In this document: piece after piece, positions 1 through 64,000 of the stretch | Layout of the letters: each line of letters opens with the position of its first letter | How positions within the stretch are numbered: the first letter of the stretch is position 1 | From: a virus | IMG/VR virus record: IMGVR_UViG_3300031603_000002 | Span: 32,596-96,595 of that record | Length of the DNA stretch: 64,000 bases | Strand: one strand, 5' to 3' | Program-made: the position numbers and the translations under genes | Notes under the pieces: generated by a model | Told to the model about the DNA's origin: nothing | What the model saw: only the letters and a program-made list of their open reading frames with translations | The model's database searches: none

Positions 1-13
1 ACTTCTTTCCGAA

Positions 14-214
14 ATGAACCCTAACGGAACAATTTCTGATGATGAGGACCAGGCACGAGATGATCTTATGGCAGCTGTCGAAATACAGGTCGATGAGCTT
101 GTACAATATATTGAAGAGCAAGCGTGGAAAATCGGCGGAGACTTTAGAGGTCCAGGAATCAGATATCAGGCATTGAAGATTCTCAATAAAAGAGTTCAAA
201 GGAGATCACTATGA
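14..214 (+). CDS. hypothetical protein (possibly the 3' part of a gene starting upstream of the window)
   Basis: ORF ends with an ATGA overlap into 211; no motif. Confidence 0.5.
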   Translation: MNPNGTISDDEDQARDDLMAAVEIQVDELVQYIEEQAWKIGGDFRGPGIRYQALKILNKRVQRRSL

Positions 215-708
215 AAATCACACGCAGACAAATCAGAAATTTGATTAGCGAGCAGTCAGACAACGGTTTTTCAGTTGGCGACACAGTCGTTGCAACAATT
301 TTCGGCAAGGCCAAAAAGGGAAAAATCACAGAAATGCATGGCATGGGTGACATGGCAAGCGTAGATTTTGGAAACGGAGACGTTTATGGAATTATGCTGA
401 ACAGGCTAAAACCTTCGAAACGGGTTAACGAGCAGAACTACGGCCGCGGTCAGAACTATGGGTACTCACCCACTGGTCGTCCACCTCGCAAACGCGGATT
501 TAATCAGGCTAGCTCGGCATCAATGTCAGCGGCAAAATCATTGCGTGCAAAATTCAAACGACGATACCCTGACGCACAGATAAAAATTGATGGCAGAAAC
601 GGGTGGATCATCGTAAATGGAAAGAATGTCGTAAACATGGGTGCCAACGGCGCCAGCAATTATGACGAAATGGCAGAAAAAATGGAAGCTGCGTTATCAG
701 GATTCTAG
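211..708 (+). CDS. putative head-internal protein with MKIT..IR.LISE leader and SH3-like domain
   Basis: N-term MKITRRQIRNLISEQ shared with other ORFs; FSVGDTVVA...ASVDFGNG beta barrel; internal VNE site; GGAG SD. Confidence 0.7.
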   Translation: MKITRRQIRNLISEQSDNGFSVGDTVVATIFGKAKKGKITEMHGMGDMASVDFGNGDVYGIMLNRLKPSKRVNEQNYGRGQNYGYSPTGRPPRKRGFNQASSASMSAAKSLRAKFKRRYPDAQIKIDGRNGWIIVNGKNVVNMGANGASNYDEMAEKMEAALSGF

Positions 709-715
709 GTTTACC

Positions 716-722
716 ATACTTA
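716..722 (+). promoter_or_regulatory. putative late promoter ATA(T/C)TTA upstream of tail tube gene
   Basis: ATACTTA; same motif at 3064, 4232, 16111, 17274, 34762, 41148, 45810, 53119, 59295, 60525 and on the minus strand at 21414 and 44197. Confidence 0.7.
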
Positions 723-762
723 GACTTGCAATATAGCGAAGCCTCAGTCTTAGGAGATTAAA

Positions 763-1251
763 ATGGCAGAAACACTATCAGTAACGGACATGCTTCCGAA
801 TAAATTTGAACCAAAACGCCAGTTTAGGTGGGTCCTTGCTGTTGAGGGTATTGATGCCTTTATCGTAAAGACCGCTTCACGACCAAACATCGCGATTGAA
901 GAGCTGGAAATCCCGTATATCAATCACAAACGATATGTGGCAGGCAAGGCGACATTCGAAACGCTTTCAATTACATTGCACGACCCAATTGCTCCGTCAG
1001 GCGCTCAGCAGGTTATGGAATGGATTCGAACACACTTCGAGTCGGTCTCAGGTCGAGCAGGCTATGCAGATTTCTACAAGCGCGACATTCAGTTGAAGAT
1101 GCTTGATCCTGTCGGCACAGTCGTTGAACTGTGGGATATCCGTGGTGCATTCTTGACTGCAGCTGATTTCGGTACGCTTGATTACAGTACATCAGACGCT
1201 TCAGAAATCGCATTGACGGTCCGGTATGATAATGCCGTGCTTCAATATTGA
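763..1251 (+). CDS. tail tube protein (T4 gp19-like)
   Basis: FEPKRQFRW, YVAGKATFETLSITLHDP, YKRDIQLKMLDPVG, FGTLDY pattern; AGGAG SD; head of tail module. Confidence 0.9.
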   Translation: MAETLSVTDMLPNKFEPKRQFRWVLAVEGIDAFIVKTASRPNIAIEELEIPYINHKRYVAGKATFETLSITLHDPIAPSGAQQVMEWIRTHFESVSGRAGYADFYKRDIQLKMLDPVGTVVELWDIRGAFLTAADFGTLDYSTSDASEIALTVRYDNAVLQY

Positions 1252-1273
1252 TGTAACGTTACGATAACGAGAT

Positions 1274-1302
1274 TTTACATAATCCCTTCCTGTTGGTATA
1301 CT
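1274..1302 (+). promoter_or_regulatory. sigma70-like promoter for the endonuclease gene
   Basis: TTTACA-17 bp-TATACT followed by GGGGAGG SD. Confidence 0.6.
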
Positions 1303-1322
1303 AATATCATAGGGGAGGGGTT

Positions 1323-2126
1323 ATGTTTTTATGCCCAAATTGTAATTACAAAACTGAAAAAATCAACTCGTTACGTGTTCATGCACAAAAAGTGCATAAA
1401 CTTTCAAGCGAATCAATTTATCTGTCAACGGTTATTGGAGGCACACGGCCTACGTGTGCGTGTGGCTGTGAATCAAAGACAAAATTCCACGGCATCACAA
1501 AAGGTTATTCAAAGTTTTGCCCGGGTCATCAAGCAAGGATCAAAAACAATTGGGGACATAATGAAAATGCAAAGAAGAAAAGCCAGCAAATACGAAGAGG
1601 AATGTTGAAATCTGGAGAAATGGTCGTGTGGAATAAAGGCTTGACGAAGAATGATGACGAAAGACTTCTCAAGGCCGGAATATCAGTTGCAAAAACTTGG
1701 ACTCCAGAAAAACGAGAAAAGTATAGCAAAATAATGTCAAAAAACAGGTTGGCTGGGATCATTCCATCCTTGACAGGATCAGCACACCCGCAATGGAAAG
1801 GTGGGACATCAACAATCGGTGCTTTATGTCATTCAAACAATCGATTATACAGCGAATGGAAATATCCAAAACTCGCAGCAGCAAAATTCAAATGCGAAAG
1901 ATGCTCAAGCACCACAAAATTGCATGTTCATCATGATAAAGAAAAAATGGCTGCGATCATAAAGGGGCTCCGGAGCGACATTGATGACCTTGTCTTGACA
2001 CCAAAGCAAAATCAAGCAATCGTTGAAAAAGTGATTGATTACCACACATCACAAAAAGTGTCCGGAATCGTCCTGTGTAAGGTTTGCCATGGGCATGAAC
2101 ATCCATCTTTGAATTTTGACAACTAG
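1323..2126 (+). CDS. free-standing HNH homing endonuclease with Zn finger and NUMOD-like motifs
   Basis: CPNC..H..H, CACGC, VWNKG, HPQWKGG, CERC...LHVHH...LCKVCH..EH. Confidence 0.8.
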   Translation: MFLCPNCNYKTEKINSLRVHAQKVHKLSSESIYLSTVIGGTRPTCACGCESKTKFHGITKGYSKFCPGHQARIKNNWGHNENAKKKSQQIRRGMLKSGEMVVWNKGLTKNDDERLLKAGISVAKTWTPEKREKYSKIMSKNRLAGIIPSLTGSAHPQWKGGTSTIGALCHSNNRLYSEWKYPKLAAAKFKCERCSSTTKLHVHHDKEKMAAIIKGLRSDIDDLVLTPKQNQAIVEKVIDYHTSQKVSGIVLCKVCHGHEHPSLNFDN

Positions 2127-2252
2127 CTCAATCATGTCAATCATCTAACAACCCCAGTCGTCCATCCAGCCACCGGAAACTCATTCAATACATACTACAC
2201 CACTTTATTAGTTACGGACGTCCAGAACCCATCATGCGTGATAATTAGTGAT

Positions 2253-3041
2253 ATGAACATCTCATCAATAAGAGCATTTGTCCGCACCACTCTCCTACAA
2301 GAAAAAGCTTCAACGGCAGAAATGGCCTCGAATGACAATTTAGCGCTGGCAACATATAAAGACCGTGACGAGTATGGCGACATTTCATATGTCCTTTTCG
2401 ATAGAAATTTGTTCATTCATTTTTTCATACAAGAAGTCAAGGCAATTGCGAAAGACGATGGCATATCAATCTCTGACATAATAAGAGACGAGTTTGATGA
2501 TGTCTTATCTGACTTATCTGCTAGAATGGCGGAACACGCAGTTTCGTTCGTCCTAGGCACAATTGACATAGAGAAGGCATGGGACGGGCCGAGTAACGAC
2601 GCCAGTATGGTACATGCTCCGGCGGCCTCAAAAGGTTATGGCCCGTTGATGTACGATATAGCCATGGCAGACGCCGGCGAGCTCATGCCTGATCGTCAAC
2701 CCGATGTGTCGAAATCTGCACAGAGCGTTTGGAAATATTACAAAAACAAAAGAAGCGACGTCGTATCAACACCCCTAGACAACATTCGTAATCCGCAGAC
2801 ACCACAAAAAACAGACGATGCCTCTGTTCATAAAAAAGGCAAAGAGAATTTTGGTAACTTCTTGGATTCATCGTACCATCTTAAGGGTAAGGGTCCTGAC
2901 GTTGCTGGAATGACTGCATCATTTAAACAACTCGAGGCGTATGTTGGCAAGAAGCTAAACATAACTCCGTACACCCTCCATGACATTTTGTGGACTTCTG
3001 CCGAGGCTTTTTACGACATCAGGCACGACACAGAAAACTAA
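2253..3041 (+). CDS. GNAT-like acetyltransferase with leader-like N-terminus
   Basis: KGYGPLMYDIAM (GNAT motif A-like), VSKSAQSVWKYY; N-term MNISSIRAFVRTTLLQE; ATAATTA 5 nt before ATG. Confidence 0.6.
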   Translation: MNISSIRAFVRTTLLQEKASTAEMASNDNLALATYKDRDEYGDISYVLFDRNLFIHFFIQEVKAIAKDDGISISDIIRDEFDDVLSDLSARMAEHAVSFVLGTIDIEKAWDGPSNDASMVHAPAASKGYGPLMYDIAMADAGELMPDRQPDVSKSAQSVWKYYKNKRSDVVSTPLDNIRNPQTPQKTDDASVHKKGKENFGNFLDSSYHLKGKGPDVAGMTASFKQLEAYVGKKLNITPYTLHDILWTSAEAFYDIRHDTEN

Positions 3042-3128
3042 CTCACGCGACTTTCACACACTTATACTTATGTTTACAAGCGTGCATACAGGGCTACAGT
3101 ATGTATGTGACAATTACAGGAGTAATAC

Positions 3129-3983
3129 GTGAGCAATAAAAGAGAAGGGAACCATGTTTTCGATGCCCAGCGAGCGCAAGCCAGCGGAATGCAGACAAGA
3201 AATGTGATGAGGGAAGATTTTGGAATGGAAATTCCAGTTGATGCCGCACCACTACCATCACAGGGAAAAATCTACCCAGAAGGTTCGGCGGCACACAATT
3301 GTGAAACGCTTGAAATCAGGGCTATGACGGCAAAGGACGAGGACATTCTAACCAGTCGTGCTCTCCTCAAGAAGGGCACGGTTATCACGGCACTTCTTCG
3401 TTCATGCCTGGTAAACAAAGCAGTCAGGGTTGATCAGCTCATCTCAGGCGATCGTAATGCGCTAATGGTTGCGGTCAGGATTACAGGATACGGCTCTGAT
3501 TACGAGGTCGATATCCCATGTCCAGAGTGTGACCAACACCAAAAGCAAACGTTCAGTCTCGCTGAGCTTCCTATCAAGCGACTAGAAATCGAACCATCAG
3601 AACCAGGCGAGAACAAATTCACCTTCACATTGCCAGTTAGCAAGAAGGTCGTAACGTTCAGGTTCCTAACAGGCGCCGACGAACAGAATATTTCCCTAAC
3701 GGCAGAGCGAAAGAGAAAGAAGAAGCTATCGGGTGATCTCGACAGCATGGTGACTAGTCGACTCCAAGCGGCCGTTGTTGCCGTTGATAACATTGAAGAC
3801 CGTTCAAAGCTCGCAATGTTTGTGAATAACATGCCGGCTCGAGACAGTCGGGCACTTCGCAAGTTCATGAATGATAATGAGCCGGGTATCGAGATGAAGT
3901 GCGTTATGACTTGTGAAAGCTGCTATGAGTCTTCGGAGGTAGACCTGCCCATCGGCACTTCGTTTTTTTGGCCTGACGCCTAA
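3129..3983 (+). CDS. tail/baseplate-hub assembly chaperone (T4 gp26-like)
   Basis: LPSQG..Y, MTAKDEDILT, GDRNALMVAVR, CPEC, LPVSKK..FRFLT; directly upstream of tape measure. Confidence 0.8.
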   Translation: MSNKREGNHVFDAQRAQASGMQTRNVMREDFGMEIPVDAAPLPSQGKIYPEGSAAHNCETLEIRAMTAKDEDILTSRALLKKGTVITALLRSCLVNKAVRVDQLISGDRNALMVAVRITGYGSDYEVDIPCPECDQHQKQTFSLAELPIKRLEIEPSEPGENKFTFTLPVSKKVVTFRFLTGADEQNISLTAERKRKKKLSGDLDSMVTSRLQAAVVAVDNIEDRSKLAMFVNNMPARDSRALRKFMNDNEPGIEMKCVMTCESCYESSEVDLPIGTSFFWPDA

Positions 3984-4218
3984 TGACAAAGAGGTCTACC
4001 TCGAGCCTATATTTTCATTGATGTATTACATGGGCTTTACGTTTTATGATGCCATGAATTTGCCGATTTGGCAGCGTAAATGGTTCGTACAAAGATTCAT
4101 CACGGAAATTGAGTCAAGCAACACATCAAAAAGCGTGACCGACAATGCTCCGGACCAAAGAGCGCTAATGGGGCGCCAGAGAGAACAGGTACCGGCAAGA
4201 TTACGTAGATTCACCTAA
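3943..4218 (+). CDS. second tail chaperone segment, probably reached by a +1 frameshift from the upstream gene
   Basis: frame open from 3943 across the T7 run at 3963-3969; LPIWQRKWF motif; no clear SD before 4018. Confidence 0.65.
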   Translation, partial: TCPSALRFFGLTPNDKEVYLEPIFSLMYYMGFTFYDAMNLPIWQRKWFVQRFITEIESSNTSKSVTDNAPDQRALMGRQREQVPARLRRFT

Positions 4219-4253
4219 CTTTTTCGAAGTCATATTTAGTATAGAGGTGTGGC

Positions 4254-7200
4254 ATGGCAGAAGAAGGCTCAGTCCAACTACAAATACAGAATCAAATGAA
4301 CGAAGCCGTGAAGGCTCGTTCTACTTTGCTTAACACTCAAACTAAGATTTTGTCGACGCAACTTGATTTGGTTGTCAAAATGCGTAATGCTTTGAAAGGT
4401 GAAGGCCTCAAAGAGGCACAGAAGGCAATTGATGATGTAAACAAAGCTTTGGATGCCAACATCATTGCCAGCGAAAAAGCCGCTGAAGGTAACCGTGATC
4501 TAGGAACCGCAGCCGCAGAAACTGGCCAAAAGCTGGAGAAGACAAAAGAGTCCCTTGTCACCGGCAAAAAGGTTTTCGGTGTGTTTGCTGATGCAATGTC
4601 AGCTGGTATCAGCACAATGACAAATGTTGGGAGTTCAATCCTCAACATCGCCGGCGCTATTGGTAAGTTAGGAATCACAATACTATCGACGCCATTCAAA
4701 ATATTTGATGCATTTGTTGAAACAGCACAGACACTTCCAAGAAACACGGCGATTGTTGATGCCCTAGAGGACATCCGCGACGCATTCGGTGATATTGCAA
4801 CAGGACCAGGAAAAGCTGTTGCAAGCCAACTGGGCACGATTAGCAAATCAGCAAGGAATCTGGCTGGGACTGGGTTGAGCGTTACTCGAGTTTTCGGTTT
4901 CGGCGCAGAGGGAATCGCAGGAGCGCTCAAGGCTGTAAACGAATTGGCCCAAGGCACCGGTGAATCGTTCACACGATTGAAAGGGGTTTTCCAAGAGTCC
5001 GGCTTACAGCTCACGATGATGCAAAAAGGCTTGGGCGTCACGGCCGAGAACATGGGCCAGTTGATGAATATCGCTGAACTCCGTGGTGAAGATGTTGGCA
5101 AATCGCTCGAGGAATTCTCAAAAATAACATTGCAAACGGCTGACGAATTTGGAATGGGCGTTAAAACCATGGCCAAAGGAATGGCAGAACTTAATGTAGA
5201 AGTCTCGACGTTTGGTCACCTGGGCCCGAAAGCATTTGCACCGATGGTTGTGTATGCAAAGAAATTGGGTATCGAGGTGAAGCAACTGTCAGGAACAATG
5301 AAGAAATTCTCAGGGTTCTCTGACACAGCAAAAGCTGCATCAGAATTGGCTCAAGGTTTCGGTATGAACATCGATGCTATGAAATTGATGGCTGCGCAGA
5401 ATCCTGCCAAGAAAATTGATATGTTGAGGAAGTCATTTTTCAACGCAGGCAACGACATTTCGAAGATGAGTTACCAGCAACGACAATACCTCGAGCAAAC
5501 AACCGGTCTTGAAGGAACAGCGTTGGAAGCTGCGTTCTCACTGGACAAACAAGGCCTGTCATACGAGAACATTGAAAAACAGGCAAATAAAGCCGGCAAG
5601 CGGCAAATTACACAAAAGAAAGTAATGCAAGATCTCGGTAAGCAAATCAAGAAACTCAATCATTTGATGAACGTCGAAAAATATGCCGGCTTCTTTGATG
5701 CGTTCATCAAAGGCTTTGGCGTTGGGCTTCTGAAGGCTGGCGGAATGCGCGGCGCCCTGAAAAATATCCAGAAGGTACTTCTGAAGGTGCACGTCGCCGG
5801 CCGTCAAGTTGCAAAAATGTTCGTGAAATATTTCCCCGGTGTACAGACGATGCTGTCGGCGATAGGCGAATTGTTTGATCCTGCAAAGATAGACGGATTC
5901 ACTGACGGCATAAAGCATGCATTCAAAACACTATTCCAATCGAAAAATGGGTGGGGTCAGTTCTTCACTGACATTGAAAATGTATTTGAAGAACGTGCTG
6001 GTGTGGGCGGAAGCATACTAAAAAAGCTAAAATCCGGATTCAACAAGTTCGCAACTTTCATTTTGAAGGGCGTAACCTCAGGTATATCAGCAGCTGTCGG
6101 GCAAATAGGCGAAAAAGTATTGCCAGCGATACAAAAATTCCTTGATGGTCTGGCATCTGACCTGGCCAAAGAAGAGAATAAAGGAAAAGGTCTGTTATCG
6201 GTGTTGTTCCAGAAAGCATCATCATCAGACATAACTAAAAAGTTTGGGCCGCTGATGGAGCCGGTGCTTGGTGCTTTACAAAAAGCGTTTACGACATTGG
6301 CACCTAAGGTCGGCAAAATACTCGAGACAGCTTGGCCGCTTATTAAGCCCTATGTCATGAAACTCGCCGGCGTCATGGCACTTTCATTCGCCGCAGGATT
6401 CGCAAAAAGCCTCATAGGCGGAATTGCATCCATCGGTATGTCTGTCATCGGCGCGAATATTTGGGGCGGAGCTAAAAAAAGTGTCGAGAAGGCATCTGGA
6501 AAAGAAGGGCTTGTCCTGCAATCAACGATTCGCGACAAGCTGGATCTCCATGTCAACTCAGCAATAAATAAAATCGATAATACTAAAATTGGCAAAAAGC
6601 TACTTGAAAAATTCGATCGTGTAGCGCTGAAATTCGGCCCGAAAATTGCCGCAGTTGGGACAAAATTAATACCGATTGCAGGCTGGGCAATTGCAATAGG
6701 CGACGCCGCGTTGAGCATAAACAGTCAAATGGACAAAATGGAGGGCAGCTTACAAAAAGATTATGGGAAGCTCGAAGGTACAATTGGCGCTGGCTCAGCA
6801 GGCATGCTCGCTGCATTGACATTGGGATTGCTTCCTGACACGATTTATAAAACGTTCGGCGAAGGTACTGCATCAATCGTAAAGTCTATGCGCGATATGA
6901 GCAAAAAAATTGGTATGGAGAATATATTTGAGACGTACCTGAAGGGCATCCGCGGCCAGATAAAAATATTCCAGGGTCTCGGAGATGTACTCGTCGGCAT
7001 ATTCGAAGGTGATACAGATCGGATCGGCACTGGATTAATCAGAATGTTTGATGGGCTTATGACAAGCCTCACGCTGTTCCCGAAGATGCTGTTTAGTGCA
7101 GTCATCGATTTGGGTCCAACGATTATCAAGGGTTTCTACCGCGCGCTGGAATTTATGTTTTTGGACATTCCGATCGGCATATTCGACATTGTTGTGGGCG

Positions 7201-8369
7201 CAGTAAATGGTTTCGTCGCCCTGGTCTCCGGAGACGGCAAGGGGTTCAGTGGCACCGTCGGTGCAATCGGTGATGCACTCGCGAACATGTTTAGCAGTCC
7301 TTTGGGCTTGCTGCAAGCAGCGCTGGAGGAAACTGCGAACAATTTCATGGAGCAGGGCAAAAGGATTTTCCTTAAGATCAAGCTTGTTGTGGCCAAAGGG
7401 CTGAACGTGATCGGCCAAGTTTCAGATGCAGACGTCAAGGCTGCGAAGATCAATCTCGCCACATTCAATGATGGCGTTAAAGAATCTACAGAAAAAAAGC
7501 TTAAAATTATTGAAGTTGCAAAAAAAGATAGCGAAAATAAAATTAAGCAAATGGGCAAATATAAAGACACCAGCTGGCTTGATATGATAGGTGCCCCTTT
7601 GGATGCAATGAAAAAAATGGAGGCTGCAAAAATATCAGCAGCTGAAAAGAAGAATTATGAAAAAATGTCTGCAGCACGCAGAATGGTTTCACAGATTGAT
7701 GACATAAAAGATATAGAAAAAAAGCTAGCTGCTGCCACAAAAAAATTAGCAAAAATTAACATCAAGAAACTAAAAAAGGATGTAAAATACTCAGTCGAAA
7801 AGCTTGGGCAGATATTTTCCGAAATCGCGACAGTTTTAGATGCTGGTAAGCTAAACGAAACAGCAAAAATAATCGCCCCGGCGTACGACACTTTTTCTTT
7901 GGCCATCGACCAGACACTGGTTCCTATTATGAAGCTCAATGATAAATTCATAGCGCTGAAAACAGGTATGTTGGGAATTACAGACAGCACCGGTATAGCC
8001 GTAAAGGCGATGCGTAAAGCACCGTTTACAAGGCTCACAAAAGAGCTACCGCATATGGAGGCAGCAATTCTCGGTATTGACAAGGTGGTCTCGTCTGTCA
8101 ATACTGCAGGCGGCAAGCTAACAAACGAAAATATCTCAAAGATGCAACCCGTTCTTGATGCTATAAAGGGTTTCAAAGGCGGTAAGATTGAAGTTTCACA
8201 TAACCTGCCCAATACTAAAATAGAGCTTACTGTGAATATAGACAGCAAGAAGCTCGCCGAAGCACTTGTGGCTGTCGACCTAGGCAAAACACCAGCATCA
8301 ACAAGCCCTAACGACAGAACGTATTTAAGCACACAAAAAGGCCAAACGAAATTACCTGGAAGTAAATGA
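4254..8369 (+). CDS. tail tape measure protein
   Basis: 1371 aa, helical Ala/Gly/Lys-rich with hydrophobic stretches; lies between chaperone and baseplate genes; ATATTTA at 4232. Confidence 0.85.
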   Translation: MAEEGSVQLQIQNQMNEAVKARSTLLNTQTKILSTQLDLVVKMRNALKGEGLKEAQKAIDDVNKALDANIIASEKAAEGNRDLGTAAAETGQKLEKTKESLVTGKKVFGVFADAMSAGISTMTNVGSSILNIAGAIGKLGITILSTPFKIFDAFVETAQTLPRNTAIVDALEDIRDAFGDIATGPGKAVASQLGTISKSARNLAGTGLSVTRVFGFGAEGIAGALKAVNELAQGTGESFTRLKGVFQESGLQLTMMQKGLGVTAENMGQLMNIAELRGEDVGKSLEEFSKITLQTADEFGMGVKTMAKGMAELNVEVSTFGHLGPKAFAPMVVYAKKLGIEVKQLSGTMKKFSGFSDTAKAASELAQGFGMNIDAMKLMAAQNPAKKIDMLRKSFFNAGNDISKMSYQQRQYLEQTTGLEGTALEAAFSLDKQGLSYENIEKQANKAGKRQITQKKVMQDLGKQIKKLNHLMNVEKYAGFFDAFIKGFGVGLLKAGGMRGALKNIQKVLLKVHVAGRQVAKMFVKYFPGVQTMLSAIGELFDPAKIDGFTDGIKHAFKTLFQSKNGWGQFFTDIENVFEERAGVGGSILKKLKSGFNKFATFILKGVTSGISAAVGQIGEKVLPAIQKFLDGLASDLAKEENKGKGLLSVLFQKASSSDITKKFGPLMEPVLGALQKAFTTLAPKVGKILETAWPLIKPYVMKLAGVMALSFAAGFAKSLIGGIASIGMSVIGANIWGGAKKSVEKASGKEGLVLQSTIRDKLDLHVNSAINKIDNTKIGKKLLEKFDRVALKFGPKIAAVGTKLIPIAGWAIAIGDAALSINSQMDKMEGSLQKDYGKLEGTIGAGSAGMLAALTLGLLPDTIYKTFGEGTASIVKSMRDMSKKIGMENIFETYLKGIRGQIKIFQGLGDVLVGIFEGDTDRIGTGLIRMFDGLMTSLTLFPKMLFSAVIDLGPTIIKGFYRALEFMFLDIPIGIFDIVVGAVNGFVALVSGDGKGFSGTVGAIGDALANMFSSPLGLLQAALEETANNFMEQGKRIFLKIKLVVAKGLNVIGQVSDADVKAAKINLATFNDGVKESTEKKLKIIEVAKKDSENKIKQMGKYKDTSWLDMIGAPLDAMKKMEAAKISAAEKKNYEKMSAARRMVSQIDDIKDIEKKLAAATKKLAKINIKKLKKDVKYSVEKLGQIFSEIATVLDAGKLNETAKIIAPAYDTFSLAIDQTLVPIMKLNDKFIALKTGMLGITDSTGIAVKAMRKAPFTRLTKELPHMEAAILGIDKVVSSVNTAGGKLTNENISKMQPVLDAIKGFKGGKIEVSHNLPNTKIELTVNIDSKKLAEALVAVDLGKTPASTSPNDRTYLSTQKGQTKLPGSK

Positions 8370-8563
8370 AAACCGACGATGAAAAAATTGATGCAGTCAA
8401 AAAATGGCTTGTAACTGAATCCGCAACTGGAAATGAGCTAGCGGCGGTATACTCATCTTTGCTAACATCGGCAAACACAGAAATTACGTCGCACTATTAT
8501 CTTATGCTCCACGATATGTTAGAATCATTCAAGAAAGTTGCGGCATCTTTCAAGGACAAGTAA
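8366..8563 (+). CDS. hypothetical protein
   Basis: translationally coupled on both sides. Confidence 0.6.
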   Translation: MKTDDEKIDAVKKWLVTESATGNELAAVYSSLLTSANTEITSHYYLMLHDMLESFKKVAASFKDK

Positions 8564-11500
8564 ATGTCAAAAAACACATTCGAGCAAATCGCAGCACAGC
8601 AACTGACAGATCCTGCGTATGACCCGCAATCAGATGATAAGAAGAGTCTGGAGGGCGTCCCGGTCACGGAGCCCAATCAGGCAGACCTCAGTTCGTCGGG
8701 CATAACTGTACTCGGTTCATATCTCAATAGCTATACAACGTCTGGCCGGCGACAAAACGGAACAGGCAACGAATTCTATCCATCATGGGAGGCGTCAGAA
8801 GCACCTTCGCTGAATCGCCCAACAGGAAAAAAAGAGATTCAAAAAGAAGGCAAATCATTCCTGCAACAAGACGATAATGCAAAGATTTCATCCGATGCCT
8901 TTTTCGACACGAAAGATTTAGAAGATCTCCTGAGCAAAGATGGAAGCAAAGAAAGCCCGTCGGGCAATGAGCTACTCCGCTCGGTTGAGGGGAACGACCA
9001 CCCGTTAGTTAGGGCTGTCCTGGACAAGCTTACCAAAGATAACGTGTACACCCCTGAAAAGCATACACAGTTCATCAAGGACAACGGAACGACCAACGAA
9101 GAAATCGCGACACGAGGACTGTTCACAATACAACGCGATCTGGGATCATTTATCCTGGATGGGAAACAAGGAAAAAATGAGTCGTCGGGTCGCCGCGTTC
9201 AAGTTTCAGACATGTCGAAGATGGCACTCGCATTGCTTGCCCAGAGTGTAGGAAACTACACCGCCGCCGGTTCAATCATGGAAAACGGTACGATATCGTT
9301 TCTTTCGAGGAACCTTGCCAACCCTGTTGAGCAATTGGGAATTCAGGGAGTAAGTGTCGATCGCCTAAGACTGTCCGGGCTTTATAGCTCGAACCCAGAC
9401 ATCCGTAGGCTCATCGATGGTGCCAAAGGCCAGAATGATCTGATAACAACACAGAATCAAACAAATCTCAACAATCGCGGCATATCATCAGATGGTGGAA
9501 CCGATCCAAAGCTCCAGTCATCAGCATATAACAGCGTGTCACATTCACAATTGAACTCATTCATGGCACCATTCGGTGGCCTAGTAGGCAGCGCAGGAAT
9601 GCTGACAATTGCCATCGAGGGTGTTTTAGGATTACTCGCGATCTCACTATTACTTTCAGCATTACCTAAAGGAGAAACAAAGGACTACATCGATCCCGAG
9701 AGTCCATGGCTGTACGGGTTAGGCTCACATAGGAAAAATGAAACGACAGGAGCAACGACGATACTTTATGATCTGTTGCGAATCACAGACACAGACTACG
9801 ATTTCAAAAGTTGCGTCGAGACTGGAATTTTATTGCTGCTGGGTTTCAACCCGTCAGTGGGAAAAACCGGTCTTAAAGCGGCGCTTTCAAACCCGGCAAG
9901 CCTGGGTGTATTTGCAGCCAACCTGGCGCTGACTCCGTCATACTACGCAAACCTATTTCGACAAATCACTCGTGATACGAATGATGTTGTTGCAGGTTTC
10001 AGAGAAATCGGAGGAACATACTCAAGCGGTCTAACATCAATAGCAGCAGCAATAGACAAACTGGTGAACTCAAAAGCATACCAATTTGTGATGATGGCTG
10101 CAGGTGTGGGAGATGCGGCCTTAAAATCGATAAACGGCCAACTCGATATGGGCACTACAAATGTGTTGCTTCAAAACCAAGACATCGTACCGGAACAGCT
10201 TGAAGATAAATCTTCGAAAAGCTTCAGGGCGCTTGGTGATTGGCGTCGGCATGTCTCTAGGTGGTCAGGAGGCCGGAACCCGTTGTCATTGCATACTTTC
10301 CCCGCCGCGATTGTTCGACAAACTGAAACCGCAGGTAAGCACACCGCGATTAGATCATACAAAAAGCCAAGTCGGGATGAGGTAGAATCGATTGAAAATG
10401 ATCTGGATGCTGAGTACATGCCATTCTATTTTCATGATTTGAGAACACACGAAATTATATCATTACCTGCGTTCATCACACAGTTTGATGAAAGCTTTAA
10501 TGTAACATACAACTCAAACATCGGGTATGGACGACAAGATCCTGTTCGAATCTATGATAACACAGAGCGTTCTATGAGCTTCGGTTTCAAACTTGTTGCA
10601 TTCAACAAAGAGGACTTTGATGAGATGTGGTTTATGGTTAACAAATTAGTCGCTATGTGTTATCCGCAGTACTCCAAAGGCCGCGAACGACAGTTTTCAG
10701 AAAATGAAACAGAATATAAGTTCACACAACCATTTTCACAAGTACCGGCCGCAAGCCCAATGATTCGTTTACGTCTAGGTGATGTACTGAAATCGAATTA
10801 TAGCCTAAGCTCGGCAAAGAAACTGTTTGGCGATCTGTCGATTGAGGCAGCCACCGAACGAAATGAATACGAAGTTGCAAAAGCAAACAATATTGAGAAG
10901 GCGAGGAAGAAGTTTGAAGCTGACAAACTCGGCACAATGTTCGAATATGGTAAACTCAAAGATCCTACTAAAACATTCCCATACGCAAGTCTCGGCGGAA
11001 GACGGAAAGCTACATGGCCAGACTATGCAGTTGTCAATTTTGTGCCAGCATCATTCGCCGGCAAGTTTAATTTAGGTTCTATCATTCCAGGCACGAAAGA
11101 TAATCAGCGCGACGTAATTGCGAAGTCAACAACAGGATCTGGTAGGTATATCATAAAGGTTACTGCTGCCGACATCGCGTTTGACGTTGCATCTGCAAAA
11201 AAAGCAATATCAGCAGACGTCGAGGCCGCGAAGGCGAAGCTTGATGCAAAACTAAAACTAATACGTGCGCCGACAAATACGCAGCAGTCTGACTTCTTCA
11301 GGCCAGAAAATAATGCAATCATAAGATCATTCAATTCAACACGAGGTAAAGGTCTTGCAGGCGTTATCACATCATTGGCATTCGATTACGGAACGTACCC
11401 GTACGAGATAACCCCAGGAAGTAGGGCACCAAAAATGATCGATGTATCACTTGGCTTTGCGCCAATTCATGACTTGCCACTTGGGTTGGACTATAAGGGC

Positions 11501-11710
11501 GAATTACGGGCGCCATCACACCCAGTCGGCGGTATCGCCGGCGATTTTGGTGATGTGTACGATGATGTGCCGCCATCAGCTGCAGATTTGGAAAGCGTAA
11601 GCTCGCAAATATCAGATCTGTTCGGCTCCAATACAGTAGCTGGCCAGGAAACAATGGAGCGTTTATCAAAGATCGCAAAAGGCCCGAATGACAAATCGAA
11701 GGGGGCATAA
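8564..11710 (+). CDS. baseplate / tail-tube initiator protein
   Basis: PFYFHDLR...GRQDPVRIY.NTERSMSFGF...PMIRLRLGD...GVITSL...PKMIDVSLGF.PIH tube-initiator-like segments. Confidence 0.7.
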   Translation: MSKNTFEQIAAQQLTDPAYDPQSDDKKSLEGVPVTEPNQADLSSSGITVLGSYLNSYTTSGRRQNGTGNEFYPSWEASEAPSLNRPTGKKEIQKEGKSFLQQDDNAKISSDAFFDTKDLEDLLSKDGSKESPSGNELLRSVEGNDHPLVRAVLDKLTKDNVYTPEKHTQFIKDNGTTNEEIATRGLFTIQRDLGSFILDGKQGKNESSGRRVQVSDMSKMALALLAQSVGNYTAAGSIMENGTISFLSRNLANPVEQLGIQGVSVDRLRLSGLYSSNPDIRRLIDGAKGQNDLITTQNQTNLNNRGISSDGGTDPKLQSSAYNSVSHSQLNSFMAPFGGLVGSAGMLTIAIEGVLGLLAISLLLSALPKGETKDYIDPESPWLYGLGSHRKNETTGATTILYDLLRITDTDYDFKSCVETGILLLLGFNPSVGKTGLKAALSNPASLGVFAANLALTPSYYANLFRQITRDTNDVVAGFREIGGTYSSGLTSIAAAIDKLVNSKAYQFVMMAAGVGDAALKSINGQLDMGTTNVLLQNQDIVPEQLEDKSSKSFRALGDWRRHVSRWSGGRNPLSLHTFPAAIVRQTETAGKHTAIRSYKKPSRDEVESIENDLDAEYMPFYFHDLRTHEIISLPAFITQFDESFNVTYNSNIGYGRQDPVRIYDNTERSMSFGFKLVAFNKEDFDEMWFMVNKLVAMCYPQYSKGRERQFSENETEYKFTQPFSQVPAASPMIRLRLGDVLKSNYSLSSAKKLFGDLSIEAATERNEYEVAKANNIEKARKKFEADKLGTMFEYGKLKDPTKTFPYASLGGRRKATWPDYAVVNFVPASFAGKFNLGSIIPGTKDNQRDVIAKSTTGSGRYIIKVTAADIAFDVASAKKAISADVEAAKAKLDAKLKLIRAPTNTQQSDFFRPENNAIIRSFNSTRGKGLAGVITSLAFDYGTYPYEITPGSRAPKMIDVSLGFAPIHDLPLGLDYKGELRAPSHPVGGIAGDFGDVYDDVPPSAADLESVSSQISDLFGSNTVAGQETMERLSKIAKGPNDKSKGA

Positions 11711-12007
11711 ATGGCATCAATAAACAGATATGAAAATGACAAGCTGGTGTCAGCCGGCAAGCTTTTAGGGACTAACGCCGCGATAATAAAACTCAGAAAT
11801 GCGATTTCAGCGGGCACAATACAAACGACGGCGACAGTGTTAAGAGGCGCTCAGCGCCTCGACGTAATTGCCCACGATAGTTATGGAGACGGTCGGCTTT
11901 GGTGGGTTATTGCGGCGGCATCAGGTATAGGTTGGTGGCTTCAGGCCCCCGCGGGCACTCGGATCGTAATCCCAAGCGATATCAGCGCGGTTTTAGAGGT
12001 AATCTAA
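11711..12007 (+). CDS. LysM-like baseplate protein (gp53/gpX-like)
   Basis: RLDVIAHDSYGDGRLWWVIAAAS...GTRIVIP. Confidence 0.8.
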   Translation: MASINRYENDKLVSAGKLLGTNAAIIKLRNAISAGTIQTTATVLRGAQRLDVIAHDSYGDGRLWWVIAAASGIGWWLQAPAGTRIVIPSDISAVLEVI

Positions 12008-14964
12008 TGGCAGTTCGAACAGCGAGAAAAATATACAATGACTTAGCACGATACTTCGGACTGCGCGAGCAGGATGCATTTCTGTCTGCAATTGAAAGCT
12101 CATCGGCGAAATCAACAAATTCAACACGTCAAACCAGCAAGGACATATTCTTTCAGGAGATTTTTGGTGACGGTGTCGAGTTCATGTCAGACGCTGAAAT
12201 CTATAAGCTGCTAAGTAGCTACGGCAAAAATGCAAAAATCGATGTTTGCGTGACGCCAGCAGATGAGCAAGGCAGTATACCAGACGATGTATTGAATTTG
12301 CCGGGTAAAGATCAGGGGTGGGGTAAACCAAAAGAAAAGCATTACGGAATATACACAGATCTTATCCAGACATCGAAAGTGGCTGAGCATTCATCGACTG
12401 TTTACCAGGTTTTCCCGGCTGCTCGAGGACATGACATTGCAGACACCGAAATCATCACACTGTTTCTGAGCAACTTGACATCACTAGAAATGTCTCGTGC
12501 AGTGCCGTACATCGACATCGCAGTGTCGACGGCTGTAGGGGAAGCCGGCGTTGATAAAGACACCGGAAACTTCGTGCAAGACGCACATTTTTCACTGGGT
12601 AGGTTTTTAGGTGCTGGTAAGTCTGAAAAGGCTCTCCGAGGCAAGTTTTTGGGTGAGGTTGGAACTGCTGACACGTTTGCGTCTAGCAAGCAATCAAATT
12701 TGCAAGCTGTTTCGTCAATGGAGGTTTTTACGTCTCCACAAACAATGGTGAACGCCGATAGAACATATGAGGCAGGTGAATCGAGGCCAATTGATAAGTT
12801 CCGGCCGTTTTTGAGTCTTGATGGGATAGAAATTAGCATTGTACCAACAGCGTTTGGAACTATTTCTCATAAGTCTGCGAAGCTGAATATGAAACTGTTC
12901 GACAGAGGCCGCCTGCAGGATATTGCCCCACTAGTTTCACCACAACGAAAAGGAAACATACAGTTTTATATCACATACGGCTGGTCGCACCCAGACGGCC
13001 AGTTTATACAAAGGGATGCCGATGCATCACAGGCAAAAATGGGCGACCTGATAAATGCAATGCGTATATCAGAGGCATATATTGTAACAAACAGCTCGTT
13101 TGAATTTGAAAGTGACGGAACTGTGGCGATCAGCGTTGACTTGGCAATGGTAGGTACAGGCGCTGCGTCGGCAACAGACATCCTAAGTGTTGCCGACAAC
13201 GAAAGCGTTGCTAGCGTGATGTCTGTTATGCACGCAATTCAGAAAAAGATGCGAGACATTCAAAAAAGGATGCCGAACGTTAGCATTCCCCAAATCGTCA
13301 TGGGCATAAGCCCAGAGAACGTTCTAAACCTTACGAAGAAGGATAAAAAAGCCCTGCATAAGGCATCCGCGAAGCTCAGAAAATCAGGAACAAGCCTAAA
13401 AGACATCAGCGCCGAGCTTGTCAAGTTAATCGGTGTCAGATCCCGTGGTAAGCAGTCATTGTTAAGTCGTGCTGAAAAAACAGTGCAAGATAATATCAAT
13501 GATCATATCGACTACCTTCGTTCAACCCCAGATCCATTTCTTCGACCGACTAAGCTCGGCGTTACATCATCGAAACTAAGTGGTAGGCACCTCACCAAGG
13601 CCGGCAAGCTTAACCAAAACAAGAAATCAAAAGCTGGAAAGCAGTCGTATATCTCATTTGGAAAGCTGATGACGCACTTTTTGACGCCAGTGTTCTCATC
13701 AGACAATAATGATTTGCAGTTGGTTTTTACGCCATTCAACAGTTCAGCCGGGGCGATGTATGATCACAATATTTCGCAGTTCCCAATTGACATTGACGAT
13801 TTACGAAAATATCTCGTTGCCGAAGCGAAAAAGAAGACAAAAATCTCAGCGTATGAATTACTGCAGTTTGTAGAGAAGTACTTTTTGTCATTTCAAGGAA
13901 ATAGCGCGTATGGTCTATCAGGGATTTACAGGCCTGACAAGCGAGATGATAAAACCCATGCCGCTGTGTATAGAAGGGAGATTGACAGGATACTAAGCAA
14001 AAAAGGAAACAGAAAATCGTTCAACAATAAGCTCCATGAGAATTTGCGAAACATTTATGAAATGAAACGAATCAGGCCAACGTTTAGACCACCACATGTG
14101 ACAATGAATATTGTGACAAGAAAGAGTTCCGACAACTCAGGAAAGAACATCACCCGGGTGACATTTTTTGATGCCGCCGCTGGCCAGGTTATGCCGATCA
14201 TAGACACATTCAACAAAGCAGCTCGATTAGGTCACTTCGTAAATGATTCGCTTAATGGTCCTGCAAACGAAAGAGGGGCGAGGCACAGCGAAACGTCAGC
14301 CGCAACATACAAAACTCTCCGTGATAGAAAACTTACGGCTTCACTTGCTGACCATCTCGACGGCGGCACAAAGAAAATTGATGACATCATCGAGGAAATA
14401 AAAAGGATATCGAAGGCTGATAAACTCCCGTTCCCACCAAAGAAAGAAATTGAACTAAGGGAGCGCCTCAACGCAACAGAGGTTTTCAATTTCAAAAAGG
14501 CAAAAAACAACATCAAAGAACTGTTTTTTGAGTTTGCCCCGAGTCTTATATATGGATCAGCAGGATCTGGTATCCTGTCGGCGAATTTGGCATCTCAACA
14601 AAATGATGCCCTCCTGTCAATCGCGCTAACGAAGGCAATAACTGGAAAAGATGGAGTCGGAGCAAAGGAAGATATGTCACTCCCACTGATGGTTCACCCT
14701 ACGACACTGAGGCTGGAAACATTTGGATGCCCGTATTTCCGGATGGCGCAGAAGTTTTTTGTTGACATGGGAACGAATACATCTGCTGACAATTTTTATG
14801 CAGTAACAAGTGTGAGCCACACAATCAACCGAGGCGAGTTCAAAACAAACGTCGATATGATTCAAACTGATGCATACGGATCGTTTGTCCATGTAGACAG
14901 CGAAATTGAAGATACGATCATCACTGTCGAAATTGCGAATGCATCGCAACGAAAAAAGTCCTGA
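12007..14964 (+). CDS. baseplate hub protein (gp27/late control D-like)
   Basis: ITYGWS; C-term LETFGCP...YAVTSVSHTI.RGEFKT; TAATG coupling to the LysM gene. Confidence 0.65.
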   Translation: MAVRTARKIYNDLARYFGLREQDAFLSAIESSSAKSTNSTRQTSKDIFFQEIFGDGVEFMSDAEIYKLLSSYGKNAKIDVCVTPADEQGSIPDDVLNLPGKDQGWGKPKEKHYGIYTDLIQTSKVAEHSSTVYQVFPAARGHDIADTEIITLFLSNLTSLEMSRAVPYIDIAVSTAVGEAGVDKDTGNFVQDAHFSLGRFLGAGKSEKALRGKFLGEVGTADTFASSKQSNLQAVSSMEVFTSPQTMVNADRTYEAGESRPIDKFRPFLSLDGIEISIVPTAFGTISHKSAKLNMKLFDRGRLQDIAPLVSPQRKGNIQFYITYGWSHPDGQFIQRDADASQAKMGDLINAMRISEAYIVTNSSFEFESDGTVAISVDLAMVGTGAASATDILSVADNESVASVMSVMHAIQKKMRDIQKRMPNVSIPQIVMGISPENVLNLTKKDKKALHKASAKLRKSGTSLKDISAELVKLIGVRSRGKQSLLSRAEKTVQDNINDHIDYLRSTPDPFLRPTKLGVTSSKLSGRHLTKAGKLNQNKKSKAGKQSYISFGKLMTHFLTPVFSSDNNDLQLVFTPFNSSAGAMYDHNISQFPIDIDDLRKYLVAEAKKKTKISAYELLQFVEKYFLSFQGNSAYGLSGIYRPDKRDDKTHAAVYRREIDRILSKKGNRKSFNNKLHENLRNIYEMKRIRPTFRPPHVTMNIVTRKSSDNSGKNITRVTFFDAAAGQVMPIIDTFNKAARLGHFVNDSLNGPANERGARHSETSAATYKTLRDRKLTASLADHLDGGTKKIDDIIEEIKRISKADKLPFPPKKEIELRERLNATEVFNFKKAKNNIKELFFEFAPSLIYGSAGSGILSANLASQQNDALLSIALTKAITGKDGVGAKEDMSLPLMVHPTTLRLETFGCPYFRMAQKFFVDMGTNTSADNFYAVTSVSHTINRGEFKTNVDMIQTDAYGSFVHVDSEIEDTIITVEIANASQRKKS

Positions 14965-14995
14965 AAATCTGGCATAACTTTGTTAGTATTACTAC

Positions 14996-16111
14996 ATGGA
15001 TTTATGCCTCCAAATCAAAAATGAGCTTCTTAGGGTCGGCAATGTTGCAGAAGATCTTGACGGGATTCTGACGCTTGATATGCTCGAGGAATTTCTATCG
15101 ATCGTCGACAATGAAAAGTACCAATTCGTTGGTGACGAAACACTTGCCATGACGAACATCCTCACAAGCGATTCATCATTGTGGCCCGTCATGATTGCAA
15201 AAAAGAAGCGGGATGAGATTGTCGCGGCTGCTCTTCGGGCAATGAAGCAAGCGATGAGTTTCGATGAAAACCAAACGTACTTGTCAACATGGCTGCAGGT
15301 TCGGGGTTTCCTTGACAGTTTGCACAGGATCTACACGGTTCCGAAGCCATGGAGCACAATCCGCCAAGAATCACAAATCATGAAAGGGAATGCATTCAAG
15401 GCATCAATTTTGACCGGAATTCTTCCAAGGGTGAAGTACTCAACGGCGGGTTCTGCAACGGGTCGCCTGACGATTACCAAGGGGCCGAATTTTCTTGTCG
15501 CCCCTGCAAAATCACGAAAAGCTCTCCGGGCGTCAAATGAAGAATCAGACATAGCAATTATTGATTTCACGTCCATGGAGCCACGAGTTGCCCTAATGCT
15601 ATTGAAACATGATATCGGAGACATGGATGTGTATGAGCATCTTATGGATGCCTGTGATATTTCGACAAGACCAGTAGCCAAGCTCGCGACGATCTCAGCA
15701 TTATATGGAGCGTCAGCACGTAGCCTCATAGAAACAGTAAAGTCAAAAAGTAAGGCGACATCAGTCGTGGCAAACGTCAAGGCATTTTTTGATGTGTCGA
15801 GCCTAGAGGAAATGCTAGAAGAACAAGCCAGACAAGGATTGGTCAGGAACTTTTTCGGGAGACCGCTCTTCGACGCGACAAAAACGGAAAGAGTAAGGGT
15901 TAACCACTACATTCAATCAACCGCTGCCGAATTGGCAGTATTACTATTCGCGAAGCTGTGTGACGCGGTACCTTCCTTAAAGCCTCAATTGGTGATTCAT
16001 GATGCTTTAGTAGCTGAGGTTCCAAAGCACGACATTGAAAAATTGAAATCCGCTCTGAGGAATCTTCAGTTTGAAAACACAAAGTTTCCATCGACGCTGG
16101 CTATTGTTTGA
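14996..16111 (+). CDS. compact family A DNA polymerase (polymerase domain only)
   Basis: TGRL, DFTSMEPR (motif A), RPVAKLATISALYG (motif B), NHYIQSTAAE, IHDAL (motif C). Confidence 0.85.
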   Translation: MDLCLQIKNELLRVGNVAEDLDGILTLDMLEEFLSIVDNEKYQFVGDETLAMTNILTSDSSLWPVMIAKKKRDEIVAAALRAMKQAMSFDENQTYLSTWLQVRGFLDSLHRIYTVPKPWSTIRQESQIMKGNAFKASILTGILPRVKYSTAGSATGRLTITKGPNFLVAPAKSRKALRASNEESDIAIIDFTSMEPRVALMLLKHDIGDMDVYEHLMDACDISTRPVAKLATISALYGASARSLIETVKSKSKATSVVANVKAFFDVSSLEEMLEEQARQGLVRNFFGRPLFDATKTERVRVNHYIQSTAAELAVLLFAKLCDAVPSLKPQLVIHDALVAEVPKHDIEKLKSALRNLQFENTKFPSTLAIV

Positions 16112-16137
16112 TATTTATTATGTGGAAAGGTGATACA

Positions 16138-16635
16138 ATGAACGACAAACTTGATGCGATGCTTTTAGAAGCGGTTAAAGATTTTCTACATGAGGAAAAA
16201 GCCAGTAAGAGTAAGGTGGACTATCGGGGAGCGTATGGCACCGGCGGTGCCTTTAGCAAAGAGATCGCGTTTACTAAAGGCCGGGCTGAAACTGATCCAA
16301 AAGGCCTATTACGCGATCTCGGTATAACTCAAAAAGCAGAAGGAAAGACTGACGCAATCAAAGCGGCATCTATCTTGCAACAAGCAATTCGGGCAAACGA
16401 GACCATGGCTGAGGCCTTCGGTGACGTCAAAAGAACGATGACGAAGACTTCAAAAGGTAAAGACATTGAAGGTTTTAGCATTTCGTTTGATGACGATTTG
16501 AAACAACGTGATGCAACGAAATATCTCGTCATCACCTTACGTGCTGCGGAGAATGGTGGCGTGCTGCACCTCGACAAGGGCATCAGTTTTGCTAGTGCTA
16601 AATTGGTTTCAAAACCAACAATTTACTCAAAGTAA
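16138..16635 (+). CDS. late hypothetical protein
   Basis: ATATTTA at 16111, AAGGTG SD; N-term LLEAVKDFLHEE. Confidence 0.65.
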   Translation: MNDKLDAMLLEAVKDFLHEEKASKSKVDYRGAYGTGGAFSKEIAFTKGRAETDPKGLLRDLGITQKAEGKTDAIKAASILQQAIRANETMAEAFGDVKRTMTKTSKGKDIEGFSISFDDDLKQRDATKYLVITLRAAENGGVLHLDKGISFASAKLVSKPTIYSK

Positions 16636-16670
16636 TTGAAAATATTCCGCTATATGACTATAATGTTATC

Positions 16671-17243
16671 ATGGAAAATTTTGAAGAACTAAAACAAACG
16701 TATAGCATGTATTTGACACTTCTCGAGAAGTTCTTTCCCGAATCCGTCGATGCAATTAAAGGCATCGAAGCAGATCTTGGAGAACGATTATTTCTTGCGC
16801 CGAGAGACATAACCCCAGATTTGGGCGGGGTTCCAGGGGGATTAATATCGTTTTCACTGAATGTGGCTAAGCGGACGAAGATATTTCATGAAACTGTCAA
16901 TCATAGATCGTTGGTGAGGGTTGCCTTACTTCATGAACTGGGTCGTGTCGGTGGTCCTCACGCTGATTTGTTTGTGACGGAAACGTCTGATTGGCACCGA
17001 GAAAAACTGAATCGCAACTACAAATACAATGAAGCATGTCCAAAAATGTCGTCATCTCATAGAACGCTATTCTACATAGCGAAGTATGGTTTCAAGGTGA
17101 CGGTGGACGAGTGGGTTGCCATCTTGACATCGGCCGGGTTTCAATATGACGAGAACCGTTTTTACGCGAATGAGAACCTACCATTGGCCAGCGCGCTACA
17201 AATGTGCCGCACGTTAGAGTTCAATGAAATGAAACAAAAGTGA
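16671..17243 (+). CDS. degenerate HD-domain protein (YhaM-like)
   Basis: GGLISFS, ALLHELGRVG (HD replaced by HE); TTGAAA-17-TATAAT just upstream. Confidence 0.6.
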   Translation: MENFEELKQTYSMYLTLLEKFFPESVDAIKGIEADLGERLFLAPRDITPDLGGVPGGLISFSLNVAKRTKIFHETVNHRSLVRVALLHELGRVGGPHADLFVTETSDWHREKLNRNYKYNEACPKMSSSHRTLFYIAKYGFKVTVDEWVAILTSAGFQYDENRFYANENLPLASALQMCRTLEFNEMKQK

Positions 17244-17285
17244 ATATAATGTTGTCAAAACGAATGCAACAGGATATTTAGATAC

Positions 17286-17552
17286 ATGAAGAATAACAAG
17301 GAAAAGAGCCTTTGGGAAGTTGTAAAGTGGATGCATGAAATCTATGATAAGGGTGAGGACGATGATCCATCGACTGAATTGCTCGTAGAACCAGACGCAT
17401 CGACTGAAAATGAGGAAGATGCCCAAGAGCAAAGCGTTGCAGCCGGTGTAGCCGGTGTCACGACTCCGCTGGGAACAGACTCAGCATATCCAGACAAGAA
17501 GTCCGCAGTCGCGGCATCCGGTGGCAACGCAAAAGCACCAAACACTAAATAA
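17286..17552 (+). CDS. small acidic late protein
   Basis: ATATTTA 5 nt upstream of ATG; EQSVAAGVAGVTTPLG. Confidence 0.6.
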   Translation: MKNNKEKSLWEVVKWMHEIYDKGEDDDPSTELLVEPDASTENEEDAQEQSVAAGVAGVTTPLGTDSAYPDKKSAVAASGGNAKAPNTK

Positions 17553-17649
17553 ATATTTGAACAACAGCAACAAAAACAATAAGATATAACATACAAATTT
17601 GACAAATTGCAAATTGTGGAAGCCTAATTTATAAACTTGGAGGTTTAAG

Positions 17650-18438
17650 ATGGCAGTTAATTTAGAAGCACTACGTAAGAAGTTGGCCCAATTGAATGGT
17701 GAGGGCTCTCGAAAGAATGCGTTCTGGCGACCTGAGAAGGGTAAGGAGTCCGTTGTACGACTCATCTCTTTTCCAGACAACGACGGACAACCGTTTAAAG
17801 AACTTTGGTTCTACTACAACATCGGAAGCAATCGCGGCCTGTTGTCACCGAACCAGTATGGTAAGCCTGACCCAATTCAGGAGCTAATCAACAAGCTACG
17901 TGCCCAGGACACAAAGGAAGGTTACGAGCTTTGCAAGAAGCTATACCCGAAAATGCGTTCATACGTCCCAGTCATCGTTCGTGGTGAAGAGGACAAGGGC
18001 GTTCGTTTGTGGGGCTTCGGAAAGCAGGTTTACCAGGACTTGATTACCACAATGCTTGATTCTGACTTTGGCGATATTACAGACCCGAAGAACGGATTTG
18101 ACATCAAGGTCACCGTGACCCAGCCTGCTGGTCAGCAGTACGCGAAGACGACTCCTCGAGCTCGTCCAGTTCGCTCGCCGTTGAGTGAGGACAAGAAGCA
18201 AGCGAAGGAATGGCTCGACGCCATCCCGAACCTTGATGACCTGTTCACCTTGAAAAGCTACGATGAGTTGGAAAACATCATCAACGCGTGGTTGGAGAAC
18301 CCAGACGACGATGCGCCCTCGGCTCCTCGTCATTCCCCAAAGAAAGCCGACGAGTCAGAGGAAAAAGCAGGTGATGCTGCTAAGCCTTCGACGTTCCAAG
18401 AGTTGGACGACGCTTTCGCTGATTTAGACAAGATGTAA
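17650..18438 (+). CDS. single-stranded DNA-binding protein (T4 gp32-like)
   Basis: FWRP, RLISFP, LWGFGK, DITDPKNGFDI, acidic tail ELDDAFADL; GGAGG SD. Confidence 0.85.
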   Translation: MAVNLEALRKKLAQLNGEGSRKNAFWRPEKGKESVVRLISFPDNDGQPFKELWFYYNIGSNRGLLSPNQYGKPDPIQELINKLRAQDTKEGYELCKKLYPKMRSYVPVIVRGEEDKGVRLWGFGKQVYQDLITTMLDSDFGDITDPKNGFDIKVTVTQPAGQQYAKTTPRARPVRSPLSEDKKQAKEWLDAIPNLDDLFTLKSYDELENIINAWLENPDDDAPSAPRHSPKKADESEEKAGDAAKPSTFQELDDAFADLDKM

Positions 18439-18458
18439 ATGACTGTGTAAGGTCAGCG

Positions 18459-18502
18459 ACAAAGCGGGGACGGCATTTATTGTCATCCCCGCTTTGTTCT
18501 TT
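18459..18502 (+). terminator. rho-independent terminator after SSB
   Basis: ACAAAGCGGGGA...TCCCCGCTTTGT inverted repeat followed by a T-rich stretch. Confidence 0.75.
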
Positions 18503-18529
18503 GGAGGTAAAAATACTAATATTACATAC

Positions 18530-19795
18530 ATGGAGAAAATTATGGTAGTAAAAAAGAAAGTAACGCCAAGAAAGAAACCAGCGCCACGAAAAAAGAAAGT
18601 CGCTAAGAAAGACGAGTTGACCGAGGACTTTACAAAAGACCTGATTGCCTCGCTAAACAAAGAATTTGGTTCAAAGGTTGCGTATAATCTAGGCACCGAA
18701 ATTTCTCCTACACATGTAAAGCGGTGGATTCCAACAGGATCACGCCAGATTGATTACATGGTCGCAAACCGCCGCCATGGCGGGCTTCCAGAAGGTCGTA
18801 TTATCGAAATTTTCGGTCCGCCTTCGATCGGCAAGTCACACATCGCAACCCAGATTGCAAGGTCAACTCAAGAAATGGGCGGGCTGGCTGTATATATTGA
18901 CACCGAGAACGCAACCTCAGTTGAGAATCTGGCAATGCTCGGTATCGATATTTCAAAACGATTCGTTTATGTTGACCAACACTGTACAGAAGACGTCTTG
19001 AAAACCGCAGAGTCCACGATCTTGAAAGCGAAAGCTATGAAAAAAGACGTGCCGATTACAATAATCTGGGATTCTGTCGCAGCATGTTCCCCAAGGGAAG
19101 AACTTGACGGTGATTACGACAAAAACTCAATTGGACTTCAAGCAAGAGCTATCTCAAAGGGCATGCGCAAAATCACAGGTGTCATTGGAAGCCAAAATGT
19201 CCTCCTTGTTTGCCTGAATCAAACGAGAACGAAAATCGGTGTGATGTTTGGTGACCCAACGACGACTCCAGGTGGTGCCGCGATCCCATTCCATTCGTCA
19301 GTAAGGATCAGGCTCGGTGCCGGTCAACAAATCAAAGCCAAAAATGGAGATGTGATCGGCATCCACGTGTGGGCAAAGACAATCAAAAACAAGGTTGCCA
19401 TGCCCTTCCGGAAAGTCAAATTCGAAATCCACTTTGGTAAGGGCATTTTTGAACATGAGCAGATTTTTGATGTGTTGCGGAAACACGGCCCTGAAGATAT
19501 TGATGGGAAAACGATATCAGTCAGCGGAGCCGGCGCAAGCAAAGATTTCATTGTCACCGACACAGAAACCGGCGAAGTCCTTATCGAAAAGAAGTTCTAC
19601 AAATCGAAATTCAACAAACTCCTAGATAGCGATGAATATGGTCCGTACCTCGCAGATTTGTTCGACAAGGTTTACGTGAAAACAATAGCGAACCCATATG
19701 ACATGGAAATCGACGAGAACTCATATGAAGAGGTAAGTGCCTTAGCGGATGAGCTAGGAGCCATCGACGCCGATGTCCTAGAGGAAATTGCATAA
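18530..19795 (+). CDS. recA: RecA/UvsX recombinase
   Basis: GRIIEIFGPPSIGKS, IDTEN, WDSVAA, NQTR.KIGVMFGDP.TTPGG. Confidence 0.95.
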   Translation: MEKIMVVKKKVTPRKKPAPRKKKVAKKDELTEDFTKDLIASLNKEFGSKVAYNLGTEISPTHVKRWIPTGSRQIDYMVANRRHGGLPEGRIIEIFGPPSIGKSHIATQIARSTQEMGGLAVYIDTENATSVENLAMLGIDISKRFVYVDQHCTEDVLKTAESTILKAKAMKKDVPITIIWDSVAACSPREELDGDYDKNSIGLQARAISKGMRKITGVIGSQNVLLVCLNQTRTKIGVMFGDPTTTPGGAAIPFHSSVRIRLGAGQQIKAKNGDVIGIHVWAKTIKNKVAMPFRKVKFEIHFGKGIFEHEQIFDVLRKHGPEDIDGKTISVSGAGASKDFIVTDTETGEVLIEKKFYKSKFNKLLDSDEYGPYLADLFDKVYVKTIANPYDMEIDENSYEEVSALADELGAIDADVLEEIA

Positions 19796-19796
19796 G

Positions 19797-20762
19797 ATGA
19801 ATCAGCCTGCCCACCAAGATCGTCCAGTTTTGATTATCGACTTCATGAACATGTTCATCAGGCATTTCAAAGCCAACCCGTCAATGGCATCCACCGGAGA
19901 ACCAGTCGGCGGAGTTATGGGCTTTCTTGGTGGTTTGGGACGGTTGTGCGAAACATACAATCCAAAAAAGGTAATCGTTGTTTTCGAGTCAGGCGGAAGC
20001 CAAAGAAAACGAGCAATTTCAGCGTCGTATAAGAACGGTCGAAAGGCACCGAAAATGAATCGGTACTACGGCGATGACATTCCAACGACACCTGAGAATT
20101 TTGCCATGCAAGTTCTGTTTATTACCCGTGCATTGAAATGTTTGCCGGTGACACAGGTGTACGTCTCAGGCTGCGAAGCAGACGACGTTATAGGTTACCT
20201 AGGCCGGTACCATTTCAAGACGTCCAGGGTCATTCTGGTGTCTTCAGACAAGGATTTCTATCAGCTCATCGATGAACGAGTGCAACAATGGTCGCCCGGA
20301 CAGAAAAAGTTGATTACAGAACAGGCTGTTATAGACAAGTTTGGTGTTTCTCCACAGAATTTTTGTTCAGCGAGGGTGTTCATCGGGGATCCGAGTGACA
20401 ACGTTTCTGGTGTGAAAGGTGTAGGCTTCAAGAATATGGCAAAGTGGTTCCCGCAACTGGGTGGATCCGAGTTCATTAGTCATAACGATGTTGTTGATAG
20501 CGCCATCGAATTGGCGAAAACAAAGGCAGCCAAAACGATTCATCGGATTGCTGAATCTAGAGATTTGGCGCTGAAAAACTGGAGACTGATTTACCTGGAT
20601 ACATCTCAACTATCAGGAGACCAGATTCAAAAGGTAAATCATCAGATTGAAAATGAGGGTGAGGGAAACAAGATGCAGTTGATGCGTCAGTTAATCCAAT
20701 CGGGCATGCAAAAATTTGATATTGATCGACACTTCGCCGCGATTATGTCAATTCGACGCTAG
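19797..20762 (+). CDS. 5'-3' exonuclease / flap endonuclease
   Basis: IIDFMN, YKNGR, EADDVIG, SSDKDF.QL, GDPSDNVSGVKGVG. Confidence 0.9.
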   Translation: MNQPAHQDRPVLIIDFMNMFIRHFKANPSMASTGEPVGGVMGFLGGLGRLCETYNPKKVIVVFESGGSQRKRAISASYKNGRKAPKMNRYYGDDIPTTPENFAMQVLFITRALKCLPVTQVYVSGCEADDVIGYLGRYHFKTSRVILVSSDKDFYQLIDERVQQWSPGQKKLITEQAVIDKFGVSPQNFCSARVFIGDPSDNVSGVKGVGFKNMAKWFPQLGGSEFISHNDVVDSAIELAKTKAAKTIHRIAESRDLALKNWRLIYLDTSQLSGDQIQKVNHQIENEGEGNKMQLMRQLIQSGMQKFDIDRHFAAIMSIRR

Positions 20763-21091
20763 CCAGAATATTCTGTGCCCCATTCTTCAACAGCAGCCTG
20801 GACCCGCTGAACAGGGACGCCTTCATCTTCGGCGACTTGTTCAATTGCATACTTCTCAGCGTTATAACCAGGTGCACCGTAAGCAATGTATTCACCAACA
20901 TATTGAGCGAGGTTAAAGTCAGAAGCCTTAGGTGGTCGACTCTGTTGTGGTCTCCGGCGTGGCGTTGAAGCCCCGGGAACCATACGTTGTTCACCATTGT
21001 GATCTGTGTACCAATCAAGCGTTGAATCTCGAATATCAGCCAGTCCGGCTTCACGAATGAGTTTTGTTAGTCGTTTTTTTGTAATTTTCAT
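20759..21091 (-). CDS. leader-bearing putative head-internal protein
   Basis: N-term MKITKKRLTKLIREA; coupled to the upstream minus-strand ORF. Confidence 0.75.
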   Translation of the reverse strand: MKITKKRLTKLIREAGLADIRDSTLDWYTDHNGEQRMVPGASTPRRRPQQSRPPKASDFNLAQYVGEYIAYGAPGYNAEKYAIEQVAEDEGVPVQRVQAAVEEWGTEYSG

Positions 21092-21390
21092 TCTGTCCCG
21101 CTTATTAGGTCACGCGTGTTGACTGTAAAGAGTCTGTCTCTACGAAGGTCATACACTTCTGTTCGCGATCCATCATCGCTTGTGCGTCCCACTTCAATTT
21201 CAGTTCCTGCGAGCAGCCACGCTGTTCGTCCTGATGAGCGATTTTGCAGTCCGCCCTGGTTGAGCCATAAAACATCACCGGTCAGGACTTCGCGACTACC
21301 AGGCCCTAGACCGTAATCTTCGAGCTCTGATTGGTGCAAATCAGCATATTCTCGAATGAGCCTTGTCAGGCCATTTTTTGTCATTTTCAT
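21088..21390 (-). CDS. leader-bearing putative head-internal protein
   Basis: N-term MKMTKNGLTRLIREY; AAGGA SD; ATATTTA at 21414-21420 on the minus strand. Confidence 0.75.
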   Translation of the reverse strand: MKMTKNGLTRLIREYADLHQSELEDYGLGPGSREVLTGDVLWLNQGGLQNRSSGRTAWLLAGTEIEVGRTSDDGSRTEVYDLRRDRLFTVNTRDLISGTE

Positions 21391-21521
21391 AGGTTATCCT
21401 TTTCTTCTTTCTATAAATATCTGCACAACACACCAGCGAAAATAAACATGTAAATACGGGTTTGCTTTCCTATTATTTATGCATACGAACGTGTCGGAGT
21501 TAGGCACCAAAGAGGCAATAA

Positions 21522-22967
21522 GTGGCGGAATCGAAAAACAACTTCATGCAGAACATCATCGACAACGCAAACAATGTACCATATTTTGCCCAACATGGAA
21601 AATCATTTCAAGAGAAAATCTTTCAGGGCCTAATTTTTGACATTCCATGGGCATCTCAAATGGTTGAGGTCATGCGCCCGAACTTTTTTGATGTTGAGTA
21701 TCTCCAGTTTCTAACTGAAAAATACTTCATGTATCACCAGAAATACAAGTGCTTTCCGACATTGGGTTTACTCGTCAACGTCATCCGCGATGAGTTGTCC
21801 GACGGCGAAGATGACATTCTACGTGACCAAATTATCGAGTTCTTGCTTCGTGTCAAGGCCAACCGCAACCCAGGAGACATCGCTTACGTCAAAGATAAAT
21901 CGCTAGACTTCTGTAAGCGACAAGCATTCAAGGCTGCGTTGGAAAAGTCTGTCACGTTGATTGAGGGCGATGGGTTCGAAGAAGTCATGGTGTTGATGAA
22001 GGACGCTATTTCGTTGGGAATGCCTCACACAGTCGGCCATGATTTTTTTGAAGATATCGAAGCGAGGTTTCTGAAAATAAACAGAAACGCTATCCCAACA
22101 GGATTTCCAATCCTAGATGCGAAGGACATACTCAGCGGTGGTCTCGGAAGAGGCGAAATTGGAATTATCGTTGCCAACACAGGCGTGGGAAAATCACATT
22201 GGCTTGTTGCATTGGGCGCAAATGCAATGCGTGCGAAAAAGAATGTACTGCATTATACATTCGAACTGTCAGAAACTAAAGTCGGAATCAGATATGACAG
22301 CAATTTATGCGGAATACCTTCAAATGATGTACAGGACAATATTGAATTAGTCAAGGGTGTATACGACAAAAAGGGTCTCGGACGACTAATCATCAAAGAG
22401 TACCCGACAGGAAGCGCGACAGTTCAAACGTTGCGCAACCACATCGAAAAACTCGCGATGAAAGGCTTCAAACCTGACATCGTCCTCGTAGACTATGCTG
22501 ACATCATGCGGTCAGACAGGAAATCGAGCGAGCTTCGACATGAGCTAAAATTCATTTATGAAGAACTAAGAAACCTTGCCATGGAATTAGACATTCCAGT
22601 TTGGACAGCATCACAAGCGAACAAAGACAGCGCGCAATCGGACGTCGTAGGCCTCGAAAACATGTCAGAGGCATATGGCAAAGCCATGGTTGCAGACGTT
22701 GTCATAAGCATATCAAGAAAAGCAGCCGAAAAAGATCTCGGCGTTGGGCGTCTTTTCATTGCAAAAAACAGAGCAGGAAGAGATGGCATACTTTTTCCAA
22801 TCTCAATTGACACAGCAATGTCAATGTTTGAAATACTTGATGACAAGTCTTTAACATTGTCAGAAACAATAAGACAATCAGACAGCAGCGCAAAAGCAAC
22901 ACTAATGGATGCGTGGAAAAAAGTAAAAAGTGACGGCGAGCCGTGGAAGACAGAAGGAGTGAATTGA
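21522..22967 (+). CDS. DnaB-like replicative helicase (gp41-like)
   Basis: ANTGVGKS Walker A, YTFELSE, IKEYPTG, LVDYAD, WTASQ, KNRAG. Confidence 0.9.
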   Translation: MAESKNNFMQNIIDNANNVPYFAQHGKSFQEKIFQGLIFDIPWASQMVEVMRPNFFDVEYLQFLTEKYFMYHQKYKCFPTLGLLVNVIRDELSDGEDDILRDQIIEFLLRVKANRNPGDIAYVKDKSLDFCKRQAFKAALEKSVTLIEGDGFEEVMVLMKDAISLGMPHTVGHDFFEDIEARFLKINRNAIPTGFPILDAKDILSGGLGRGEIGIIVANTGVGKSHWLVALGANAMRAKKNVLHYTFELSETKVGIRYDSNLCGIPSNDVQDNIELVKGVYDKKGLGRLIIKEYPTGSATVQTLRNHIEKLAMKGFKPDIVLVDYADIMRSDRKSSELRHELKFIYEELRNLAMELDIPVWTASQANKDSAQSDVVGLENMSEAYGKAMVADVVISISRKAAEKDLGVGRLFIAKNRAGRDGILFPISIDTAMSMFEILDDKSLTLSETIRQSDSSAKATLMDAWKKVKSDGEPWKTEGVN

Positions 22968-22969
22968 TA

Positions 22970-25435
22970 ATGTATACGAAAGAGGAGGTGTTAGCAGCAT
23001 CACGAAAATATTTCAGCGGTGATGAGCTTGCTGCAACGGTCTTTACGACCAAATATGCGCTGACAGACAAATATGGTGCCATCTGGGAAAACACGCCAGA
23101 TGGTATGCATCAACGATTAGCAAAAGAATTCGCAAGAATCGAAAGAAAATATCCCAACCCAATGAATGAATCTGAAATATTCAGGTTGCTTTCATCATGG
23201 GAGGTTGTTCCACAAGGTTCACCGATGTCAGGCATTGGAAACGACCACCAGCTCCAGTCACTTTCAAACTGTTTCGTCATTGGTGCTCCAGAGGATTCAT
23301 ACGCAGGCATTCTCCACACAGATCAGCAGCAAGTCCAGATAATGAAGCGTCGTGGGGGCGTTGGGTTTGACATTTCAAACCTTCGACCGAAGGGAATGGT
23401 TACATCCAATGCAGCCAGGACAACGGACGGTCTTGCAATCTTCATGGAACGCTTCTCCAACTCGACAAGAGAAGTTGCTCAAGGAGGGCGGCGTGGTGCA
23501 CTGATGATTTCAATCGATATTCGCCACCCTGAGATCGAAACATTCATCAACATTAAGCGAAACCTCGATAAAGTCACCGGCGCCAATATTTCAATTCGCC
23601 TAACAGATGAGTTCATGCTGGCAGCAGCCAGCAACAAGAATTACACACAACAATGGCCAGTAGACTCAGCTAATCCTGAATGTGCAAAATCTGTCAGCGC
23701 CCGAAAAATCTGGGACATGATTATTGATTCGGCATGGACAATGGCTGAGCCGGGTGTTCTGTTCTGGGACAACGTAATTAAGAGCTCAATTCCAGATTGC
23801 TACGCCGACTTGGGTTTCAAAACAGAATCATGCAACCCGTGTGCGGAGCTGGTTCTTTGTCGAGATGATAGTTGCAGATTGTTGCTCATCAACCTCGCCA
23901 AGTTCATCAAGGGCGCATTCACCGGTAATGCTCGCTTCGAGTGGGACCGTTTTTCAAAGGTGGTCCAGCAATCGCAACGTCTCATGGACGACCTGATTGA
24001 TTTGGAGATTGAAAGCGTTGACAAAATCATCGCCAAAATCAAGGCTGATCCAGAGGATGAAAGTGTCAAGGCTATTGAGTTAGATTTGTGGGAGCGAATC
24101 AAGAAGAAGGCACTCCTGGGACGAAGAACAGGATTGGGTGTCACCGCAGTTGGTGACGCTGTTGCAATGCTGGGCGTGAAATACGGATCCAACAAATCGA
24201 TCAAGGTCATCGGGGAAATCTACAAGGCACTTGGTGTTAATGCTCACATCTCATCATGCAAGCTGGCCAAAGAGCGTGGCGCATTTCCGATTTTCGATGC
24301 AGCACGTGAAACAGATCTTCCGTACTTGGTACGACTATTGGCTTCAAACAAAGAGCTTGCCAGCTTGTACAAGAAATATGGTCGCAGAAATATTGCGTTG
24401 ACAACAACAGCGCCGGCGGGTTCTGTTTCGACAATGACACAGACAACTTCAGGGATCGAGCCGGTCTTCATGCTCAAGTACCGCCGCCGAAGGAAAATCA
24501 CCCATGGGGAGAATCTCAAGGCTGATTTTGTTGATGCGATGGGTGATGAGTGGGTCGAGTACGATGTTTACCATCACATGCTTAAAAAGTGGATGGATGT
24601 GACAGGTGACGACAACATCGAGAACTCACCGTATTGGGGCGCAACGGCTCCTGAGTTGGATTGGGTACAACGTGTGAAAATCCAAGCAGAGGCCCAGAAG
24701 TGGGTTGACCATGGAATTTCGTCGACGTGCAATCTACCAGCAGACGTTTCAAAGGAAACAGTTCGCAAGATTTACGAGGCTGCCTGGAAATCAGGATGTA
24801 AGGGTTTCACTGTTTATCGAGATGGTTGCCGAACGGGTGTGTTGGTTTCTGCAGATGATAAGAACGATAGTGCACACAAGGACGACTTTTTCCCAGCGGT
24901 CAGCGCCCCGAAACGCCCTGACTCGCTTGAATGTGAGATTCGTCACGCATCGATCAAAGGAGAAAAGTGGGTGATTCTTGTTGGGATGTACAAAGGTCGT
25001 CCCTACGAGTTGATGGCAGGACTTAGTTCCTCAATTGAGATCCCTGGAAAGTATAAGACCGGTCAAATCATCAAGCGCCCACGAAAGACAAAGAACAGCA
25101 TTTACGATTTAAGCTTCGGTGAGGAAGGTTCACAGATTGTTATCAAGGACATTGTGAAAATGTTTGATAATCCGTTGCACGCGGCATTTACTAGAACGAT
25201 CTCATTGGCCCTCAGGCATGGGGCGGATGTTAAATATATTGTTGAACAATTGAATAAATCAGGCGAAATTGATTTCACGAGTTTCAACAAGGTCGTATCA
25301 AGAATCCTAAAGAAATATATCCAGGACGGCGAGGTCGTGAGCGGTTCAAAGGAGTGCGATGCCTGCGGTGACAATGCTCTGGTGTATCAGGAAGGCTGCG
25401 TGACATGTTCATCTTGCGGAAACTCAAAATGTTGA
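22970..25435 (+). CDS. nrdJ: class II (adenosylcobalamin) ribonucleotide reductase
   Basis: SLSNCF, RRGGVG, NPCAE, RRTGLG, TTAPAG, YRDG; TSCPD-like region and C-terminal Zn ribbon; no beta subunit nearby. Confidence 0.9.
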   Translation: MYTKEEVLAASRKYFSGDELAATVFTTKYALTDKYGAIWENTPDGMHQRLAKEFARIERKYPNPMNESEIFRLLSSWEVVPQGSPMSGIGNDHQLQSLSNCFVIGAPEDSYAGILHTDQQQVQIMKRRGGVGFDISNLRPKGMVTSNAARTTDGLAIFMERFSNSTREVAQGGRRGALMISIDIRHPEIETFINIKRNLDKVTGANISIRLTDEFMLAAASNKNYTQQWPVDSANPECAKSVSARKIWDMIIDSAWTMAEPGVLFWDNVIKSSIPDCYADLGFKTESCNPCAELVLCRDDSCRLLLINLAKFIKGAFTGNARFEWDRFSKVVQQSQRLMDDLIDLEIESVDKIIAKIKADPEDESVKAIELDLWERIKKKALLGRRTGLGVTAVGDAVAMLGVKYGSNKSIKVIGEIYKALGVNAHISSCKLAKERGAFPIFDAARETDLPYLVRLLASNKELASLYKKYGRRNIALTTTAPAGSVSTMTQTTSGIEPVFMLKYRRRRKITHGENLKADFVDAMGDEWVEYDVYHHMLKKWMDVTGDDNIENSPYWGATAPELDWVQRVKIQAEAQKWVDHGISSTCNLPADVSKETVRKIYEAAWKSGCKGFTVYRDGCRTGVLVSADDKNDSAHKDDFFPAVSAPKRPDSLECEIRHASIKGEKWVILVGMYKGRPYELMAGLSSSIEIPGKYKTGQIIKRPRKTKNSIYDLSFGEEGSQIVIKDIVKMFDNPLHAAFTRTISLALRHGADVKYIVEQLNKSGEIDFTSFNKVVSRILKKYIQDGEVVSGSKECDACGDNALVYQEGCVTCSSCGNSKC

Positions 25436-25490
25436 GTATATTTTTGTATACATATTGCTAAAGAAACAATGAACGAAGAGAAATCATTGC

Positions 25491-26135
25491 ATGAGAAATA
25501 GAAACAACGACCCAACGTTCAAAAAAATCCTGAACACGATGCTCAATCATACAGAAGAAGTCGTCCGGAATACAGCGAAATACATTAGAAAACGGGGCAC
25601 GCCCGTGTATGTCGTCGGTGAAGATGTCACCCCTGAGATCCCATACATCATTAATGGGATCAAATCCGCATACCAACTAACATACAAAGATTTGATTCCG
25701 TTTTCTGGTGCGACGCTGTGCAATGAAATATTTCTATCTAAAGCGCTGTTTCACCAAAACGACAGCTTCAAAGTGGAAGATTTGAAACATGTGATCTGCG
25801 ACGACGGCTATAAAATAGATCCTGTTATCGAGCTACAAACGATTGCAGTAATCGTCCACGAGGTAAACCACATAATAAACAGACAATATGTCACAGGCTC
25901 TCACTTCACACCAACATTTGAAGATTACGTTGTGTCTTTCGATGCAAAATCAAAATATGAACAGGCTCAACTCAGGGCAAAAGACGAATATCACGCATAC
26001 TCTTCAGCACAGGGTGTACTTTACGGGATGTCAGACAACAACATCAAAAAAACAATCCGTCGGGAAGCCCTTTGGGGGTGTGCAATTGATGAATCAAGTT
26101 TTGCCTTTGACTGGAACACAACAAATGAACGATAA
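25491..26135 (+). CDS. hypothetical protein with HExxH motif
   Basis: IVHEVNH...DEYHAY. Confidence 0.55.
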   Translation: MRNRNNDPTFKKILNTMLNHTEEVVRNTAKYIRKRGTPVYVVGEDVTPEIPYIINGIKSAYQLTYKDLIPFSGATLCNEIFLSKALFHQNDSFKVEDLKHVICDDGYKIDPVIELQTIAVIVHEVNHIINRQYVTGSHFTPTFEDYVVSFDAKSKYEQAQLRAKDEYHAYSSAQGVLYGMSDNNIKKTIRREALWGCAIDESSFAFDWNTTNER

Positions 26136-26316
26136 AGAAGTACGAAAAGAGCTCGAGCACATCATGGGCAAAATATCCATAAAAGACCAGCTTCTTGCGT
26201 GGCACAGAAAAACCCATGATGACTATGAAGGGTTCGACAATTACAACGATTACATCAAGTACGGTGGAATGTTTGTGCCAGTCGAACCACCGAAAAAACA
26301 GGAGGAAACGAAATGA
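26125..26316 (+). CDS. hypothetical protein
   Basis: overlap-coupled short ORF. Confidence 0.5.
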   Translation: MNDKEVRKELEHIMGKISIKDQLLAWHRKTHDDYEGFDNYNDYIKYGGMFVPVEPPKKQEETK

Positions 26317-26864
26317 ACACAGAAGAAGAAAATGAAGCCCTTAGGGTTGAAGAAGCGCGACTAGTCAAAGAGCTCAAAGAGTTTTCAGACTTGGCCGCAG
26401 CAGAAGAGGCGAAAGATAGGGCGGCGTTTGAATCAGGCGATGAGAAGTATAAACTGATCGCAGCATGCGAATATGGCGAGCATTGCCTGGAGATTGTTCC
26501 GCCTCCAAGAACGTCACGCCTTGTATACCTGACAGAAAAAGAGTCTGATGAAGCGATAAAATCAGGTAAGATCTCAGCGTGTACTACGCCAGACGGTAAG
26601 TACATCGATGCAACTGTAGACGATGACCTGGAAAAGTTTCAACAATTGGTTGATGAACTCTTTGGGCATGTATATTCAATGGGCCGTAACCTTGGAATGG
26701 GTAACCGTGATCGTAAACTTGAGGCTCACGAACTTATGGCCGCTCTTGACGGCACACGTAACCTAGGTCGCGATCTTGCGGATGACATCATGGAAAAACG
26801 CGGAGATTTCAGCGAGTTGTGCAGTCGGATTTTAGGTTGGGGTTGGTTTGAAGCCGGAAAGTAA
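26313..26864 (+). CDS. hypothetical protein
   Basis: GGAGG SD, 183 aa. Confidence 0.7.
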   Translation: MNTEEENEALRVEEARLVKELKEFSDLAAAEEAKDRAAFESGDEKYKLIAACEYGEHCLEIVPPPRTSRLVYLTEKESDEAIKSGKISACTTPDGKYIDATVDDDLEKFQQLVDELFGHVYSMGRNLGMGNRDRKLEAHELMAALDGTRNLGRDLADDIMEKRGDFSELCSRILGWGWFEAGK

Positions 26865-26913
26865 ATGAACACCTGACGCTCATCCCATATAATGTAAGCA
26901 AGAAAGGGGTGCT

Positions 26914-27126
26914 ATGGTTGCCAGGTATACAACGAAATTTGTGTATATTGTGATGTATACGACATTCACGAAGGATGGATTTCCTGAAACGAAAATCCTC
27001 CGCGTTTGCAAGAATGAAGACGCAGCAATCCGCTTTAGTAAGAAGTGTCAATGGGGTGTACCTGAACACGCCGCGAATTACTCCGTAGACACGCACATGG
27101 TATATGATGAAACGTATGATGAATAA
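26914..27126 (+). CDS. hypothetical protein
   Basis: TGAACA-16-TATAAT at 26866-26893 and GGGG SD upstream. Confidence 0.55.
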   Translation: MVARYTTKFVYIVMYTTFTKDGFPETKILRVCKNEDAAIRFSKKCQWGVPEHAANYSVDTHMVYDETYDE

Positions 27127-27336
27127 GCGCCGAGTCTACGAAATAGACATCAATGAAATCCCCAGCCGCTACGACATATTATCATACATGGAAGGTGTGT
27201 CCCCATGCAATGCGCTTGGTGAAAGAAGCCGATGAAGCAGAGCAAAATAAAGAATACGAAGATGCATGCGACCGACTAGATGAACTTTCAAGAAACAGAG
27301 GCTGGAATGATCCAACCGCAAACACACCGGATTACA

Positions 27337-28194
27337 ATGGCGAATAAGACAATTTTCAAATATGCTGGTAATAAAGCCAAAGTTATGGCCAAGATTTCCC
27401 CGTATTTCAAGTGGGATGGTGTGACGGCATACTTCGAACCCTTCTGTGGGACATTAGGCTCAGCACTCAACGTCGAAATCCCGGAAGAGGTCACGAATGT
27501 GATGCTCTCAGACGAGAACTGGGAAGTTATCAATGTCCATAAAATGTTCATCAGGCAACCCGGGCTCCTCGAAGAAAAAGTGAACGCCCTTCCGTTTGGC
27601 GAAGATGCATACTACGAAATCCGGAACAAGGATCGTGAAGAGGTCCACTTCGAGGAAAGAACGAAAGACATCGACCAGGCAGCCAGAACACTTTATCTGA
27701 ACAAGAATTGTTTCAATGGCCTGATGCGATACAACCCGAAGAAAGGGTATTTCAATGTTCCATGGAACCATGCCAAAAAGAAAGCCGTTGTCAACCTGAC
27801 CGGTAAAGACATGCAATATGCCCGCGATTTCTTGGCATCAGAACGTGTTTGTGTTAAGTGGTTGGGTTTTGAGCAGCATTTCGATGGGTTCGGGAAGGGC
27901 GATTTGGTCTATTGTGACCCGCCGTATATCAGCATCAAAAACCCAAAGCAAGAGTTCGTTGGCTTTGTTGGCAACTTTGATAGGGATAAACAATCTGACC
28001 TTGCAAAGGCGGGAGTTGATGCCCACAAACGTGGCGCTAAGGTTTATATCTCAAATTCTGACTGTCCGGCATCACGCGGCCTTTATGCTTTTTACGGGTA
28101 TAGGATTGTTGAGGTAAAAAATGTCCAAAGAAGCTTGTCGTCCAAGGGCACATCGCGTAAGAAAGTCGGTGAAATCCTCGCAATATTGGACTAA
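27337..28194 (+). CDS. D12-class (Dam-like) DNA adenine methyltransferase
   Basis: KYAGNK, EPFCG, YLNKNCFNGL.RYN, YCDPPY, ISNS. Confidence 0.9.
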   Translation: MANKTIFKYAGNKAKVMAKISPYFKWDGVTAYFEPFCGTLGSALNVEIPEEVTNVMLSDENWEVINVHKMFIRQPGLLEEKVNALPFGEDAYYEIRNKDREEVHFEERTKDIDQAARTLYLNKNCFNGLMRYNPKKGYFNVPWNHAKKKAVVNLTGKDMQYARDFLASERVCVKWLGFEQHFDGFGKGDLVYCDPPYISIKNPKQEFVGFVGNFDRDKQSDLAKAGVDAHKRGAKVYISNSDCPASRGLYAFYGYRIVEVKNVQRSLSSKGTSRKKVGEILAILD

Positions 28195-28197
28195 ACA

Positions 28198-28665
28198 ATG
28201 ACTAACGAAGAAAGATTTGCCAAAGCAAGGGCTCGAATTGGCCCGTCAACTCATCCGGCCCCTCCTAAAGTTTTGCCTCAAATCGGTGAGCCCACCGAGA
28301 ACATCAAGTCAGACGACAAAGTGTTGATACGTCCATTTCCATGGAAACTGAAAGCAGATTGGAGTGGAGGCAGGTATGGTTTCAGGCATCAACCATGCCA
28401 TTATATTTGGCTTAAGGGAACTGTTGTCGACCACGAGTCATTTCCAATCTCCAACGGAGTGTTTGTTCAATTCGACAAGAACCAAAACGAATTTGCCGTT
28501 GCTGAAGACTACGAACGCTGGAATAACTGCCCACTGTTTTTCACATGGGAGCAGGTTTCAAAAGGGATCAAGCATTTGTATACACAACATGGGTTCAAGC
28601 AAGGTGATGTTGTAAGACGTAAAAACGCGGATGAAACTGAAATCAAGGAGAAAAGCGAATGCTAG
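28198..28665 (+). CDS. hypothetical protein
   Basis: tightly packed ORF. Confidence 0.6.
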   Translation: MTNEERFAKARARIGPSTHPAPPKVLPQIGEPTENIKSDDKVLIRPFPWKLKADWSGGRYGFRHQPCHYIWLKGTVVDHESFPISNGVFVQFDKNQNEFAVAEDYERWNNCPLFFTWEQVSKGIKHLYTQHGFKQGDVVRRKNADETEIKEKSEC

Positions 28666-28871
28666 GACCACCTGTTTGCGATAAATGCGAACTGATTATG
28701 CAACCAACGACTGATCAGACATCCCCTGATATTCATCATTATGTCTGCCCAAAATGCACGACCCAAAACTGTCACACGTTCAGCAATCGACCAATACTAA
28801 CACGTCAAAACTATCGTAAGATTGTGGCTGACACGTTCCACTTTCTGGAGAAGCATGCTGAAGGAAAATGA
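28659..28871 (+). CDS. small Zn-ribbon protein
   Basis: CDKC...CPKC; AGGAG SD. Confidence 0.6.
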   Translation: MLGPPVCDKCELIMQPTTDQTSPDIHHYVCPKCTTQNCHTFSNRPILTRQNYRKIVADTFHFLEKHAEGK

Positions 28872-29187
28872 GTGCCTCGAGGAAGATGAGTTCAAAACCG
28901 GAGATTTGATTTGGACGATAGGAATCAATTCACCGTATATGCAGTATACATCGTTTTCGGCCTTACTCATTGATGCTGAAAACAAAATATTACTTTTCGA
29001 GTGCAAGAAAAAGAAATGGAAAAACCGATTCTACAAAACAGAACAGGAAGCAAAAGACGCGGTCGATGCTAAGCGTCGGAGTATGTATATGAGTGCCAAA
29101 GACATATGTTCTGTTCAGCCTATGACATTACCCAAGAGTGAAATATTTCACCTCCCATATGAATACAAATACAACGAGGATGACTAA
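28855..29187 (+). CDS. SH3-like protein with C-terminal capsid-protein-like (Gol-region) peptide
   Basis: FKTGDLIWTIG...FYKTEQEA scaffold; tail AVDAKRRSMYMSAKDICSVQPMTLPKSEIF resembles gp23; GGAG SD. Confidence 0.65.
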   Translation: MLKENECLEEDEFKTGDLIWTIGINSPYMQYTSFSALLIDAENKILLFECKKKKWKNRFYKTEQEAKDAVDAKRRSMYMSAKDICSVQPMTLPKSEIFHLPYEYKYNEDD

Positions 29188-29479
29188 AGTGCAAAAGTTC
29201 TATACGGTATGGGAAAACACGAATCCTGATGAACTCGAAGACAGCATTATGTCTATCATTTCATATAAAACGCAGACTGAAGTTGCCCAACTGCGAAAAC
29301 AATCGCCGAGAGCGGTCAGCAACAGGCATTGTGAAGCCGATTGGTATTTCAGGCCAGTCGCACCAGATGATGAAACAATCGCCGAAATGTTCGGGGATAA
29401 TTGGAAATATGAAACAGCTGCCGGCTTTAAGACCGACGAGGCTTTCACAGAGTGGAATAGGGGAAAAGAATGTTTGTAA
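29180..29479 (+). CDS. hypothetical protein
   Basis: overlap-coupled ORF. Confidence 0.55.
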   Translation: MTKVQKFYTVWENTNPDELEDSIMSIISYKTQTEVAQLRKQSPRAVSNRHCEADWYFRPVAPDDETIAEMFGDNWKYETAAGFKTDEAFTEWNRGKECL

Positions 29480-30093
29480 AGAAGGTAGTGAGTAACTTGT
29501 TGAAGTCTGAAGCTGCGCTCAAGAACGAGCCAGTGATTGTGTACGTCAACAAGTTTAATGAGGAAGCAGCTAAGAAGTTCTCCGAGGACATGGCAAAAGC
29601 CCAGGGAACCGGTCAACCTGTTATTCCTATCGTTATTGATAGTTATGGTGGCGCTGTATATTCGCTGATGTCCATGGTGTCAGCAATCAAAGCATCAGAA
29701 GTTCCGGTCGCTACAATTGTACTTGGAAAAGCAATGTCGTGTGGTACTGTTTTAGCTTCATGTGGTGCTGAAGGCATGCGATTTTGTTCGCCTGACGCAA
29801 CATATTTGATTCATGATGTTTCGTCATGGGCTGTCGGCAAGGTTGAAGAAATGAAAGTCAGCACCAAAGAATCCGACCGACTAGACAAGAAGTTGTACAC
29901 CCTGATGGCACGTAACTGTGGGCAGAAGGACAATTACTTCAAAAAGCTCAGTCGTAAGAAGAAGGGCGCCGACTGGTTCTTCACACCAAAAGAAGCAAAG
30001 AAGCACAATATGGCAAACCATATCTGCATTCCAAAAATGACAGTCAGCGTCGATGTCAACTTCAAGTTTCACAACTGCGATGAGGGTGAATAA
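29470..30093 (+). CDS. clpP: ClpP-like protease
   Basis: IDSYGG.V, AMSCG (catalytic Ser), YLIHD, DWFFTPKEA. Confidence 0.9.
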   Translation: MFVKKVVSNLLKSEAALKNEPVIVYVNKFNEEAAKKFSEDMAKAQGTGQPVIPIVIDSYGGAVYSLMSMVSAIKASEVPVATIVLGKAMSCGTVLASCGAEGMRFCSPDATYLIHDVSSWAVGKVEEMKVSTKESDRLDKKLYTLMARNCGQKDNYFKKLSRKKKGADWFFTPKEAKKHNMANHICIPKMTVSVDVNFKFHNCDEGE

Positions 30094-30096
30094 GTC

Positions 30097-30513
30097 ATGG
30101 ATATCCCCGGGTTTGAAATTAAGGTAAACGTTCCGCCAAAGCCTCGAAAGCTAAGAACGAAATGGGCCAGCGAACCAATCACGGACACACCCGAGGGGCT
30201 ATCAGAAACTCTGAAAAAAGATACTATAAGAGATATAATATCTCAACAGATAGCTGACGAAATTGATGCTGAGATTGCAGCTGATTTCGCTGAAAAACTT
30301 GGTACACTCCACGTGCGATTTGAGGTCGTCCCGAGAAAGGGTATGATGGTGAATTACTGCCATCCTATGAACGAAGAGAAGATGCCAGGATTGATTCTGC
30401 GCGAATGGGATCCAAACGTCAAGAACTCTGGACAAATCCTGCTTGGTGGTGGAACCAAATTCGCTTTCGCAAGTGATGACAACGCTGAGCAATGGTTCGA
30501 GGAAGTTAAATGA
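30097..30513 (+). CDS. protein with N-terminal capsid-protein-like segment and C-terminal SH3-like domain
   Basis: GFEIKV..PRKLRTKW...IISQQIADEIDAEI resembles the gp23 middle segment. Confidence 0.65.
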   Translation: MDIPGFEIKVNVPPKPRKLRTKWASEPITDTPEGLSETLKKDTIRDIISQQIADEIDAEIAADFAEKLGTLHVRFEVVPRKGMMVNYCHPMNEEKMPGLILREWDPNVKNSGQILLGGGTKFAFASDDNAEQWFEEVK

Positions 30514-30788
30514 ACCCAATGATGCCCAAGAAACCATGGTACAGCGGTCAAGGAATGAGAGTAAACCATGCAAGCGTAAAACTTACGCAGGTCCCGAAAG
30601 CAGGCGATTTGATAAAGTATGTGTTTACGCCTGCAGGTGGGATCGTGAGGTTTGGACTATGTATACAACCACAGATACATGACGGTGTAGGAAGTTTGCT
30701 AATAAATGGCGAAGTCTGGACATTTTCAGATCACCCGACATGTCAGATTGCCTGGTTTGATGTCGTTAACAACAAGGAGATAATATGA
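30510..30788 (+). CDS. SH3-like hypothetical protein
   Basis: VPKAGDLIKY; resembles the C-terminal half of 30097. Confidence 0.6.
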   Translation: MNPMMPKKPWYSGQGMRVNHASVKLTQVPKAGDLIKYVFTPAGGIVRFGLCIQPQIHDGVGSLLINGEVWTFSDHPTCQIAWFDVVNNKEII

Positions 30789-31018
30789 TTAAGAATGAAC
30801 AATGCTATAGGTGCGCTTCACTTCTGGATGAAAAACAAACATGCTCAGGATCTGGATTCACATTGAACTGTGCCTCATGTCATAAATGCCACGGTAAGGG
30901 CGGTAAGCCTATCTGCATCACATGTGGAAAATGCGCGTCGTGCGGAAACTATCGGATTAAGTTTAGGTCGCTCAGCCAAGGCGCTCGCCAACTGAAGATA
31001 AAACGATGCGAATGTTGA
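30785..31018 (+). CDS. Cys-rich Zn-binding protein
   Basis: multiple CxxC; AGGAG SD. Confidence 0.55.
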   Translation: MIKNEQCYRCASLLDEKQTCSGSGFTLNCASCHKCHGKGGKPICITCGKCASCGNYRIKFRSLSQGARQLKIKRCEC

Positions 31019-31028
31019 TGGCGATATA

Positions 31029-31445
31029 ATGAAATACGGTATGACGGGCTCACGAAAAGGCATGTCACATGAACAATATCAAAAGTTTTTTGCGCTGTTA
31101 GAACGGTACCCGAAGCTTAACCATTTGATTCATGGCGACTGTCATGGTGCTGATACAGAGGCACACATGCTTGCTGTTGAAAAAGGCCATGAAGTTACAA
31201 TCCGACCGTGCGATTTCCCAGGAGCAAGAGCTCACTCGCATGCATCTACAATTCATGAAGAAAAACGCCCGTTAGTAAGGAACCACGACATCGTCGACGA
31301 AAGTGAAATGATGTTTGCGTTCCCAGCTCAGTGGAAAGAACAGTGGCGTGGCTCCGGGACCTGGGCAACAATTCGGTATGCAAAAAAAGCTGGGAAAATG
31401 CTCTGGGTCATTTATCCTGACGGATCTGTTGTGTCTCACGTGTAA
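31029..31445 (+). CDS. SLOG (YspA/DprA-like) nucleotide-binding protein
   Basis: GMTGSR, HGDC.GAD, PLVRN..IVD, SGTWATIRYA. Confidence 0.85.
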   Translation: MKYGMTGSRKGMSHEQYQKFFALLERYPKLNHLIHGDCHGADTEAHMLAVEKGHEVTIRPCDFPGARAHSHASTIHEEKRPLVRNHDIVDESEMMFAFPAQWKEQWRGSGTWATIRYAKKAGKMLWVIYPDGSVVSHV

Positions 31446-31468
31446 AACACCGAATATTGTGGTATAAT
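31441..31468 (+). promoter_or_regulatory. sigma70-like early/middle promoter TGTAAA-16-TATAAT
   Basis: same arrangement at 21449, 35939, 44222, 62214. Confidence 0.75.
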
Positions 31469-31506
31469 AAACATGTTCCCGGGGACGATACAAAGAGGCC
31501 AACTAA

Positions 31507-32742
31507 ATGCGTGTTACAGAAATTCTAAATACAGTGAATGAAACAAAAGGCACAAATGCCAAATTGGACATTCTACGAGCCAACGCCGACAACGAAACAC
31601 TGAAGCGTGTTTTGAAGCTCAGCCTTGACCAGACAATTCAATTCTGGGTCAAGAAGGTCCCAAAGATTAGCCTTCGCATTGATGTGAAGCACCCGCGGAC
31701 CGATGCCGAGATTTGGGAGCTGCTTTTCAACGTGTTGGAAATGTGCCAGGCACGAGAGCTTACTGGCAACGCCGCCCGCGAGGCAATCCTTGATGTGCTG
31801 GTTCAGGTCACTCCAGAAGATGAGTACTGGATGCGTCGACTGATTCAGAAGAAGTCAGCCGTTGGCATCGCCCGGACAACCACGAACAAGGTTTTCCCCG
31901 GACTCATCACGACATTCAAGGTCCAGCTCGCCGATAAGTGGAATGAGAAGACTGCTAAGAAAATGCCCGACCGGGTTTTCGCCGAGCCAAAGCTTGACGG
32001 AATCCGTCTTCTTTCAATCGTGCGGAATGGGACATGCGAATCGTATGCCCGTTCAGGCAAGCGAATCTCTAACTTCGATGATACCATCGGCAAAGAATTG
32101 GCCAGTCTACCAGAAGGTGTTTACGACGGCGAGGTTATGGATGAAGACTTCACTGCTTTAATGCGTCAATACCGTCGCAAGACAGGCGCAAACGTTACGA
32201 AATCGTACCTTACAGTTTTCGACTATGTCACATTGGAAGAATGGGACAATCGAAAAGGAACTGTAACGATGCGTGCTCGTCGTGATCTCCTTGAAGACAT
32301 TTTCATGGCTAATCGTCTCGAAGGTGTTTTCCTGATTGAGCAGGTCGAAGTTGACAAGTCCATGGACGCAATTGCGGTCTGGCAGGCCAAGTGGGAATCG
32401 CTAGGTTTTGAAGGCGCCATGGTTAAGAATCCGGATGCCGTTTACAAGTTCGGTCGCTCCCGTGACATGCTGAAGGTGAAGTCATTCATCGACATCGACC
32501 TTGAGGTTATCGGTTTCAAGGAAGGAACCGGCAAGAACATCGGAAAACTCGGTTCACTCTTCGTCGACCACAACGGCGTCGAGGTAAACGTTGGTTCTGG
32601 TTTCGATGACGAGCAGCGTGTCGAGATTTGGAACAACCAAGATGATTTCCTGGGAACCACAGCTGAGTGCCGGTACCAGGAAGAGACCGATGACGGTTCG
32701 CTACGATTCCCGACCTTCGTTTGCTGGAGGCTTGATAAGTAA
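31507..32742 (+). CDS. ATP-dependent DNA ligase
   Basis: EPKLDGIR, DGEV, EGAMVK, LKVK, VGSGF, SLRFP. Confidence 0.95.
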   Translation: MRVTEILNTVNETKGTNAKLDILRANADNETLKRVLKLSLDQTIQFWVKKVPKISLRIDVKHPRTDAEIWELLFNVLEMCQARELTGNAAREAILDVLVQVTPEDEYWMRRLIQKKSAVGIARTTTNKVFPGLITTFKVQLADKWNEKTAKKMPDRVFAEPKLDGIRLLSIVRNGTCESYARSGKRISNFDDTIGKELASLPEGVYDGEVMDEDFTALMRQYRRKTGANVTKSYLTVFDYVTLEEWDNRKGTVTMRARRDLLEDIFMANRLEGVFLIEQVEVDKSMDAIAVWQAKWESLGFEGAMVKNPDAVYKFGRSRDMLKVKSFIDIDLEVIGFKEGTGKNIGKLGSLFVDHNGVEVNVGSGFDDEQRVEIWNNQDDFLGTTAECRYQEETDDGSLRFPTFVCWRLDK

Positions 32743-32927
32743 TGGAATGTTTTGGGTGGCTTTTCATCATCGGAGGCATCACGCTATGTCTCTTCCTTTT
32801 GCGTGGTCCAAAGCTGTATCACAAGAGACAAGGCAAGCCCAGCGGTAAACGTCCTTCGTTGCCATTCTCACGATTGACAACTGAATATGAGGAACACCCT
32901 GGCATTCAGATCTACAAGGAGTGGTGA
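32742..32927 (+). CDS. small membrane protein
   Basis: N-terminal hydrophobic helix; TAATG coupling. Confidence 0.5.
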   Translation: MECFGWLFIIGGITLCLFLLRGPKLYHKRQGKPSGKRPSLPFSRLTTEYEEHPGIQIYKEW

Positions 32928-32930
32928 TAA

Positions 32931-33473
32931 ATGAGTTTACCCACACGAAAGTTTATTGAAAGCGAGATGACGAACCTGGCTGACTATGTCCAGAAACATC
33001 CAGACGCCAAGAACATCGCCACGGTTTTCTGTGCTCCCAAAGGTTATGCAAGTTCGTACCCGTGGAAAACAGGCGACACACTTCTTTACGTCGGCGAGAT
33101 GCATAACATGGCCGGTCATGGTGTGTTCGTTCCAAATAAAGGAAAAATCGTCTGGGGTTACCATCTGGACAGCTTTTACGTTGAGAAACATGATGAGTTT
33201 GAATATACGTCCGCCAGATTTTTGGTCGGGTTCAGCTACTTCAAAACGTCGTCATGGAGTATGCTAGCCCGTGAACCTTCAATCGTATCGTTTACAGCCC
33301 ATGCTTCAAAGGGGTTGGCATTGAATCTTGATTTCTGGATGGCAGAATCCCTAAAGGAAGGATGGCCGCCGATGACGAAGAACGATTTTTATGACAAGGT
33401 GATGCAGGAGGCCCTAGATTATTATCACGTCTGGGATGGGCCACGAGATGAGATGTTATGCAAAAATGGGTGA
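32931..33473 (+). CDS. hypothetical protein
   Basis: AGGAG SD; WKTGDTLLY SH3-like start. Confidence 0.6.
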   Translation: MSLPTRKFIESEMTNLADYVQKHPDAKNIATVFCAPKGYASSYPWKTGDTLLYVGEMHNMAGHGVFVPNKGKIVWGYHLDSFYVEKHDEFEYTSARFLVGFSYFKTSSWSMLAREPSIVSFTAHASKGLALNLDFWMAESLKEGWPPMTKNDFYDKVMQEALDYYHVWDGPRDEMLCKNG

Positions 33474-33742
33474 GCGTCCTTGGCAAAATGCCAAAGAAAG
33501 GTGATCTGGTACGCCTGACAAGGCTCGAACTTTCATCGACGACTTTCGGCGAGGTGACAACATATAGTTGCACACGCAATAACTGGCGTCCAGCAATGTG
33601 TTCAGGGGTGACACGCTCACACGATGCGAAATATATAACATTACAATTTCACGACAGAATGGAGTGGTTTTTCTTTGAAGATGATAAAGACAAAGTGCCC
33701 TTCGCAAAATACGAATTAGGAGTAATAGAAAATGGAAAATGA
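33458..33742 (+). CDS. SH3-like hypothetical protein
   Basis: MPKKGDLVRL. Confidence 0.55.
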   Translation: MQKWVSVLGKMPKKGDLVRLTRLELSSTTFGEVTTYSCTRNNWRPAMCSGVTRSHDAKYITLQFHDRMEWFFFEDDKDKVPFAKYELGVIENGK

Positions 33743-34244
33743 AATCAAATATGTCAATGGTGACGCAACAAAACCAATCGGTGAAGGTATAAAGTATATC
33801 ACGCATATCTGTAATGATATCGGGGGATGGGGACGCGGGTTTGTCCTGTCTCTATCGAAGGAACATCCGCATGCTGAAACAGCATACCGGTCGTGGTATC
33901 AGCAGAATGATGATGAGTTGTTTGAGCTTGGACGCGTCCAGCTCGTCGAGTCGAAGGATAAAATCACCGTCGTGAACATGATTGGCCAGCATGGCATCTT
34001 TACCAAAGATGGCGTACCCCCAATTCGCTATCCTGCTGTTCGATCTTGCTTCCACCAGGTTGCGAAGTTTGCAATAGGTGTTGGCGCCTCGGTTCACATG
34101 CCTCGAATTGGTTGTGGGTTGGCAGGCGGTAAATGGTCTGAGATTGAGAAAATCGTGAACGAAGAGTTGATCGCGAAGGGCATCGAAGTCTATGTGTATG
34201 ATTTCGACACAAAAGATGCCCGCACAATCCCTTGGAAGAAGTAA
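33732..34244 (+). CDS. macrodomain ADP-ribose hydrolase (DarG/TARG1-like)
   Basis: GDAT, HICNDIGGWGRGF, NMIGQ, MPRIGCGLAGGKW. Confidence 0.9.
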   Translation: MENEIKYVNGDATKPIGEGIKYITHICNDIGGWGRGFVLSLSKEHPHAETAYRSWYQQNDDELFELGRVQLVESKDKITVVNMIGQHGIFTKDGVPPIRYPAVRSCFHQVAKFAIGVGASVHMPRIGCGLAGGKWSEIEKIVNEELIAKGIEVYVYDFDTKDARTIPWKK

Positions 34245-34762
34245 TGATTACCAACACCGATGAATATTGGGACGCGATTCTTTGGGAAGCGTCGCAGGAA
34301 GACACCAAAACAATCATGATTTCGACGTATGGAATGTACGCCGGCGTTTCTGATACTGGCGAGAATACTGCAGCAAAGTACAGCTTTGATCGACGCCCAC
34401 AGCGAATCTTGGATTTGTCAAACAAGGGTAAGAAGGTGATCTTTCTGTTGTCGGAGAGTGATCCGATCATTTGTACTCCTGGCTGTGAACATTGCATTGC
34501 AAAATCGAAGAAACGCGACGCAAGGAATAATGCCCATTTCGAAGCATGGCCGAATGTCGCTTGGTTTATGACACAAAATCATCACCTCAAGGCATTTATC
34601 GTCCAGAAAAAGGATGGCCGAATTGTAGGATACACCGGAGGACGTAATTTCTCATCTTCTTCCTGGCGTGACGTTTCAGTTGCTCTTTCTGAGGACGACG
34701 CAGCAAACTTGATGAAACACCTGCTTTTCATTATAAAAACGTACGCCGTGAAATTGAACTGA
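34244..34762 (+). CDS. single-domain phospholipase D-family (HxK) protein, probable nuclease
   Basis: ISTYG, HHLKAFIV...YTGGRNFS. Confidence 0.7.
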   Translation: MITNTDEYWDAILWEASQEDTKTIMISTYGMYAGVSDTGENTAAKYSFDRRPQRILDLSNKGKKVIFLLSESDPIICTPGCEHCIAKSKKRDARNNAHFEAWPNVAWFMTQNHHLKAFIVQKKDGRIVGYTGGRNFSSSSWRDVSVALSEDDAANLMKHLLFIIKTYAVKLN

Positions 34763-34788
34763 TACTTAGTGTCACAACAGGGGAAACT

Positions 34789-35127
34789 ATGAAAATCACA
34801 AAAAACCAATTGCGCAGACTGGTTCGAGAGCAACTTGAGCCCAGTTCAAAATGGGAAGTGCTTGTCAGGCATTCACAAGATCCTAATGCTATAAAGGGTG
34901 CTCCAGGCGTCCAAGAAGCTCTGCGGGCTCTAGCACTCGAGGTTTCCGAGCTTGGCGTATATAGCGATCAGCATGGCGCCGCGATGGACATACTCGAATC
35001 CGCCGGAATGTCATACAAGGACACGTACCAATATGCAGAAGATGCTATGCGGAATTACGGTAATGTTGAAGAAGGCGATGAAGATTGGGACGACGAAGGC
35101 GAAGGCGACGGCGAAGAAGACTGGTAG
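34789..35127 (+). CDS. leader-bearing putative head-internal protein
   Basis: MKITKNQLRRLVREQ; ATACTTA at 34762; acidic tail. Confidence 0.75.
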   Translation: MKITKNQLRRLVREQLEPSSKWEVLVRHSQDPNAIKGAPGVQEALRALALEVSELGVYSDQHGAAMDILESAGMSYKDTYQYAEDAMRNYGNVEEGDEDWDDEGEGDGEEDW

Positions 35128-35160
35128 CATCCGCGAATAACTCAAACAAAAAGGTGACAA

Positions 35161-35943
35161 ATGCCAGAAGGCGCAGAATGCAAGCTAATTGGTGAGTCTC
35201 TAGCAAAAATGGTGGGCCTTCGTCGCGTTACGTCGATTGAGCCTATCACAGGAAGATATACAAAAAAGCCAATCGAGGGTGTTGAGAATATTCTCGGTGC
35301 CAAGGTCGTTGGCATCGGTGTTAAGGGGAAATTGCTCTTCTGGATATTCGATAACGACCACTTTCTATTAAACACATTGGGAATGTCGGGAGCCTGGTCT
35401 TCTGAGCAACCAAAGAATACCAGAGTCAGCATTGAATTTGACACCGGTAAGCCTGTCTATTTTGCTGACCCACGAGGTTTTGGGACGCTGAAGGCGATTT
35501 ACGGGCGCACGGCATTCCTAAAGAAGCTGGAATCTCTAGGTCCTGACATGCTGACTGAGCCACCGTCATTGGAGGAGTTCACGGCAAGACTGGACACAAA
35601 ACCCCATTGGACAATCTGTAAGGCATTGATGGACCAAGGAGTCATCTCAGGCGTAGGAAACTACGTAAAGGCAGAATCCCTTTACCGAGCGACCGTGTGG
35701 CCTGGGACGACCGTCGCGGCGATGTCCGGCAAGGAAATCAAAGGATTGTATCATGCGATTCTCGGGGTTCTGCAGGAGAGCTACGATTTAGGCTTGAGCG
35801 GGTTGTACGGTAATCATGACAGGTTTCAAGTGTACGGAAAGAAAACTGACCCGTATGGGAACGAAGTGAAGAAAACAGAGTTCTCAGACAAGCGTGTGAC
35901 GCATTGGGTTCCTGCCGTACAAGGCGTTCAAAATAAAGTGTAA
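35161..35943 (+). CDS. mutM: Fpg/Nei DNA glycosylase with zincless finger
   Basis: MPEG.E N-terminus, KGK, LGMSG, D.RGFG, LGPD, GVGNYVKAE. Confidence 0.9.
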   Translation: MPEGAECKLIGESLAKMVGLRRVTSIEPITGRYTKKPIEGVENILGAKVVGIGVKGKLLFWIFDNDHFLLNTLGMSGAWSSEQPKNTRVSIEFDTGKPVYFADPRGFGTLKAIYGRTAFLKKLESLGPDMLTEPPSLEEFTARLDTKPHWTICKALMDQGVISGVGNYVKAESLYRATVWPGTTVAAMSGKEIKGLYHAILGVLQESYDLGLSGLYGNHDRFQVYGKKTDPYGNEVKKTEFSDKRVTHWVPAVQGVQNKV

Positions 35944-35990
35944 ACATCACAGATTACCATTATAGTATTGATATTACTTATGAGGAATCT

Positions 35991-36575
35991 ATGGAAAAGA
36001 CACCCGACTATGGCCACGCGCCGTCAAATTATTCTACCGAAGACACAACCTGGAAAAGGTACTGTAAGAAGTTGCTTCAAAGCACAACACAAAGACTGTC
36101 AAATCAGTTCCTAGACAACGTTGTCACGGAGTGTATTGTCACAAACGACGACCGGAGCATTAACTATTTCGATGAGGAAAAGTTTTTGAATCTCGCTGGC
36201 GAGTTTTTCGACAAGACATTTATTGAGGTTATAATCAACACCAATAGCGATCGCTTGAGCACAGCCAAAATTACATATGTGAAAGAACCCAAAGAACAGA
36301 AGGCTTCCTGGGAATTGGCGCTTTCGGCGGTCCAGAATAACGACAGAATAGTCAAGGGCGCCGCAGGTGCTATCGACATCGAAAACGACGAACGTTTCGA
36401 TGTCGACGGTATGGATCAGCTAATGGCAAGTCTTGAAGTCTTGTCAGCCCGTGACAAAGCAAAACGAAAAGAAAAATTCGGAACAGAGATTGACACAAGC
36501 AGACTCCACAAGTGTGGCGAAATCATGTGGCACGAAGGACCTAAAAAAGATGATCTTACGATCGAGGACAAGTAA
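35991..36575 (+). CDS. hypothetical protein
   Basis: TGTAAA-16-TATAGT upstream; GAGG SD. Confidence 0.65.
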   Translation: MEKTPDYGHAPSNYSTEDTTWKRYCKKLLQSTTQRLSNQFLDNVVTECIVTNDDRSINYFDEEKFLNLAGEFFDKTFIEVIINTNSDRLSTAKITYVKEPKEQKASWELALSAVQNNDRIVKGAAGAIDIENDERFDVDGMDQLMASLEVLSARDKAKRKEKFGTEIDTSRLHKCGEIMWHEGPKKDDLTIEDK

Positions 36576-36803
36576 ATGAAACTATCAGACAACAGCATTT
36601 CACAATTGGTACGGGTTTTGCAGCTCGCAATTCTCACCGGAACTGATGTAACGGACAACATTCGAATGATTCAATTCGTTGAGGAAGATGGATTCCTCGA
36701 GCTTGATGATGAGTATCTGTCGACGTTTGAAGACAATCTCACCAAACTTAGCGACAGCGGTGATGAAATCCGTGAAGCACGAGTTCCAAAGGACGCTAAC
36801 TAA
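36576..36803 (+). CDS. hypothetical protein
   Basis: LQLAILTGTDVTDNIR; coupled. Confidence 0.65.
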   Translation: MKLSDNSISQLVRVLQLAILTGTDVTDNIRMIQFVEEDGFLELDDEYLSTFEDNLTKLSDSGDEIREARVPKDAN

Positions 36804-37171
36804 TGGCTGATCGTCTCAATCGTATGTTCGTGCAACAACGGGCATTTATCAAACTTTTGGAGGAGAAGCGAGGACATCCCTCGGCTCCACTTGATTTGAC
36901 TGATAAAAAGAATCAGCAATTCCTGAAGCATTTATCGCATGAGTGTATGAATGAGCTTTTTGAGTCGATCGCCCACCTGAAAAACACAAAGATTCATCGA
37001 GCGACGAATTTGCCTGATTTCAATCGTGAGGAATATAAGGAAGAGCTCAGCGATGTGTTGCATTACCTAATTGGCATCATGATCTATTCTGATATCGACT
37101 ACGAAGAAATCTTTGAGATGTATATGAAGAAAGGTGAAGTCAACGTGAAACGAATCGAAACAGGATACTAA
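36803..37171 (+). CDS. all-alpha NTP pyrophosphatase (MazG/dimeric dUTPase/dCTPase-like)
   Basis: E..ELFE...KEELSDVLHY...Y.KK..VN..R...GY. Confidence 0.8.
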   Translation: MADRLNRMFVQQRAFIKLLEEKRGHPSAPLDLTDKKNQQFLKHLSHECMNELFESIAHLKNTKIHRATNLPDFNREEYKEELSDVLHYLIGIMIYSDIDYEEIFEMYMKKGEVNVKRIETGY

Positions 37172-37399
37172 ATGCTATCGCAAAATGTAAAGCAGAGAAT
37201 CAGGGGTGCAGTAGCGCTTGGTGCCCAAATTGTTGGGCCAAAGCTGGTTCCAACAACAGCTCACCCGGTGAGAAACCCACATGCCCATTTGTGGCGAGAA
37301 ATCAAAACAAAAATGGGCAAATCATATTCTGAATGTGAAGACGCCGATGAGAAAGAAATCATGGAAGTCATCAAGTTCTATGTCGAAAACCCGCGCTAA
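37172..37399 (+). CDS. hypothetical protein
   Basis: HPVRNPHAHLW...GKSY; coupled. Confidence 0.6.
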   Translation: MLSQNVKQRIRGAVALGAQIVGPKLVPTTAHPVRNPHAHLWREIKTKMGKSYSECEDADEKEIMEVIKFYVENPR

Positions 37400-37408
37400 A
37401 GAGAAATT

Positions 37409-38353
37409 ATGAAACTCAAGAAAATGCTGAAAAGGCAGAAGAAGTTTTCTGACTGCTTTTTCGATTCAAAGTCATTAACTGAAGCTGAAAAAATTGAGCT
37501 TCATAAAACCTTTTGCCTTTCGATGCACTCTGAGTTGTCATTCTTGGCGAACACGGTGCAATATCGAGATCATCGACCGACAAGCGTAGCGACCCATCGT
37601 GAGAACATTTTGTTCGAGACAATGGACGTTATGCGATATTCCATGGCGATGCTCAATTTGTGGGACTTCTCCATTGAAGAAATTGAGCATGCATTCAAGT
37701 CACGTGCAGCACATCTCGAAAATCGAAATGTAAAGAACATCGAAAGCTGGAATGGCAATCCCGTGATCATATGTGATATGGATGATGTCCTGACGCGGTT
37801 CCGCGAAGATTTCTATGGCTGGATAAATACAGCATACGACCAGGAATTAGATGAGAAATCAGGCGAGTATTACCTGAAGAGTACCGTTGAGGGAAAATCA
37901 AGTGATGCACTCCTTGCAGAATTCACTCACGGTGGGCATAATGAGGATCTAGGCGTTAACACTCATATGATTGCAGAACTAAAGCAACTTCATGATGCCG
38001 GCTACTGGATTCATATTTTGACAGCACGGCCATCGAGTAACCTGAAGTGCCTATATGAAACGTATGAATGGCTGGCAAAGCATGCCCCGTTTTTTGATTC
38101 TGTTTCATTGCAGTCAGAGAAATACCTCTGGTTGGCGAGCACCGAACCTTACAAGGCAGGACAGGTTGTATGCGCGATTGATGATTCGCCGAAACATGCA
38201 GCAGAATTTGCCCAGCACGGTATCCCAACACTGGTTCCAAAAAGGAATTACAACCGCTCAGTGTGGAAAAATGAGAACGTCACGTACTTCGATTGGGAGC
38301 GCGGATCGATTCAAAAATATGTTGCAGAATGCTTGAACAACATCGGCGCATAA
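37409..38353 (+). CDS. MazG-like domain fused to HAD 5'(3')-deoxyribonucleotidase
   Basis: N-term SEL...FETMDV.RY; C-term CDMDDVL, LTAR, IDDSP. Confidence 0.75.
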   Translation: MKLKKMLKRQKKFSDCFFDSKSLTEAEKIELHKTFCLSMHSELSFLANTVQYRDHRPTSVATHRENILFETMDVMRYSMAMLNLWDFSIEEIEHAFKSRAAHLENRNVKNIESWNGNPVIICDMDDVLTRFREDFYGWINTAYDQELDEKSGEYYLKSTVEGKSSDALLAEFTHGGHNEDLGVNTHMIAELKQLHDAGYWIHILTARPSSNLKCLYETYEWLAKHAPFFDSVSLQSEKYLWLASTEPYKAGQVVCAIDDSPKHAAEFAQHGIPTLVPKRNYNRSVWKNENVTYFDWERGSIQKYVAECLNNIGA

Positions 38354-38397
38354 GTTACTATATCTAAAGTTCGACAACACAAAAAAGGAGCACAATC

Positions 38398-39333
38398 GTG
38401 ACGGCTACAAGAGGATTCAAGGATATTGAGGTTACCCTATTGGACAGTGGAAACCCAGAACCATTCAAGATGTTTTGGAATTGGTACCGTGAGACATGGT
38501 ATTCACTTCGAAACCAGGAGTACGACCCGAAGAACCCTGAGCATCGTAAAGCATGTGAGGATGTGGTCGCAGCACGTGCTCTTCCGATTCCCCAGGAGGC
38601 CCTAAGCTTCCAGGTTCGTGTCGAGGGACTTAGTCGGGTTGGACTGGCACAATTCACAAGAGGCCGTATTGGGTGGGCCTATGTTGTGACGTCGCAAATG
38701 CCAGAGGCAATCGAGCATGCAGTTACGGTTCCAACCAATGTCTACGATTTTGGTTTTGGAGACGAGGCTGAGAAGTTGGTTGCAAAGTCACAGGAATTGT
38801 ACGACAAAATGCTTGAGGCAGGTATTCCTCCACAAGATTGTCGATACCTGACGATTCATGGCCAACAAACAAACCTCACATGTGTGGTCAACTTCATGGC
38901 CCTAAAAGGCTACTTTGCCCGCCGGTGTGAAAATGGTCTGACTGACGAGTTGAATTTGGTTGGTCGTAAGATTCTGTGTGAGCTGAAAAAGGTGCATCTC
39001 AATGCCGATGGAACCGACAAGGTCGTAGGTTCAGGCTGGTCTTTCTTGATGACTAAGCTCGAAGCGATGGGAGGTAATCGCCATTGTCTAAACAGCGACA
39101 AGGTTTTCGGCAATACGGGTCGTGCAGAGAGCGCAGGCCAATGGATTCCATCGCTTGTGAATGAAAACAACCTATGCGATTTTGATTTCAGCAAATCAGC
39201 GTGGTACAAAGAATTGCTTGAGTTACCAGACGAATTATTGTTCGCCGGTGAGAGAGAAATGATCAACGACTGGAAATCGATTGGTTTTAAGGGTCGTCTC
39301 AACAAGCTTGCAGGTCGCCCGGTGAGCAAGTAA
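38398..39333 (+). CDS. divergent ThyX-family flavoprotein
   Basis: E.LSF..EGLSR..AQFTRGR...SQ, YDKMLEAGIP.QDCRY, N...L..YF.RR; RHR motif altered to RGR. Confidence 0.75.
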   Translation: MTATRGFKDIEVTLLDSGNPEPFKMFWNWYRETWYSLRNQEYDPKNPEHRKACEDVVAARALPIPQEALSFQVRVEGLSRVGLAQFTRGRIGWAYVVTSQMPEAIEHAVTVPTNVYDFGFGDEAEKLVAKSQELYDKMLEAGIPPQDCRYLTIHGQQTNLTCVVNFMALKGYFARRCENGLTDELNLVGRKILCELKKVHLNADGTDKVVGSGWSFLMTKLEAMGGNRHCLNSDKVFGNTGRAESAGQWIPSLVNENNLCDFDFSKSAWYKELLELPDELLFAGEREMINDWKSIGFKGRLNKLAGRPVSK

Positions 39334-40382
39334 TGGCCGAGATATTGACGGCAGCTGATTTTGCAAGTTTCAAATCCCTAAAACAGGGCGGGTTCTCTAA
39401 CAAAGACCAGGATGCAATCTTGGCTAAGATCGTACAATATCTCAAACAAATTGATGGGTTCCCAAGTGAGTATCCATTGACAGGTCGTCCGTTTCCAGAG
39501 AACCCGACATTCAAAGACATCAGGTCGTTCGATGATGAATCGGTGCTGCTGTCAGAGAGTGGTTCAGCAGAAAATGAAGATTGGCATAAGGTTTACAACA
39601 AACCGTCGTATGTCCTGAATTCGTTCTGCTATTACCATTTTGGTTCAAATACGATGATGAATGCATTGATTAGTGCGTTCGGAAAGTTTGAATATATGCC
39701 AAAGGTGATTCTGGATTTCGGGGGCGGTTGTGGACTGACAACGGCACACTTGGCTAGGGCCTTTCCTGATACAGAGGTTCACGTTCTAAATAAGCCAGGT
39801 ATCCAGTTGGAGCTGGCGAAGAATTTTGCAGACAACATCGACAACATGTTCGCGCATGAGATTGATGATTATGACGATGAGATTCCTTTGAAGGCGGACG
39901 TTGTCGTGGCCCTTGATGTTTTCGAACATGTCTATAGGCCCCTCGAGGTCCTGGACAAAATTGTCACACCTGATTGCAAGTTCTTCGTTGAGAACACACC
40001 GTTCAAGACTCCTGGACTTGGACACTTTTCGTTGTTCGAAACGTATGGTCACCCATGTTCCAGGAGGGCATCTCGAAATACAGACCGGGATGCACTTCGC
40101 AAAGCGCTAAAAGACAATGTTTCAATCGATGAAATTATTGCCGCTGGAATTGTCCCGGATGTCAACATCTTATTCAATCACAGGATTCGTCATCACGGAT
40201 TTCATGATGGAGTTGTAAAGCTGTTCAATTCACGTCCAAAGGTTCATATCAATGCTGACATTTGTGAAGAAATTGATGAGAGAACGAAGGATTGGTCAAG
40301 GAATACTCGCCGCCTGATGAAAAATGGTTCCCTCAAGGCTGACTACCGAAAGAAGATGGAAGTCCCGGAGAATCTACAATGA
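39333..40382 (+). CDS. class I SAM-dependent methyltransferase
   Basis: VILDFGGGCG, DVVVALDVFEHV. Confidence 0.8.
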   Translation: MAEILTAADFASFKSLKQGGFSNKDQDAILAKIVQYLKQIDGFPSEYPLTGRPFPENPTFKDIRSFDDESVLLSESGSAENEDWHKVYNKPSYVLNSFCYYHFGSNTMMNALISAFGKFEYMPKVILDFGGGCGLTTAHLARAFPDTEVHVLNKPGIQLELAKNFADNIDNMFAHEIDDYDDEIPLKADVVVALDVFEHVYRPLEVLDKIVTPDCKFFVENTPFKTPGLGHFSLFETYGHPCSRRASRNTDRDALRKALKDNVSIDEIIAAGIVPDVNILFNHRIRHHGFHDGVVKLFNSRPKVHINADICEEIDERTKDWSRNTRRLMKNGSLKADYRKKMEVPENLQ

Positions 40383-40912
40383 GCCAGCAGATCGTGATAT
40401 TCGATGGTCCGGACAATTGTGGCAAAACCAATATGGCATTGGATTTGGCAAAGCGGACTCGCGTTACATACTTCAAAAACAAGGACGAACACAAATATTT
40501 CCTGTCAGATCCGTCGTACTTCAAGAACGCGATTCGCTATGTGGACACGTATTTCACATCTTACCTCGAGGCATCTGGCAATTCGGTCATTCTGGATAGG
40601 GCGTGGCCATCAGAGTACGTCTACAGTCATGTTCTGAATAGGCCAACAGACATGGCGGTTTTAGAGGCCTTAGATGCAAGGCATGCAGTGTTAGGCACGA
40701 AGATTATCATCCCATTTCGGACTGATTATTCGATGTGCAAAGACGATTATAAGATTGTGAATGACACAATCAAAAACATTCATGATAGGTATCATGAGTT
40801 TGCAGAGTGGTCAAAGTGTCGCACTCTGCTATTGAACGTAGACGATGAAGATCTCAGTCGAGAAATGGATGAAATCCTTCCATTTTTGGGTATGGCTAAT
40901 CTCACAAAGTAG
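40379..40912 (+). CDS. deoxynucleoside monophosphate (thymidylate-like) kinase
   Basis: IFDGPDNCGKT, ILDRAWPSEYVYS. Confidence 0.85.
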   Translation: MSQQIVIFDGPDNCGKTNMALDLAKRTRVTYFKNKDEHKYFLSDPSYFKNAIRYVDTYFTSYLEASGNSVILDRAWPSEYVYSHVLNRPTDMAVLEALDARHAVLGTKIIIPFRTDYSMCKDDYKIVNDTIKNIHDRYHEFAEWSKCRTLLLNVDDEDLSREMDEILPFLGMANLTK

Positions 40913-40920
40913 GAAAATAA

Positions 40921-41118
40921 ATGACATTTCAAGAGTTGAAAAAAGAGAATATAAAAGGTGCGAAATCAATAGGCTATCATGTTTATCACGAATCACCAGA
41001 TTGTGTGATTTTGTGCAAGAACGATTTCGCGCAGGAGTGGATAGTCACCAATGAGGGCATTCTCGCAAATGGTAGGCCCACCACTGAAGTTGAGCGCACA
41101 TGGTTACGCAACCAGTAA
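40921..41118 (+). CDS. hypothetical protein
   Basis: AGGA SD. Confidence 0.5.
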   Translation: MTFQELKKENIKGAKSIGYHVYHESPDCVILCKNDFAQEWIVTNEGILANGRPTTEVERTWLRNQ

Positions 41119-41160
41119 ATTACTTTTTTACATTTCTACAATAACAGATACTTATTAACC

Positions 41161-41337
41161 ATGAACAAAGCAACAATCAACATCGACAAAAACCTACACA
41201 AAAAACTGAAATTGCATTGTGCAATTCATGGTGTAAAACTAGGCACGCTCGTTGATAAGATTGTTGAGGGGTGGTTGGAAGATGCTGGTAGAAATAACGA
41301 GAGAGAACGGGATCCGCGAAGCGATTCTCAAGTGTGA
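41161..41337 (+). CDS. ribbon-helix-helix DNA-binding protein (not in ORF track)
   Basis: MNKATINIDKNLHKKLKLHCAIHGVKLGTLVDKIVEGWL, 58 aa; ATACTTA 6 nt upstream. Confidence 0.7.
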   Translation: MNKATINIDKNLHKKLKLHCAIHGVKLGTLVDKIVEGWLEDAGRNNERERDPRSDSQV

Positions 41338-42220
41338 CCAATGTGATGATACGTTCAGAAAAACGTTTGGTTTCACAAAAAGATTTCATTTTTGTTCAAA
41401 GAAATGTGTATACGCAGCCCAAAGAAAAGGCGGTGTGTCGTATGAACTAAGAAAGAAAAGGTCACTTGAAAAGCATGGTACAGAATTTCCGATGTCAACT
41501 GACGCCGTCAAAAACACCCGCAGAAAAAACGTTAGGGCGAAATATGGTGTCGACAGCGTGTTTCAACTTGAAAGCATGAAGGAAAAGTCAAAACAGACAT
41601 GCCTTGAAAAGTACGGTGTTGAGGTTTATTCACAGGTTGATGAGTTTAAGGAACGCATCGCAGCAACTAACATGACGAAATTTGGCTATGGATCTCCAAT
41701 CGAAAATCCTGACGTTTTGGCGCGCCGCCGTACAACAATGCTTCGATTGTATGGAGGTCGATCAACATTCGAATCGCCTGTATTGCGCGAGCGAGCAAAA
41801 CGAACATGCCTTGAAAGATACGGTGTGCCAAATATCGTTTATTCACCATCATTTATTAGTTCATCGATGGACAAAAAACTCATGAAAACCCATGGTAAGA
41901 CATGGCAGCAATACAAAGACGAGCTACCTGCAAATCACGATTATAGACGAAGGGTCGATCATGTAACGAGAATGCAGCCAATTCATTTGCTTCAAAACAG
42001 CGAAAAAAGAGGTGAGTATCACTTGGACCACAAATATTCAGTAGCAGAAGGCTTCAGGAATAACGTCCCAGTTGAAATTATCGGGAGCATTGCAAATCTT
42101 GAATTTATACCCGCGACTGATAACATGAAAAAGGGCGCAGCATGCTCTATTACTGAACAACAGTTACGAAAACTATACTATACTAATCTAAAGGAGAACA
42201 CAAACAATGAAAACACATAA
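41282..42220 (+). CDS. free-standing HNH-like homing endonuclease with T.LEKYG repeats
   Basis: CDQC/FCSKKC; repeated KQTCLEKYGV-type units; YHLDHKYS...NLEFIP...N..K. Confidence 0.75.
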   Translation: MLVEITRENGIREAILKCDQCDDTFRKTFGFTKRFHFCSKKCVYAAQRKGGVSYELRKKRSLEKHGTEFPMSTDAVKNTRRKNVRAKYGVDSVFQLESMKEKSKQTCLEKYGVEVYSQVDEFKERIAATNMTKFGYGSPIENPDVLARRRTTMLRLYGGRSTFESPVLRERAKRTCLERYGVPNIVYSPSFISSSMDKKLMKTHGKTWQQYKDELPANHDYRRRVDHVTRMQPIHLLQNSEKRGEYHLDHKYSVAEGFRNNVPVEIIGSIANLEFIPATDNMKKGAACSITEQQLRKLYYTNLKENTNNENT

Positions 42221-42662
42221 ATGCTATCTTGCAGCCGGCTGGTTCAATCCCATTCAAGCCCAGGAACTAGATAAACTCGAGTCAGTACTTGACACCCGAG
42301 CCGATTGGATTGACTTAGCATCACCACGCAGAATCTTTATTTGCCCGCCAAACGCGTCAAAGGAGGTTCAAGACTCTACATACCATGGTAACCTGAAGCA
42401 TATTCGTGAGGCAGATTTTTTGATTGCAAATACGCGCGATAAAGATTTGGGTACGATCATGGAATGCGGCTATGCCGCAGCACATAAAAAACCGATCGTT
42501 TATTTCTGTGACGGACTGCCAGCGGGCGCCAAGTTCAATTTGATGCTGGCAAGATCGGCAATCAAGGTATGCACCTCATTCGACGAGCTTAATGATTACC
42601 TCGACCGATGCCACACGGCAGGTGAGCTTTTGGAGGAGCCATATGACGCAGCAATCGAATAA
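42207..42662 (+). CDS. nucleoside 2-deoxyribosyltransferase / nucleotide N-glycosidase family
   Basis: YLAAGWF, D.GT..ECGYA...KPI, FNLML. Confidence 0.85.
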   Translation: MKTHKCYLAAGWFNPIQAQELDKLESVLDTRADWIDLASPRRIFICPPNASKEVQDSTYHGNLKHIREADFLIANTRDKDLGTIMECGYAAAHKKPIVYFCDGLPAGAKFNLMLARSAIKVCTSFDELNDYLDRCHTAGELLEEPYDAAIE

Positions 42663-42951
42663 TATAAAATTGACGTTGACGCCGTCAATCGTGAACCATG
42701 AAGCAACTGTAAACGGTGTTGATGTTTGGTCAATCAAGCGGGGCTATATGTATTGGAACATTGCCGAGAACAGGACTGAAAAGTTTGATCCGCCACAGTA
42801 TAAAATGTTGGGCCTTTATGAAAAGATCGATGCCGAATCAGAGTTTGCACGCTCAGGCCGAGCTCACACGGTTACAATTATCAACTTCCCATCATTTAAG
42901 CCTCAGGAGATGTTTTTCAAGAAAATTGCTGAGGATGAGCTGGGAGAATGA
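42643..42951 (+). CDS. hypothetical protein
   Basis: GGAGG SD. Confidence 0.55.
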   Translation: MTQQSNNIKLTLTPSIVNHEATVNGVDVWSIKRGYMYWNIAENRTEKFDPPQYKMLGLYEKIDAESEFARSGRAHTVTIINFPSFKPQEMFFKKIAEDELGE

Positions 42952-43271
42952 TTCGCGGTACCTGCAAGGTTGGTGACTTAGTTTGGACGATCGGCCGAGG
43001 TATGCCGCATGCTGTTCGTCCTGGTTTGGTGACACGAGTAATAGCACCAACACACATCGAGTCGACATGGGATAAATATGAAGTCCTAGTCGATGGCCAG
43101 AAGAAAGAATTTTATGCAGAAAGCGTTTGTGAGTCAGAGGAGAAAGCTGAAAAGGTAGCTGTTGAATGCCGCCGCAACTCAGTCAGTCGTACAGGACAAA
43201 CATACCTTGAATCTGGTTTTGTTTATGCTCCGTATGTCCCGTTGGAAGTCACACCAACGCTGGTTGTTTAG
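42948..43271 (+). CDS. SH3-like protein with C-terminal capsid-protein-like peptide
   Basis: KVGDLVWTIG scaffold; tail GQTYLESGFVYAPYVPLEVTPT resembles the gp23 C-terminal strand. Confidence 0.7.
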   Translation: MIRGTCKVGDLVWTIGRGMPHAVRPGLVTRVIAPTHIESTWDKYEVLVDGQKKEFYAESVCESEEKAEKVAVECRRNSVSRTGQTYLESGFVYAPYVPLEVTPTLVV

Positions 43272-44191
43272 GGCCAGTTGGCCATAGCGGCTGCTTCATC
43301 ACGCAAAAACTTTTTGTAGCCGGCGGCACTTTCCACATCAACTGAAATAGCTGCCGCTGGAATTCTTGAGTATGTCCAAAACGATTTGCCTTTGTACCGC
43401 GACGTGGCAAATTCTGAATCTTCATAAAATTTCGTTCCGGGCAGCAATTTGCTCGTGTCAATTCTAAGAAACGTATAGTCCTCATAGTCGGATGCACTCG
43501 CGTCCGGACCATCATCCTGAAATGAAAAGGAGAGCTCGTCTGCCAATTCAAGACTTTGTGTGACGTATACTCGCGGGGAGTATTGCCGACCTTGTTTAAG
43601 CTTTTCTCCCGACTCGCTGTCTTTCCACTTATCTTCTTCAGTTGCATGCGACGCCTGCCGAGGGATTAATCCCTGTCGCAGGATCTTTTTTACGTCGTGT
43701 GATCTGGTGACGTGATATAGGTGAGATTCTGTTTCACTTACACGGTCGCCATAGTTTCTTTCGAGGTTATAACGAAGTTCTCGGGCAGGTGGTGGCCGAT
43801 GATTTGCAGAAAGAACCGACCATCCATAATTTTTAGATGTTTTTCGAATTATATCGTCTGCACGTTTTTCGACCATCGTTCTAATTGGTCCTGGGCTCAA
43901 AAATTGAGAAATATAAAACTCTATGACAACATATCCTGAGCCTCGATGTTGTTGCGCGATGTGTGACGCGTTCGAAATATCATCACGGACAAACCTTTCT
44001 AGCTTGTCATCATCACGAAGACCTGTCGATCCACGCAGTTTCGCTTTCATTTCACTCTTCGCGTCCGGCTCAGACAAAAGTTTCTTGATTTCTAAATTCA
44101 GGCGCTTTACTAAATGCTCAGCACCGACGGGCTGCATGCGTTTCTCAGCGAGTAATGTTTCACGAATTAATTGACGAAGTGTGTTAGTCAT
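43268..44191 (-). CDS. leader-bearing ADP-ribosyltransferase (Tpt1/KptA-like fold)
   Basis: LYHVT...ILRQGLIP...RVYVT...LRID...FYED...FWTYSRIP; N-term MTNTLRQLIRETLLAE; ATATTTA 5 nt upstream. Confidence 0.75.
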   Translation of the reverse strand: MTNTLRQLIRETLLAEKRMQPVGAEHLVKRLNLEIKKLLSEPDAKSEMKAKLRGSTGLRDDDKLERFVRDDISNASHIAQQHRGSGYVVIEFYISQFLSPGPIRTMVEKRADDIIRKTSKNYGWSVLSANHRPPPARELRYNLERNYGDRVSETESHLYHVTRSHDVKKILRQGLIPRQASHATEEDKWKDSESGEKLKQGRQYSPRVYVTQSLELADELSFSFQDDGPDASASDYEDYTFLRIDTSKLLPGTKFYEDSEFATSRYKGKSFWTYSRIPAAAISVDVESAAGYKKFLRDEAAAMANWP

Positions 44192-44221
44192 ATCATTAAA
44201 TATCGTGTAGTTCGCACCACG

Positions 44222-44249
44222 TGTAAATGGCGAAAAAACGTGGTATAAT
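44222..44249 (+). promoter_or_regulatory. sigma70-like promoter
   Basis: TGTAAA-16-TATAAT with TG extension. Confidence 0.75.
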
Positions 44250-44306
44250 ATGAACACGAGGCGTTCACACGTCGAGGACAATAAAACTCAACGGAGGGAT
44301 GATTAT

Positions 44307-44609
44307 ATGACTGCTGAGCACTGTATCACAAAGTTTCGAGAATGTGTGGAAGTCGGTGAATATGTTTCTGCCATACGCGTTTGGGCGGGATTGACTGGAA
44401 AGCTTTCTAGCGGCGCCGCGGAACCTTCAGATCGTAAACTCATCGTTGCTGTTCACGCTGCAATTCGTGTTGAGCTTGTGAATCTCATCGACGCAGCTAG
44501 AAAACCTCAGAATGCGCCGCAGCAGTATGATCGTTCCGGGTTGGATCTCCTGAAAGTGGCAATCGAGACAGGAGACTACAGTGAAACATCGCCAAGCAAA
44601 AAAGATTGA
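44307..44609 (+). CDS. hypothetical protein
   Basis: GGAGG SD. Confidence 0.6.
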   Translation: MTAEHCITKFRECVEVGEYVSAIRVWAGLTGKLSSGAAEPSDRKLIVAVHAAIRVELVNLIDAARKPQNAPQQYDRSGLDLLKVAIETGDYSETSPSKKD

Positions 44610-44820
44610 GAAAAACGCCTTTGACACGACCTGCACTCAATACAAGATCCACACGCTCAACGCTGCATATCGTCACCTGGGCTATGCCCTTCATGTTGTC
44701 GCGACTAATTTCGGTTTGCAACATCGTTGGTTTGAAAAAGGTCGCGATGCATTTGGGTATCGCTACGGTAAAAACCCATACGATTTATACCTGAAAAGGA
44801 AGAAAGATGAAAACCGGTGA
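44581..44820 (+). CDS. hypothetical protein
   Basis: AGGAG SD before GTG. Confidence 0.5.
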   Translation: MKHRQAKKIEKNAFDTTCTQYKIHTLNAAYRHLGYALHVVATNFGLQHRWFEKGRDAFGYRYGKNPYDLYLKRKKDENR

Positions 44821-45088
44821 TTTGGTTTGGGTAGCGAGAACACGACCGTACGGGCAAGCAACTCCTGCGAATCCCGAGTTTTATCTCGAGGGTCCGGTTT
44901 TGCTTATGGAACCCGTTGATAATTGGTCCGTGAGCTCGTTGAGCAACAAGCGTACAGGAGGGCCAGGCTTCAACGTTTTATACGACGGCAAAATTGGGTG
45001 TGTCTCATATGAAGATGTGTTTATGACAAAAGCCGAGGGTGATGAATGGGCTGATGCACCTATCGGCGATAAAATTGAGTTCCTCTAA
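44807..45088 (+). CDS. SH3-like hypothetical protein
   Basis: MKTGDLVWV...VFMTKAE. Confidence 0.6.
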   Translation: MKTGDLVWVARTRPYGQATPANPEFYLEGPVLLMEPVDNWSVSSLSNKRTGGPGFNVLYDGKIGCVSYEDVFMTKAEGDEWADAPIGDKIEFL

Positions 45089-45099
45089 AGGAGAATGAA

Positions 45100-45537
45100 A
45101 TGAAAACGTGGCAAGAAAAATCGAAAGAAGCAATGAAGGCCGACTGGAAAATGGTCTGGCAAGGATGCCTGGTTAGGGACTTGACGACTGGTTATTGGCG
45201 CCGAGTCATTACCGTTTACTGTCCAAACATGAATGATTGGCATTTCCTCGGGATCAAAGCAGGGTGCGGACAAGTTCATGACAAGCAAACCGATGTGTAT
45301 CTCGACCTTGTTGACGAGGGAACGGTCGGCTGTATTCAGCGTGCCGTCGAGGGTGCTTGTAATTACTACGAGCTTGATTTGTCGTGGAAGAAAACACATC
45401 GGCCCGATATGTGGACTGTTTCAATTGTCAAGAATGAGATGACGTTTTATTCAAAAACAGTGAAAGCGACTGATGAAGCGGCCCTCGGCATCTTGGCACT
45501 GGATGCCCTAACATGGGTCCGTGGATATGAGGAATAG
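45100..45537 (+). CDS. hypothetical protein
   Basis: AGGAG SD. Confidence 0.6.
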   Translation: MKTWQEKSKEAMKADWKMVWQGCLVRDLTTGYWRRVITVYCPNMNDWHFLGIKAGCGQVHDKQTDVYLDLVDEGTVGCIQRAVEGACNYYELDLSWKKTHRPDMWTVSIVKNEMTFYSKTVKATDEAALGILALDALTWVRGYEE

Positions 45538-45540
45538 GAA

Positions 45541-45780
45541 ATGAACACTGACAGAATCATTACATTGGTTATTTGCACAGTGATTGCGTGCGGAGCCTCC
45601 TATAACGTTGGGGAAGCCAGAGGTATTACTCAAGGCAAATACGAAGTTGACTGCTACGAAAAAGTGCATAAAACTCGCGCAGCGCTTATCAAAGTAAACG
45701 AGTCACCGTGCCTCATTGAAAAGATTGAGTATGATGCATGTAAGAAAGTAGAGGCATTGATGAAAAACATAAAACAATAG
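45541..45780 (+). CDS. small membrane-anchored protein
   Basis: N-terminal hydrophobic helix. Confidence 0.55.
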   Translation: MNTDRIITLVICTVIACGASYNVGEARGITQGKYEVDCYEKVHKTRAALIKVNESPCLIEKIEYDACKKVEALMKNIKQ

Positions 45781-45821
45781 AAAAGGTTGAGTGTCCATGA
45801 ATGTTACCTATACTTAGACAC

Positions 45822-46733
45822 ATGAAGATATACACCAAAACATGCCAAGTTTGCGATTGCAAATTTGAAACGAAGAACGGGACAGTGAAAACCTGCGGGA
45901 AAACCTGTAGTTACAAGCTTAGGAACAAAACCAGGCACACTAAACATGAACCAATTGAGAAGGTGTGCCTGGTTTGCTCTGGAACGTTCCAAGACACCAG
46001 CAAAAAGAAACAGGTGTCCAAATGTTTTCCGTGCGTCCAGGACGGAATGGTGGCCACCAGAAGGGCAAATGGAAGCTATGTCCGGACTGACGAGCAGAAT
46101 GCGAAACTTAGTGCATCGCTAAATAAGATGTATGCAGCCGGAATCGGGTTTGTGTCTGATGAAGCAAAAGAGAGGATGTCGAAAGACTTAGCGGCTCGCT
46201 GGAAAACCGAAGAATTCAGAACAAAGGTGAAACAAGGATATTTGGAAAACCATGGTGTCGAGCACTGGACGAAAACACCTGAAGCTCGCAAACTTGCAAG
46301 CACCCGAAGTAAAGGATATCGGCACTCTGAAGAAACAAAACGAAAAATGAGAATATCGGCCTCAAAACGTATCCGTGAAGGCAGGAACAAACATTCATTT
46401 TTTGGCCGCGGGGGAACCCGTGAGGATCTAGGGTTGTATGTTCGAAGCAGTTGGGAAGCTAACTTCGCACGTTACTTGGCTCATGAAGGAAAAGTATTTG
46501 AATATGAACCTGACAGTTTCACGCTTGAAAGTGGAAGAACATACACACCGGATTTCAAAGTTGGTGATTTGTATTACGAAGTGAAGGGTTGGTGGACACC
46601 CAGGGCGAAAGAAAAGTTTGCTGAATTTAGGGTGCAATACCCTGAAGTAAAAATTGAAATAGTCGATGAATCTGCGTATAATGATCTTTGTGGACGATAC
46701 TCATCCACAATACAACACTGGGAATCTAAATGA
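45822..46733 (+). CDS. free-standing PD-(D/E)XK homing-type endonuclease with NUMOD3 and Zn ribbons
   Basis: CxxC repeats, KGYRHSEETKRKM, RSSWEANFA...YEP...YTPDF...EVKG; ATACTTA 5 nt upstream. Confidence 0.8.
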   Translation: MKIYTKTCQVCDCKFETKNGTVKTCGKTCSYKLRNKTRHTKHEPIEKVCLVCSGTFQDTSKKKQVSKCFPCVQDGMVATRRANGSYVRTDEQNAKLSASLNKMYAAGIGFVSDEAKERMSKDLAARWKTEEFRTKVKQGYLENHGVEHWTKTPEARKLASTRSKGYRHSEETKRKMRISASKRIREGRNKHSFFGRGGTREDLGLYVRSSWEANFARYLAHEGKVFEYEPDSFTLESGRTYTPDFKVGDLYYEVKGWWTPRAKEKFAEFRVQYPEVKIEIVDESAYNDLCGRYSSTIQHWESK

Positions 46734-49700
46734 CAGGTATTCTAACTCCTCCGGATCGCTTTGTGTCTATACACGGCCATTCCGATTTTTCGCCGTATGA
46801 CGGTCTAGGGCACCCCAGCCAACACATTGACTTCTGTTTGTCGAACGAGCTGGACGCCTGGACACTGACAGATCATGGCAATGGCAACGGGCTGGCACAT
46901 GCTCATGCACATGCTAAAAAGCTAAAGAAACAGGGCAGGAACTATCGTCAAATCTACGGCGTTGAGTTCTACTTTGTCCCGTCTCTAAAAGAATGGGCAA
47001 CAAACCGTGCCGCTCAAAAAGACGCAAAAAAGGTGGGACGTGAAGATACTGATAAGGAAGCCGGCCTTGTAGTTGAAGATGTGGCCGAATCCCGCGTGGA
47101 CATTTCAGGTTTCAATGTAAACCGTCGCCACCACCTCGTTGTCATTGCAAAAAACGCAACCGGTCTTTCGAACCTATTCACATTGGTGAAGCGCTCTTTC
47201 ATGGAGGGGTTCTACAGGTTTCCACGAATTGACTATGAGATGCTGAAGGAGCACGGCGAAGGCCTTGTAGTTTCTACGGCATGCGTCTCAGGTCGCCCAG
47301 CAGGCATCATTTTCCAGGAGTTTCCTGATACAAAGTTCATGGGGTTGAATCCCGGACTTGTTGACGACGCAAAATTGCGTGGTAAGATCGTTGGAAATAT
47401 CGAGAACATGATTGACCGCTTCACAGACTGTGTGGGTGTTGACAACTTCTTCTTGGAATTGCAGTTCAATGAGCTCGGGGCGCAGGACCTAACAAACCGT
47501 TGTGTTCTTGATGCTGCTAAAAAGACAGGAACCCGCTTGATTTCGACCGCTGATTCTCACTTTCCTGGTCCTGACCTTTGGAAGGCTCGTGAGATTTATC
47601 GCAATTTGCTTCCCGGCCGGATGAAGGTTGGCGAAGAGATTAAATTGCCCGAGCGTGAAGATATGAAGACCATGCTTTACCCGAAGAACGCAAAACAAAT
47701 GTGGGACGAATACCTGAAGTGTCGTGACAAGTATGACTGGTATGAAGGAACAGAAGATCTGGTTCGTGGTTCCATTGAGAACGGCCACGATGTTGCATGG
47801 CAAATGTGCGACGAGGTCTGGTTCGACACATCAGCCAAATTGCCATCATTCGATAGACCTGAAAAATCAGCATTCGACCAGCTCCGAGATAACGTGAAGC
47901 AGGCTTTGGTTGATGAAGGCCTGTCGAAAGACAAGGTTTACGTCGCCAGAGCGTTGTCAGAGTTAAGCGACATCAAGTTCCTAGGCTTTGAAAACTACTT
48001 CTTGACGCTACAGAAGGTGATGCATCTCGCTGAGCAAAAGACATTGATGGGTGCAGGACGTGGTTCTGGCGCCGGTTCATTGGTGAATTACCTTCTGGGC
48101 ATCACCCATGTTGACCCAATCCCGCATGGCTTGCTTTGGAGCAGGTTCCTTGGGCGTCACCGTGTCGGTTGGCCTGACATCGATGTTGACGCTGGAGACC
48201 GTGATGAGCTGATTTTCGCAGCCCGAGAACTGTTCGGCGACGACTCAGTAATCCCAGTCTCGAACTTCAATACACTGAAATTGAAATCGCTGGTCAAGGA
48301 TGTTTCGAAGTTCTTCGGTGTCCCATTCACTGAAGTCAATGCGGTCACAGGACCATTGGAGAAAGAGGTCGAGCGGAAATCACGTGATCCGAATATGGAG
48401 AAGTCCATGTTTGTGCTCAAGCATGATGATTGCATGAAGTACTCAAAAGCATATAAAGCGTTCATGGAGAAATATCCTGATGTCGAGAGTAACATCAAGG
48501 CTCTCTTCATGATGAATCGATCTGTTGGTCGCCATGCAGGTGGTGTTCTGATTTGTCCTGAATTGGAAAAGTCGATGCCGCTAATCAAGGTCCGCGGAGA
48601 GCTTCAAACGCCATGGACTGAAGGTGTAAACATTCGGAACCTTGAAGAGAACGGGTTCTTGAAATTCGACTTCCTCGGTCTCAAGCAAATGAAAATGGTG
48701 GAGAGTTGTATTCGACGAATCCTGAAAAAGGAAACTGGGAAAGCTCCAACATTCCTTGAAATCAAGGCATTCTATGATGACAAACTCAACTGTCGATACG
48801 TGAAACCTGATGATACCACTGTCTTCGACAACGTGTATAAGCAAGGTAAGTGGCCAGGCATCTTCCAGTTTACATCAAGCGGAGCCCGCAAGTTCTGCAA
48901 AGATGCCCAGGTCAATAATGTGACCGAGTTGGCGGCCGTGACTGCAATTTATCGTCCTGGTCCGCTAAAAGCCAATGTGCATAAGGATTATGTGAAAGCT
49001 AAGGGAAACCCTGCAGCACAGGTCTACGATCATCCTGTTATTAAGGAGGTCTTGGAGGAAACGTGCGGCTTCATTGTGTTTCAGGAGAGTTTCATGCTCT
49101 TGGCTGTCAAACTTGCTGGATTTACCGAAGGTGAGTCTGATAAGATGCGGAAAACGCTGGTGAAGAAGGACCTGACGTCATTAGGTTCGAAAACATCTGA
49201 GAAGGCAATCCTTGAAAAGAAATTCGTGGATGGTTGTATTGAGAAAAGTGGCATGCCTCGCAAGAAAGCGCAGGACTTGTTTGATAAGATTGCGTACTTC
49301 TCATTGTACGGTTTCAACAAGTCACATGCAATTGCGTATGCCATCGATTCGTATTACGGAGCATGGTTGCTGACCCACTATGAGAAGGAATGGCTGGCAA
49401 CTGTCCTTGAAACAGAGAATGGCAGCCCGAAGGGTCTTTCGAAGGCGCTGGCTGAAATCAAGGAGCTCGGACATGCAATCGCGAAGGTCGATGTGAACTA
49501 TTCAGACTTCGAGTGGACATTTGCTGAGGCTGCAGGTGCTTTCGTGCCTCCGATGGCAGCAGTAAAGGGTATTGGTAAGGTCGCCATGCGTGAGATTATC
49601 AGCCAACGGCCATTCAAAACGCTTGATGCACTATTCTTCGATGAGGATGGCAACTGGAAACTGAGCAAGGCTAACAAAACAGCCTTGAAAGCACTCTGCA

Positions 49701-50287
49701 AAATTGAAGCCATGGATTCATTGGAAGATATTCACAATGGATCAGTTCTAAACTACAGGCAACTACTGTTTGCGCTCACTGACGACAAGAATTACATCAA
49801 ACTCAAGCGTGGCAACCTGGGAATGACGACGGCAGCAATCAAAAAGGCAAATAAGCTTGGAGAGGTGCCACCATTGTTCCTGGAAACTGAATTGGCCCGG
49901 TTCGCTGACATCAACGATTGGACTCGAGCTGAAAAGGTTGAAATGTCATACGAGTTAACGGCAGCAGCTAACACCGAGTTGCTGTTTCCACCCAAACTCA
50001 TGGCACATCTTGAATCAAAAGGTATCCCAAAGCTGCATGACATTCCACAAGGCCATGAGGGCATCGGCTGGATGTGTATTGAGACGATTCAGCGTAAGAA
50101 AACGAAGAATGGAAAGGCGTTCATGCGTTGCCGTGTGATTGATAATGAATCACGAATTGCATGGTTGCGTGTCTGGGGCAAAGAAAAGACAAAAGTCGAG
50201 CCGTATACATTATGGTTGGCGTATACCAAGCACGACGCTGACTGGGGACACTCCACGGCAGCATACAAAATGAAGCAAATTCTGTAG
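46730..50287 (+). CDS. dnaE: DNA polymerase III alpha subunit (family C)
   Basis: PHP H.HS.FS.DG/TDHG, GRGSGAGSL, PDIDVD, HAGG, KFDFLGL, YRPGP, YGFNKSHA. Confidence 0.97.
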   Translation: MTGILTPPDRFVSIHGHSDFSPYDGLGHPSQHIDFCLSNELDAWTLTDHGNGNGLAHAHAHAKKLKKQGRNYRQIYGVEFYFVPSLKEWATNRAAQKDAKKVGREDTDKEAGLVVEDVAESRVDISGFNVNRRHHLVVIAKNATGLSNLFTLVKRSFMEGFYRFPRIDYEMLKEHGEGLVVSTACVSGRPAGIIFQEFPDTKFMGLNPGLVDDAKLRGKIVGNIENMIDRFTDCVGVDNFFLELQFNELGAQDLTNRCVLDAAKKTGTRLISTADSHFPGPDLWKAREIYRNLLPGRMKVGEEIKLPEREDMKTMLYPKNAKQMWDEYLKCRDKYDWYEGTEDLVRGSIENGHDVAWQMCDEVWFDTSAKLPSFDRPEKSAFDQLRDNVKQALVDEGLSKDKVYVARALSELSDIKFLGFENYFLTLQKVMHLAEQKTLMGAGRGSGAGSLVNYLLGITHVDPIPHGLLWSRFLGRHRVGWPDIDVDAGDRDELIFAARELFGDDSVIPVSNFNTLKLKSLVKDVSKFFGVPFTEVNAVTGPLEKEVERKSRDPNMEKSMFVLKHDDCMKYSKAYKAFMEKYPDVESNIKALFMMNRSVGRHAGGVLICPELEKSMPLIKVRGELQTPWTEGVNIRNLEENGFLKFDFLGLKQMKMVESCIRRILKKETGKAPTFLEIKAFYDDKLNCRYVKPDDTTVFDNVYKQGKWPGIFQFTSSGARKFCKDAQVNNVTELAAVTAIYRPGPLKANVHKDYVKAKGNPAAQVYDHPVIKEVLEETCGFIVFQESFMLLAVKLAGFTEGESDKMRKTLVKKDLTSLGSKTSEKAILEKKFVDGCIEKSGMPRKKAQDLFDKIAYFSLYGFNKSHAIAYAIDSYYGAWLLTHYEKEWLATVLETENGSPKGLSKALAEIKELGHAIAKVDVNYSDFEWTFAEAAGAFVPPMAAVKGIGKVAMREIISQRPFKTLDALFFDEDGNWKLSKANKTALKALCKIEAMDSLEDIHNGSVLNYRQLLFALTDDKNYIKLKRGNLGMTTAAIKKANKLGEVPPLFLETELARFADINDWTRAEKVEMSYELTAAANTELLFPPKLMAHLESKGIPKLHDIPQGHEGIGWMCIETIQRKKTKNGKAFMRCRVIDNESRIAWLRVWGKEKTKVEPYTLWLAYTKHDADWGHSTAAYKMKQIL

Positions 50288-50294
50288 GAATACT

Positions 50295-51296
50295 ATGAAG
50301 CAAATTAAAAAAGCCCTGGTGACGGGCGGGCTGGGATTTATTGGATCACACCTTGTAAGAGAGTTATATGTAAAGGGCTGGACGGTTACCATCGTCGATG
50401 ATTTTTCGGCAGGAACACCATACAACCTCGCTGATAAAGAAGTCGAGTATAGGGTAGTACTGCCATCGATGATACGCCAGTTTCGAGATCAGCTTCCTGA
50501 CTTTAATGACGTGCTAGTTTTGAATGGTGATTTTGCTCACAGGCAGGTTCTCCGGGAGTTAGTGACGGGAGATTACACACATGTGTTTCACCTCGCCGCG
50601 AATCCAAGGGTAGAATATTCTGTTGAGCACCCAGTGGAGACGACTGAAACGAACGTCATGAAGACCGTGAAGCTTCTCGACGCATGCCGCAAAGCAAACT
50701 TGGAGCGGTTTGTCTTTGCATCATCATCATCTGTTTACGGCGATCATGACAGCACATGGTATGATGAACGAGATGCATGTGAACCGGTCAGTCCGTATGG
50801 TCTCCAGAAACTCGTCTGCGAACAGTTCATAAAGCTGTATGCAAACCTGTACGACTTCCCAACGGTAGCACTCAGGTTCTTCAATGTATACGGCCCAGCG
50901 AGAGCTGATGGTACGAAATACATGACAGCCATCACAGCATGGGTTGATGCAATTGCAACTGGGAAGCCATTACGGCTTGATGGGGACGGCACCCAAACAC
51001 GAGATCTGGTATATGTCGACGATGTTGTCGGTACCATGATAGCAGTTGCGATCCGGAAATCACCACCAAGGTTTACGTGTCTCAACGTGGGCACAGGACA
51101 ATCTGTTTCTAGCAATGAAATCTTGAAGATATTGAAAAAGCATTGTCCAGGGATTATAATCAATAAGTCACCTCCTCGTCGCGGAGACGTGAAGCATACA
51201 TGCGCTGGAACCATTCGGCTCCGTAATGTATGGGATGTCAAAACGACAGTTGAGCAAGGGCTCGAGAAGATATTGAAACTAAAAGGACTAATTTGA
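50295..51296 (+). CDS. NAD-dependent nucleotide-sugar epimerase/dehydratase
   Basis: GGLGFIG, HLAA, SSSSVYG, YGLQK, RFFNVYGP. Confidence 0.9.
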   Translation: MKQIKKALVTGGLGFIGSHLVRELYVKGWTVTIVDDFSAGTPYNLADKEVEYRVVLPSMIRQFRDQLPDFNDVLVLNGDFAHRQVLRELVTGDYTHVFHLAANPRVEYSVEHPVETTETNVMKTVKLLDACRKANLERFVFASSSSVYGDHDSTWYDERDACEPVSPYGLQKLVCEQFIKLYANLYDFPTVALRFFNVYGPARADGTKYMTAITAWVDAIATGKPLRLDGDGTQTRDLVYVDDVVGTMIAVAIRKSPPRFTCLNVGTGQSVSSNEILKILKKHCPGIIINKSPPRRGDVKHTCAGTIRLRNVWDVKTTVEQGLEKILKLKGLI

Positions 51297-51850
51297 GCAA
51301 CGTAAGGAACCCGAAATTTGTATTGTATGTAGGCCCCATGTTTGGTGGGAAAACCTCATGGATGCTGGCAGCAATTGACAGGGCGAAATACCAGTCTAGA
51401 ACAGTCGCCGCGTTCAAGCCGAAAATGGATCATCGCTATACAATTGACAAGATTGTGACGCACGGAGGTGCTGAGGTACCGGCTATGTGTGTGAGTACCG
51501 GCGAAGAGATTTTAGGACTCAGCGCAGGTGCAGACGTGATTGCCGTCGATGAGGCCTTCATGATCGATGGTGCTGCAGACGCTCTCATCAAGCTGTTCAA
51601 GTCTGGGAAAGATGTATACGTATCATCGATCCAGTTGTCGTCAACAGGCGAACCATTTGATGAAATACAGAAAATGTTTCCATGGGCAACTGCGGTCGAG
51701 GTATGCCCTGCAGTTTGTCCAATTTCCGGTGCTGATGCGTTCTACACGATCGCGACGGTCGAAGGCTTAGATAAAATCCATGTGGGTGGAGAAGAAGTGT
51801 ACTCACCAAGATGCCACGAACATACATTTTTTATGAATGGCGATGAGTAA
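51293..51850 (+). CDS. tdk: thymidine kinase
   Basis: GPMFGGKTS, VDEAF, VGG.E.Y.PRC. Confidence 0.9.
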   Translation: MSNVRNPKFVLYVGPMFGGKTSWMLAAIDRAKYQSRTVAAFKPKMDHRYTIDKIVTHGGAEVPAMCVSTGEEILGLSAGADVIAVDEAFMIDGAADALIKLFKSGKDVYVSSIQLSSTGEPFDEIQKMFPWATAVEVCPAVCPISGADAFYTIATVEGLDKIHVGGEEVYSPRCHEHTFFMNGDE

Positions 51851-51867
51851 ACAAAAGGGGAATAAGA

Positions 51868-52710
51868 ATGAGTAGAGTTAATCCTAGTGATGTTAACGTG
51901 GTGATTTACCATGCAAAGTGTTCTGATGGTATGGGCGCAGCATATGCAGCCTGGAAGCTATTGGGGAACAGGGCGGAGTACATTCCATGTGCACACGGAA
52001 ACCCACCACCCGATGTCAAAGGTAAGAACGTCGCAATTCTTGATTTTTCGTTCCCAAATGCGGTGACGAAACAGATGATTGAAGATGCGAACTCGCTGAT
52101 TATCATTGACCACCACAAAAGTGCGATGGTTGAGTTGCACGACATTTCTGAAACAATATTCGACATGAATAATTCAGGTGCGTCGATGGCGTGGTTGTGG
52201 TTCCACCCGGACAAAAGTGTCCCGAAATTCATTCAGTATATTACTGACCGTGACCTTTGGAAGTTTGAGCTGCCATATTCTAAGGAATTCAGTCGTGCAT
52301 TCGACATGGTCCCATTTGATTTCGAGGACTATGAAAAATTCGAAGACGACAGCGTATTTGATGATGCAGTTAAGCGTGGAAGCTATATTCTGGCATACAC
52401 AAAAACAGTTGTCAAGACACTGATGGAAAAAGCAGCGAAACGGAAACTGCAGGGTCACGATGTGTTGGTTATCAACTCTCAGCACCTGATGTCAGAGCTA
52501 GGCGCCGCAATGGCGATGAAGGCAGATCTTGCTGTGATTTGGTTCTACGATCATCACAGCAACAAAACGAAAGTCAGCTTACGAGGCCAGCATGCGATCG
52601 TAGATGCATCAGAGATTGCAAGGAAGTTCGGTGGCGGTGGCCACGCAAATGCATCCGGTTTCATAATCGACGGCATGGACATTGAGGGCATTTTTGATGT
52701 CGAAGAATGA
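51868..52710 (+). CDS. DHH/DHHA1 phosphoesterase
   Basis: YH..C.DG, IDHH, SLR, GGGGH..ASG. Confidence 0.9.
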   Translation: MSRVNPSDVNVVIYHAKCSDGMGAAYAAWKLLGNRAEYIPCAHGNPPPDVKGKNVAILDFSFPNAVTKQMIEDANSLIIIDHHKSAMVELHDISETIFDMNNSGASMAWLWFHPDKSVPKFIQYITDRDLWKFELPYSKEFSRAFDMVPFDFEDYEKFEDDSVFDDAVKRGSYILAYTKTVVKTLMEKAAKRKLQGHDVLVINSQHLMSELGAAMAMKADLAVIWFYDHHSNKTKVSLRGQHAIVDASEIARKFGGGGHANASGFIIDGMDIEGIFDVEE

Positions 52711-53113
52711 AAGACCGTCATGGGATTCGATCTGGATGCAATTTGCCAGAACGATTTCCCATAGAAGCATTGACCCTCGCTGGAAGGTGGGTGCTATTGT
52801 TGTGTCAGGGAATAACACTCAACTCTTGGCAGTAGGATATAATGGCGACGAGGCCGGTGGGTCTAACGAGGTTGAATCTGCACTCCCAGGTGAAAGTGGA
52901 TGTATTCATGCCGAAATCAATGCTTTGATAAAAATGGACTACAACAATCCTGTCGACAAACGAATGTACGTGACATTGTCACCATGCGCATCGTGCGCTA
53001 AAGCAATCGTCAACGCCGGTATTGATGAAGTCATTTATGACGTGAAATACCGCGATGAGAGAGGAATCGAACTCCTACAAAATTCTGGCACTTCAGTTCG
53101 TCAATTTGAATAG
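52697..53113 (+). CDS. dCMP deaminase
   Basis: VGA, GYNG, HAEINAL, SPCASC. Confidence 0.9.
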   Translation: MSKNERPSWDSIWMQFARTISHRSIDPRWKVGAIVVSGNNTQLLAVGYNGDEAGGSNEVESALPGESGCIHAEINALIKMDYNNPVDKRMYVTLSPCASCAKAIVNAGIDEVIYDVKYRDERGIELLQNSGTSVRQFE

Positions 53114-53146
53114 CCGCCATATTTAGTATGGCAAAGGGGTATAGCA

Positions 53147-53383
53147 ATGGCAAAGATTTCAAAAACAGAATTACGTAAGTTGATCAAAGAACAATTCACC
53201 GGGGATGGAACAAGTGCCGCTGATGTTGCATTATGGGAAGCCGTTAATGATTATCTGGCACTGAAAGAAGAAGAGCTGGGGTATAATACGATGGGAGGCC
53301 AGCTTGTTGACGAGTGCATGAGAGTTGTTAAAGAAGCCCTTGCTGACGCAGAAGGTGTCGGCTACGGTCCGGGTGGATACTAA
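53147..53383 (+). CDS. leader-bearing putative head-internal protein
   Basis: MAKISKTELRKLIKEQ; ATATTTA at 53119. Confidence 0.7.
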   Translation: MAKISKTELRKLIKEQFTGDGTSAADVALWEAVNDYLALKEEELGYNTMGGQLVDECMRVVKEALADAEGVGYGPGGY

Positions 53384-53388
53384 ACAAG

Positions 53389-54549
53389 ATGAAAAACCGC
53401 ATGAAAATTGTCGCTGACCCAAAACTACAAGTAATTTTGGAAAAATGCCTGGATGCAGATCGGGCTATGGAATTGTGCCTTTTTGAAGGCAGTGTCTCAC
53501 GTCTTATAACTGAAGAGATTGATGCTGCCGATATCCAGGAAGTCCAGGCAGCTCTTGAAAAAGCAAGAAAAGCAGCAGCGGAGATAACGAAGTACATTTC
53601 AGGTTTAGGTGTCCCGCTGACCCAGGTGACTGAATATATTTCTGGCATTGAGCAGGCTTTGAACACAGCGCAAGGTGAACTTGCAAATATTAGTTTTGCA
53701 GGAGGTAACCCAGTCGCGCAGGCTTGGGGAGGAAAAGTTACCCTTCCGCGAATAGTTAAAGCTGTCGCCGTACTGTACACAAAGGCAACAGATTTCACAA
53801 CAGGCTTCACCGGCATGATGACAAACATTCAAACAAACCTGAAACCTATGTTTACATCAGAGAATGATGAAGCCGGATGGCTTCACCTAAAAGGTACATT
53901 GATGACTCACGCTGGCAAGAATGGAGTCCCTACTGGCGAAAAGCTCGAATCGGGAATAAAAAACGCCGTGACTCAAGCTCTCAAGGGTGGCTATTTAACT
54001 CGAATCAGGAATTTTTTTGGGAAAGGCAAAATAGGAAGTGTTGAAAAAAAGATAATGAGTTCTATTCCAAGCATTGACGATTCAATGATCGAACGTATTG
54101 TCGACGACATTATGCGTATACCTCTTTCAAAGCTTACACCGCCACCCGAAGGTGACCCTAACCCAAGCGATGATATCGGTAATTCATCAAAAGAAGCCGA
54201 AGCTGAGCTAGAGCAGGAAACGTCTGAGACCGAAGCCGAAAACACCGAACAAGGCGACCCAGAAGATCAGGCTGGTGAACAGGCCGATGAACAAGCTGAC
54301 GAGTCTCCTGTCGTTTCGAAGCAGGCGTTTATCGATTTGCTGAAAAGGTCGCCACGAATGGGCCAATCCAAGAGGGGCGGAAAGCAGCAGCGACTCAAGT
54401 TCAAACAGGCCGTAAACAAAGCAGCCGGCAAAACAGTCTTCGAGGAAGGGCTTTTGACGGGTCCTCGTCGCATTAAGGCAGACAAAGTCAGTGACAAGGA
54501 TGCCGAGATATTTAGCAGGTGGAAAAACTTGGCAGGGGTGATTGACTAA
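53389..54549 (+). CDS. late hypothetical protein
   Basis: LFE/ITE sites; C-term RWKNLAG. Confidence 0.7.
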   Translation: MKNRMKIVADPKLQVILEKCLDADRAMELCLFEGSVSRLITEEIDAADIQEVQAALEKARKAAAEITKYISGLGVPLTQVTEYISGIEQALNTAQGELANISFAGGNPVAQAWGGKVTLPRIVKAVAVLYTKATDFTTGFTGMMTNIQTNLKPMFTSENDEAGWLHLKGTLMTHAGKNGVPTGEKLESGIKNAVTQALKGGYLTRIRNFFGKGKIGSVEKKIMSSIPSIDDSMIERIVDDIMRIPLSKLTPPPEGDPNPSDDIGNSSKEAEAELEQETSETEAENTEQGDPEDQAGEQADEQADESPVVSKQAFIDLLKRSPRMGQSKRGGKQQRLKFKQAVNKAAGKTVFEEGLLTGPRRIKADKVSDKDAEIFSRWKNLAGVID

Positions 54550-54905
54550 TGCAGAACATAAAAGAAATGGACGTGAAAGATCCCCGCGGGAATGTAGTAA
54601 TCTCAAAAGGCCTTAAAGTGCGACATGTATCGTCGCAATACGAATATACAGTTGACAGTGTAATTCAGGAACCTTCGGGTGATATAACGGTCATGCTGGC
54701 CTCGCCAGAAGCAGCAAGGTTTGACACGAAGAAGAAGTCGAAAGTACTACCACATCAGCAACGTCAGGGCGGAGTGCTTTATGAAACGGAGCCTGTCGAA
54801 GATCTTGGCTCGATGTATTATGAACCCACAGACCAGGCGCAAAAGAAAGATGACTTGCTGGCAGTACCGTCAGATGAGTTTGAAAAGGAGTATGAGGTTA
54901 GATGA
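54549..54905 (+). CDS. late hypothetical protein
   Basis: GLKVRH..S.YEYTV; coupled. Confidence 0.65.
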   Translation: MQNIKEMDVKDPRGNVVISKGLKVRHVSSQYEYTVDSVIQEPSGDITVMLASPEAARFDTKKKSKVLPHQQRQGGVLYETEPVEDLGSMYYEPTDQAQKKDDLLAVPSDEFEKEYEVR

Positions 54906-55591
54906 AAAGCAATATCAAAAATGACGTGCTACGAGCTATCGATGGCGTTCTACCAAAACGAAAACGACTGAATGAAGCATACGTCGTATCTCCTCGTAAG
55001 TTTCAACTCAGTACCGAAAAGCTCAGTGAGAAAGTGAAGGCTGCCAGGATCAGGCACTTCGAAAAGTCAGTGACGACCCTAAACAGGGTGAGCGCTGAAC
55101 TGGACGGAGCTCGAATTGAAGAAGCCGATAACGACATCAGTAACACGTTTCGAAATCTTAAAATCGCGGAGTCATTCGCAATCAATGATTCTTTCCTACA
55201 AGGAAAGTTCATGGACAACATCAGCGATCCAAACAGTGAAATCAACATGGATATGCTATGTTATATGCGCCTCACACGAGACTTCGGAACGTTTGATAAC
55301 TGGCAGAAGCACTTTATCGCGTGTGCTAAGAGTTCACGTGATGGGTACGCCGTAACAGCATACAGTATATACCTCAGGCGATATATCAACTTTGTCGTTG
55401 ACTCTGCAGACATTGGCGTCCCATTCTCAGCAATTCCAGTTATCGTCCTGGACGTATCAGAAGGTTGCTACTACAGAGATTACTTGGACAACATAGAACT
55501 ATACATCACAAATATGATGCGAGAACTCAAGTGGGGAATCATCGACGATCGATTTAAGACGTGCGAGAAGATCGCAAGGATAACAGAATGA
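54902..55591 (+). CDS. Fe/Mn superoxide dismutase-fold protein lacking metal ligands
   Basis: RDFGTFDNWQKHF, PVIVLDVSEGCYYRDY (canonical DxWEHAYY). Confidence 0.7.
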   Translation: MKSNIKNDVLRAIDGVLPKRKRLNEAYVVSPRKFQLSTEKLSEKVKAARIRHFEKSVTTLNRVSAELDGARIEEADNDISNTFRNLKIAESFAINDSFLQGKFMDNISDPNSEINMDMLCYMRLTRDFGTFDNWQKHFIACAKSSRDGYAVTAYSIYLRRYINFVVDSADIGVPFSAIPVIVLDVSEGCYYRDYLDNIELYITNMMRELKWGIIDDRFKTCEKIARITE

Positions 55592-56307
55592 ACAAATTCA
55601 CCTTAAAAAAACTAGTCTACGGTCGACTTTTCGAGCAGGACGAAGAACCCGATGTTGAACCAGAGGGTGGCGACGATGACCTTTTCGGAGATGAAGACGC
55701 TAGTGGCGACGACGGCGAAATTTCCGGTGATGCTGGCGGCGAAGGTGGAGAAGAAGGCGCCGAAGAATTCGGTGATGATGCTGACTTTGGCGGCGGCGGC
55801 GGCGGTGGTGGAGGTATGGGCGGCGGCGGCGGCGGCGGAATGGGTGGAGATGACATGGGCGGAGAACCAGCAGCTGAAGCTGAACCAGAGGTCGAGGTTT
55901 CTGCCGCAGAGGAATACAGTATGAGCGACTCAATTGATCAAGAGCTTGACGCTCTCATGATTGATTTTGAGGAAGAGGCCAGAAAATCATCAGTCGTAAA
56001 TTCACCTGTCACCGAGTCTCGTATGCTTTATGAGGGAGAAGGAAGTGACATTGACCTTCAAAGCTTTGCAGCTAATGTTGCAAGGTTCGTAAAAAATTAC
56101 CAGAACTTGATTGATTGGGAGTCAGTAATCCTAAACAAGGCGAGGTCATTTGTCAATAATCACTATGGCGAAGAAACATCAAAGGCACTCTTCGATATTT
56201 TGGAACAGGAATATGACATTGAAACAGGAAGCATCGGCGGAACCGAAAAAGAAGAAGCACCAGAAGCCCCAATTGCGGTCGGTGGCTCAGCGGCAGGCGG
56301 ACTCTAA
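55588..56307 (+). CDS. acidic Gly-rich late protein
   Basis: MNKFTLKKLVYGRLFEQ; poly-Gly/acidic linker. Confidence 0.7.
   Translation: MNKFTLKKLVYGRLFEQDEEPDVEPEGGDDDLFGDEDASGDDGEISGDAGGEGGEEGAEEFGDDADFGGGGGGGGGMGGGGGGGMGGDDMGGEPAAEAEPEVEVSAAEEYSMSDSIDQELDALMIDFEEEARKSSVVNSPVTESRMLYEGEGSDIDLQSFAANVARFVKNYQNLIDWESVILNKARSFVNNHYGEETSKALFDILEQEYDIETGSIGGTEKEEAPEAPIAVGGSAAGGL
55789..55863 (+). repeat. GGN trinucleotide run encoding poly-Gly
   Basis: two (GGC)n tracts separated by ATG. Confidence 0.85.
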
Positions 56308-56317
56308 AGTTAGGGCA

Positions 56318-56593
56318 ATGCTCAACGCGGGCAGGAAGAAATCTGTTCATGTTTCAATGTTTGGTAAAACACACATGGGCTTGAAAAAGGAACTGGTGAC
56401 GCGTGGTCTATCAATTCAGGAGACGCTAGAGTACGTTGCATCATTGATCGTTGAAGGCCATCCTCATGCAATTAAAATGCTCGATGAGCTCCAAGCTTCA
56501 AAACACAACAAAGAGGTTGGCAAGCTTGAAGAAAAATACGCTGAGAACCTTTACGATGTAATCGGTAATGAAGGTCTCTTCAAGGAAAACTAA
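56318..56593 (+). CDS. RHH-like small DNA-binding protein
   Basis: KKSVHVSM..KTH..LK..L...GLSIQE. Confidence 0.55.
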   Translation: MLNAGRKKSVHVSMFGKTHMGLKKELVTRGLSIQETLEYVASLIVEGHPHAIKMLDELQASKHNKEVGKLEEKYAENLYDVIGNEGLFKEN

Positions 56594-56594
56594 C

Positions 56595-56978
56595 ATGTGG
56601 ACAAAAACAAAAAACTTTGTGTCGAAATATTGGCAGGTACTCATCGGTGTCGCGTTAGCAATCGGTTTGTCGATTCGATTTGCTTTGATATCCCATGAGC
56701 AGCGACAGGTTCTAACGAATGAAATAGAGACCAACATTCGTATTGATGAAATCAAAAGGCAATATGACGTTAGCATTGCTCGCCATGAAAAGGCCATTGA
56801 AAAAACCCGTAGCGAAGCGCTCGTAAAAATCGAAACTGCAAAGATTAAAGACTTGAAGGCTGCGAAAGATAAGGCCATCGAACGAGAGCAGGAAAATGGA
56901 AAGCTTACAGGTGAGGAGCTGACCAAGCGCTTTGCCAATACATTCGGTGCGGAGGTTGTTGATGCAGAAGATGAGTAA
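56595..56978 (+). CDS. membrane-anchored coiled-coil protein (inner-spanin-like)
   Basis: N-terminal TM helix followed by charged coiled coil. Confidence 0.55.
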   Translation: MWTKTKNFVSKYWQVLIGVALAIGLSIRFALISHEQRQVLTNEIETNIRIDEIKRQYDVSIARHEKAIEKTRSEALVKIETAKIKDLKAAKDKAIEREQENGKLTGEELTKRFANTFGAEVVDAEDE

Positions 56979-57423
56979 ACGTATCACCGCATTCCTTCTG
57001 GTTTTTTTCATGGCCATGGGATCGGCGCTTGCCAACCCTGGAGACAAAGTTTCAAACCTGCAAAAAGGCCAGCGCGCACCGTTTGCTGGAACGCTGATGA
57101 ATAAGCAGTTGGCTAGCAGGATTGAAGCAGAAAGGAAGACACATCTCCCGAAGAAGTTATGTGAAGCAAGCACAAAAGCATCAGTTGCAATGTGCGAAGC
57201 TGAAGCAACACGCAAACTTGCACTAGCGGATGCCAAGTACACCGCCACTGAAGAAAAGCATAAAGCGATCCTGGGTACCAAGCAAGAGCAAATTGACTTC
57301 TTGAGAAAAAACTATCTTCCGAGGGCTTGGTATGAGTCAACACCTGTGCTAATTGGTATCGGTGTCCTCGGTGGTTTTGGTTTGGCGTTGGGTGCAGCAA
57401 AACTTGTCAGTCTATCAAAATAG
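56971..57423 (+). CDS. exported protein with C-terminal TM helix
   Basis: signal peptide ending ALA; LQKGQRAPFAGTL; C-terminal hydrophobic Gly-rich helix. Confidence 0.6.
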   Translation: MSKRITAFLLVFFMAMGSALANPGDKVSNLQKGQRAPFAGTLMNKQLASRIEAERKTHLPKKLCEASTKASVAMCEAEATRKLALADAKYTATEEKHKAILGTKQEQIDFLRKNYLPRAWYESTPVLIGIGVLGGFGLALGAAKLVSLSK

Positions 57424-57438
57424 TGCCTATTTATGAAT

Positions 57439-58620
57439 ATGAGAAAACTCCGAATAACTAAAAGAAAGCGATCAAGCAAGAAAGCGTTGAATGAACTTAC
57501 CATGGACTATGGTATGTTTGATCAGCCCGGACCTGTTGAGGACGACGAAGAAAAGTTTGGCTTGGAAGATGTGGTAACCCCGGTTGTGGCATCTGAACAG
57601 GTCGCCACCCAACTTTCTGTTGACCGTCCACCTGTCGACGATCCGGATTATGTGCCAACAACAATTAAAAGTTTATCGCTTGCTGTTGCGGAGCTGGCAA
57701 AAACGATACCTGAAGAACAAATCCATGCATTTTATAAGCAGTACCAAGGCATGGTTGAAAAAATTGAAATGGAAGCTGAGCAAGAAATCGCAGGGGGACC
57801 GATGAGCGAATCAAAAACACTAAACATGCTAATCAAAGAGGCAATGGAAGATGAGGATATCGATTATCTTCGAAAGCAATTTGAAGAGGAATTCGGCACC
57901 AGTTCTGAAGACACGTTAGATGCGTTGATGGATGACAGCGGATCAGCACCTGAACCTGAGCCTCCACAAGACGAAACATCACTAAAGGATATTGCAAACG
58001 AGACAGGTTTTGCGGGCCCGAGTGGTGTGAAAAACTTTTTGTACAAGCTCCTCGGGCGTGTCAAGCAGTTTTCTAATATCCCTGACGATGAGTTCGACGC
58101 ACTAATTGAGTTTGGTGTCGGTGAGTACCTTGATTTGCTTGAACAATCAGGTGCTGTCAGTGGAGAAGATGCTAAGTACATGGCTCAGAACAAATCTGAG
58201 GTTGCAAACCTGCCATCATACAAATACTTTTTGTTCCATGCGATGGTACTGCCTGCTGCAAAAGCTGTTGAGAAGCAAGGCAAAAATTCGCTGAACCAGG
58301 CACTCGGTAAACTGAACCTGCCACCAAGAGTTAAGGCGTCGATGATTAATCAGCTCGTTGGAGAGGTTCCAAGAAATCATCAAATTATCACTGACCAACT
58401 CCAGGCTGCAGTTAAAGCTGGACAAATCAAGCAAAGCAGGGCTGACGATCTGGCCGATGAACTCGCGAACAAGTTCCGTGCGCTCCAGACACTTGCTGTA
58501 ACAGGTGACGACTTCGCCGAAATGGCGTTGCAACGATATGCGAAGCTGAACAAGAAGAAGCTAATGAGCATTCTGAAGAAAGCATCAAACGACGCAAACG
58601 TACAATCAGCAGCGGTGTAA
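57439..58620 (+). CDS. late hypothetical protein
   Basis: CTATTTA 5 nt upstream; LNE and LIKE sites. Confidence 0.7.
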   Translation: MRKLRITKRKRSSKKALNELTMDYGMFDQPGPVEDDEEKFGLEDVVTPVVASEQVATQLSVDRPPVDDPDYVPTTIKSLSLAVAELAKTIPEEQIHAFYKQYQGMVEKIEMEAEQEIAGGPMSESKTLNMLIKEAMEDEDIDYLRKQFEEEFGTSSEDTLDALMDDSGSAPEPEPPQDETSLKDIANETGFAGPSGVKNFLYKLLGRVKQFSNIPDDEFDALIEFGVGEYLDLLEQSGAVSGEDAKYMAQNKSEVANLPSYKYFLFHAMVLPAAKAVEKQGKNSLNQALGKLNLPPRVKASMINQLVGEVPRNHQIITDQLQAAVKAGQIKQSRADDLADELANKFRALQTLAVTGDDFAEMALQRYAKLNKKKLMSILKKASNDANVQSAAV

Positions 58621-58626
58621 TGAAAT

Positions 58627-58983
58627 ATGGAAGTCGCAACCCTAATGCAGGAATATTTCAAAGCCAATGGTCGAAGGCTCTTCGAAGCGCCGGGTAGGGA
58701 CGTTCCCATTACCGTTACAAAGGAAGTATGGACGAGAACAGAAAACCCAGAAGCGATCAGGCGACTATTCGAGTTTGAAACGACACAGGCCTTGATTGAT
58801 TTTTTGGAAGACGTCCTACAAATGCAGGAGGAGCTCGGTCATCATGGCAAGCTCCTGGTTGAGAAAAAGAAGGTTTTGGCACACGCAACAACGGAAGTTC
58901 TTCAACAGGTTACCGAGCTCGATATTGAGTGGGCAGCCAAGGTAGACGAGATTTATGACGACATCGCAGCATTCGACAGATAG
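58627..58983 (+). CDS. pterin-4a-carbinolamine dehydratase-fold protein
   Basis: IRRLFEF...GHHG...VTELDIEWA..VDEIY. Confidence 0.7.
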   Translation: MEVATLMQEYFKANGRRLFEAPGRDVPITVTKEVWTRTENPEAIRRLFEFETTQALIDFLEDVLQMQEELGHHGKLLVEKKKVLAHATTEVLQQVTELDIEWAAKVDEIYDDIAAFDR

Positions 58984-59290
58984 CACACTAATCATGAGCG
59001 AAGAGCTTGAAAACAGGGTAGGCAACCTACTTGAAGAGTCAACAGGCACGGGATTACAGTTGAGCATCCCTTCGCTATTCGCATCGTTTGATGTTGTAGG
59101 GTGGGACACAATTGATAACAGCATTTCAATTCACTCGCCCGCGAGACATCTCATTCAGTTTTTCAGAGATTTACCGCTTCATGGTCTTGTATGCGAATCA
59201 GCAATTGTTGCAAATCATACGAATGCCGAGTGCAATGAAGGTGTATGGACTGTTCGCCTTTTTTTGAATGATATGACACATGTCGGATGA
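58955..59290 (+). CDS. hypothetical protein
   Basis: packed ORF. Confidence 0.5.
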   Translation: MTTSQHSTDSTLIMSEELENRVGNLLEESTGTGLQLSIPSLFASFDVVGWDTIDNSISIHSPARHLIQFFRDLPLHGLVCESAIVANHTNAECNEGVWTVRLFLNDMTHVG

Positions 59291-59306
59291 CGGGATATTT
59301 ATGGTT

Positions 59307-59474
59307 ATGCAAGAATTTAATTTTGACAAGTTTATGAAGGACATCGAGAAACGTACTGAAAAGAACAAAACTCGAAAGAAACAGCAGAAACGTGATGAGG
59401 ATGAGTCACTTGGAAAAAAGTGGCGCCGCCGATATCAGGAACTGCCAGGCAACAAAATAAGGTATGATAAATGA
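59307..59474 (+). CDS. small basic late protein
   Basis: ATATTTA 5 nt upstream of ATG. Confidence 0.55.
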   Translation: MQEFNFDKFMKDIEKRTEKNKTRKKQQKRDEDESLGKKWRRRYQELPGNKIRYDK

Positions 59475-60148
59475 GTTTTCTCGACGAGCTTGATGATTTG
59501 GTTGTAAAGGCAGTTAATGAGACGTTTGGCTCTCGTGAACGATTGCGTCAAAAAGTACAATCAAAAAAGATAGATAAGCATAATTTCCGGGCCCCCGCGA
59601 AGAACGAGGACGAAGAGGTTGTAGAAGTCGAAGATGATATTGAAGACGATGAGAAAGAAGAGAAGCCCAAGGGTATCAAGCTAACAGGCGATCCAGACGT
59701 GGCTGCTGCAAAGGTTGAAAAGCAGAAGACTGACATTGCAAAACAGACACCAGGAACTCCTACCTCAAAGAGCATGCATGATCCAACCGAGCAGGAACTG
59801 CAGGCACCGGATTTTCAGACGATTGCAAAAAACATAAATCTACTCAGAGGCGGTAAGTCAATCAAAGATACGATGGTTCGCAGGAACTTGAAAGCCTATA
59901 TTGATAAGCTTGATCAGGTCGAGCGCCGTGAGGTACTGATTTATCTGAACAGCCTGGCACAGGTAATGTCAGGGGTGTCGTCAGGAACAACAGCCGCCGA
60001 ACCAGATCATTCTGCGCCTGTAACAACTCCGAAAGAACAACCAAAACAGGCACAACCGCAAAAGAAGCAGGAACCAAAGAAGAACCTAAACAAAGGTTCC
60101 ACATTACCAAAGACGCGACAAGACGTAATCGTTGTTGGGGCATCATGA
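59471..60148 (+). CDS. late hypothetical protein
   Basis: VNE site; INLLRGGKSIKD. Confidence 0.65.
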   Translation: MSFLDELDDLVVKAVNETFGSRERLRQKVQSKKIDKHNFRAPAKNEDEEVVEVEDDIEDDEKEEKPKGIKLTGDPDVAAAKVEKQKTDIAKQTPGTPTSKSMHDPTEQELQAPDFQTIAKNINLLRGGKSIKDTMVRRNLKAYIDKLDQVERREVLIYLNSLAQVMSGVSSGTTAAEPDHSAPVTTPKEQPKQAQPQKKQEPKKNLNKGSTLPKTRQDVIVVGAS

Positions 60149-60507
60149 TAATTCCAATTGGTTCGGGCACAAATGTTAATGTCCTTATCGAACAAAAGAA
60201 GAAGACGGGACAACACAAATGTCTCACCGGTCGTGTCGTAAAATTCTACAGCGACCGAGCCCGCAGTGACATTGAAAAGAGAATCACCGATGCAACACAT
60301 TCACGCAACGAAGAAAAACTTCGGTCTGCGGCGCGAAGCCACTACAACGGCGTTTTGAAGGTTCTCCGCGGCAAACTCAGGGACATCAATCGTAACCTGC
60401 CCAAAGATGACATTTTAGAGTCCCACGTCGTCCCCAGAACGTCCCGAAGGTCACGCCATGGGGTATTACATGCCCAAAGACTCCTGAAGCTCTCTGGCGT
60501 CCTTTAG
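60145..60507 (+). CDS. late hypothetical protein
   Basis: LIE/ILES sites; RLLKLSGVL end. Confidence 0.6.
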   Translation: MIIPIGSGTNVNVLIEQKKKTGQHKCLTGRVVKFYSDRARSDIEKRITDATHSRNEEKLRSAARSHYNGVLKVLRGKLRDINRNLPKDDILESHVVPRTSRRSRHGVLHAQRLLKLSGVL

Positions 60508-60552
60508 GGTACATTGCCGATTCAATATTTATAATACAATCAAGGGGTTGTA

Positions 60553-61854
60553 ATGTCATCAAATTTAGAAACAAGAATAAATTACCTGACGGCGAAGCGA
60601 AAGTATGAGAAGATTCTTCGTGAAGCCAAGGTAATCGTTGAACAAAGATGGGATCCAGGTTCTGGTCCGGCGGTAAAGGCGTTCGTGAAACCATTCGCGG
60701 ATATTTTCAAAGCGTTAAAACTGACTGCAATGGATATCGGTAACTCGACAAGGCTTATTTTGGGGACGTTGCTTGCCTTCGACTCGAAAAAGCTGATTGA
60801 AAAAAGAAAGGCCTTTGAAGAGAGACGAGCAATGCTTCGTGCAGAATGGAAGCCCATCATCGGAGACTCGCTCGACGCGATCAAGAACGCTGACCCACTC
60901 CTTTCGTTTTCATTGATGCCCACAGCATATTTTGCAGCCCAGGGTCTAGCGGCCGGAATTAAGACGGGCGCGACCGCCGCCGAGATCATCTCAGGTGAAT
61001 CTTGGGAACGACTACTTGAAAAGTTGTGGAGAATGCCAACGGAGCTTGATGCCCTGAATGCAATTTTGAAGTTGCAATCGGAAGAAGCTGGCAAAGGTAA
61101 TAGCAAAGGTTCAACAATCAAAAGTAAGTTATCAAGACTCTTCTTTGGTGGGGAAACAAACGAATCAGTTCTCCGCGAACAAAAAGAAAAAGCAGCCAAG
61201 TATGACACAAGCAGCGAACAGGCATGGTTGGCAGATTTCTTCAAAGACACCGGTCTTGATCAGGCGTTTGATGAGGTTGCAGCGGATTCAATCAAAAACC
61301 AGCTTAGCGTTCAACAGGAGGTCGCATCAGCTACGCAGCGAATGCTCGTGGTCGCAGAACTAATTGGAACAGACTCAGTGGAGGATTTCCAGGAGGTCCT
61401 GAAAGCTGCTGTTTCAAAAAACCAATTGGACGCTGGCGATATATCAGAGTTCGAAAAGATCATACCACAAATCGAGCAGCAGGCAAAACAATTAGCAAAC
61501 AGTCAGGATTTTAGGGTTACTGCAGCGCAGACACAAGGTGTTGATGCAGAAAAGGTGACAGACGCAACGCTGGCAGATGCTGCACGTAAAGTGGCGTTTA
61601 ACGCCGGGAAGGTAAGTTTCAATGAACAAGCAATTGGTGGAGCCGGTGGACTCGGCATTGCAAATTTCGCATCCGAGATAAAAAAACTCCGCGAAGAAAC
61701 CAAGCTAGATTCAAAAACGATTGAGCAACTCAAAAAAAGAACGAATATCCCAGAAGCCAAGCAACTCATAGAGATTTACGAAAATTCCCAGCAAAGTTAT
61801 GATAAAGCACAACAGGCACTGACGAATGCGCTCGGTTCCTCACAAGCTAACTAG
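60553..61854 (+). CDS. late hypothetical protein
   Basis: ATATTTA at 60525; ILRE, IVE, LRE sites. Confidence 0.7.
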   Translation: MSSNLETRINYLTAKRKYEKILREAKVIVEQRWDPGSGPAVKAFVKPFADIFKALKLTAMDIGNSTRLILGTLLAFDSKKLIEKRKAFEERRAMLRAEWKPIIGDSLDAIKNADPLLSFSLMPTAYFAAQGLAAGIKTGATAAEIISGESWERLLEKLWRMPTELDALNAILKLQSEEAGKGNSKGSTIKSKLSRLFFGGETNESVLREQKEKAAKYDTSSEQAWLADFFKDTGLDQAFDEVAADSIKNQLSVQQEVASATQRMLVVAELIGTDSVEDFQEVLKAAVSKNQLDAGDISEFEKIIPQIEQQAKQLANSQDFRVTAAQTQGVDAEKVTDATLADAARKVAFNAGKVSFNEQAIGGAGGLGIANFASEIKKLREETKLDSKTIEQLKKRTNIPEAKQLIEIYENSQQSYDKAQQALTNALGSSQAN

Positions 61855-61867
61855 AGGTAAATTAACG

Positions 61868-62218
61868 ATGTCAAATCAATGGGTCCCAGAAATTTTTTAT
61901 GAAGATGATTCCGATGCTGCGCTGACCAGCCATATTCCATTCATCGCCGTTCCTGACGATGAAGAAATGCCGAAGATGCTCTTCATTTTTGAATCTAGGG
62001 AGTCCGGTGATGTCGAGCCAGGTCCTGATGGTGAGGAGTTGCCAATCACAGAACTTACGCTGACGCAGTATGCAAATACTGATACACTGAAGCGCAAACT
62101 TGATGCAGTGACATACGATAAAGTACGTTCAGCCCTAGGTTTGCAGCCGCTAGTTGAGGCAACAGCCGCCGGACAACAGATTACAGAAAACATCCGTAAA
62201 GCCATTTCATCTGTGTAA
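61868..62218 (+). CDS. hypothetical protein
   Basis: GAGG SD; WVPEIFYE. Confidence 0.65.
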   Translation: MSNQWVPEIFYEDDSDAALTSHIPFIAVPDDEEMPKMLFIFESRESGDVEPGPDGEELPITELTLTQYANTDTLKRKLDAVTYDKVRSALGLQPLVEATAAGQQITENIRKAISSV

Positions 62219-62241
62219 AAGTACATCGTTTGTGTTATAAT
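62214..62241 (+). promoter_or_regulatory. sigma70-like promoter
   Basis: TGTAAA-16-TATAAT. Confidence 0.75.
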
Positions 62242-62254
62242 GTTCTAGAGGCCA

Positions 62255-62932
62255 ATGGTGGCTGATGGAGCAAAAATGACGTACATCACACGTGAACATG
62301 CAAGATTGGCCCTTTCCGATATGAAAAAGTTCAATACTGAATTACAATCGTTGTATGGCAGGCATGGTTTGTCGATGGCGTCAAACACGGGCCGTCGTAA
62401 CATGATGATGTCACAACCGCAGGAACGTTTTTTTGCGAATGCCTTATCTTCATCATTTAGTGGTGTAAAAAACGATGGAAACACAGGTGCAGCTGATATC
62501 TTGATTGGCGAGCTTGACAAAGAGCTTGAGTGCAAGCTAACAACTCCGTATAAGTCTGGCGCTGTGGTGTTTCAAACGGATTATGCCACGCTACAAAAAA
62601 AGAAAAAGCTGGATTATCTTTACGTCATAGCTGATAAATCTTTTGAAAACTTCATCGCAATCCATTATACTGGTCTAGAGGTAACTGACTTCGCAAAGCC
62701 TCATGCATCTGGCAGGGGCAAAGCAAAGATGTTGAAGCATGTTGCTCTTCCTAAGCGAAGGGTTATTTGGGGAAACATTCATGATAAGAATGAAATCAGG
62801 TTGAAAAAGCTGAACACGCAACTTGATAATTGCTCACAGCGAGCGGTAAAAAAACGTGAAAAGTTGCTAAAACAAATTGAACATTGGAAAACAACACCCA
62901 CAGAATTCGTATATGAATTCGAGGCTGCATAA
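62255..62932 (+). CDS. putative PD-(D/E)XK nuclease
   Basis: QE..F...ADILI...ELECK. Confidence 0.5.
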   Translation: MVADGAKMTYITREHARLALSDMKKFNTELQSLYGRHGLSMASNTGRRNMMMSQPQERFFANALSSSFSGVKNDGNTGAADILIGELDKELECKLTTPYKSGAVVFQTDYATLQKKKKLDYLYVIADKSFENFIAIHYTGLEVTDFAKPHASGRGKAKMLKHVALPKRRVIWGNIHDKNEIRLKKLNTQLDNCSQRAVKKREKLLKQIEHWKTTPTEFVYEFEAA

Positions 62933-63352
62933 ATGTATAAAATTGGACAAGTATTATGGTTGGTTTCGAAGACATCGAGTTCAATTGCACCGGTACAGAT
63001 TGTATCGAAAACAACGACCGAGAATGTTGACGGGTTTGCGACGGCGCACACCATTCAAACTGTAGAGGGTCAAACTGCGTGTCTTGAAGATACGAAAGCG
63101 GACATTACAGTTTTCGAAACGTCAGCAGACGCCGAAAATCACCTGCTTGAAAACGCGAAGAGGTTCATCCAAGCTCTCAGCATGCAGGCGAAAGAAAAAG
63201 CAACGCACTTCGCGAAGGCACAGGCCGCACCGGCCGGGATGATGCCAGTGCCCCAAACAAAACAAACAGATCCAAACGTCAAGCAAATTGTTCTAGAGAA
63301 TGGAACAAAAGCAAATGTGAGCATGATCGTTCCAAAAGGCTTCCAAGCATGA
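62933..63352 (+). CDS. SH3-like hypothetical protein
   Basis: MYKIGQVLW...VFETSADAE. Confidence 0.6.
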   Translation: MYKIGQVLWLVSKTSSSIAPVQIVSKTTTENVDGFATAHTIQTVEGQTACLEDTKADITVFETSADAENHLLENAKRFIQALSMQAKEKATHFAKAQAAPAGMMPVPQTKQTDPNVKQIVLENGTKANVSMIVPKGFQA

Positions 63353-64000
63353 AAGTATTGATAATCGATTCGCATAACATGCTTCATCGTGCCAGGTTTG
63401 GTTTCGGGCGAGGCGACTACAAAATCTACTTCAATTTTTTCCGAATGCTCATGAGCGAAATGAAGCGTCACTCACCTGACATCATATATATTGTTGATGA
63501 GGGCACGCCAACTCAGTCGCTAAGTCTCCAGCCTGACTACAAGGCAAATCGTCCGAGGCTTGATCTCCCGCAGTTCCACCGCGAAAAAGCGGAGGTTTTC
63601 GAAACGATCAAGAACATATCTGGATTGGTATACATTCAGCATGACGACTTCGAGTGCGACGATGTAATTGGACAGATCGCAACTGATTTCCACAAGGACG
63701 ACGATGTAACAATCGTGTCGAACGATACGGATTTCATCCAGCTAATATCTGACACAGTCAAACTTTGGGATCCGAGGAAAAAAGCATTCACCGAACCGTG
63801 GTATTGTGATTACCTCATTTGGAAAGCCTTGAAAGGTGACCCAACGGACAATGTCCCGGGCGTTGCCGGCGTCGGTAAGAAGCGCGCAGATGCACTCGCA
63901 GTGGCACCAGAGCAACTCGAGGAGTTCCTTGATGCCAAGGAAGGTCGGCGGTATGCATATGAGACATCATATGCTGTCATCAAGCTCAAAAATGTCCCCA
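63349..64000 (+). CDS. second 5'-3' exonuclease (runs off the window; not in ORF track)
   Basis: MKVLIIDSHNMLHRA, YKANR, ECDDVIG, SNDTDFIQL, GDPTDNVPGVAGVG. Confidence 0.85.
   Translation, partial: MKVLIIDSHNMLHRARFGFGRGDYKIYFNFFRMLMSEMKRHSPDIIYIVDEGTPTQSLSLQPDYKANRPRLDLPQFHREKAEVFETIKNISGLVYIQHDDFECDDVIGQIATDFHKDDDVTIVSNDTDFIQLISDTVKLWDPRKKAFTEPWYCDYLIWKALKGDPTDNVPGVAGVGKKRADALAVAPEQLEEFLDAKEGRRYAYETSYAVIKLKNVP

Follow-up and report, generated by a model that had tools for sequence, protein, structure and literature searches.

Background

In phage T4, IPI, IPII and IPIII, which are internal proteins, together with the Alt propeptide, carry a short N-terminal capsid-targeting sequence (CTS) that is removed by the head protease gp21 (PMC9026906, PMC3012670); the protease obeys the rule L/I-x-E, and what the original prediction said of the internal-protein CTS and of gp21 cleavage agrees with PMC9026906. 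In phiKZ, 201phi2-1 and SPN3US, inner-body or ejection proteins are processed by gp175/gp245 at S/A-x-E, and about 19 head proteins are processed in 201phi2-1 (PMC9026906, PMC5694885). Passages of PMC2839356 give more than 30 IP variants for the T-even phages (citing Repoila 1994 and Comeau 2007) and describe the PeSL promoter cassettes of T4-type genomes, with early promoters and terminator stem-loops.

We analyzed a 64,000-nt window, the whole stretch considered here, which is part of the 96.6-kb contig of a large, uncultured, T4-like phage. The contig encodes a gp20 portal, a gp23 major capsid protein (MCP) and a gp21-type prohead protease of family S77 (genome 7427-8050), which matches PF03420 at 5.8e-25 and retains the GE.(D/N)HP and SSRG.GS motifs of T4 gp21, with the catalytic His and Ser. 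A 318-kb relative, G001, served for comparison. Many otherwise unrelated proteins of this phage begin with the same short leader, which is probably a lineage-specific, expanded counterpart of the T4 CTS, through which the tagged proteins would be loaded into the head.

Results

Leader genes and their statistics

The leader is 14-15 residues long, with the consensus MK(I/M)T(K/R/E)xQL(R/K)xL(I/V)(R/K)E; at least 12 ORFs of the contig start MK(I/M)T..QL(R/K).L(I/V)(R/K)E. The genes concerned in the window are:

1..214 (+): 3' part of a leader gene (whole gene genome 32546-32809); leader MKITQKQLRRLIKE, 49 nt before the window start
211..708 (+): leader gene, 165 aa; leader 211-252, MKITRRQIRNLISE
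2253..3041 (+): 262-aa protein whose N-terminus is weakly leader-like, MNISSIRAFVRTTLLQE; membership unproven
20759..21091 (-): leader gene, 110 aa; leader 21050-21091, MKITKKRLTKLIRE
21088..21390 (-): leader gene, 100 aa; leader 21349-21390, MKMTKNGLTRLIRE
34789..35127 (+): leader gene, 112 aa; leader 34789-34830, MKITKNQLRRLVRE
43268..44191 (-): 307-aa protein with a variant leader, 44159-44191, MTNTLRQLIRE, then TLLAE
53147..53383 (+): leader gene, 78 aa; leader 53147-53191, MAKISKTELRKLIKE, offset by one residue
55588..56307 (+): 239-aa Gly/Asp/Glu-rich protein whose N-terminus is weakly leader-like, MNKFTLKKLVYGRLFE; membership unproven

The eight N-termini of the original prediction were all confirmed, in position and in strand, and the observation is real and stronger than first reported. 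Two that had been listed as weaker versions, at 2253 and 55588, fall below the PSSM threshold, while that at 44191 (-) is a conserved variant, LRQLVRE/TLLAE being kept in all full-length homologues. When the residue pattern was counted on the 96.6-kb contig with Met not required, 10 copies were found, against a mean of 0.01 in 100 codon shuffles, and all 10 lie at ORF residue 2, right behind ATG or GTG. The PSSM gave 13 matches on the contig, 11 of them at ORF starts or one residue in, and one of the remaining two falls inside a scaffold-like 583-aa protein; in G001 every one of the 31 matches is at an ORF start. Further strong copies are found at genome 8455, 15815, 16054, 18331, 32070, 32327 and 32546, most of them just beyond the window. 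Moreover, unsupervised clustering of N-termini, a method that also recovers T4 ipII/ipIII and Alt, yields a 10-member cluster here. A complete 293-kb genome holds 18 tagged genes; no radical-SAM gene was found in it.

The gene at 1..214 (+) is the third of four tandem leader genes behind a second sheath gene, and it has an ortholog in G001. Its neighbour at 211..708 (+) encodes a basic cargo (pI 9.9) composed of a small beta-barrel, a disordered linker and an alpha/beta domain; its homologues keep the leader whether the beta-barrel is present or absent. No family was found for the 262-aa protein at 2253..3041 (+), whose N-terminus is conserved in the G001 ortholog. The start of 21091 (-) and the stop of 21390 (-), the leader gene upstream of it, share 4 nt (ATGA), and the two genes are translationally coupled; the latter has no ortholog in G001. 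At the locus of 34789..35127 (+), whose cargo is acidic (net charge -19), G001 has three leader genes. The cargo of 53147..53383 (+) is also acidic, and its G001 ortholog shows the same promoter spacing.

Cargo proteins and gene turnover

Once the leader is removed, BLASTP recovers only 7 orthologous pairs between the contig and G001 and one paralogous pair, which bears out the claim that the downstream domains are unrelated. Most cargo proteins are small acidic ORFans. The 307-aa protein with the variant leader has a C-terminal Tpt1/KptA-like ADP-ribosyltransferase fold (Foldseek against PDB Tpt1/KptA: E 3e-6, probability 1.0) and a weak profile match to Tpt1/KptA proteins and to DarT; the N-terminus is retained in its homologues, as are the H, Y and D/E columns. 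The word effectors, used in the original prediction, is a guess for all cargo but this one protein.

Tagged loci gain and lose genes: gene number at each of them differs between close relatives, and five strong-leader genes are without ortholog in a 93%-complete relative of about 83% DNA identity. Leader DNA repeats between neighbouring genes, and one inserted gene is flanked on both sides by a 33-nt promoter-bearing repeat.

The tag might direct its bearers to the prohead and be cut there, the proteins themselves being expendable core or scaffold accessories that, like T4 gp67 and gp68, are degraded and expelled before DNA packaging. Many cargo proteins are in fact of small size and strongly acidic, as T4 gp67 is; head-module proteins carry the leader, which is also found, in part, inside the scaffold-like protein; and the product of 55588..56307 (+), hyper-acidic (net charge -51) and 95% identical in G001, may be a prohead-core-type protein. 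Essential core parts should nevertheless be conserved, yet the five genes above lack orthologs in a close relative; the cargo consists of unrelated ORFans, and a scaffold role fits poorly with an enzyme fold of the Tpt1 type, here found after a variant leader. We regard this explanation as rather unlikely, and head loading with retention of the cargo as the better account.

The tag is specific to viruses and is widespread across IMG/VR, with at least 118 loci; 596 Gb of prokaryote genomes gave 15 stretches, of which about half are chance matches and the others sit on short MAG contigs. It is absent from every Pfam and PHROG family and from ten cultured phages, including T4, RB43, P-SSM2, Syn9, S-PM2, HTVC008M, immuto, RM378 and Mel-JY01; the N-terminal tag of RB43, MKIRSGFVSNSSSSSF, is unrelated to it in sequence.

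A promoter-like motif upstream of tagged genes

Four ATA(T/C)TTA motifs precede leader genes of the window:

21414..21420 (-): ATATTTA, starting 30 nt ahead of the 21390 start codon
34762..34768 (+): ATACTTA, 27 nt ahead of the 34789 start codon
44197..44203 (-): ATATTTA, just 12 nt ahead of the 44191 start codon
53119..53125 (+): ATATTTA, 28 nt ahead of the 53147 start codon

The claim that most of these genes sit behind ATA(T/C)TTA holds in part: it is right for 21390 (-), 34789, 53147 and 44191 (-), while 21091 (-) is coupled to 21390 (-) and no such motif lies upstream of 211, 2253 and 55588. The motif occurs 17 times in the window against 9.7 expected, a modest excess only; its signal is position, 24-29 nt ahead of start codons, rather than count. 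In G001 ATAYTTA precedes 14 of 31 leader genes and 39 of 412 other ORFs (Fisher p 1e-6; about five-fold), nearly always at -24 to -29 before leader genes. Overall, about half of the tagged genes are preceded by this late-promoter-like motif, which is also found ahead of the genes for the MCP, the scaffold-like protein, sheath and tube and of baseplate-region genes. Since some tagged genes of G001 also have an upstream sigma70-like extended -10, their expression may not be purely late.

The leader end as a probable head-protease site

The leader ends in (L/I/V)-x-E. When extra leaders were sought by scoring residues 2-12 only, so that Glu14 was not imposed, Glu14 was present in 40 of the 43 found (93%). 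For the tetrapeptide [LMVI][IV][RKQ]E, 21 occurrences were counted where 9.6 were expected, and 12 or 13 of the 21 are within leaders. An L/V-I-R/K-E tetrapeptide is also found at MCP residues 57-60 (QVIRE↓ASS), the predicted maturation site, which corresponds in position to the T4 gp23 site FLTE↓AEIGG and matches the leader end; another lies inside the scaffold-like 583-aa protein, in KKLRRMVRE↓AA. The head-module gene at genome 8455, two genes past the protease, bears a leader, and its orthologs in relatives begin with the canonical MKITK. Among 139 leader ORFs of IMG/VR, 43 are at most 3 kb from head or tail genes, with hot spots next to the protease as well as between sheath and tube. PF03420 is present in 11 of the 18 leader-bearing IMG/VR records, including 3 of 3 at 90% completeness or above, and the records that lack it are 27-45% complete fragments; this co-occurrence carries less weight in that large marine phage contigs are mostly T4-like in any case. 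As the leader ends in a predicted cut site of the head-maturation protease, capsid loading of the tagged proteins, in the manner of the T4 internal proteins, is most likely. Against this, (L/I/V)-x-E is a short and common motif.

The leader could instead be a docking helix for a non-capsid partner, such as a phage or host machine, a chaperone or a nucleic acid, its x-E end being incidental. The leader is a basic amphipathic helix, which is a generic binding element, and tagged genes are dispersed among those of replication and nucleotide metabolism. We judge this possibility unlikely: the unimposed Glu14 at one fixed position, the identical tetrapeptide at the predicted MCP site, the hot spots beside the protease and the late-promoter motif common to tagged and structural genes all argue for the head instead.

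Selection on the leader peptide

Selection acts on the leader peptide. From codon 8 onwards every synonymous codon is in use at the Leu, Arg, Ile and Glu positions (six each for Leu8 and Arg9) while the residues stay fixed, and information content is at background level beyond residue 15-16. The first four codons are instead strongly biased to ATG AAA ATC ACA (AAA 31 of 34, ACA 26 of 32), and this, together with the repeated leader DNA and the 33-nt repeat, would fit conservation at the nucleic-acid level, as a 5' translation-initiation element or as an anchor for recombination when cassettes are shuffled, with no role for the peptide. The codon variation from codon 8 opposes this reading, which we consider very improbable; residue-pattern copies are never found in other frames or in gene interiors (by PSSM, one match is inside the scaffold-like protein), and a role in recombination could be an extra consequence rather than a cause.

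Both AlphaFold models show the leader as a helix of low confidence that stands apart from the folded domains. A signal for membrane targeting or secretion, to which an N-terminal, amphipathic tag with a Lys/Arg-rich face might point, is highly improbable, since direct reading of the leader found neither a hydrophobic core of at least 7 residues nor a signal-peptidase motif, a lipobox or a twin arginine context, five or six of its fourteen residues are charged, and the cargo is acidic and soluble-looking.

Discussion

All the computational tests that were run (S77 protease, Glu14, tetrapeptide sites, head-module leader gene, locus turnover and motif enrichment) agree with the leader being a T4-type capsid-targeting sequence or propeptide, as originally predicted; the promoter link that went with it extends to about half of the genes. 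Through the leader helix, new proteins would dock with the acidic scaffolding core while the prohead assembles; the gp21-type S77 protease would then cut after the leader Glu, at (L/I/V)-x-E, and so remove the helix. The mature cargo would then be retained within the head, and some of it, at least, would probably exit with the DNA at infection. Tagged genes would be late ones, about half with their own ATAYTTA 24-29 nt before the ATG and the others in short operons behind one; they occupy loci of fast gain and loss. It counts against capsid loading that about 30 tagged proteins, if all were packaged at T4 copy numbers, would use much of the head volume.

The system resembles the T4 CTS (PMC9026906, PMC3012670) in placing a short N-terminal tag on otherwise unrelated proteins, in the end (L/I)-x-E, in the presence of a gp21-type S77 protease, a gp20 portal and a gp23 MCP, in the hypervariable loci of the tagged genes and, as with Alt, in an ADP-ribosyltransferase fold, here behind a variant leader. 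The T4 tag is a 10-residue sequence (MKTYQEFIAE), whereas the leader here has 14-15 residues and is strongly basic; save length class, helicity and the x-E end, the two have no recognisable common sequence. T4 has 3-4 tagged genes, against at least 12 per 96.6 kb here and about 30 per 318-kb genome (ten times T4), spread across ten or more loci, and the cargo is mostly acidic, unlike the basic, DNA-binding IPII and IPIII.

With phiKZ, 201phi2-1 and SPN3US this phage would share large size, many head-loaded proteins and a gp21-related protease proposed to cut after Glu; in those phages there is no single shared short tag, the propeptides are long and varied, P3 is Ser or Ala and the head modules are not T4-like in sequence. 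As in the hyperplastic regions, PeSLs and IP loci of T4-type genomes described in passages of PMC2839356, small ORFans with their own promoter are swapped between close relatives; unlike the PeSLs of those passages, the motif here is late-promoter-like and the shared element reaches into the coding sequence.

The T4 head propeptides, gp24 (MAKINELLRE↓S), gp22 (MLKEQLIAE↓A) and gp21 (..LLIE↓T), offer a further likeness in Met, early Lys, hydrophobic pair and x-Glu; the leader at 53147, MAKISKTELRKLIKE, resembles the gp24 start, and the MCP has VIRE↓A where T4 gp23 has LTE↓A. The T4 proteins gp24, gp22 and gp21 are conserved structural proteins with one propeptide each, whereas here one tag is found on many accessory ORFans.

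Gene content of the phage record

The record, 96,595 bases long and 28% complete by CheckV, carries a T4-type head module ahead of the window (which covers genome 32596-96595), with genes for the large terminase, portal, protease and major capsid protein. The portal is of the gp20 type (PF07230, 2.4e-72) and is interrupted by an intein; in its gene (genome 3557-6619, 1020 codons; genome coordinates are those of the whole record) the intein and an HNH endonuclease (PF14890, PF13392) stand ahead of the portal domain. The prohead protease (genome 7427-8050) belongs to the Peptidase_S77 family (PF03420, 5.8e-25); it shares 31% identity with T4 gp21 and retains the GE.(D/N)HP and SSRG.GS blocks with the catalytic His and Ser. 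The major capsid protein is of the gp23 type (PF07068, 1.5e-77), and its best matches among GenBank phages are below 50% identity (an uncultured 484-kb phage, Flavobacterium phage immuto, Microcystis phage Mel-JY01 and Rhodothermus phage RM378).

Two paired, paralogous sheath-like genes (genome 25783-28950 and 28977-32060; 1055 and 1027 codons) lie before the window and are kept in relatives, where the interval between the second of them and the tube gene is a recurrent site of the leader genes described below. In the window the gene order leads from the tail tube, past three large proteins, to replication and nucleotide genes, among them those for a UvsX-like recombinase, a DnaB-like helicase, ribonucleotide reductase and a DnaE-type polymerase. 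The three consecutive large ORFs after the tube gene (window 4254-14964; 1371, 1048 and 1021 aa) have no PHROG match, and an ATATTTA motif stands ahead of the first. The polymerase (window 46730-50287) is a DnaE-type Pol III alpha subunit in a T4-like phage, and at the DNA level it matches only short stretches of Streptomyces phage DnaE genes.

A shared leader at the start of unrelated proteins

The leader is an N-terminal module of 14-15 residues, MK(I/M)T(K/R/E)xQL(R/K)xL(I/V)(R/K)E. The eight N-termini on which the original prediction rested were all found in place, and its claim of one leader shared by unrelated proteins is borne out and extended, since the contig holds at least 12 strong copies:

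Genome 8455, 15815, 16054, 18331, 32070, 32327 and 32546: strong leaders outside or just before the window
Genome 32806 (window 211): strong leader
Genome 53686, reverse strand (window 21091): strong leader
Genome 53985, reverse strand (window 21390): strong leader
Genome 67384 (window 34789): strong leader
Genome 85742 (window 53147): strong leader
Window 2253 (262 aa) and 55588 (239 aa): weak leader-like N-termini, putative members only
Window 44191, reverse strand (307 aa): variant leader

A residue pattern written without the initial Met occurs ten times in the contig, each time at residue 2 of an ORF after ATG or GTG, against a mean of 0.01 copies in 100 codon shuffles. A position-specific scoring matrix (PSSM) built from ten strong copies gives 13 matches, and the sole clearly internal one lies in the 583-aa scaffold-like protein encoded just upstream of the capsid gene. 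The leader stands at the extreme N-terminus: matches to the regular expression or the PSSM begin at residue 2 (or 3) of the ORF, and neither search finds an internal copy in the accessory proteins. The leader also opens the 183-aa protein encoded two genes past the protease; orthologs of this protein in relatives start MKITKTQLKNLVKE.

Unsupervised clustering of N-terminal 12-mers returns one ten-member cluster in the contig. Applied to T4 as a control, it recovers the Alt pair and a group of ipII, ipIII and gp61.1. The T4 gp61.1 product that clusters with IPII and IPIII (NC_000866 18966-19130; a 54-aa hypothetical protein) starts MKTFKEFIKE, near their capsid-targeting sequence (CTS), MKTYQEFIAE.

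Conservation and predicted structure of the leader

The 34 leaders of two genomes use six codons each for Leu8 and Arg9, five each for Leu11 and Arg13, and both codons for Glu14. Codon bias is limited to the first four codons, ATG AAA ATC ACA, where it may be due to translation initiation. Selection acts on the leader peptide and not on the DNA, and on these codon data the reading of the leader as a pure nucleic-acid or mRNA element is rejected. Residues 2-14 carry 1.7-3.7 bits of information and residue 15 (Gln, Ala, Ser or Glu) 1.6; background is reached from residue 16-17. The flanks of IMG/VR matches were scored on residues 2-12 only, so that Glu14 was not imposed; among the 43 further distinct leaders obtained in this way, position 14 is Glu in 40 and position 13 is Lys or Arg in 38.

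From its composition table, the leader is predicted to be helical, with I3, L8, L11 and I12 on a hydrophobic face and K2, K5, R6, R9, K10 and R13 on a basic one. Both AlphaFold models show it, with low confidence, as a helix that stands apart from the folded part, the second model having a pLDDT of only 64.6. Basic and hydrophobic residues alternate over positions 1-16 with no hydrophobic run, and on this composition a Sec, Tat or lipoprotein signal peptide is rejected.

Cargo proteins

Most cargo, that is, the protein minus its leader, has 57-150 residues and is acidic, with a pI near 4.1-4.7; a few cargo proteins are basic. The downstream domains had been called unrelated, and this stands: BLASTP on leader-free cargo detects no similarity within the genome, and its matches are orthologs only. 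Pfam and PHROG scans of the members in the window, outside it and among the 118 listed from IMG/VR assign no family to the leader or to most cargo, and those 118 share none; one leader protein matched a 'head scaffolding' PHROG.

In the 307-aa protein (window 43268-44191, reverse strand) the variant leader LRQLVRE is followed by TLLAE and is conserved. Its C-terminal domain resembles Tpt1/KptA RNA 2'-phosphotransferases (Foldseek E 3e-6, probability 1.0), with lower matches to DarT and bacterial ADP-ribosyltransferase folds. For the 262-aa protein, an ESM Atlas look-up returned only viral hypotheticals. The 239-aa protein (window 55588-56307) is hyper-acidic and rich in Gly, Asp and Glu, with a net charge of about -51. 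It is 95% identical in G001, a 318-kb relative from IMG/VR, which exceeds the genome DNA identity of about 83% and therefore indicates strong constraint; it may be a protein of the prohead-core type.

Turnover of leader genes between relatives

G001 (93% complete) is syntenic with the contig at about 83% DNA identity. All of its 31 PSSM matches are at ORF starts, and the tagged set amounts to about 7% of its genes. Of the strong-leader genes, only seven could be paired as orthologs across the two genomes; five of those in the contig (16054, 18331, 32070, 32327 and 53985 on the reverse strand), together with the weak 15145, have none in G001. Gene numbers vary at every locus.

Leader genes per locus in the contig and in G001
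Around 15-16 kb (contig coordinates): contig 2, G001 5
After the second sheath gene: contig 4, G001 2
Window 20.7-21.4 kb: contig 2, G001 1
Window 34.8 kb: contig 1, G001 3

The end of the leader is a frequent end point of DNA alignment blocks between the two genomes. The window-211 protein has homologues with and homologues without the beta-barrel domain that follows the leader, and the leader is kept in both. A 33-nt direct repeat (94% identical; genome 15088-15120 and 15762-15794) flanks an inserted gene (15145-15762) that encodes 205 aa and is without an ortholog in G001; each copy of the repeat contains a promoter-like ATA(C/T)(C/T)TAG, and the pair looks like the footprint of a cassette insertion or duplication.

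A late-promoter-like motif

The motif ATAYTTA occurs 23 times on the coding strand of the contig and 6 times on the other; in the window, the number of copies exceeds the chance expectation by a modest margin only. At a distance of 15-60 nt it precedes several leader genes as well as those for the capsid, scaffold-like and 1371-aa proteins, the tube and the first sheath, and from the genes it accompanies we infer that it is a late promoter. Of the 31 leader genes in G001, 14 have it within 80 nt, compared with 39 of the 412 remaining ORFs (odds ratio 7.9, p 1e-6), and the spacing is nearly always 24-29 nt. The proposed cassette of promoter plus leader therefore holds for about half of the genes. 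The leader genes without a motif of their own mostly follow in tandem behind a promoter-bearing one.

Four copies lie only 12 nt ahead of an ATG (window 17274-17280, 44197-44203 on the reverse strand and 45810-45816; genome 21433-21439 on the reverse strand). If ATAYTTA is a -10-type late promoter, mRNAs from these copies would have no 5' untranslated region or almost none. For the ORF listed from window 45801, the probable start is 45822 (MKIYTK). Upstream of ATAYTTA by 20-40 nt, the G001 leader genes 24779, 151291 and 301221 have an extended -10-like (sigma70-like) element, TGGTATAAT, and thus some tagged genes may be expressed early as well as late.

Distribution of the leader

A degenerate DNA pattern for the leader, searched in IMG/VR, matched at least 118 loci. 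All 139 matches listed are ORF starts with varied downstream sequence, and 43 of these ORFs lie within 3 kb of, and on the same strand as, homologues of the contig's head and tail genes; the recurrent sites among the matches listed are beside the protease and between sheath and tube. PF03420 is present in 11 of the 18 tagged IMG/VR records searched, including all three that are at least 90% complete, and the seven records that lack it have completeness values of 27-45%. Each of the complete or large relatives has 6-18 copies, against no matches for a reversed control pattern.

Prokaryote genomes (596 Gb) gave 15 matching stretches, about half of them chance matches inside genes and the remainder on short MAG contigs of phage-like appearance. 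Among the named phage genomes checked, only the uncultured 484-kb LR756508 was positive, with four copies; the leader is absent from T4, RB43, P-SSM2, Syn9, S-PM2, HTVC008M, Flavobacterium phage immuto, RM378, Microcystis Mel-JY01 and the metagenomic LR756511. RB43 has an N-terminal tag of its own, which is Ser-rich and differs from the leader. We found no published account of the leader peptide.

The head protease and the comparison with T4

T4 gp21 cleaves after Glu in L/I-x-E; the 10-residue CTS of IPIII suffices to bring foreign proteins into the T4 head, and in the T4 CTS targeting is the role of residues 4 and 7, processing that of residues 8 and 10 (PMC9026906, PMC3012670). The leader ends in L-(I/V)-(R/K)-E at residues 11-14, which fits the protease motif (L/I)-x-E. 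Among 31,000 residues there are 21 copies of the tetrapeptide [LMVI][IV][RKQ]E, where shuffles give 9.6, and three of its positions outside the leaders stand out. One is in the major capsid protein, at residues 57-60 (QVIRE|ASS), about 30 residues ahead of the conserved VRR block; this predicted site corresponds in position to the T4 gp23 maturation site, FLTE|AEIGG. The others are in the 583-aa scaffold-like protein, within the leader-like stretch KKLRRMVRE|AA, and in the 92-aa protein of the head module.

The best reading of the leader, supported by seven independent lines of sequence evidence, is a lineage-specific, much expanded version of the T4 CTS. Alternatively, the tagged proteins could be dispensable parts of the core and not cargo that stays in the head, or the leader helix could dock on a partner other than the prohead. 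A tag recognised by a radical-SAM/SPASM system is rejected: a complete 293-kb genome that has 18 tagged genes lacks PF04055, the single copy in G001 lies some 25 kb from the nearest tagged gene, and the leader lacks the run of Ser and Cys expected of such a tag.

Taking the leader as a targeting sequence of the T4 kind, we tentatively propose, with somewhat less than even confidence, that one 14-residue tag marks the whole packaged, and probably injected, set of a widespread uncultured clade of 190-320-kb T4-like phages. This set would comprise some 10-30 fast-evolving proteins per genome, encoded in expandable arrays of tag-plus-late-promoter cassettes; one member, with a variant tag, would be an NAD-dependent modifier of nucleic acid or protein, and the shared 5' DNA and promoter repeats may serve as recombination handles for new cargo. 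If the leader functions in the proposed way, a simple sequence rule reads out the virion-delivered proteins of a large uncultured marine and environmental phage group, and dozens of uncharacterised proteins per genome become first-line candidates for anti-defence or host takeover. The T4 internal-protein principle of one tag and many cargo would then be ancient, lineage-specific in form and expandable ten-fold in big phages, and tag and protease together would offer a second, orthogonal way to load foreign proteins into phage heads.

The T4 genome has no match to the leader pattern, and the T4 cluster from the 12-mer method is a different sequence. As the leader is unlike MKTYQEFIAE, it would be an analogue or a distant variant of the T4 CTS and not the same tag. 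T4 head proteins begin in the same style (gp24 MAKINELLRE, gp22 MLKEQLIAE, gp21 ..LLIE). The 307-aa protein, with its predicted ADP-ribosyltransferase-type fold behind a variant leader, parallels Alt, an ADP-ribosyltransferase that T4 packages and that has a short propeptide (PMC9026906). Moreover, the two systems share a gp21-type (S77) protease in a T4-like head module, one tag over unrelated mature proteins, and tagged genes in hypervariable loci of otherwise syntenic genomes.

What the first reader, a model, noticed from the sequence alone, without database searches (positions are those of the whole stretch)
28855..43271. Candidate new system: three SH3-like proteins each displaying a different major-capsid-protein fragment (capsid-epitope decoys)
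Seen in sequence: three small ORFs in the non-structural region (28855-29187, 30097-30513, 42948-43271) each join a short beta-barrel-like scaffold to an appended segment. Two scaffolds are clear paralogues (KTGDLIWTIG...TEQEA..RRS vs KVGDLVWTIG...SEEKA..RRNS) but end in unrelated tails. From recalled T4 gp23 sequence, the three segments match three separate conserved parts of gp23-type capsid protein: DICSVQPMTLP (gp23 DICGVQPMNSP), PRKLRTKW...ISQQIADEIDAEI (gp23 SRQLKAAY...LATEIMLEINREV) and ESGFVYAPYVPL (gp23 DAGIYYAPYVAL). Established: capsid proteins trigger abortive defences such as Lit and CapRel. Inference: the phage makes non-assembling capsid epitopes to titrate or jam capsid-sensing immunity. 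Alternatives are interference with rival phage/satellite head assembly, or recombination debris. The real capsid gene is outside this window.
Basis: partly seen in the sequence, partly recalled or inferred. Interest (0 to 1): 0.92.

Follow-up and report, generated by a model that had tools for sequence, protein, structure and literature searches.

The report
Capsid-protein excerpts on small carrier proteins
A huge uncultured phage keeps three small, selected genes that each display a different short core piece of its own capsid-shell protein, two of them on a tiny Tudor/SH3-like barrel; I found no paper describing this gene design, and its job (capsid-assembly control or immune decoy) is untested.

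Summary
All three ORFs exist, and each carries a significant match to the gp23-type major capsid protein (MCP). The real MCP gene lies 20 kb upstream of the window on the same 96.6-kb contig.

- **What the pieces are.** They do not overlap, and all three are core elements of the MCP peripheral (P) domain:
  - ORF1 carries the first P strand, which corresponds to T4's Gol region.
  - ORF2 carries the linker strand plus spine helix, and possibly the last P strand.
  - ORF3 carries the strand before the P-loop.
- **Age and selection.** The copies are ancient: synonymous sites are randomised against the MCP gene. They are under purifying selection and are conserved in a 318-kb relative.
- **Carriers.** ORF1 and ORF3 share a lineage-restricted Tudor/SH3-like barrel plus helix, and the ORF3 excerpt is modelled as a disordered tail. 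An SH3-like domain in ORF2 is not shown.
- **Wider set.** The genome also holds a mini-MCP (N-arm + P domain) and a stand-alone A-domain. A 595-kb phage independently fuses the P-hairpin to a Cys-rich domain.
- **Function.** The decoy idea is neither supported nor excluded. I favour P-domain mimicry acting on unassembled capsid protein.

This scan has noted similar "capsid-fragment mini-genes" in other huge phages. I found no paper on them.

The parts
28855..29187 (+). ORF1 (110 aa). Residues 1-73 are a Tudor/SH3-like barrel plus helix. Residues 74-110 are an MCP excerpt matching own MCP 90-126 and T4 gp23 about 101-137, which is the Gol-equivalent first P-domain strand. The core match is at nt 29095-29166.
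   Evidence: Orthologues are 71-87% identical. dN/dS is about 0.1 in both scaffold and tail.
30097..30513 (+). ORF2 (138 aa). Residues 2-66 (nt 30100-30294) match MCP 368-434: the I-domain-linker-2 strand plus the spine helix, equivalent to T4 gp23 about 248-313. Residues 78-101 (nt 30328-30399) possibly match MCP 598-621, the last P-domain strand. The remaining beta-rich C-terminus is of unknown origin.
   Evidence: Orthologues are 69-81% identical. The AF2 model is unusable. No relation to the next ORF was found.
42948..43271 (+). ORF3 (107 aa). Residues 1-82 are a Tudor/SH3-like barrel plus helix. Residues 79-106 (nt 43182-43265) match MCP 565-592, the P-domain strand that ends where the P-loop begins (T4 gp23 about 436-460). 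The protein stops right after this strand.
   Evidence: In four family members the scaffold is 36-60% identical, while the tail keeps G.VYAPYVPL..TP.L.V and the same C-terminal end.
29470..30093 (+). ClpP-family protease gene lying between ORF1 and ORF2. The same order is kept in the 318-kb relative. It is not the prohead protease.
   Evidence: Pfam CLP_protease, E 1.5e-25. The T4 gp21-type prohead protease is elsewhere, at G000:C1:7538-7954. The G001 orthologues of ORF1 and ORF2 are at 103223-103549 and 101899-102357.
44807..45088 (+). Third paralogue of the barrel-plus-helix scaffold (93 aa), with no capsid excerpt.
   Evidence: Local profile search. It is cluster P0012 in the 1.84-billion-protein search.
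41148..41154 (+). Nearest upstream copy of the candidate late-type promoter motif ATA[CT]TTA. It heads the same-strand gene run that ends with ORF3. There is no such motif directly before ORF1 or ORF2.
   Evidence: 23 copies on the + strand against 6 on the - strand. By position relative to start codons, about a dozen lie in or at the edge of intergenic DNA 12-47 nt before a start codon, including the MCP's; the script itself flagged 14 copies as intergenic. That this motif is a promoter is an inference.

Best explanation
**What it is (high confidence).** ORF1, ORF2 and ORF3 are real, selected genes. Each carries an ancient excerpt of the phage's own gp23-type capsid protein. Together the excerpts are the non-overlapping core elements of the capsid protein's peripheral (P) domain:
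- ORF1 has the first P strand.
- ORF2 has the returning linker strand plus spine helix, and perhaps the last P strand.
- ORF3 has the strand before the P-loop.

The cuts fall at domain borders. In ORF1 and ORF3 the excerpt sits at the C-terminus of a lineage-specific Tudor/SH3-like barrel plus helix. For ORF3 the excerpt is modelled as a disordered tail.

**How it most likely works (inferred, moderate to low confidence).** I propose mimicry by fold complementation.
1. On its own an excerpt has no fold.
2. It pairs with the complementary P-domain strands or helix, either of not-yet-assembled capsid protein or of the sister excerpts.
3. This brings the carrier domain to capsid subunits, or caps them, before they enter the lattice.

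The result would be a device for controlling or quality-checking capsid-protein folding and assembly in a phage that must build a very large shell. It is probably made from the non-structural gene blocks. ORF1 and ORF2 flank a phage ClpP gene.
For: **Homology and chance control.**

**Complementarity and domain-precise borders.**
- ORF1 ends 6 residues after MCP 120, where the 121-367 insertion domain begins.
- ORF2 begins at MCP 368, where that insertion ends.
- ORF3 stops at MCP 592, just before the P-loop.
- The T4 domain map is taken from PMC9546572.

**Ancient copies kept by protein-level selection.**
- Third-codon positions are 22-29% identical between the tails and the MCP gene. This holds even within identical amino acids.
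- Between the two phages, pN is 0.17-0.27 in the excerpts against pS 0.48-0.68.
- The ORF3 tail is nearly invariant while its scaffold falls to 36% identity.

**Structure.** The ORF3 tail is modelled as disordered beside a confident barrel plus helix.

**Wider MCP-derived set.**
- This genome has a mini-MCP (N-arm + P domain, 229 aa) and a stand-alone A-domain (168 aa) next to the head genes. The relative has two further such ORFs.
- No other large protein of the relative matches several small ORFs over separate parts of its length in this way; its other matches are ordinary paralogue families.

**Independent recurrence.** LR756511 (595 kb) has five MCP-fragment ORFs. One is a Cys-rich domain fused to the P-hairpin, 57% identical to that phage's own MCP, E 1e-15.

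**Absent from smaller relatives.** Seven gp23-type phages of 124-227 kb, and one of 484 kb, show only the MCP gene.

**Role of the P domain in T4.** In T4, P-domain strands and P-loops make the inter-capsomer contacts (PMC9546572).
Against: - No binding was tested.
- ORF1-3 lie among replication and nucleotide-metabolism genes, not head genes. ORF1 and ORF2 lack the late-type motif carried by the MCP gene.
- The tails evolve faster than the matching MCP segments. Those segments are 100% identical between the two phages, while the tails are 52-70% identical. The tails therefore do not track the MCP closely.
- A copy of a strand that the MCP already possesses would compete with the MCP's own strand rather than complete it. 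The effect could therefore be inhibitory.
- The ClpP link rests on gene order in two closely related genomes only.
Confidence: 0.42

Rival explanations
1. Immune decoys or traps. Each excerpt copies a conserved linear capsid peptide that a host abortive-infection sensor reads. The carrier-bound copy would engage the sensor or its cofactor unproductively, and earlier than the real capsid protein appears.
For: - The ORF1 tail aligns to the T4 gp23 region around residues 101-137. It is 7 of 8 identical to T4's DICGVQPM motif, which I recall as lying in the Gol peptide.
- Gol is a 29-residue linear stretch in the first quarter of gp23. It is described as the most conserved gp23 region. It binds EF-Tu and switches on the Lit protease (PMC3014915).
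- The genes sit in non-structural blocks without the late-type motif, which fits early production.
- The tails keep family-consensus residues. The ORF3 tail matches the clade consensus at 20 of 27 conserved columns, against 18 of 28 for its own MCP.
Against: - A displayed Gol-like peptide would be expected to trigger a Lit-type system, not block it, unless the carrier hinders cleavage.
- No sensor is known for the other two pieces.
- The known capsid sensors I am aware of mostly read folded proteins (my own knowledge).
- The pieces are complementary parts of one domain, cut at domain borders. The genome also has whole-domain MCP paralogues. A decoy model does not predict either.
- The host is unknown, so no defence gene could be checked.
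Confidence: 0.2
2. A capsid-like module assembled in trans. ORF1, ORF2 and ORF3 bind one another through their excerpts. They rebuild a P-domain-like sheet plus helix that carries two Tudor-like barrels. This would be a composite accessory protein, for example at special lattice positions or as a nucleator.
For: - Coverage is non-overlapping and complementary: MCP 97-120, 368-434 (plus possibly 598-621) and 565-592.
- The end of ORF1 and the start of ORF2 are the two stumps of the excised insertion domain, which lie side by side in the MCP.
- The ORF3 tail is modelled as disordered. ORF2 gives no confident model on its own (pLDDT 38).
- All three are present in both genomes.
Against:
- ORF3 lies 12 kb from the other two and evolves much faster (36% against about 70% identity).
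- The assignment of the last strand in ORF2 is weak (P 46%).
- The genome already encodes a self-sufficient mini-MCP.
Confidence: 0.15
3. Weapons against rival phages or satellites. The excerpts would act as dominant-negative pieces that poison the capsid assembly of co-infecting gp23-type phages.
For: - The tails resemble the consensus of the very abundant marine gp23 MCPs at least as well as they resemble the phage's own MCP. ORF3 is 74% identical to many foreign MCPs against 67% to its own.
- ORF1's DICSVQPM is closer to T4's motif than to the phage's own NDLVSIQPM.
Against: - The differences amount to only one or two residues. The phage's own MCP shares the same conserved motifs and would be poisoned too.
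- No evidence of co-infection is available.
Confidence: 0.1
4. Recombination debris: leftovers of a broken second capsid gene that happen to lie in frame with neighbouring ORFs and have no function.
For: - The pieces lie on one strand, in nearly the same order as in the MCP.
- Huge phages carry many duplicated genes.
Against: - Synonymous sites are saturated while the key residues are retained.
- The ORF3 tail is nearly invariant across members whose scaffolds are 36-60% identical.
- Orthologues are intact in all relatives found.
- The borders are domain-precise.
- A different carrier domain is used independently in another phage.
Confidence: 0.03

Closest known systems
T4 gp23 major capsid protein and its paralogue gp24, the vertex protein (Pfam PF07068, HK97 fold; PDB 5vf3, 6uzc, 8gmo)
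   Same: The excerpts are homologous to defined gp23 segments: T4 about 101-137, 248-313 and 436-460. As with gp24, they come from an old duplication of the capsid gene.
   Different: gp24 is a full-length capsid-fold protein that sits in the shell. These proteins hold only 24-66 residues of the fold, attached to foreign carrier domains. They cannot form an HK97 fold alone. No full-length second capsid gene was found in the 93%-complete relative.
The Gol peptide of T4 gp23 with the Lit protease and EF-Tu (e14 prophage exclusion)
   Same: The ORF1 tail is the counterpart of the Gol region. Gol is a precedent that a short linear piece of gp23 is biologically active on its own (PMC3014915).
   Different: Gol acts as part of the capsid protein and is a liability for the phage. 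Here the piece is a separate gene on a carrier. Binding to EF-Tu or to a Lit-like protease was not tested.
'Tagged capsid-fragment mini-genes' noted by this scan in other huge phages (unpublished AI notes)
   Same: These are small selected genes made of gp23 pieces in huge phages. The strand-plus-helix piece (T4 about 248-312) recurs, and ORF2 carries the same piece.
   Different: In those genomes the pieces carry a short shared peptide tag. Here two of them sit on a folded Tudor/SH3-like barrel plus helix, and no shared tag was seen. I did not re-examine those notes.
Donor-strand complementation (chaperone-usher pilus assembly)
   Same: A protein lends a beta strand that fits into another subunit's incomplete sheet and so controls polymerisation. 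That is the type of mechanism proposed here.
   Different: There is no homology. Pilins truly lack the strand, whereas the MCP has its own copy. This is an analogy only, drawn from my own knowledge.
Tudor, chromo-barrel, PWWP and KOW small beta-barrels (SH3-like)
   Same: The ORF3 scaffold model superposes on these domains (Z up to 8.1, rmsd 1.1-2.6 A over 51-67 residues). As in PWWP, a helix follows the barrel.
   Different: There is no sequence similarity. An aromatic cage or nucleic-acid binding was not examined. By profile search the scaffold family is limited to three clusters in 1.84 billion proteins.

Membership tests
gp23-type major capsid protein (Pfam PF07068) | Significant match to the family profile | tested here: met
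   ORF1 scores 25.7 bits against a 24.4-bit cut-off. ORF2 (17.9 bits) and ORF3 (11.8 bits) fall below the cut-off. All three are significant by profile-profile comparison (E 8e-8, 4.5e-9, 1.7e-16).
gp23-type major capsid protein (Pfam PF07068) | Complete HK97 fold (N-arm, P domain, A domain) able to form capsomers | tested here: not met
   The matches cover only 24, 65 (plus possibly 24) and 28 residues of a 628-residue protein. The rest of ORF1 and ORF3 is a Tudor-like barrel. The ORFs contain excerpts of the family and are not capsid proteins.
gp24-type vertex protein (full-length MCP paralogue) | Second full-length gp23-like gene | tested here: not met
   Only one full-length MCP gene was found in this contig and in the 93%-complete 318-kb relative.
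SH3-like small beta-barrel (Tudor / chromo-barrel / PWWP type) | Five-stranded barrel of about 60 residues that superposes on solved members | tested here: inconclusive
   For ORF3 the AF2 model has pLDDT 72 (70-88 in the barrel). All top VIA-align rows are Tudor, chromo-barrel, PWWP or KOW domains, Z 6-8.1. The tool notes that Z near 8 is the typical best score of any model. Foldseek gives E about 1e-2. ORF1 is assigned by paralogy only. For ORF2 this is not shown.
Gol-type Lit trigger | Sequence counterpart of the T4 gp23 Gol region | tested here: met
   The ORF1 tail aligns to MCP 90-126, equivalent to T4 gp23 about 101-137. Gol is a 29-residue stretch in the first quarter of gp23 and its most conserved region (PMC3014915). 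The exact Gol residue numbers are from my memory.
Gol-type Lit trigger | Binds EF-Tu domains II/III and enables cleavage by a Lit protease | not testable with these tools
Phage anti-defence decoy | Binds a host sensor, or its trigger site, and blocks activation | not testable with these tools
   No host genome or sensor is known for this phage.

The most novel reading that the evidence does not exclude
Huge gp23-type phages have turned excerpts of their own capsid protein into a tool kit. Short core strands or helices of the P domain, displayed on small carrier domains, would act as specific handles on the capsid fold. In this phage the three handles together make up a whole P domain. They would either rebuild it in trans or grip unassembled capsid protein, so as to time, proof-read or sabotage shell assembly. 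One of them (the Gol counterpart) may in addition trap a Lit-like abortive-infection system. That would make this a new class of self-mimicry proteins in virus assembly and defence evasion.
Probability: 0.3. Interest if true: 0.9.

Novelty: categorically new. Interest (0 to 1): 0.72.

Why it matters
How very large capsids are built accurately is an open question, and so is how phages cope with defences that read capsid proteins. If these proteins bind the capsid protein through copied strands, they would be natural, sequence-specific modulators of HK97-fold assembly. The principle could be reused for any such capsid. If they are decoys, they would be the first counter-measure aimed at capsid-peptide sensing. 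Either way, the design recurs in at least two huge-phage lineages with different carrier domains, and I found no description of it in the searchable literature.

Tried and rejected

**Searches and models that gave nothing usable.**
- The AF2 model of ORF2 is unusable (pLDDT 38).
- ORF1 alone has no PDB sequence match.
- Megablast of the region against cultured phages found nothing.
- tblastn of ORF3 against cultured phages found nothing.
- tblastn of ORF1 found only two MCP genes.
- The ESM Atlas gave only unnamed small viral clusters.
- The sigma-70 and terminator consensus scan was at chance level (35 sites against 30.4 expected).
- Four literature searches found no paper on capsid-fragment proteins or capsid decoys in phages.

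**Ideas rejected.**
- The idea that ORF2's C-terminal half is a copy of the next ORF is rejected (BLASTP E 0.98, hhalign P 0.8%).
- The idea that the ClpP gene is the prohead protease is rejected, because a gp21-type protease lies in the head module.
- A recent duplication or gene conversion from the MCP gene is rejected, because third-codon positions are random.

**Uninformative analysis.** Comparing conserved with variable MCP columns told nothing, because nearly all columns of the clade alignment are conserved.

Full report
**1. Setting**

The window is bases 32596-96595 of a 96.6-kb IMG/VR virus contig (G000). CheckV puts it at 28% complete, which implies a genome of roughly 300 kb or more.

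The contig's gp23-type major capsid protein (MCP) gene is at G000:C1:12303-14189 and encodes 628 aa. It lies 20 kb before the window. It aligns to T4 gp23 structures (5vf3, 6uzc, 8gmo; E about 1e-29). Residues about 121-367 are a long insertion.

A close relative, G001 (IMGVR_UViG_3300022902_000004), is 318 kb and 93% complete. Its MCP is 92% identical. I fetched it whole.

**2.

The three ORFs are present as described. All three match the Pfam Gp23 profile at three separate places, and ORF1 is above the curated cut-off.

| ORF | Residues | Own-MCP residues | BLASTP E | hhalign v 37 MCPs |
|---|---|---|---|---|
| ORF1 | 81-104 | 97-120 | 2e-6 | P 94.5%, E 8e-8 |
| ORF2 | 2-66 | 368-434 | 1e-7 | P 96%, E 4.5e-9 |
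| ORF2 | 78-101 | 598-621 | - | P 46%, E 2e-4 (weak) |
| ORF3 | 79-106 | 565-592 | 2e-10 | P 98.7%, E 1.7e-16 |

As a chance control, I ran an HMM of the MCP clade against all 3,984 six-frame ORFs of G000 and G001. Besides the two MCPs, it picks out twelve fragment ORFs at E <= 0.0025. Nothing else scores better than E = 1.5.

**3. What the pieces are**

I used the T4 alignment and the published T4 domain map (PMC9546572).

| ORF piece | T4 gp23 residues (approx.) | Structural element |
|---|---|---|
| ORF1 tail | 101-137 | First P-domain strand, running into I-domain linker 1 |
| ORF2 N-terminal part | 248-313 | I-domain linker 2 / P strand plus the spine helix |
| ORF3 tail | 436-460 | P-domain strand before the P-loop |
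| ORF2 78-101 (weak) | 468-491 | Strand after the P-loop |

The pieces do not overlap, and together they make up the core of the peripheral (P) domain. The borders fall at domain boundaries:
- ORF1 ends six residues after the point where the insertion domain leaves the fold.
- ORF2 starts where the insertion domain returns.
- ORF3 stops where the P-loop starts.

The ORF1 piece is the counterpart of the T4 Gol region. Gol is a 29-residue stretch in the first quarter of gp23. It is described as the most conserved part of gp23, binds EF-Tu and activates the Lit protease (PMC3014915). The exact Gol residue numbers are from my memory.

**4. The carriers**

- The ORF1 and ORF3 scaffolds are paralogues (E 2e-6). 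A third paralogue without a tail lies at 44807-45088.
- With an 11-sequence alignment, AF2 models ORF3 at pLDDT 72. The model has strands at 11-15, 23-32, 43-48 and 51-56, a short bridge near 60, and a helix at 64-82. The tail 83-107 is unstructured, with pLDDT below 50.
- Every top structural match is a Tudor, chromo-barrel, PWWP or KOW barrel. VIA-align gives Z 6-8.1 with rmsd 1.1-2.6 A over 51-67 residues. Foldseek gives E about 1e-2.
- These are middling scores, so I call the fold 'SH3-like, Tudor type' with some reserve.
- A profile of the scaffold finds only three true clusters among 1.84 billion representative proteins: the ORF1 family, the ORF3 family and the tail-less paralogue. The carrier is therefore lineage-restricted.
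- ORF2's C-terminal half could not be assigned (pLDDT 38). It is not related to the next ORF.

**5. Selection, not debris**

- Orthologues of all three ORFs exist in G001, at 72%, 68% and 36% identity. Further homologues occur in metagenomes.
- In the ORF3 family the scaffold drops to 36-60% identity. The tail keeps G.VYAPYVPL..TP.L.V and always ends at the same place.
- Between G000 and G001, dN/dS is about 0.1 for both parts of ORF1 and about 0.2 for the ORF2 excerpt. dS is near saturation.
- Between the tails and the MCP gene, third-codon positions are 22-29% identical, which is random. This holds even within identical amino acids.
- The copies are therefore old, and the shared residues are held by selection on the protein. 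Recent duplication, gene conversion or a DNA-level function does not explain them.
- The tails do not track the MCP closely. The MCP segments are 100% identical between the two phages, while the tails are 52-70% identical.

**6. A larger set**

Outside the window, near the head genes, G000 has two more MCP-derived genes:
- a 229-aa protein matching the MCP N-arm, which by eye continues into the strand, spine helix and C-terminal P strands, with no insertion domain and no A domain;
- a 168-aa protein matching the A domain.

G001 has both of these plus one more of each kind. In G001 no other large protein matches several small ORFs over separate parts of its length in this way; its other matches are ordinary paralogue families.

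The unrelated huge phage LR756511 (595 kb; MCP about 38% identical) has five dispersed fragment ORFs of its own MCP:
- three copies of the insertion domain;
- one A-domain copy;
- one 99-aa protein that joins a Cys-rich N-terminal domain to the P-hairpin. It is 57% identical to its own MCP, E 1e-15.

Only the MCP gene itself was found in:
- five relatives of 124-191 kb;
- phages of 190 kb and 227 kb;
- the 484-kb LR756508.

The trait is thus recurrent but not universal. So far I have seen it only in very large genomes.

**7. Context and timing (inference)**

- ORF1 and ORF2 lie in a tight same-strand run and flank a ClpP-family protease gene. By eye, the translations in the same run also look like a Dam-type methylase and a DNA ligase (not profile-tested). 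G001 has the same order.
- The gp21-type prohead protease is in the head module, so this ClpP gene is an extra protease.
- The motif ATA[CT]TTA occurs 23 times on the + strand and 6 times on the - strand. By position, about a dozen copies sit 12-47 nt before start codons, in or at the edge of intergenic DNA. These include the MCP start and other head-region genes.
- No copy of the motif lies directly before ORF1 or ORF2. One, at 41148, heads the gene run that ends with ORF3.
- A generic sigma-70 and terminator scan was at chance level.

**8. Mechanism**

*Shown.* Three selected proteins each expose, at a terminus, a core P-domain element. For ORF3 that element is modelled as unfolded on its own. 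Two of the proteins carry a small barrel domain.

*Inferred.* Such an element can only be used by pairing with the complementary P-domain elements. Those could belong to unassembled MCP, to the sister excerpts, or to a factor that normally reads that part of the MCP.

*My ranking.*
- I rank first a role in controlling or quality-checking capsid-protein folding and assembly (0.42).
- A trans-assembled P-domain-like module is a specific variant of that idea (0.15).
- Immune decoy or trap follows (0.2). It is kept alive by the Gol correspondence and the non-structural location.
- Interference with rival phages comes next (0.1).
- Debris is last (0.03).

**9. Comparison and novelty**

- The ORFs contain excerpts of the gp23 family but are not capsid proteins. 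They fail the full-fold criterion.
- They are unlike gp24, which is a full-length paralogue.
- Gol/Lit is the nearest precedent for an active linear gp23 peptide.
- Donor-strand complementation is the nearest mechanistic analogy.
- Four literature searches found no description of such genes (with readings).
- This scan's earlier notes list similar 'tagged capsid-fragment mini-genes' in other huge phages. They also list the same fragments on this genome.
- Those notes are unchecked AI notes. I re-tested only the ones on this genome.
- The case here differs in three ways. It uses a folded Tudor-like carrier instead of a short tag. Its three-way complementary coverage makes up one domain. Two of the genes neighbour a ClpP gene.

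Noticed in passing
G000:C1:17492-18181 and 20205-20711 (outside the window, 14-12 kb before its start; L007:3496-4182 and L007:6206-6712): Two further MCP-derived genes lie near the head module. One is a 229-aa mini-MCP whose N-arm matches MCP 13-95 (P 96%). The other is a 168-aa stand-alone A-domain matching MCP 442-522 (P 98%). They might form a split second capsid-fold protein.
   Followed up: partly
LR756511.1 (595-kb uncultured phage): 125929-126168, 196022-196390, 306716-306949, 430562-430804, 588176-588304 (loci L120, L122-L125): This phage has five dispersed ORFs made of pieces of its own MCP: three insertion-domain copies, one A-domain copy, and one Cys-rich domain joined to the P-hairpin. 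The theme is the same as here, but the carriers differ.
   Followed up: partly
whole contig; e.g. window 716, 4232, 17274, 34762, 41148, 53119, 60525: The motif ATA[CT]TTA is strand-biased (23 against 6 copies). It mostly sits 12-47 nt before start codons, including that of the MCP. It is a candidate late-type promoter of this phage.
   Followed up: partly
window 29470-30093: A phage-encoded ClpP-family protease (Pfam E 1.5e-25) is present in addition to a gp21-type prohead protease. It is sandwiched between two of the capsid-excerpt genes.
   Followed up: partly
window 34789-35127: An acidic 112-aa protein starts with MKITKNQLRRLVRE and sits directly behind an ATACTTA motif. Earlier notes of this scan describe a family of such leaders as a possible capsid-targeting signal. 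I did not test this.
   Followed up: no
G000 v G001, MCP gene: Synonymous divergence of the MCP gene (dS 0.43; 0.05-0.17 in its core segments) is far lower than that of the accessory genes (dS 1-2). The cause could be strong codon constraint or a recent exchange of the MCP gene between the two lineages.
   Followed up: no
G001:C1:209348-209836 and 303567-304097: The 318-kb relative has one more A-domain-type and one more N-arm-type MCP paralogue. They are not seen in the partial G000 contig and may lie in its missing part.
   Followed up: no

What the first reader, a model, noticed from the sequence alone, without database searches (positions are those of the whole stretch)
29059..29166. Gol-peptide mimic at the C-terminus of a small accessory protein
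The tail AVDAKRRSMYMSAKDICSVQPMTLPKSEIF aligns with the T4 Gol peptide as I recall it (AVMGMVRRAIPNLIAFDICGVQPMNSPTG, about gp23 residues 94-122), keeping AV, RR, A.DIC.VQPM..P. Established: Gol binds EF-Tu and activates the Lit protease. Inference: a decoy or inhibitor of Lit-like surveillance, or an EF-Tu-binding effector.
Basis: partly seen in the sequence, partly recalled or inferred. Interest (0 to 1): 0.85.

Follow-up and report, generated by a model that had tools for sequence, protein, structure and literature searches.

The report
Capsid-piece tail on small phage protein
A small gene of an uncultured giant marine T4-like phage, kept by selection, ends in an old copy of the best-conserved stretch of the phage's own head-shell protein (the stretch that in T4 sets off the Lit defence). 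At least four sister genes carry other pieces of the same shell protein; their function is untested, and I found no such design in print.

Summary
ORF 28855-29187 (110 aa, "golA") ends in a 29-residue tail (res 78-106). This tail is homologous to the Gol region of gp23-type major capsid proteins (MCP): Pfam Gp23 scores above its cut-off, hhalign gives E 1.6e-8, and shuffle tests give p 1e-4 against T4 gp23 and 3e-6 against the phage's own MCP.

Only the C-terminal half of the 29-residue Gol peptide is matched.

The gene is real (dN/dS about 0.1). It has 7 homologues of 107-115 aa, six of them with the full tail motif. The carrier is an SH3-like barrel, and the tail is predicted to be disordered on its own.

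It is not a lone Gol mimic. The same phage has at least four more small proteins carrying other MCP pieces: window 30097-30513, window 42948-43271, and two outside the window. Together they tile most of the MCP core outside the insertion domain.

The Lit/EF-Tu decoy idea is neither tested nor favoured. Free Gol activates Lit, and the tail is only about 46% identical to an almost frozen MCP segment.

My best guess (0.35) is a strand-docking element acting on the MCP or on the other MCP-piece proteins.

Earlier notes of this scan report the same design in at least eight other giant phage genomes. I found nothing like it in the literature.

The parts
28855..29187 (+). golA: 110-aa gene holding the finding. 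Its ATG overlaps the stop of the upstream ORF by 17 nt, and its stop overlaps the likely ATG (29180) of the next ORF.
   Evidence: ORF list and sequence. Three orthologues at 71-86% identity and four distant homologues of 107-115 aa. dN/dS 0.10 against L009 with dS about 1.7. Synteny kept in L009, L014 and L016.
28891..29085 (+). Carrier domain (res 13-77): a five-stranded small beta-barrel plus a closing helix (63-77).
   Evidence: AF2 with a 10-sequence alignment: pLDDT 81-91 over res 10-70. VIA-wide top matches are chromo-barrel, Tudor and KOW barrels, Z 5.0-5.5, so a fold class only. Foldseek found nothing significant. Paralogous to the carrier of golC: hhalign 94% probability, E 1e-7.
29086..29172 (+). 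MCP-derived tail (res 78-106), equal to own MCP 94-122 and T4 gp23 about 106-131. Core motif D-I-C-S-V-Q-P-M-T-x-P ... F-H-L-x-Y-E-Y-K-Y.
   Evidence: It is the most conserved region across the family (46-49% against 29-38% for the barrel); Q88, M90, T91 and Y104 are invariant. Tail dN/dS 0.07-0.23. pLDDT below 50, so disordered alone. Third codon positions match the MCP gene at chance level (7/24), so the copy is ancient.
29173..29184 (+). Acidic C-terminal tip (N-E-D-D). Most homologues also end in an acidic tip, but P0008 does not.
   Evidence: Alignment A2.
29180..29479 (+). Unknown ORF between golA and the protease (99 aa from ATG 29180, or 113 aa from GTG 29138).
   Evidence: No family hit. 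dN/dS 0.39, and part of it overlaps golA.
29470..30093 (+). ClpP-like serine protease, an accessory gene and not the head-maturation protease.
   Evidence: PF00574 E 1.5e-25. A T4-type prohead protease (PF03420) lies elsewhere at G000:7538-7954. dN/dS 0.034.
30097..30513 (+). fragB: 138-aa protein. Its N-terminal part (about res 2-89, of which hhalign aligns 13-89) copies own MCP 369-463, the I-domain linker 2 / E-loop return strand plus the spine helix. This is the structural partner of the strand that golA carries. The C-terminal half is another small domain, weakly like the next ORF.
   Evidence: Smith-Waterman p 3e-7. hhalign 87% probability, E 3.6e-6. Pfam Gp23 17.9 bits, below the cut-off. 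dN/dS 0.086.
30510..30788 (+). 92-aa ORF, weakly similar to the C-terminal half of fragB, with no capsid piece.
   Evidence: Smith-Waterman p 0.016 only. dN/dS 0.089.
42948..43271 (+). golC: 107-aa paralogue of golA. The carrier (res 7-75) is the same, but the tail (res 80-105, nt 43185-43262) copies own MCP 566-591 (motif Y-A-P-Y-V-P-L).
   Evidence: Smith-Waterman: carrier p 7e-6, tail p 5.5e-9. hhalign: tail E 1e-8, carrier E 1e-7. Orthologues in G001 (41% identity) and P0013 keep the tail while the carrier drifts.

Best explanation
golA is a real, selected gene of a jumbo (about 320 kb) marine T4-like phage. It encodes a two-part protein. The first part is an SH3-like beta-barrel with a closing helix. 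The second is a 29-residue tail, flexible on its own, that is an ancient copy of MCP residues 94-122. In the MCP this segment is the first ordered P-domain strand and the start of I-domain linker 1, the T4 equivalent of the HK97 E-loop.

Proposed mechanism (inferred): the tail is a detachable beta-strand docking element. It pairs with the elements that this strand pairs with inside the capsid fold, namely the return linker and the spine helix. Those elements occur in the MCP itself. They also occur, without a partner strand of their own, in two other MCP-piece proteins of the same phage: fragB, three genes downstream in the same gene string, and a 229-aa 'mini-MCP' near the head genes.

golA would thus be a natural 'fragment of the parent protein' that acts on the parent's own interaction network. 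It would either modulate or cap MCP folding and assembly intermediates, or form a hetero-complex with the other MCP-piece proteins, with the barrel as the payload.

Shown: homology, selection, domain layout, paralogy and the set of five. Inferred: docking and the partner.
For: - Homology of the tail to the MCP.
- The residues kept across 27-87% identical homologues (D..S/T-V-Q-P-M-T-x-P...F..Y.Y) are those conserved in the Gp23 family, that is, fold and contact residues.
- The tail is disordered alone, while the barrel is confidently folded.
- fragB and the mini-MCP hold the complementary linker 2 and spine helix. The mini-MCP lacks MCP 96-382, which includes the strand golA carries.
- golA, the ClpP-like gene and fragB are packed with overlapping or abutting ORFs and are syntenic in all close relatives.
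- The five pieces cover MCP 11-122, 369-522 and 566-591, most of the core outside the insertion domain.
- In the 318-kb relative, the four best small-to-large protein matches (E <= 1e-3) all go to the MCP. Shuffled and reversed controls give none at that level.
- In T4 the I-domain linkers make intra- and inter-capsomer contacts, and gp23 66-105 is flexible before expansion (PMC9546572).
- Fragments of a protein can inhibit the parent's interactions (PMC9245647).
Against:
- The gene lies in the replication and nucleotide-metabolism region, about 48 kb from the MCP gene, not in the head module.
- The neighbouring ClpP-like gene is not the head protease.
- A folded MCP already holds its own strand, so a trans strand could only act on intermediates or on partner-less pieces.
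- The golC piece is probably a buried core strand (my inference from fold knowledge, not tested here).
- The one distant homologue whose context is held (L017) has no fragB or ClpP within 2 kb.
- Virion presence and expression timing are unknown.
Confidence: 0.35

Rival explanations
1. Decoy or antagonist of a host factor that reads conserved linear MCP segments in newly made capsid protein. The factor could be a Lit/EF-Tu-type abortive-infection sensor, another capsid-sensing defence, or EF-Tu or a chaperone itself. The tail would occupy the reader without activating it, and the other MCP-piece proteins would do the same for other segments.
For: [quoted passage not shown]
- Capsid proteins are frequent defence triggers (PMC9712102, PMC13728456).
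- There is precedent for a phage protein that competes with a structural trigger for its sensor: DSAD1 against the tail tube on DSR2 (PMC11087589).
- The tail is displayed as a disordered peptide.
- The gene sits among accessory genes (Dam methylase, ligase) rather than head genes.
- The carriers evolve faster than their neighbours, while the tails are kept.
Against: - Free Gol peptide activates Lit, so a copy should trigger it rather than protect (PMC3014915, PMC9712102).
- Only 15 of the 29 Gol residues are matched.
- The tail is about 46% identical to the phage's own MCP segment, which is 76-95% conserved in the best 120 of the 950 related MCP fragments found, so it does not track what a sensor would read.
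- Several other pieces are probably buried in the folded MCP (inference from fold knowledge, not tested here).
- The host is unknown.
- I found no MCP-fragment decoy in the literature.
Confidence: 0.2
2. Exapted motif: the captured capsid segment now serves an unrelated role, such as self-association of the mini-protein or binding of some other phage or host target. Its likeness to the MCP would be only historical.
For: - The copy is ancient: third codon positions match at chance level.
- The tail has drifted to about 46% identity while the MCP segment stayed frozen.
- The tail varies in its middle (T-x-P-x-x-x) even among close orthologues.
- One distant member (P0009) has a degenerate motif.
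Against: - Five independent genes keep pieces of the same protein, and two paralogous carriers bear different MCP pieces at the same junction. That is hard to explain without a link to the MCP.
- The residues that are kept are the Gp23-family ones.
Confidence: 0.25
3. Relic: a decaying leftover of a partial capsid-gene duplication, or a mis-called ORF, with no function for the tail.
For: Partial duplicates of structural or injected-protein genes exist as small ORFs in T4 (alt.-1 and alt.-2, annotation). No family or fold match explains the protein.
Against: - dN/dS is 0.10 for the gene and 0.07-0.23 for the tail, at near-saturated dS.
- The ORF is intact in every relative.
- The tail is the best-conserved part in homologues down to 27% identity.
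Confidence: 0.05

Closest known systems
Gol region of T4 gp23 in the Gol / Lit / EF-Tu exclusion system (prophage e14; review PMC3014915)
   Same: It is the same capsid segment by homology: golA 81-104 aligns to gp23 108-131 with 12 of 24 residues identical, including D-I-C-x-V-Q-P-M. In both cases a short linear peptide is the active unit or the displayed unit.
   Different: Gol is part of the capsid protein itself, whereas here a copy sits on a separate small protein. Only the C-terminal 15 of the 29 Gol residues are matched. No Lit, EF-Tu binding or host is known here. Sister proteins carry other, non-Gol pieces.
Inhibitory (dominant-negative) fragments of parent proteins (PMC9245647; PMC10769210)
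   Same: A fragment of a protein is expressed in trans and can engage the parent's native contacts.
   Different: Those fragments are engineered and were tested in E. coli. Here the fragments are natural, ancient, fused to carrier domains and kept by selection, and no inhibition has been shown.
DSAD1, the phage anti-defence protein that competes with the tail tube trigger for DSR2 (PMC11087589)
   Same: It is a small phage protein thought to occupy the site that a structural protein occupies.
   Different: DSAD1 is not described as derived from the trigger. golA carries an actual copy of a piece of the capsid protein, and no sensor is known for it.
T4 alt.-1 / alt.-2, an old partial duplication of the start of gene alt kept as small ORFs (annotation of NC_000866)
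   Same: Partial copies of a virion-protein gene persist as separate small ORFs in a T4-type genome.
   Different: Those lie beside the parent gene and are not fused to a carrier domain. Here the pieces are scattered, chimeric and under purifying selection.
Terminal docking peptides for HK97-fold shells (encapsulin cargo-loading peptides, T4 capsid-targeting sequences; from my own knowledge, not checked here)
   Same: A short disordered terminal peptide on a small folded cargo could address it to an HK97-fold shell.
   Different: Known targeting peptides are not copies of the shell protein. The N-terminal L-x-E cleavage-type motif is not conserved in golA orthologues, and there are no virion data.

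Membership tests
Pfam PF07068 Gp23 (T4-type major capsid protein) | Score at or above the family's gathering cut-off | tested here: met
   25.7 bits against 24.4, but only profile positions 6-47 of 376 are matched. The distant homologues P0006-P0008 each hit phrog_138 on their own.
Pfam PF07068 Gp23 (T4-type major capsid protein) | Complete HK97-type fold (P domain, spine helix, A domain), that is, a shell-forming subunit | tested here: not met
   Only 29 residues are MCP-like; the other 80 form an unrelated small barrel. The true MCP is a 628-aa gene at G000:12303-14189. golA is therefore not a capsid protein.
Gol peptide (functional definition: gp23 94-122) | Sequence equivalence over the whole 29-residue peptide | tested here: not met
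   Homology covers gp23 108-122 only. The N-terminal 14 residues correspond to the carrier helix, which is shared with golC.
Gol peptide (functional definition: gp23 94-122) | Binds EF-Tu domains II-III | not testable with these tools
   No complex prediction or assay was available. The critical residues mapped by Copeland and Kleanthous (2005) could not be read because the paper is not held.
Gol peptide (functional definition: gp23 94-122) | Makes EF-Tu a substrate for Lit cleavage at Gly59-Ile60 | not testable with these tools
   This needs the in vitro cleavage assay. The host and any Lit homologue are unknown.
SH3-like small beta-barrels (Tudor / chromo-barrel / KOW) | Five-stranded barrel topology with a significant structural match | tested here: inconclusive
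   The top 50 VIA-wide rows are nearly all such barrels, but Z is only 5.0-5.5, below the level at which a match means more than a common arrangement. Foldseek E >= 0.46.
Phage capsid-fragment mini-proteins (undescribed set; defined here and in earlier notes of this scan) | Small carrier domain plus a short, selected copy of a conserved MCP segment, with several such genes per genome | tested here: met
   golA, fragB and golC in the window, and the mini-MCP and fragD outside it. Selection. Census.

The most novel reading that the evidence does not exclude
The five MCP-piece proteins are a phage-made panel of antagonists derived from defence triggers. Each displays a conserved linear capsid segment that occupies, without activating, host sensors that read newly made capsid protein (Lit/EF-Tu type and others). 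This would shield a protein that is too constrained to escape by mutation.
Probability: 0.15. Interest if true: 0.9.

Novelty: categorically new. Interest (0 to 1): 0.7.

Why it matters
If the tails act through their likeness to the capsid protein, this would be a natural, evolved use of 'fragments of a parent protein' by a virus. The phage would use them either to steer assembly of its own giant capsid or to blunt capsid-sensing immunity. Either way it would give direct handles (short peptides on soluble carriers) for probing T4-type capsid assembly and the long-open question of why the Gol region is so conserved. Even with the function unknown, a recurring and selected design, in which several genes per genome each carry a different piece of one structural protein, is not in the literature I could search. 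It is also easy to test.

Tried and rejected
Searches that gave nothing useful:
- phmmer of golA against PDB sequences: no hit at E <= 10.
- Megablast of the locus against phage records: no match.
- tblastn against phages: only weak hits (E >= 0.3) to full-length MCPs.
- ESM Atlas: scores <= 0.82, within noise.
- Foldseek against PDB: nothing at E <= 0.001.
- The first AF2 run with 4 sequences was too poor to use.
- Representative search: the long hits P0005, P0010 and P0011 are repeat proteins and false positives.
- The 'shorter' search with the MCP segment returned only truncated genuine MCPs, no further chimeras.
- Promoter and terminator scan: at chance level. The T4 late-promoter motif was too rare to inform.
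- Pfam and PHROGs see nothing in the mini-MCP or fragD.

Ideas rejected:
- Tails as gene-conversion donors or a recent duplication: third codon positions match at chance level.
- The ClpP-like neighbour as head-maturation protease: a PF03420 protease exists elsewhere.
- A T4-type N-terminal capsid-targeting leader on golA: L-x-E is not conserved in the orthologues.
- The carrier as homologous to the MCP propeptide: the 95%-coverage tblastn hit to the Mel-JY01 MCP has E 0.7. I judged, without testing it, that it is driven by the tail.

Unavailable:
- The two JBC papers on Gol are not held.

Full report
**What is there.** The finding lies in a 110-aa ORF on the + strand, with ATG at 28855 and stop at 29185-29187. 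I call it golA. Its start overlaps the stop of the upstream ORF by 17 nt. Its stop overlaps a likely ATG (29180, preceded by GAGG) of the next ORF. The genes from the Dam methylase (27280) to the ligase (31507) therefore form one tightly packed + strand string.

The window is bases 32596-96595 of a 96.6-kb virus record that CheckV rates 28% complete. A relative holding the same locus is a 318-kb contig rated 93% complete. This is therefore a jumbo phage. Related contigs come from Tara and other metagenomes that I take to be marine from their names.

The neighbourhood is a replication and nucleotide-metabolism region: UvsX-like recombinase, DnaB-like helicase, ribonucleotide reductase, Dam methylase, ligase and Fpg. 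The head genes lie about 48 kb upstream and outside the window. They include a 628-aa gp23-type MCP at G000:12303-14189 and a T4-type prohead protease at G000:7538-7954.

**Check of the observation.**
- The quoted residues are there, and 29059-29166 encodes golA residues 69-104.
- The likeness is significant by several independent measures:
  - Pfam Gp23: 25.7 bits against a cut-off of 24.4, golA 67-107 against profile positions 6-47.
  - phrog_138 major head protein: E 2.5e-5.
  - Smith-Waterman against 2000 shuffles: p 1.3e-4 for T4 gp23 (12 of 24 identical, golA 81-104 against gp23 108-131) and p 2.7e-6 for the phage's own MCP.
  - hhalign of the 8-member family against an MCP alignment: 95.5% probability, E 1.6e-8, golA 78-106 against own MCP 94-122.
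- phmmer against PDB sequences found nothing, so this is a short-segment homology.

The homologous block begins at golA A81 = gp23 A108, so it covers only the last 15 residues of the 29-residue Gol peptide and then continues 9 residues past it. The 'AV' and 'RR' matches need gaps. They sit in the helix (63-77) that closes the carrier domain. The paralogue golC has the same helix end (..AV.CRR.S) but a quite different tail. RR is also not kept in the distant family members.

**It is a real gene, and the tail is its most constrained part.**
- Against the 318-kb relative, dN/dS is 0.10 with dS about 1.7. The neighbours give 0.03-0.12.
- For the tail alone, dN/dS is 0.07-0.23.
- Word-index and exhaustive profile searches found three close orthologues (71-86% identity, 108 aa) and four distant homologues (27-42% identity, 107-115 aa). 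All have the same two-part build; six keep the tail motif [DN]-x-x-x-V-Q-P-M-T-x-P ... [FL]-x-[LM]-x-Y-[DE]-Y, and it is degenerate in the distant member P0009.
- The long hits of the profile search are repeat proteins and not relatives.
- Between distant members the tail is 46-49% identical, against 29-38% for the barrel.
- Third codon positions of the tail match the MCP gene at chance level (7 of 24). The copy is therefore ancient and kept at the protein level, and it cannot serve as a recombination donor.

**Structure.** With a 10-sequence alignment, AF2 gives a confident five-stranded barrel plus helix for residues 10-78 (pLDDT 81-91) and pLDDT below 50 for residues 79-110. VIA-wide ranks chromo-barrel, Tudor and KOW barrels first, but at Z 5.0-5.5, which supports a fold class only. 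Foldseek gave nothing significant. The picture is a folded SH3-like carrier that displays a flexible capsid-derived peptide and ends in an acidic tip.

**Where the piece sits in the capsid fold.** In T4 gp23, residues 66-105 are flexible in the unexpanded head. Residues 132-160 belong to I-domain linker 1. The two I-domain linkers are the equivalent of the HK97 E-loop and make intra- and inter-capsomer contacts (PMC9546572). The aligned block, gp23 108-131, is therefore the first ordered P-domain strand running into linker 1.

**It is not alone.**
- fragB (30097-30513, three genes downstream, after the ClpP-like protease). Its residues 2-104 match own MCP 369-478, which is linker 2 plus the spine helix (Smith-Waterman p 3e-7; hhalign E 3.6e-6 over fragB 13-89). 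dN/dS is 0.086.
- golC (42948-43271). Its carrier is paralogous to golA's (p 7e-6; hhalign E 1e-7). Its tail copies own MCP 566-591, motif Y-A-P-Y-V-P-L (p 5.5e-9; hhalign E 1e-8). Orthologues at 41-54% identity keep the tail while the carrier drifts.

Searching the whole record with the MCP found two more genes outside the window.
- A 229-aa 'mini-MCP' (G000:17492-18181) matches MCP 11-95 (p 1.4e-6) and MCP 383-436 (p 2e-3). It lacks MCP 96-382, which is the strand golA carries plus the insertion domain.
- A 168-aa protein, fragD (G000:20205-20711), matches MCP 442-522 (p 6e-15).

Together the five pieces cover MCP 11-122, 369-522 and 566-591. That is most of the core outside the insertion domain.

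I also ran a census in the 318-kb relative, comparing 272 small ORFs with 121 large ones. The four best small-to-large matches (E <= 1e-3) all go to the MCP. They include a further 162-aa ORF matching MCP 426-530. Shuffled and reversed controls give no hit at that level.

The homology claim is right. The functional claim (a Lit decoy or an EF-Tu effector) is untested and now looks too narrow.
- The Gol-like piece is one of at least five MCP pieces.
- Only half of Gol is present.
- Free Gol activates Lit (PMC3014915; PMC9712102), so a plain copy should trigger it rather than protect.
- The phage's own MCP segment is almost frozen: 950 related fragments were found, and the best 120 are 76-95% identical over 51 residues. 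The golA tail is only about 46% identical to it and varies among close orthologues.
- On the other side, a phage protein that competes with a structural trigger for its sensor is a known principle (DSAD1 on DSR2, PMC11087589), and capsid proteins are common triggers. I therefore keep this rival at 0.2.

**Most likely mechanism (0.35, inferred).** The residues kept in the tail are the family-wide fold and contact residues. The tail is disordered alone. Its natural pairing partners, linker 2 and the spine helix, are present in the MCP and, without a partner strand, in fragB and the mini-MCP. I therefore read the tail as a detachable strand that docks onto those elements. golA would then either cap or modulate MCP folding and assembly intermediates, or form a complex with the other MCP-piece proteins. 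The effect resembles that of engineered inhibitory fragments of parent proteins (PMC9245647).

Against this reading:
- The gene is not in the head module.
- The neighbouring protease is not the head protease.
- A folded MCP already holds its own strand.
- The one distant homologue with context (L017) lacks fragB nearby.
- No interaction could be computed.

The other rivals are an exapted motif with a new, unrelated role (0.25) and a relic (0.05, largely excluded by the selection tests).

**Novelty.** Literature searches for Gol/Lit, capsid decoys or mimics, and Lit inhibitors found no description of small phage proteins that display capsid-protein pieces. Earlier notes of this scan report the same design, on other carrier domains, in at least eight other uncultured giant T4-like phages. 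I did not check those notes. They suggest a recurrent design, and within this scan the design is not new. The function remains unknown.

**Limits.** I therefore have no context for three distant homologues and no expression data.

Noticed in passing
outside the window: G000:C1:17492-18181 (L036:1492-2181): A 229-aa 'mini-MCP'. Residues 19-101 match MCP 11-95 and residues 119-175 match MCP 383-436. The strand that golA carries and the whole insertion domain are missing. Pfam and PHROGs see nothing in it.
   Followed up: partly
outside the window: G000:C1:20205-20711 (L036:4205-4711); also G001:209348-209836: A 168-aa protein whose residues 28-105 copy MCP 442-522 (p 6e-15), followed by a Cys-rich C-terminal half. 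The 318-kb relative has a further 162-aa ORF matching MCP 426-530 (E 7.5e-14).
   Followed up: partly
G001 (several small ORFs and a 369-aa ORF at 55802-56911); G000:C1:18298-18813: A leader-like motif M-K-I-T-K-K-x-L-x-R-L-I-N-E, at or near the N-terminus of several otherwise unrelated small proteins but internal (residues about 282-298) in the 369-aa ORF. It may be a propeptide or capsid-targeting leader.
   Followed up: no
window 29470-30093; G001:246797-247201: A ClpP-like protease sits between two capsid-piece genes although the phage has a T4-type prohead protease elsewhere. The 318-kb relative has a second ClpP-like gene.
   Followed up: partly
window 28659-28871: A 70-aa ORF with two CxxC pairs (zinc-ribbon-like), translationally overlapped by golA. 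dN/dS is 0.05 and no family was assigned.
   Followed up: no
L009 9362-9802, against window about 28640-28660: The 318-kb relative has about 440 nt extra between the orthologues of the 155-aa and 70-aa ORFs. In L014 only the first 31 residues of the 155-aa ORF are matched. This spot just upstream of golA is variable.
   Followed up: no
window 41252-42220 and 45801-46733: Homing-endonuclease-like genes (phrog_3339; NUMOD3 plus an endonuclease I-like domain) flank the region that holds golC.
   Followed up: no

Follow-up and report, generated by a model that had tools for sequence, protein, structure and literature searches.

A small gene of a marine jumbo phage joins a conserved segment of a gp23-type major capsid protein to a predicted all-beta domain

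Phage major capsid protein (MCP) is a frequent trigger of bacterial immunity, sensed either as a whole fold or via short motifs, and examples of capsid-triggered systems include Avs7/8/10, Dsr1, CapRel, Lit and Thoeris (bioRxiv 10.64898/2026.01.04.697583; PMC13728456). For CapRel, as for Lit with EF-Tu and the Gol region, a short conserved stretch of the capsid protein is what is recognised (bioRxiv 10.64898/2026.01.04.697583), and the locus described here is conceptually close to these cases. Phage-encoded competitors for sensors of structural proteins are known as well, DSAD1 versus DSR2 being one example (PMC11087589). A further point of comparison is provided by the NF045540 fusions, in which a ClpP-like prohead protease is joined to an MCP. 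To our knowledge, DSAD1 has not been reported as derived from the protein it competes with; our literature search found no phage protein built from MCP pieces, and no phage counter-measure made from pieces of the phage's own capsid protein has been described so far. As for the Gol region, we take it to be residues 93-122 of T4 gp23. The capsid-derived piece that is the subject of this work maps to about T4 residues 247-313 and not to Gol, whose equivalent stretch is found in another small gene of the same phage (28855-29187).

The window, that is, the whole stretch of 64,000 nucleotides analysed here, corresponds to bases 32596-96595 of a 96.6-kb virus record with a CheckV completeness of 28%. 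The closest long relative is IMG/VR record UViG_3300022902_000004 (318 kb, 93% complete; G001 hereafter), whose whole sequence was used for comparison. The source belongs to the T4 superfamily and is an uncultured marine jumbo phage with a genome of about 320 kb. Its own MCP, a gp23-type protein of 628 aa, is encoded outside the window (contig 12303-14186) and belongs to a lineage that is very abundant in marine metagenomes (>8000 clusters); the best matches among cultured or deposited phages show less than 50% identity and come from Flavobacterium, Microcystis and Rhodothermus phages together with huge uncultured phages. In G001, a single full-length gp23-type gene is detectable at 93% completeness, and neither a gp24-like vertex paralogue nor a Cpn10-type co-chaperonin was found there. 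A gp21-type prohead protease is encoded in G001 at 159105-159521, near the MCP gene.

The gene under study, hereafter the chimera, its two parts and its immediate neighbours are the following (window coordinates):

29470-30093, + strand: ClpP-like protease gene directly 5' of the chimera (Pfam CLP_protease, E 1.5e-25)
30097-30513, + strand: chimera gene, encoding a 138-aa accessory protein (ORF list, orthologues, dN/dS, upstream sequence)
30100-30297, + strand: MCP-derived segment, residues 2-67 (Pfam, PHROG, BLASTP, HMM, hhalign, T4 mapping)
30304-30510, + strand: all-beta C-terminal half, residues 70-138, with six predicted strands (AF2 secondary structure, low confidence)
30510-30788, + strand: next gene, 92 aa, translationally coupled, all-beta (ORF list, synteny, AF2)

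The chimera opens with an ATG at 30097, preceded at about 8-12 nt by a GAGG-type ribosome-binding site, and its product begins with MDIPGFE; the stop codon (30511-30513) overlaps the start of ORF 30510 in an ATGA. Searches of 5.8 billion and 1.84 billion proteins yielded two orthologue clusters besides its own, at 81% and 68% identity, the latter form being present at two loci in IMG/VR; no further relatives were found in IMG/VR or among cultured phages. Across the family, defined here as the three distinct orthologue sequences, 88 of the 138 positions are invariant. Comparison with the G001 orthologue gives a dN/dS of 0.086 for the whole gene and 0.17 for codons 1-69, with dS saturated. Gene order in G001 matches that of the window, running from a Dam methylase through several small ORFs, a capsid-piece gene, a small ORF and ClpP to the chimera, and continuing with the ORF 30510 homologue, a Cys-rich ORF, the ORF 31029 homologue and the ligase; in a Tara contig the chimera again adjoins the ORF 30510 homologue. 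Together, these data show that the chimera is a real accessory gene under purifying selection. It has no similarity to entries of PADLOC. Two distant matches were dismissed as artefacts: P0004 (E 1.4e-6 in the search of 1.84 billion proteins) contains some twenty 68-residue tandem repeats that sum a weak 18-residue match, and P0005 is a giant tandem polyketide-synthase array.

A preliminary description of this DNA had likened residues 1-64 to the strand and long helix of gp23, and profile comparisons bear this out. In Pfam, residues 9-60 align with positions 140-190 of the Gp23 model (PF07068) with an E of 0.0022 and 17.9 bits, the gathering score of 24.4 not being reached, and phrog_138 (major head protein) matches the chimera with an E of 2e-4. 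BLASTP against the phage's own MCP aligns chimera residues 3-104 with MCP residues 369-478 at 29% identity (pairwise E 1e-7), and the MCP used as query against all 1188 contig ORFs recovers the chimera with an E of 1e-4. Conversely, when a profile of residues 1-69 built from the three distinct orthologues was run against 5279 ORFs, both MCPs came out as the best non-self matches (E 1.7e-4). With an HMM of the MCP lineage (122 MCPs), the same segment is found in the chimera (E 3.8e-4) and in the orthologue from G001 (E 0.014); no unrelated ORF has a score that falls between those of the two. Finally, hhalign aligns the chimera with the MCP over 64 columns with a probability of 96.7% (E 3.3e-10). 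As a control, all 59 small-protein families common to both genomes were compared with the MCP alignment by hhalign: four of them reached 94-98%, namely the chimera and three other capsid-piece genes, and the remaining 55 stayed at or below 2.7%.

Aligned to 126 MCPs, the N-terminal profile falls on the corresponding segment in every case. Its scores range from 12 to 24 bits (median 19.4) in the phage's own MCP lineage and from 1 to 18 bits in six distant T4-superfamily MCPs, which indicates that the own lineage fits the piece best on average. Altogether, these comparisons confirm the homology of chimera residues ~2-67 to residues 369-435 of the own MCP, and show that the first ~65 residues descend from a gp23-type MCP of the same broad lineage. 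The complete HK97 fold is not present in the chimera, only MCP 369-435 being aligned. A PDB profile search with the chimera family returned no capsid match, and its sole match was an unrelated flagellar protein (E 0.003). Two candidate MCP pieces in the C-terminal half were regarded as chance or inconclusive: residues 65-87 against MCP 540-567 (pairwise E 0.002), and residues 77-100 against the MCP C-terminus, 596-620 (hhalign 6%, HMM domain i-E 220). In this last region, the invariant VPRKGMMVNYCHPM at 30328-30396 (residues 78-100) weakly resembles the MCP C-terminal motif PRKGvMTRYgkkM (hhalign 6%, E 0.006, not significant).

The nature of the copied segment can be read from an alignment of the MCP with T4 gp23 structures, in which the T4 residue equals the MCP residue minus 122. 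On this basis, the piece contains I-domain linker 2 (the E-loop equivalent) as a shortened hairpin, followed by KPRKLRTKW, a basic strand of the P-domain, then a diverged linker that stands where the MCP has a short acidic helix, and finally a copy of the spine helix (residues ~43-68). In T4, I-domain linker 2 is functionally an E-loop that strengthens inter-capsomer association, and the stretch 247-313 also holds P-domain strand residues and the short acidic P-domain helix; positions 268-287 harbour mutations that affect head length, H282 and M284 contact the portal whiskers, and the spine helix carries the gp31-bypass sites G292, V306 and V307 (PMC9546572). The copied elements sit at the inter-capsomer, folding-critical part of the shell protein. 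Within the MCP lineage the segment has a mean consensus frequency of 0.93, with 51 of its 67 columns at least 95% conserved, and by this measure it ranks among the best-conserved stretches of the MCP. The chimera retains 22 of these 51 near-invariant columns, clustered in two blocks.

Compared with gp23, the chimera is homologous and colinear over ~65 residues and keeps both the R-K-L-R/K-x-x-W strand and the I-x-S-x-Q-I-A-x-E-x-D-x-E-I helix pattern. However, it carries a tenth of an MCP, without the N-arm, the I-domain, the A-domain and the rest of the P-domain; its hairpin tip is three residues shorter and proline-rich; and it has lost the short acidic helix along with the His by which the portal whisker is anchored in T4. 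At the centre of the MCP segment, the acidic-helix part QDL..H..D.E.EL is absent, and an invariant motif specific to this ORF, TPE.LSETLKK, stands in its place. In addition, the chimera scores below the Pfam threshold and is encoded among replication genes.

With regard to age, a comparison of the chimera with the MCP gene at the DNA level, proposed in the preliminary description as a way to date the capture, revealed no similarity beyond 10-nt chance words and thus speaks for an old event. Between the two phages the MCP segment is 100% identical and the chimera's copy 63% identical, so that the copy must be old and subject to its own, looser constraints; it evolves far faster than the parent segment. 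Judged by the lack of DNA similarity, the 29% protein identity and the saturated dS between orthologues, the capture is ancient. Phylogenetic dating was given up, since the 65-column alignment of fast-evolving copies proved unstable.

The C-terminal half (residues 70-138) has no match in Pfam, NCBIfam or PHROG at E up to 1, and nothing significant arises from its comparison with the MCP (hhalign probability 6%). In a low-confidence AF2 model of the chimera from a shallow alignment (pLDDT 36), a helix is predicted for residues 41-68 and six strands after it. Structural neighbours of the ESM Atlas model of residues 76-138 are small viral proteins and Tudor/DUF1918-type barrels, with TM values of 0.5-0.56 that are normalised by the small target. 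The idea of an SH3-like domain put forward earlier finds no counterpart in family matches; the modelled neighbours provide a lead only, according to which the C-terminal half is possibly a small SH3/Tudor-like barrel.

In each of the three phages with the chimera, ORF 30510 adjoins it; this ORF is modelled as all-beta (AF2, pLDDT 45) and shows no capsid similarity, the latter as the preliminary description had stated. The same description saw in the rest of the chimera a relative of this ORF and proposed a duplication followed by fragment capture, a scenario for which we obtained no significant statistic. BLASTP of the C-terminal half against ORF 30510 gives an E of 0.98, not significant, and hhalign between the two family profiles a probability of 0.25% (E 0.24, 15 columns); when the families are ranked by hhalign, ORF 30510 is second of 58 non-self families, yet with a probability of 1.2%. 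A Smith-Waterman comparison of the chimera with ORF 30510, run as one pre-planned comparison, scores 37 against 23.6 +/- 4.3 for shuffles (P 0.0125), which ranks 14 of 5089 ORFs, and the alignment is colinear across both domains, although weak. Under this weak alignment the last four predicted strands correspond in the two low-confidence models (pLDDT 36 and 45). None of the four tests lends significant support to paralogy of the C-terminal half with ORF 30510; adjacency raises the prior for a tandem duplication, but the data fall short of establishing it.

The chimera is one of a set of small genes that carry pieces of the MCP, at least five in this phage and seven in G001, which holds all five plus two extra paralogues:

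Contig 17321-18178: sister ORF with MCP 11-95 and a weak match to 383-436
Contig 20199-20708: sister ORF with MCP 442-522
Window 28855-29187, + strand: sister gene, small scaffold plus C-terminal MCP 95-123 (Pfam Gp23 E 1.2e-5, hhalign 94.4%)
Window 30097-30513, + strand: the chimera, with MCP 369-435
Window 42948-43271, + strand: sister gene, small scaffold plus C-terminal MCP 565-591 at 67% identity (hhalign 97.1%)
G001 209339-209833, + strand: extra gene, second A-domain-like copy, MCP 426-530 at 36% identity
G001 303570-304118, - strand: extra gene, second N-terminal copy, MCP 13-109

Like the chimera, the sister genes are small and conserved, and in each a different MCP piece is joined to, or lies beside, a small non-capsid domain. 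The chimera differs from the genes at 28855 and 42948 in that its piece is N-terminal and theirs are C-terminal, and it has the longest helix-containing piece of the set; no relation could be detected between its partner domain and the GDL(I/V)WT(I/L)G scaffolds of these two genes. The opposite terminus and the lack of a detectable relation between the partner domains make the earlier proposal of an independent capture event plausible. In this regard, the five pieces do not overlap on the MCP and two of the junctions abut; random placement yields no overlap with a P of 0.08 over the whole protein and of 0.004 over the conserved core (a post hoc test). Such non-overlapping tiling suggests that these genes are more than unrelated accidents. 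In a crude catalogue of 463 genes of G001, three proteins of at least 350 aa are partially matched in genes of at most 260 aa, the MCP accounting for six of the nine pairs; by this count, the MCP is the sole large protein of the phage with many partial copies in small genes.

Some further features of the set deserve mention. The ORFs at contig 17321-18178 and 20199-20708 lie outside the window, 3-6 kb 3' of the MCP gene. The former combines the MCP N-terminus with a weak copy of the RKLR..W strand/spine-helix region, and the latter is essentially an A-domain, so that the two represent complementary halves of the fold. The two extra G001 genes fall in regions outside the coverage of the 96.6-kb record. 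An I-domain-like piece suspected in ORF 35991-36575 (HMM E 0.18) was discarded, as hhalign gave no support. The ORFs 28855-29187, 42948-43271, 33458-33742 and 44807-45088 share a small beta-domain with a GDL(I/V)-type beginning, with weak phmmer links among them (E 0.03-0.6); they may constitute a diffuse small-barrel family, two of whose members carry capsid pieces.

The chimera resides in a tightly packed, co-directional block that also encodes DnaB, ribonucleotide reductase, Dam methylase, ClpP and DNA ligase. The heptamer ATACTTA precedes the MCP gene, and no ATAYTTA occurs on the + strand between 17280 and 34762. The gene neighbours and the absence of this one motif suggest that the chimera is expressed at a non-late stage. 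More generally, ATAYTTA, which stands ~25 nt before the MCP start, occurs 17 times in the window against 9.7 expected, mostly before + strand genes outside 17280-34762, and may be a late-promoter element.

The ClpP neighbour does not serve as the head-maturation protease, since a gp21-type enzyme is encoded near the MCP gene in G001. The chimera is missing from relatives that carry a ClpP of 58-60% identity (L039-L043). As observed at 30091-30099, ClpP and the chimera share one reading frame, with a TAA and one codon between them (..D E G E * V M D..); in G001 the frames differ, and the chimera frame is open for 18 codons further 5', overlapping the end of ClpP. ClpP was discarded as a functional partner or fusion, the linkage being limited to a narrow clade and the frames not conserved, and the proximity of the two genes is probably incidental. 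The resemblance to the NF045540 arrangement consists of a ClpP-fold gene followed by in-frame capsid-like sequence. In contrast with those fusions, two separate genes with a stop codon between them are found here, the shared frame is not conserved in G001, and the capsid part is a 65-residue gp23-type piece and not a whole HK97-type MCP.

How, then, might the chimera work? Our tentative preference, held with somewhat less than even confidence, is that it mimics a conserved MCP surface and acts as a decoy or competitor for a host factor that binds the MCP. Carried on a small beta-domain, the RKLR.KW strand and the helix face QIA.E.D.EI would be presented to a partner that ordinarily binds this region of freshly synthesised MCP, and the protein would thereby occupy that partner; the likeliest would be a host factor for capsid-protein recognition, an immune sensor or a chaperone for instance. 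Encoded in the replication-gene block, it could be produced earlier than, or separately from, the late capsid genes and so act pre-emptively, and the C-terminal beta-domain might give solubility or a second contact, perhaps with the product of the coupled ORF 30510. This reading is in line with the special position of the MCP among the large proteins and the tiling of its core, with the high conservation of the segment and the retention of near-invariant residues in two blocks, with the non-late context devoid of ATAYTTA, and with capsid proteins being common triggers of bacterial immunity. On the other hand, a sensor that fires on binding capsid should be triggered by the mimic, unless it is bound unproductively; the acidic-helix part is not retained, which makes the mimicry partial; and the family occurs in a narrow clade only (three clusters in 5.8 billion proteins), while MCP-sensing is widespread. 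The same idea can be extended to the whole set, as small proteins each bearing a different conserved MCP piece, which together tile the HK97 core and would weaken, swamp or mislead the host factors by which nascent capsid protein is recognised; in such a panel the chimera would display the E-loop-return strand and the spine helix. We regard this extension as unlikely.

Unlikely too, in our estimation, is a role in assembly, in which the MCP-like hairpin and helix would bind the MCP or the growing lattice through native-like contacts at the capsomer periphery and so cap or chaperone a very large capsid as it assembles, time its assembly, or label special sites on it. In T4, the copied elements do strengthen the contacts between capsomers and control head length as well as gp31-dependent folding (PMC9546572); other capsid-piece genes adjoin the MCP gene; and the 93%-complete G001 has neither a second full-length, gp24-like paralogue nor a Cpn10-type co-chaperonin. 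However, the block that holds the chimera is one of replication and nucleotide metabolism and lacks the motif that stands ahead of the MCP gene, and the divergence of its copy (63% identity) beside an MCP segment that is 100% identical gives no obvious sign of co-evolution with a fixed MCP surface. That divergence, the 29% identity to the MCP, the replacement of the segment's centre by the invariant TPE.LSETLKK, and a G001 orthologue that barely scores against MCP profiles (E 0.014, with no match in two other searches) would be expected if the piece were an exapted spare part, that is, a generic module of hairpin and amphipathic helix used, for instance, for oligomerisation or barrel packing, whose capsid origin is merely historical. 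We consider this likewise unlikely, as it leaves unexplained why the MCP alone donated pieces to 5-7 small genes, why these tile the core, and why near-invariant MCP residues are retained in two blocks. The in-frame position of ClpP and the chimera, a TAA and one codon apart, together with a weak match of the ClpP part to NF045540 (E 5.5e-12, far below the cut-off), brings to mind a remnant of a ClpP-like protease/MCP fusion of the scaf_prot_MCP1 kind, or two products still joined by read-through of the TAA; but the frames differ in G001, the piece is of gp23 type and closest to the own MCP lineage, ClpP homologues at 58-60% identity have no neighbouring capsid remnant, and the true gp21-type head protease is elsewhere in the genome, all of which makes this origin very improbable. 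As to chance similarity, or to the ORF not being a gene at all, the Pfam score under the gathering threshold and the PDB search without a capsid match for the family profile might be invoked; the hhalign probability of 96.7% with a clean control, the consistent alignment position across 126 MCPs, the dN/dS of 0.09 and the synteny kept in three phages effectively refute it.

If the preferred decoy reading, or the assembly role, were true, the panel of capsid pieces would represent a new form of viral self-mimicry, either as decoys or as assembly regulators, and would point to MCP surfaces that are important to hosts or to assembly. The chimera, small, soluble-looking and equipped with the folding-critical spine helix and the inter-capsomer linker, offers a direct experimental handle, the more so as its parent segment is invariant over thousands of MCPs from marine phages. 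Even as a mere exapted spare part, it would clearly illustrate how a new gene can arise when a fragment of a structural gene is reused.

Small genes of the chimera's block gain and lose domains between close relatives. For instance, the product of window 28198-28665 (155 aa) has a homologue of 301 aa in a relative (L006, 7688-8593), which bears an extra C-terminal half. In the relatives that have ClpP at 58-60% identity, the flanking genes resemble, by eye, thymidylate synthase and dihydrofolate reductase genes, and one of these relatives (L041) has a thyA-like gene (873-2462) of 529 aa, about twice the usual length, that may hold an insertion.
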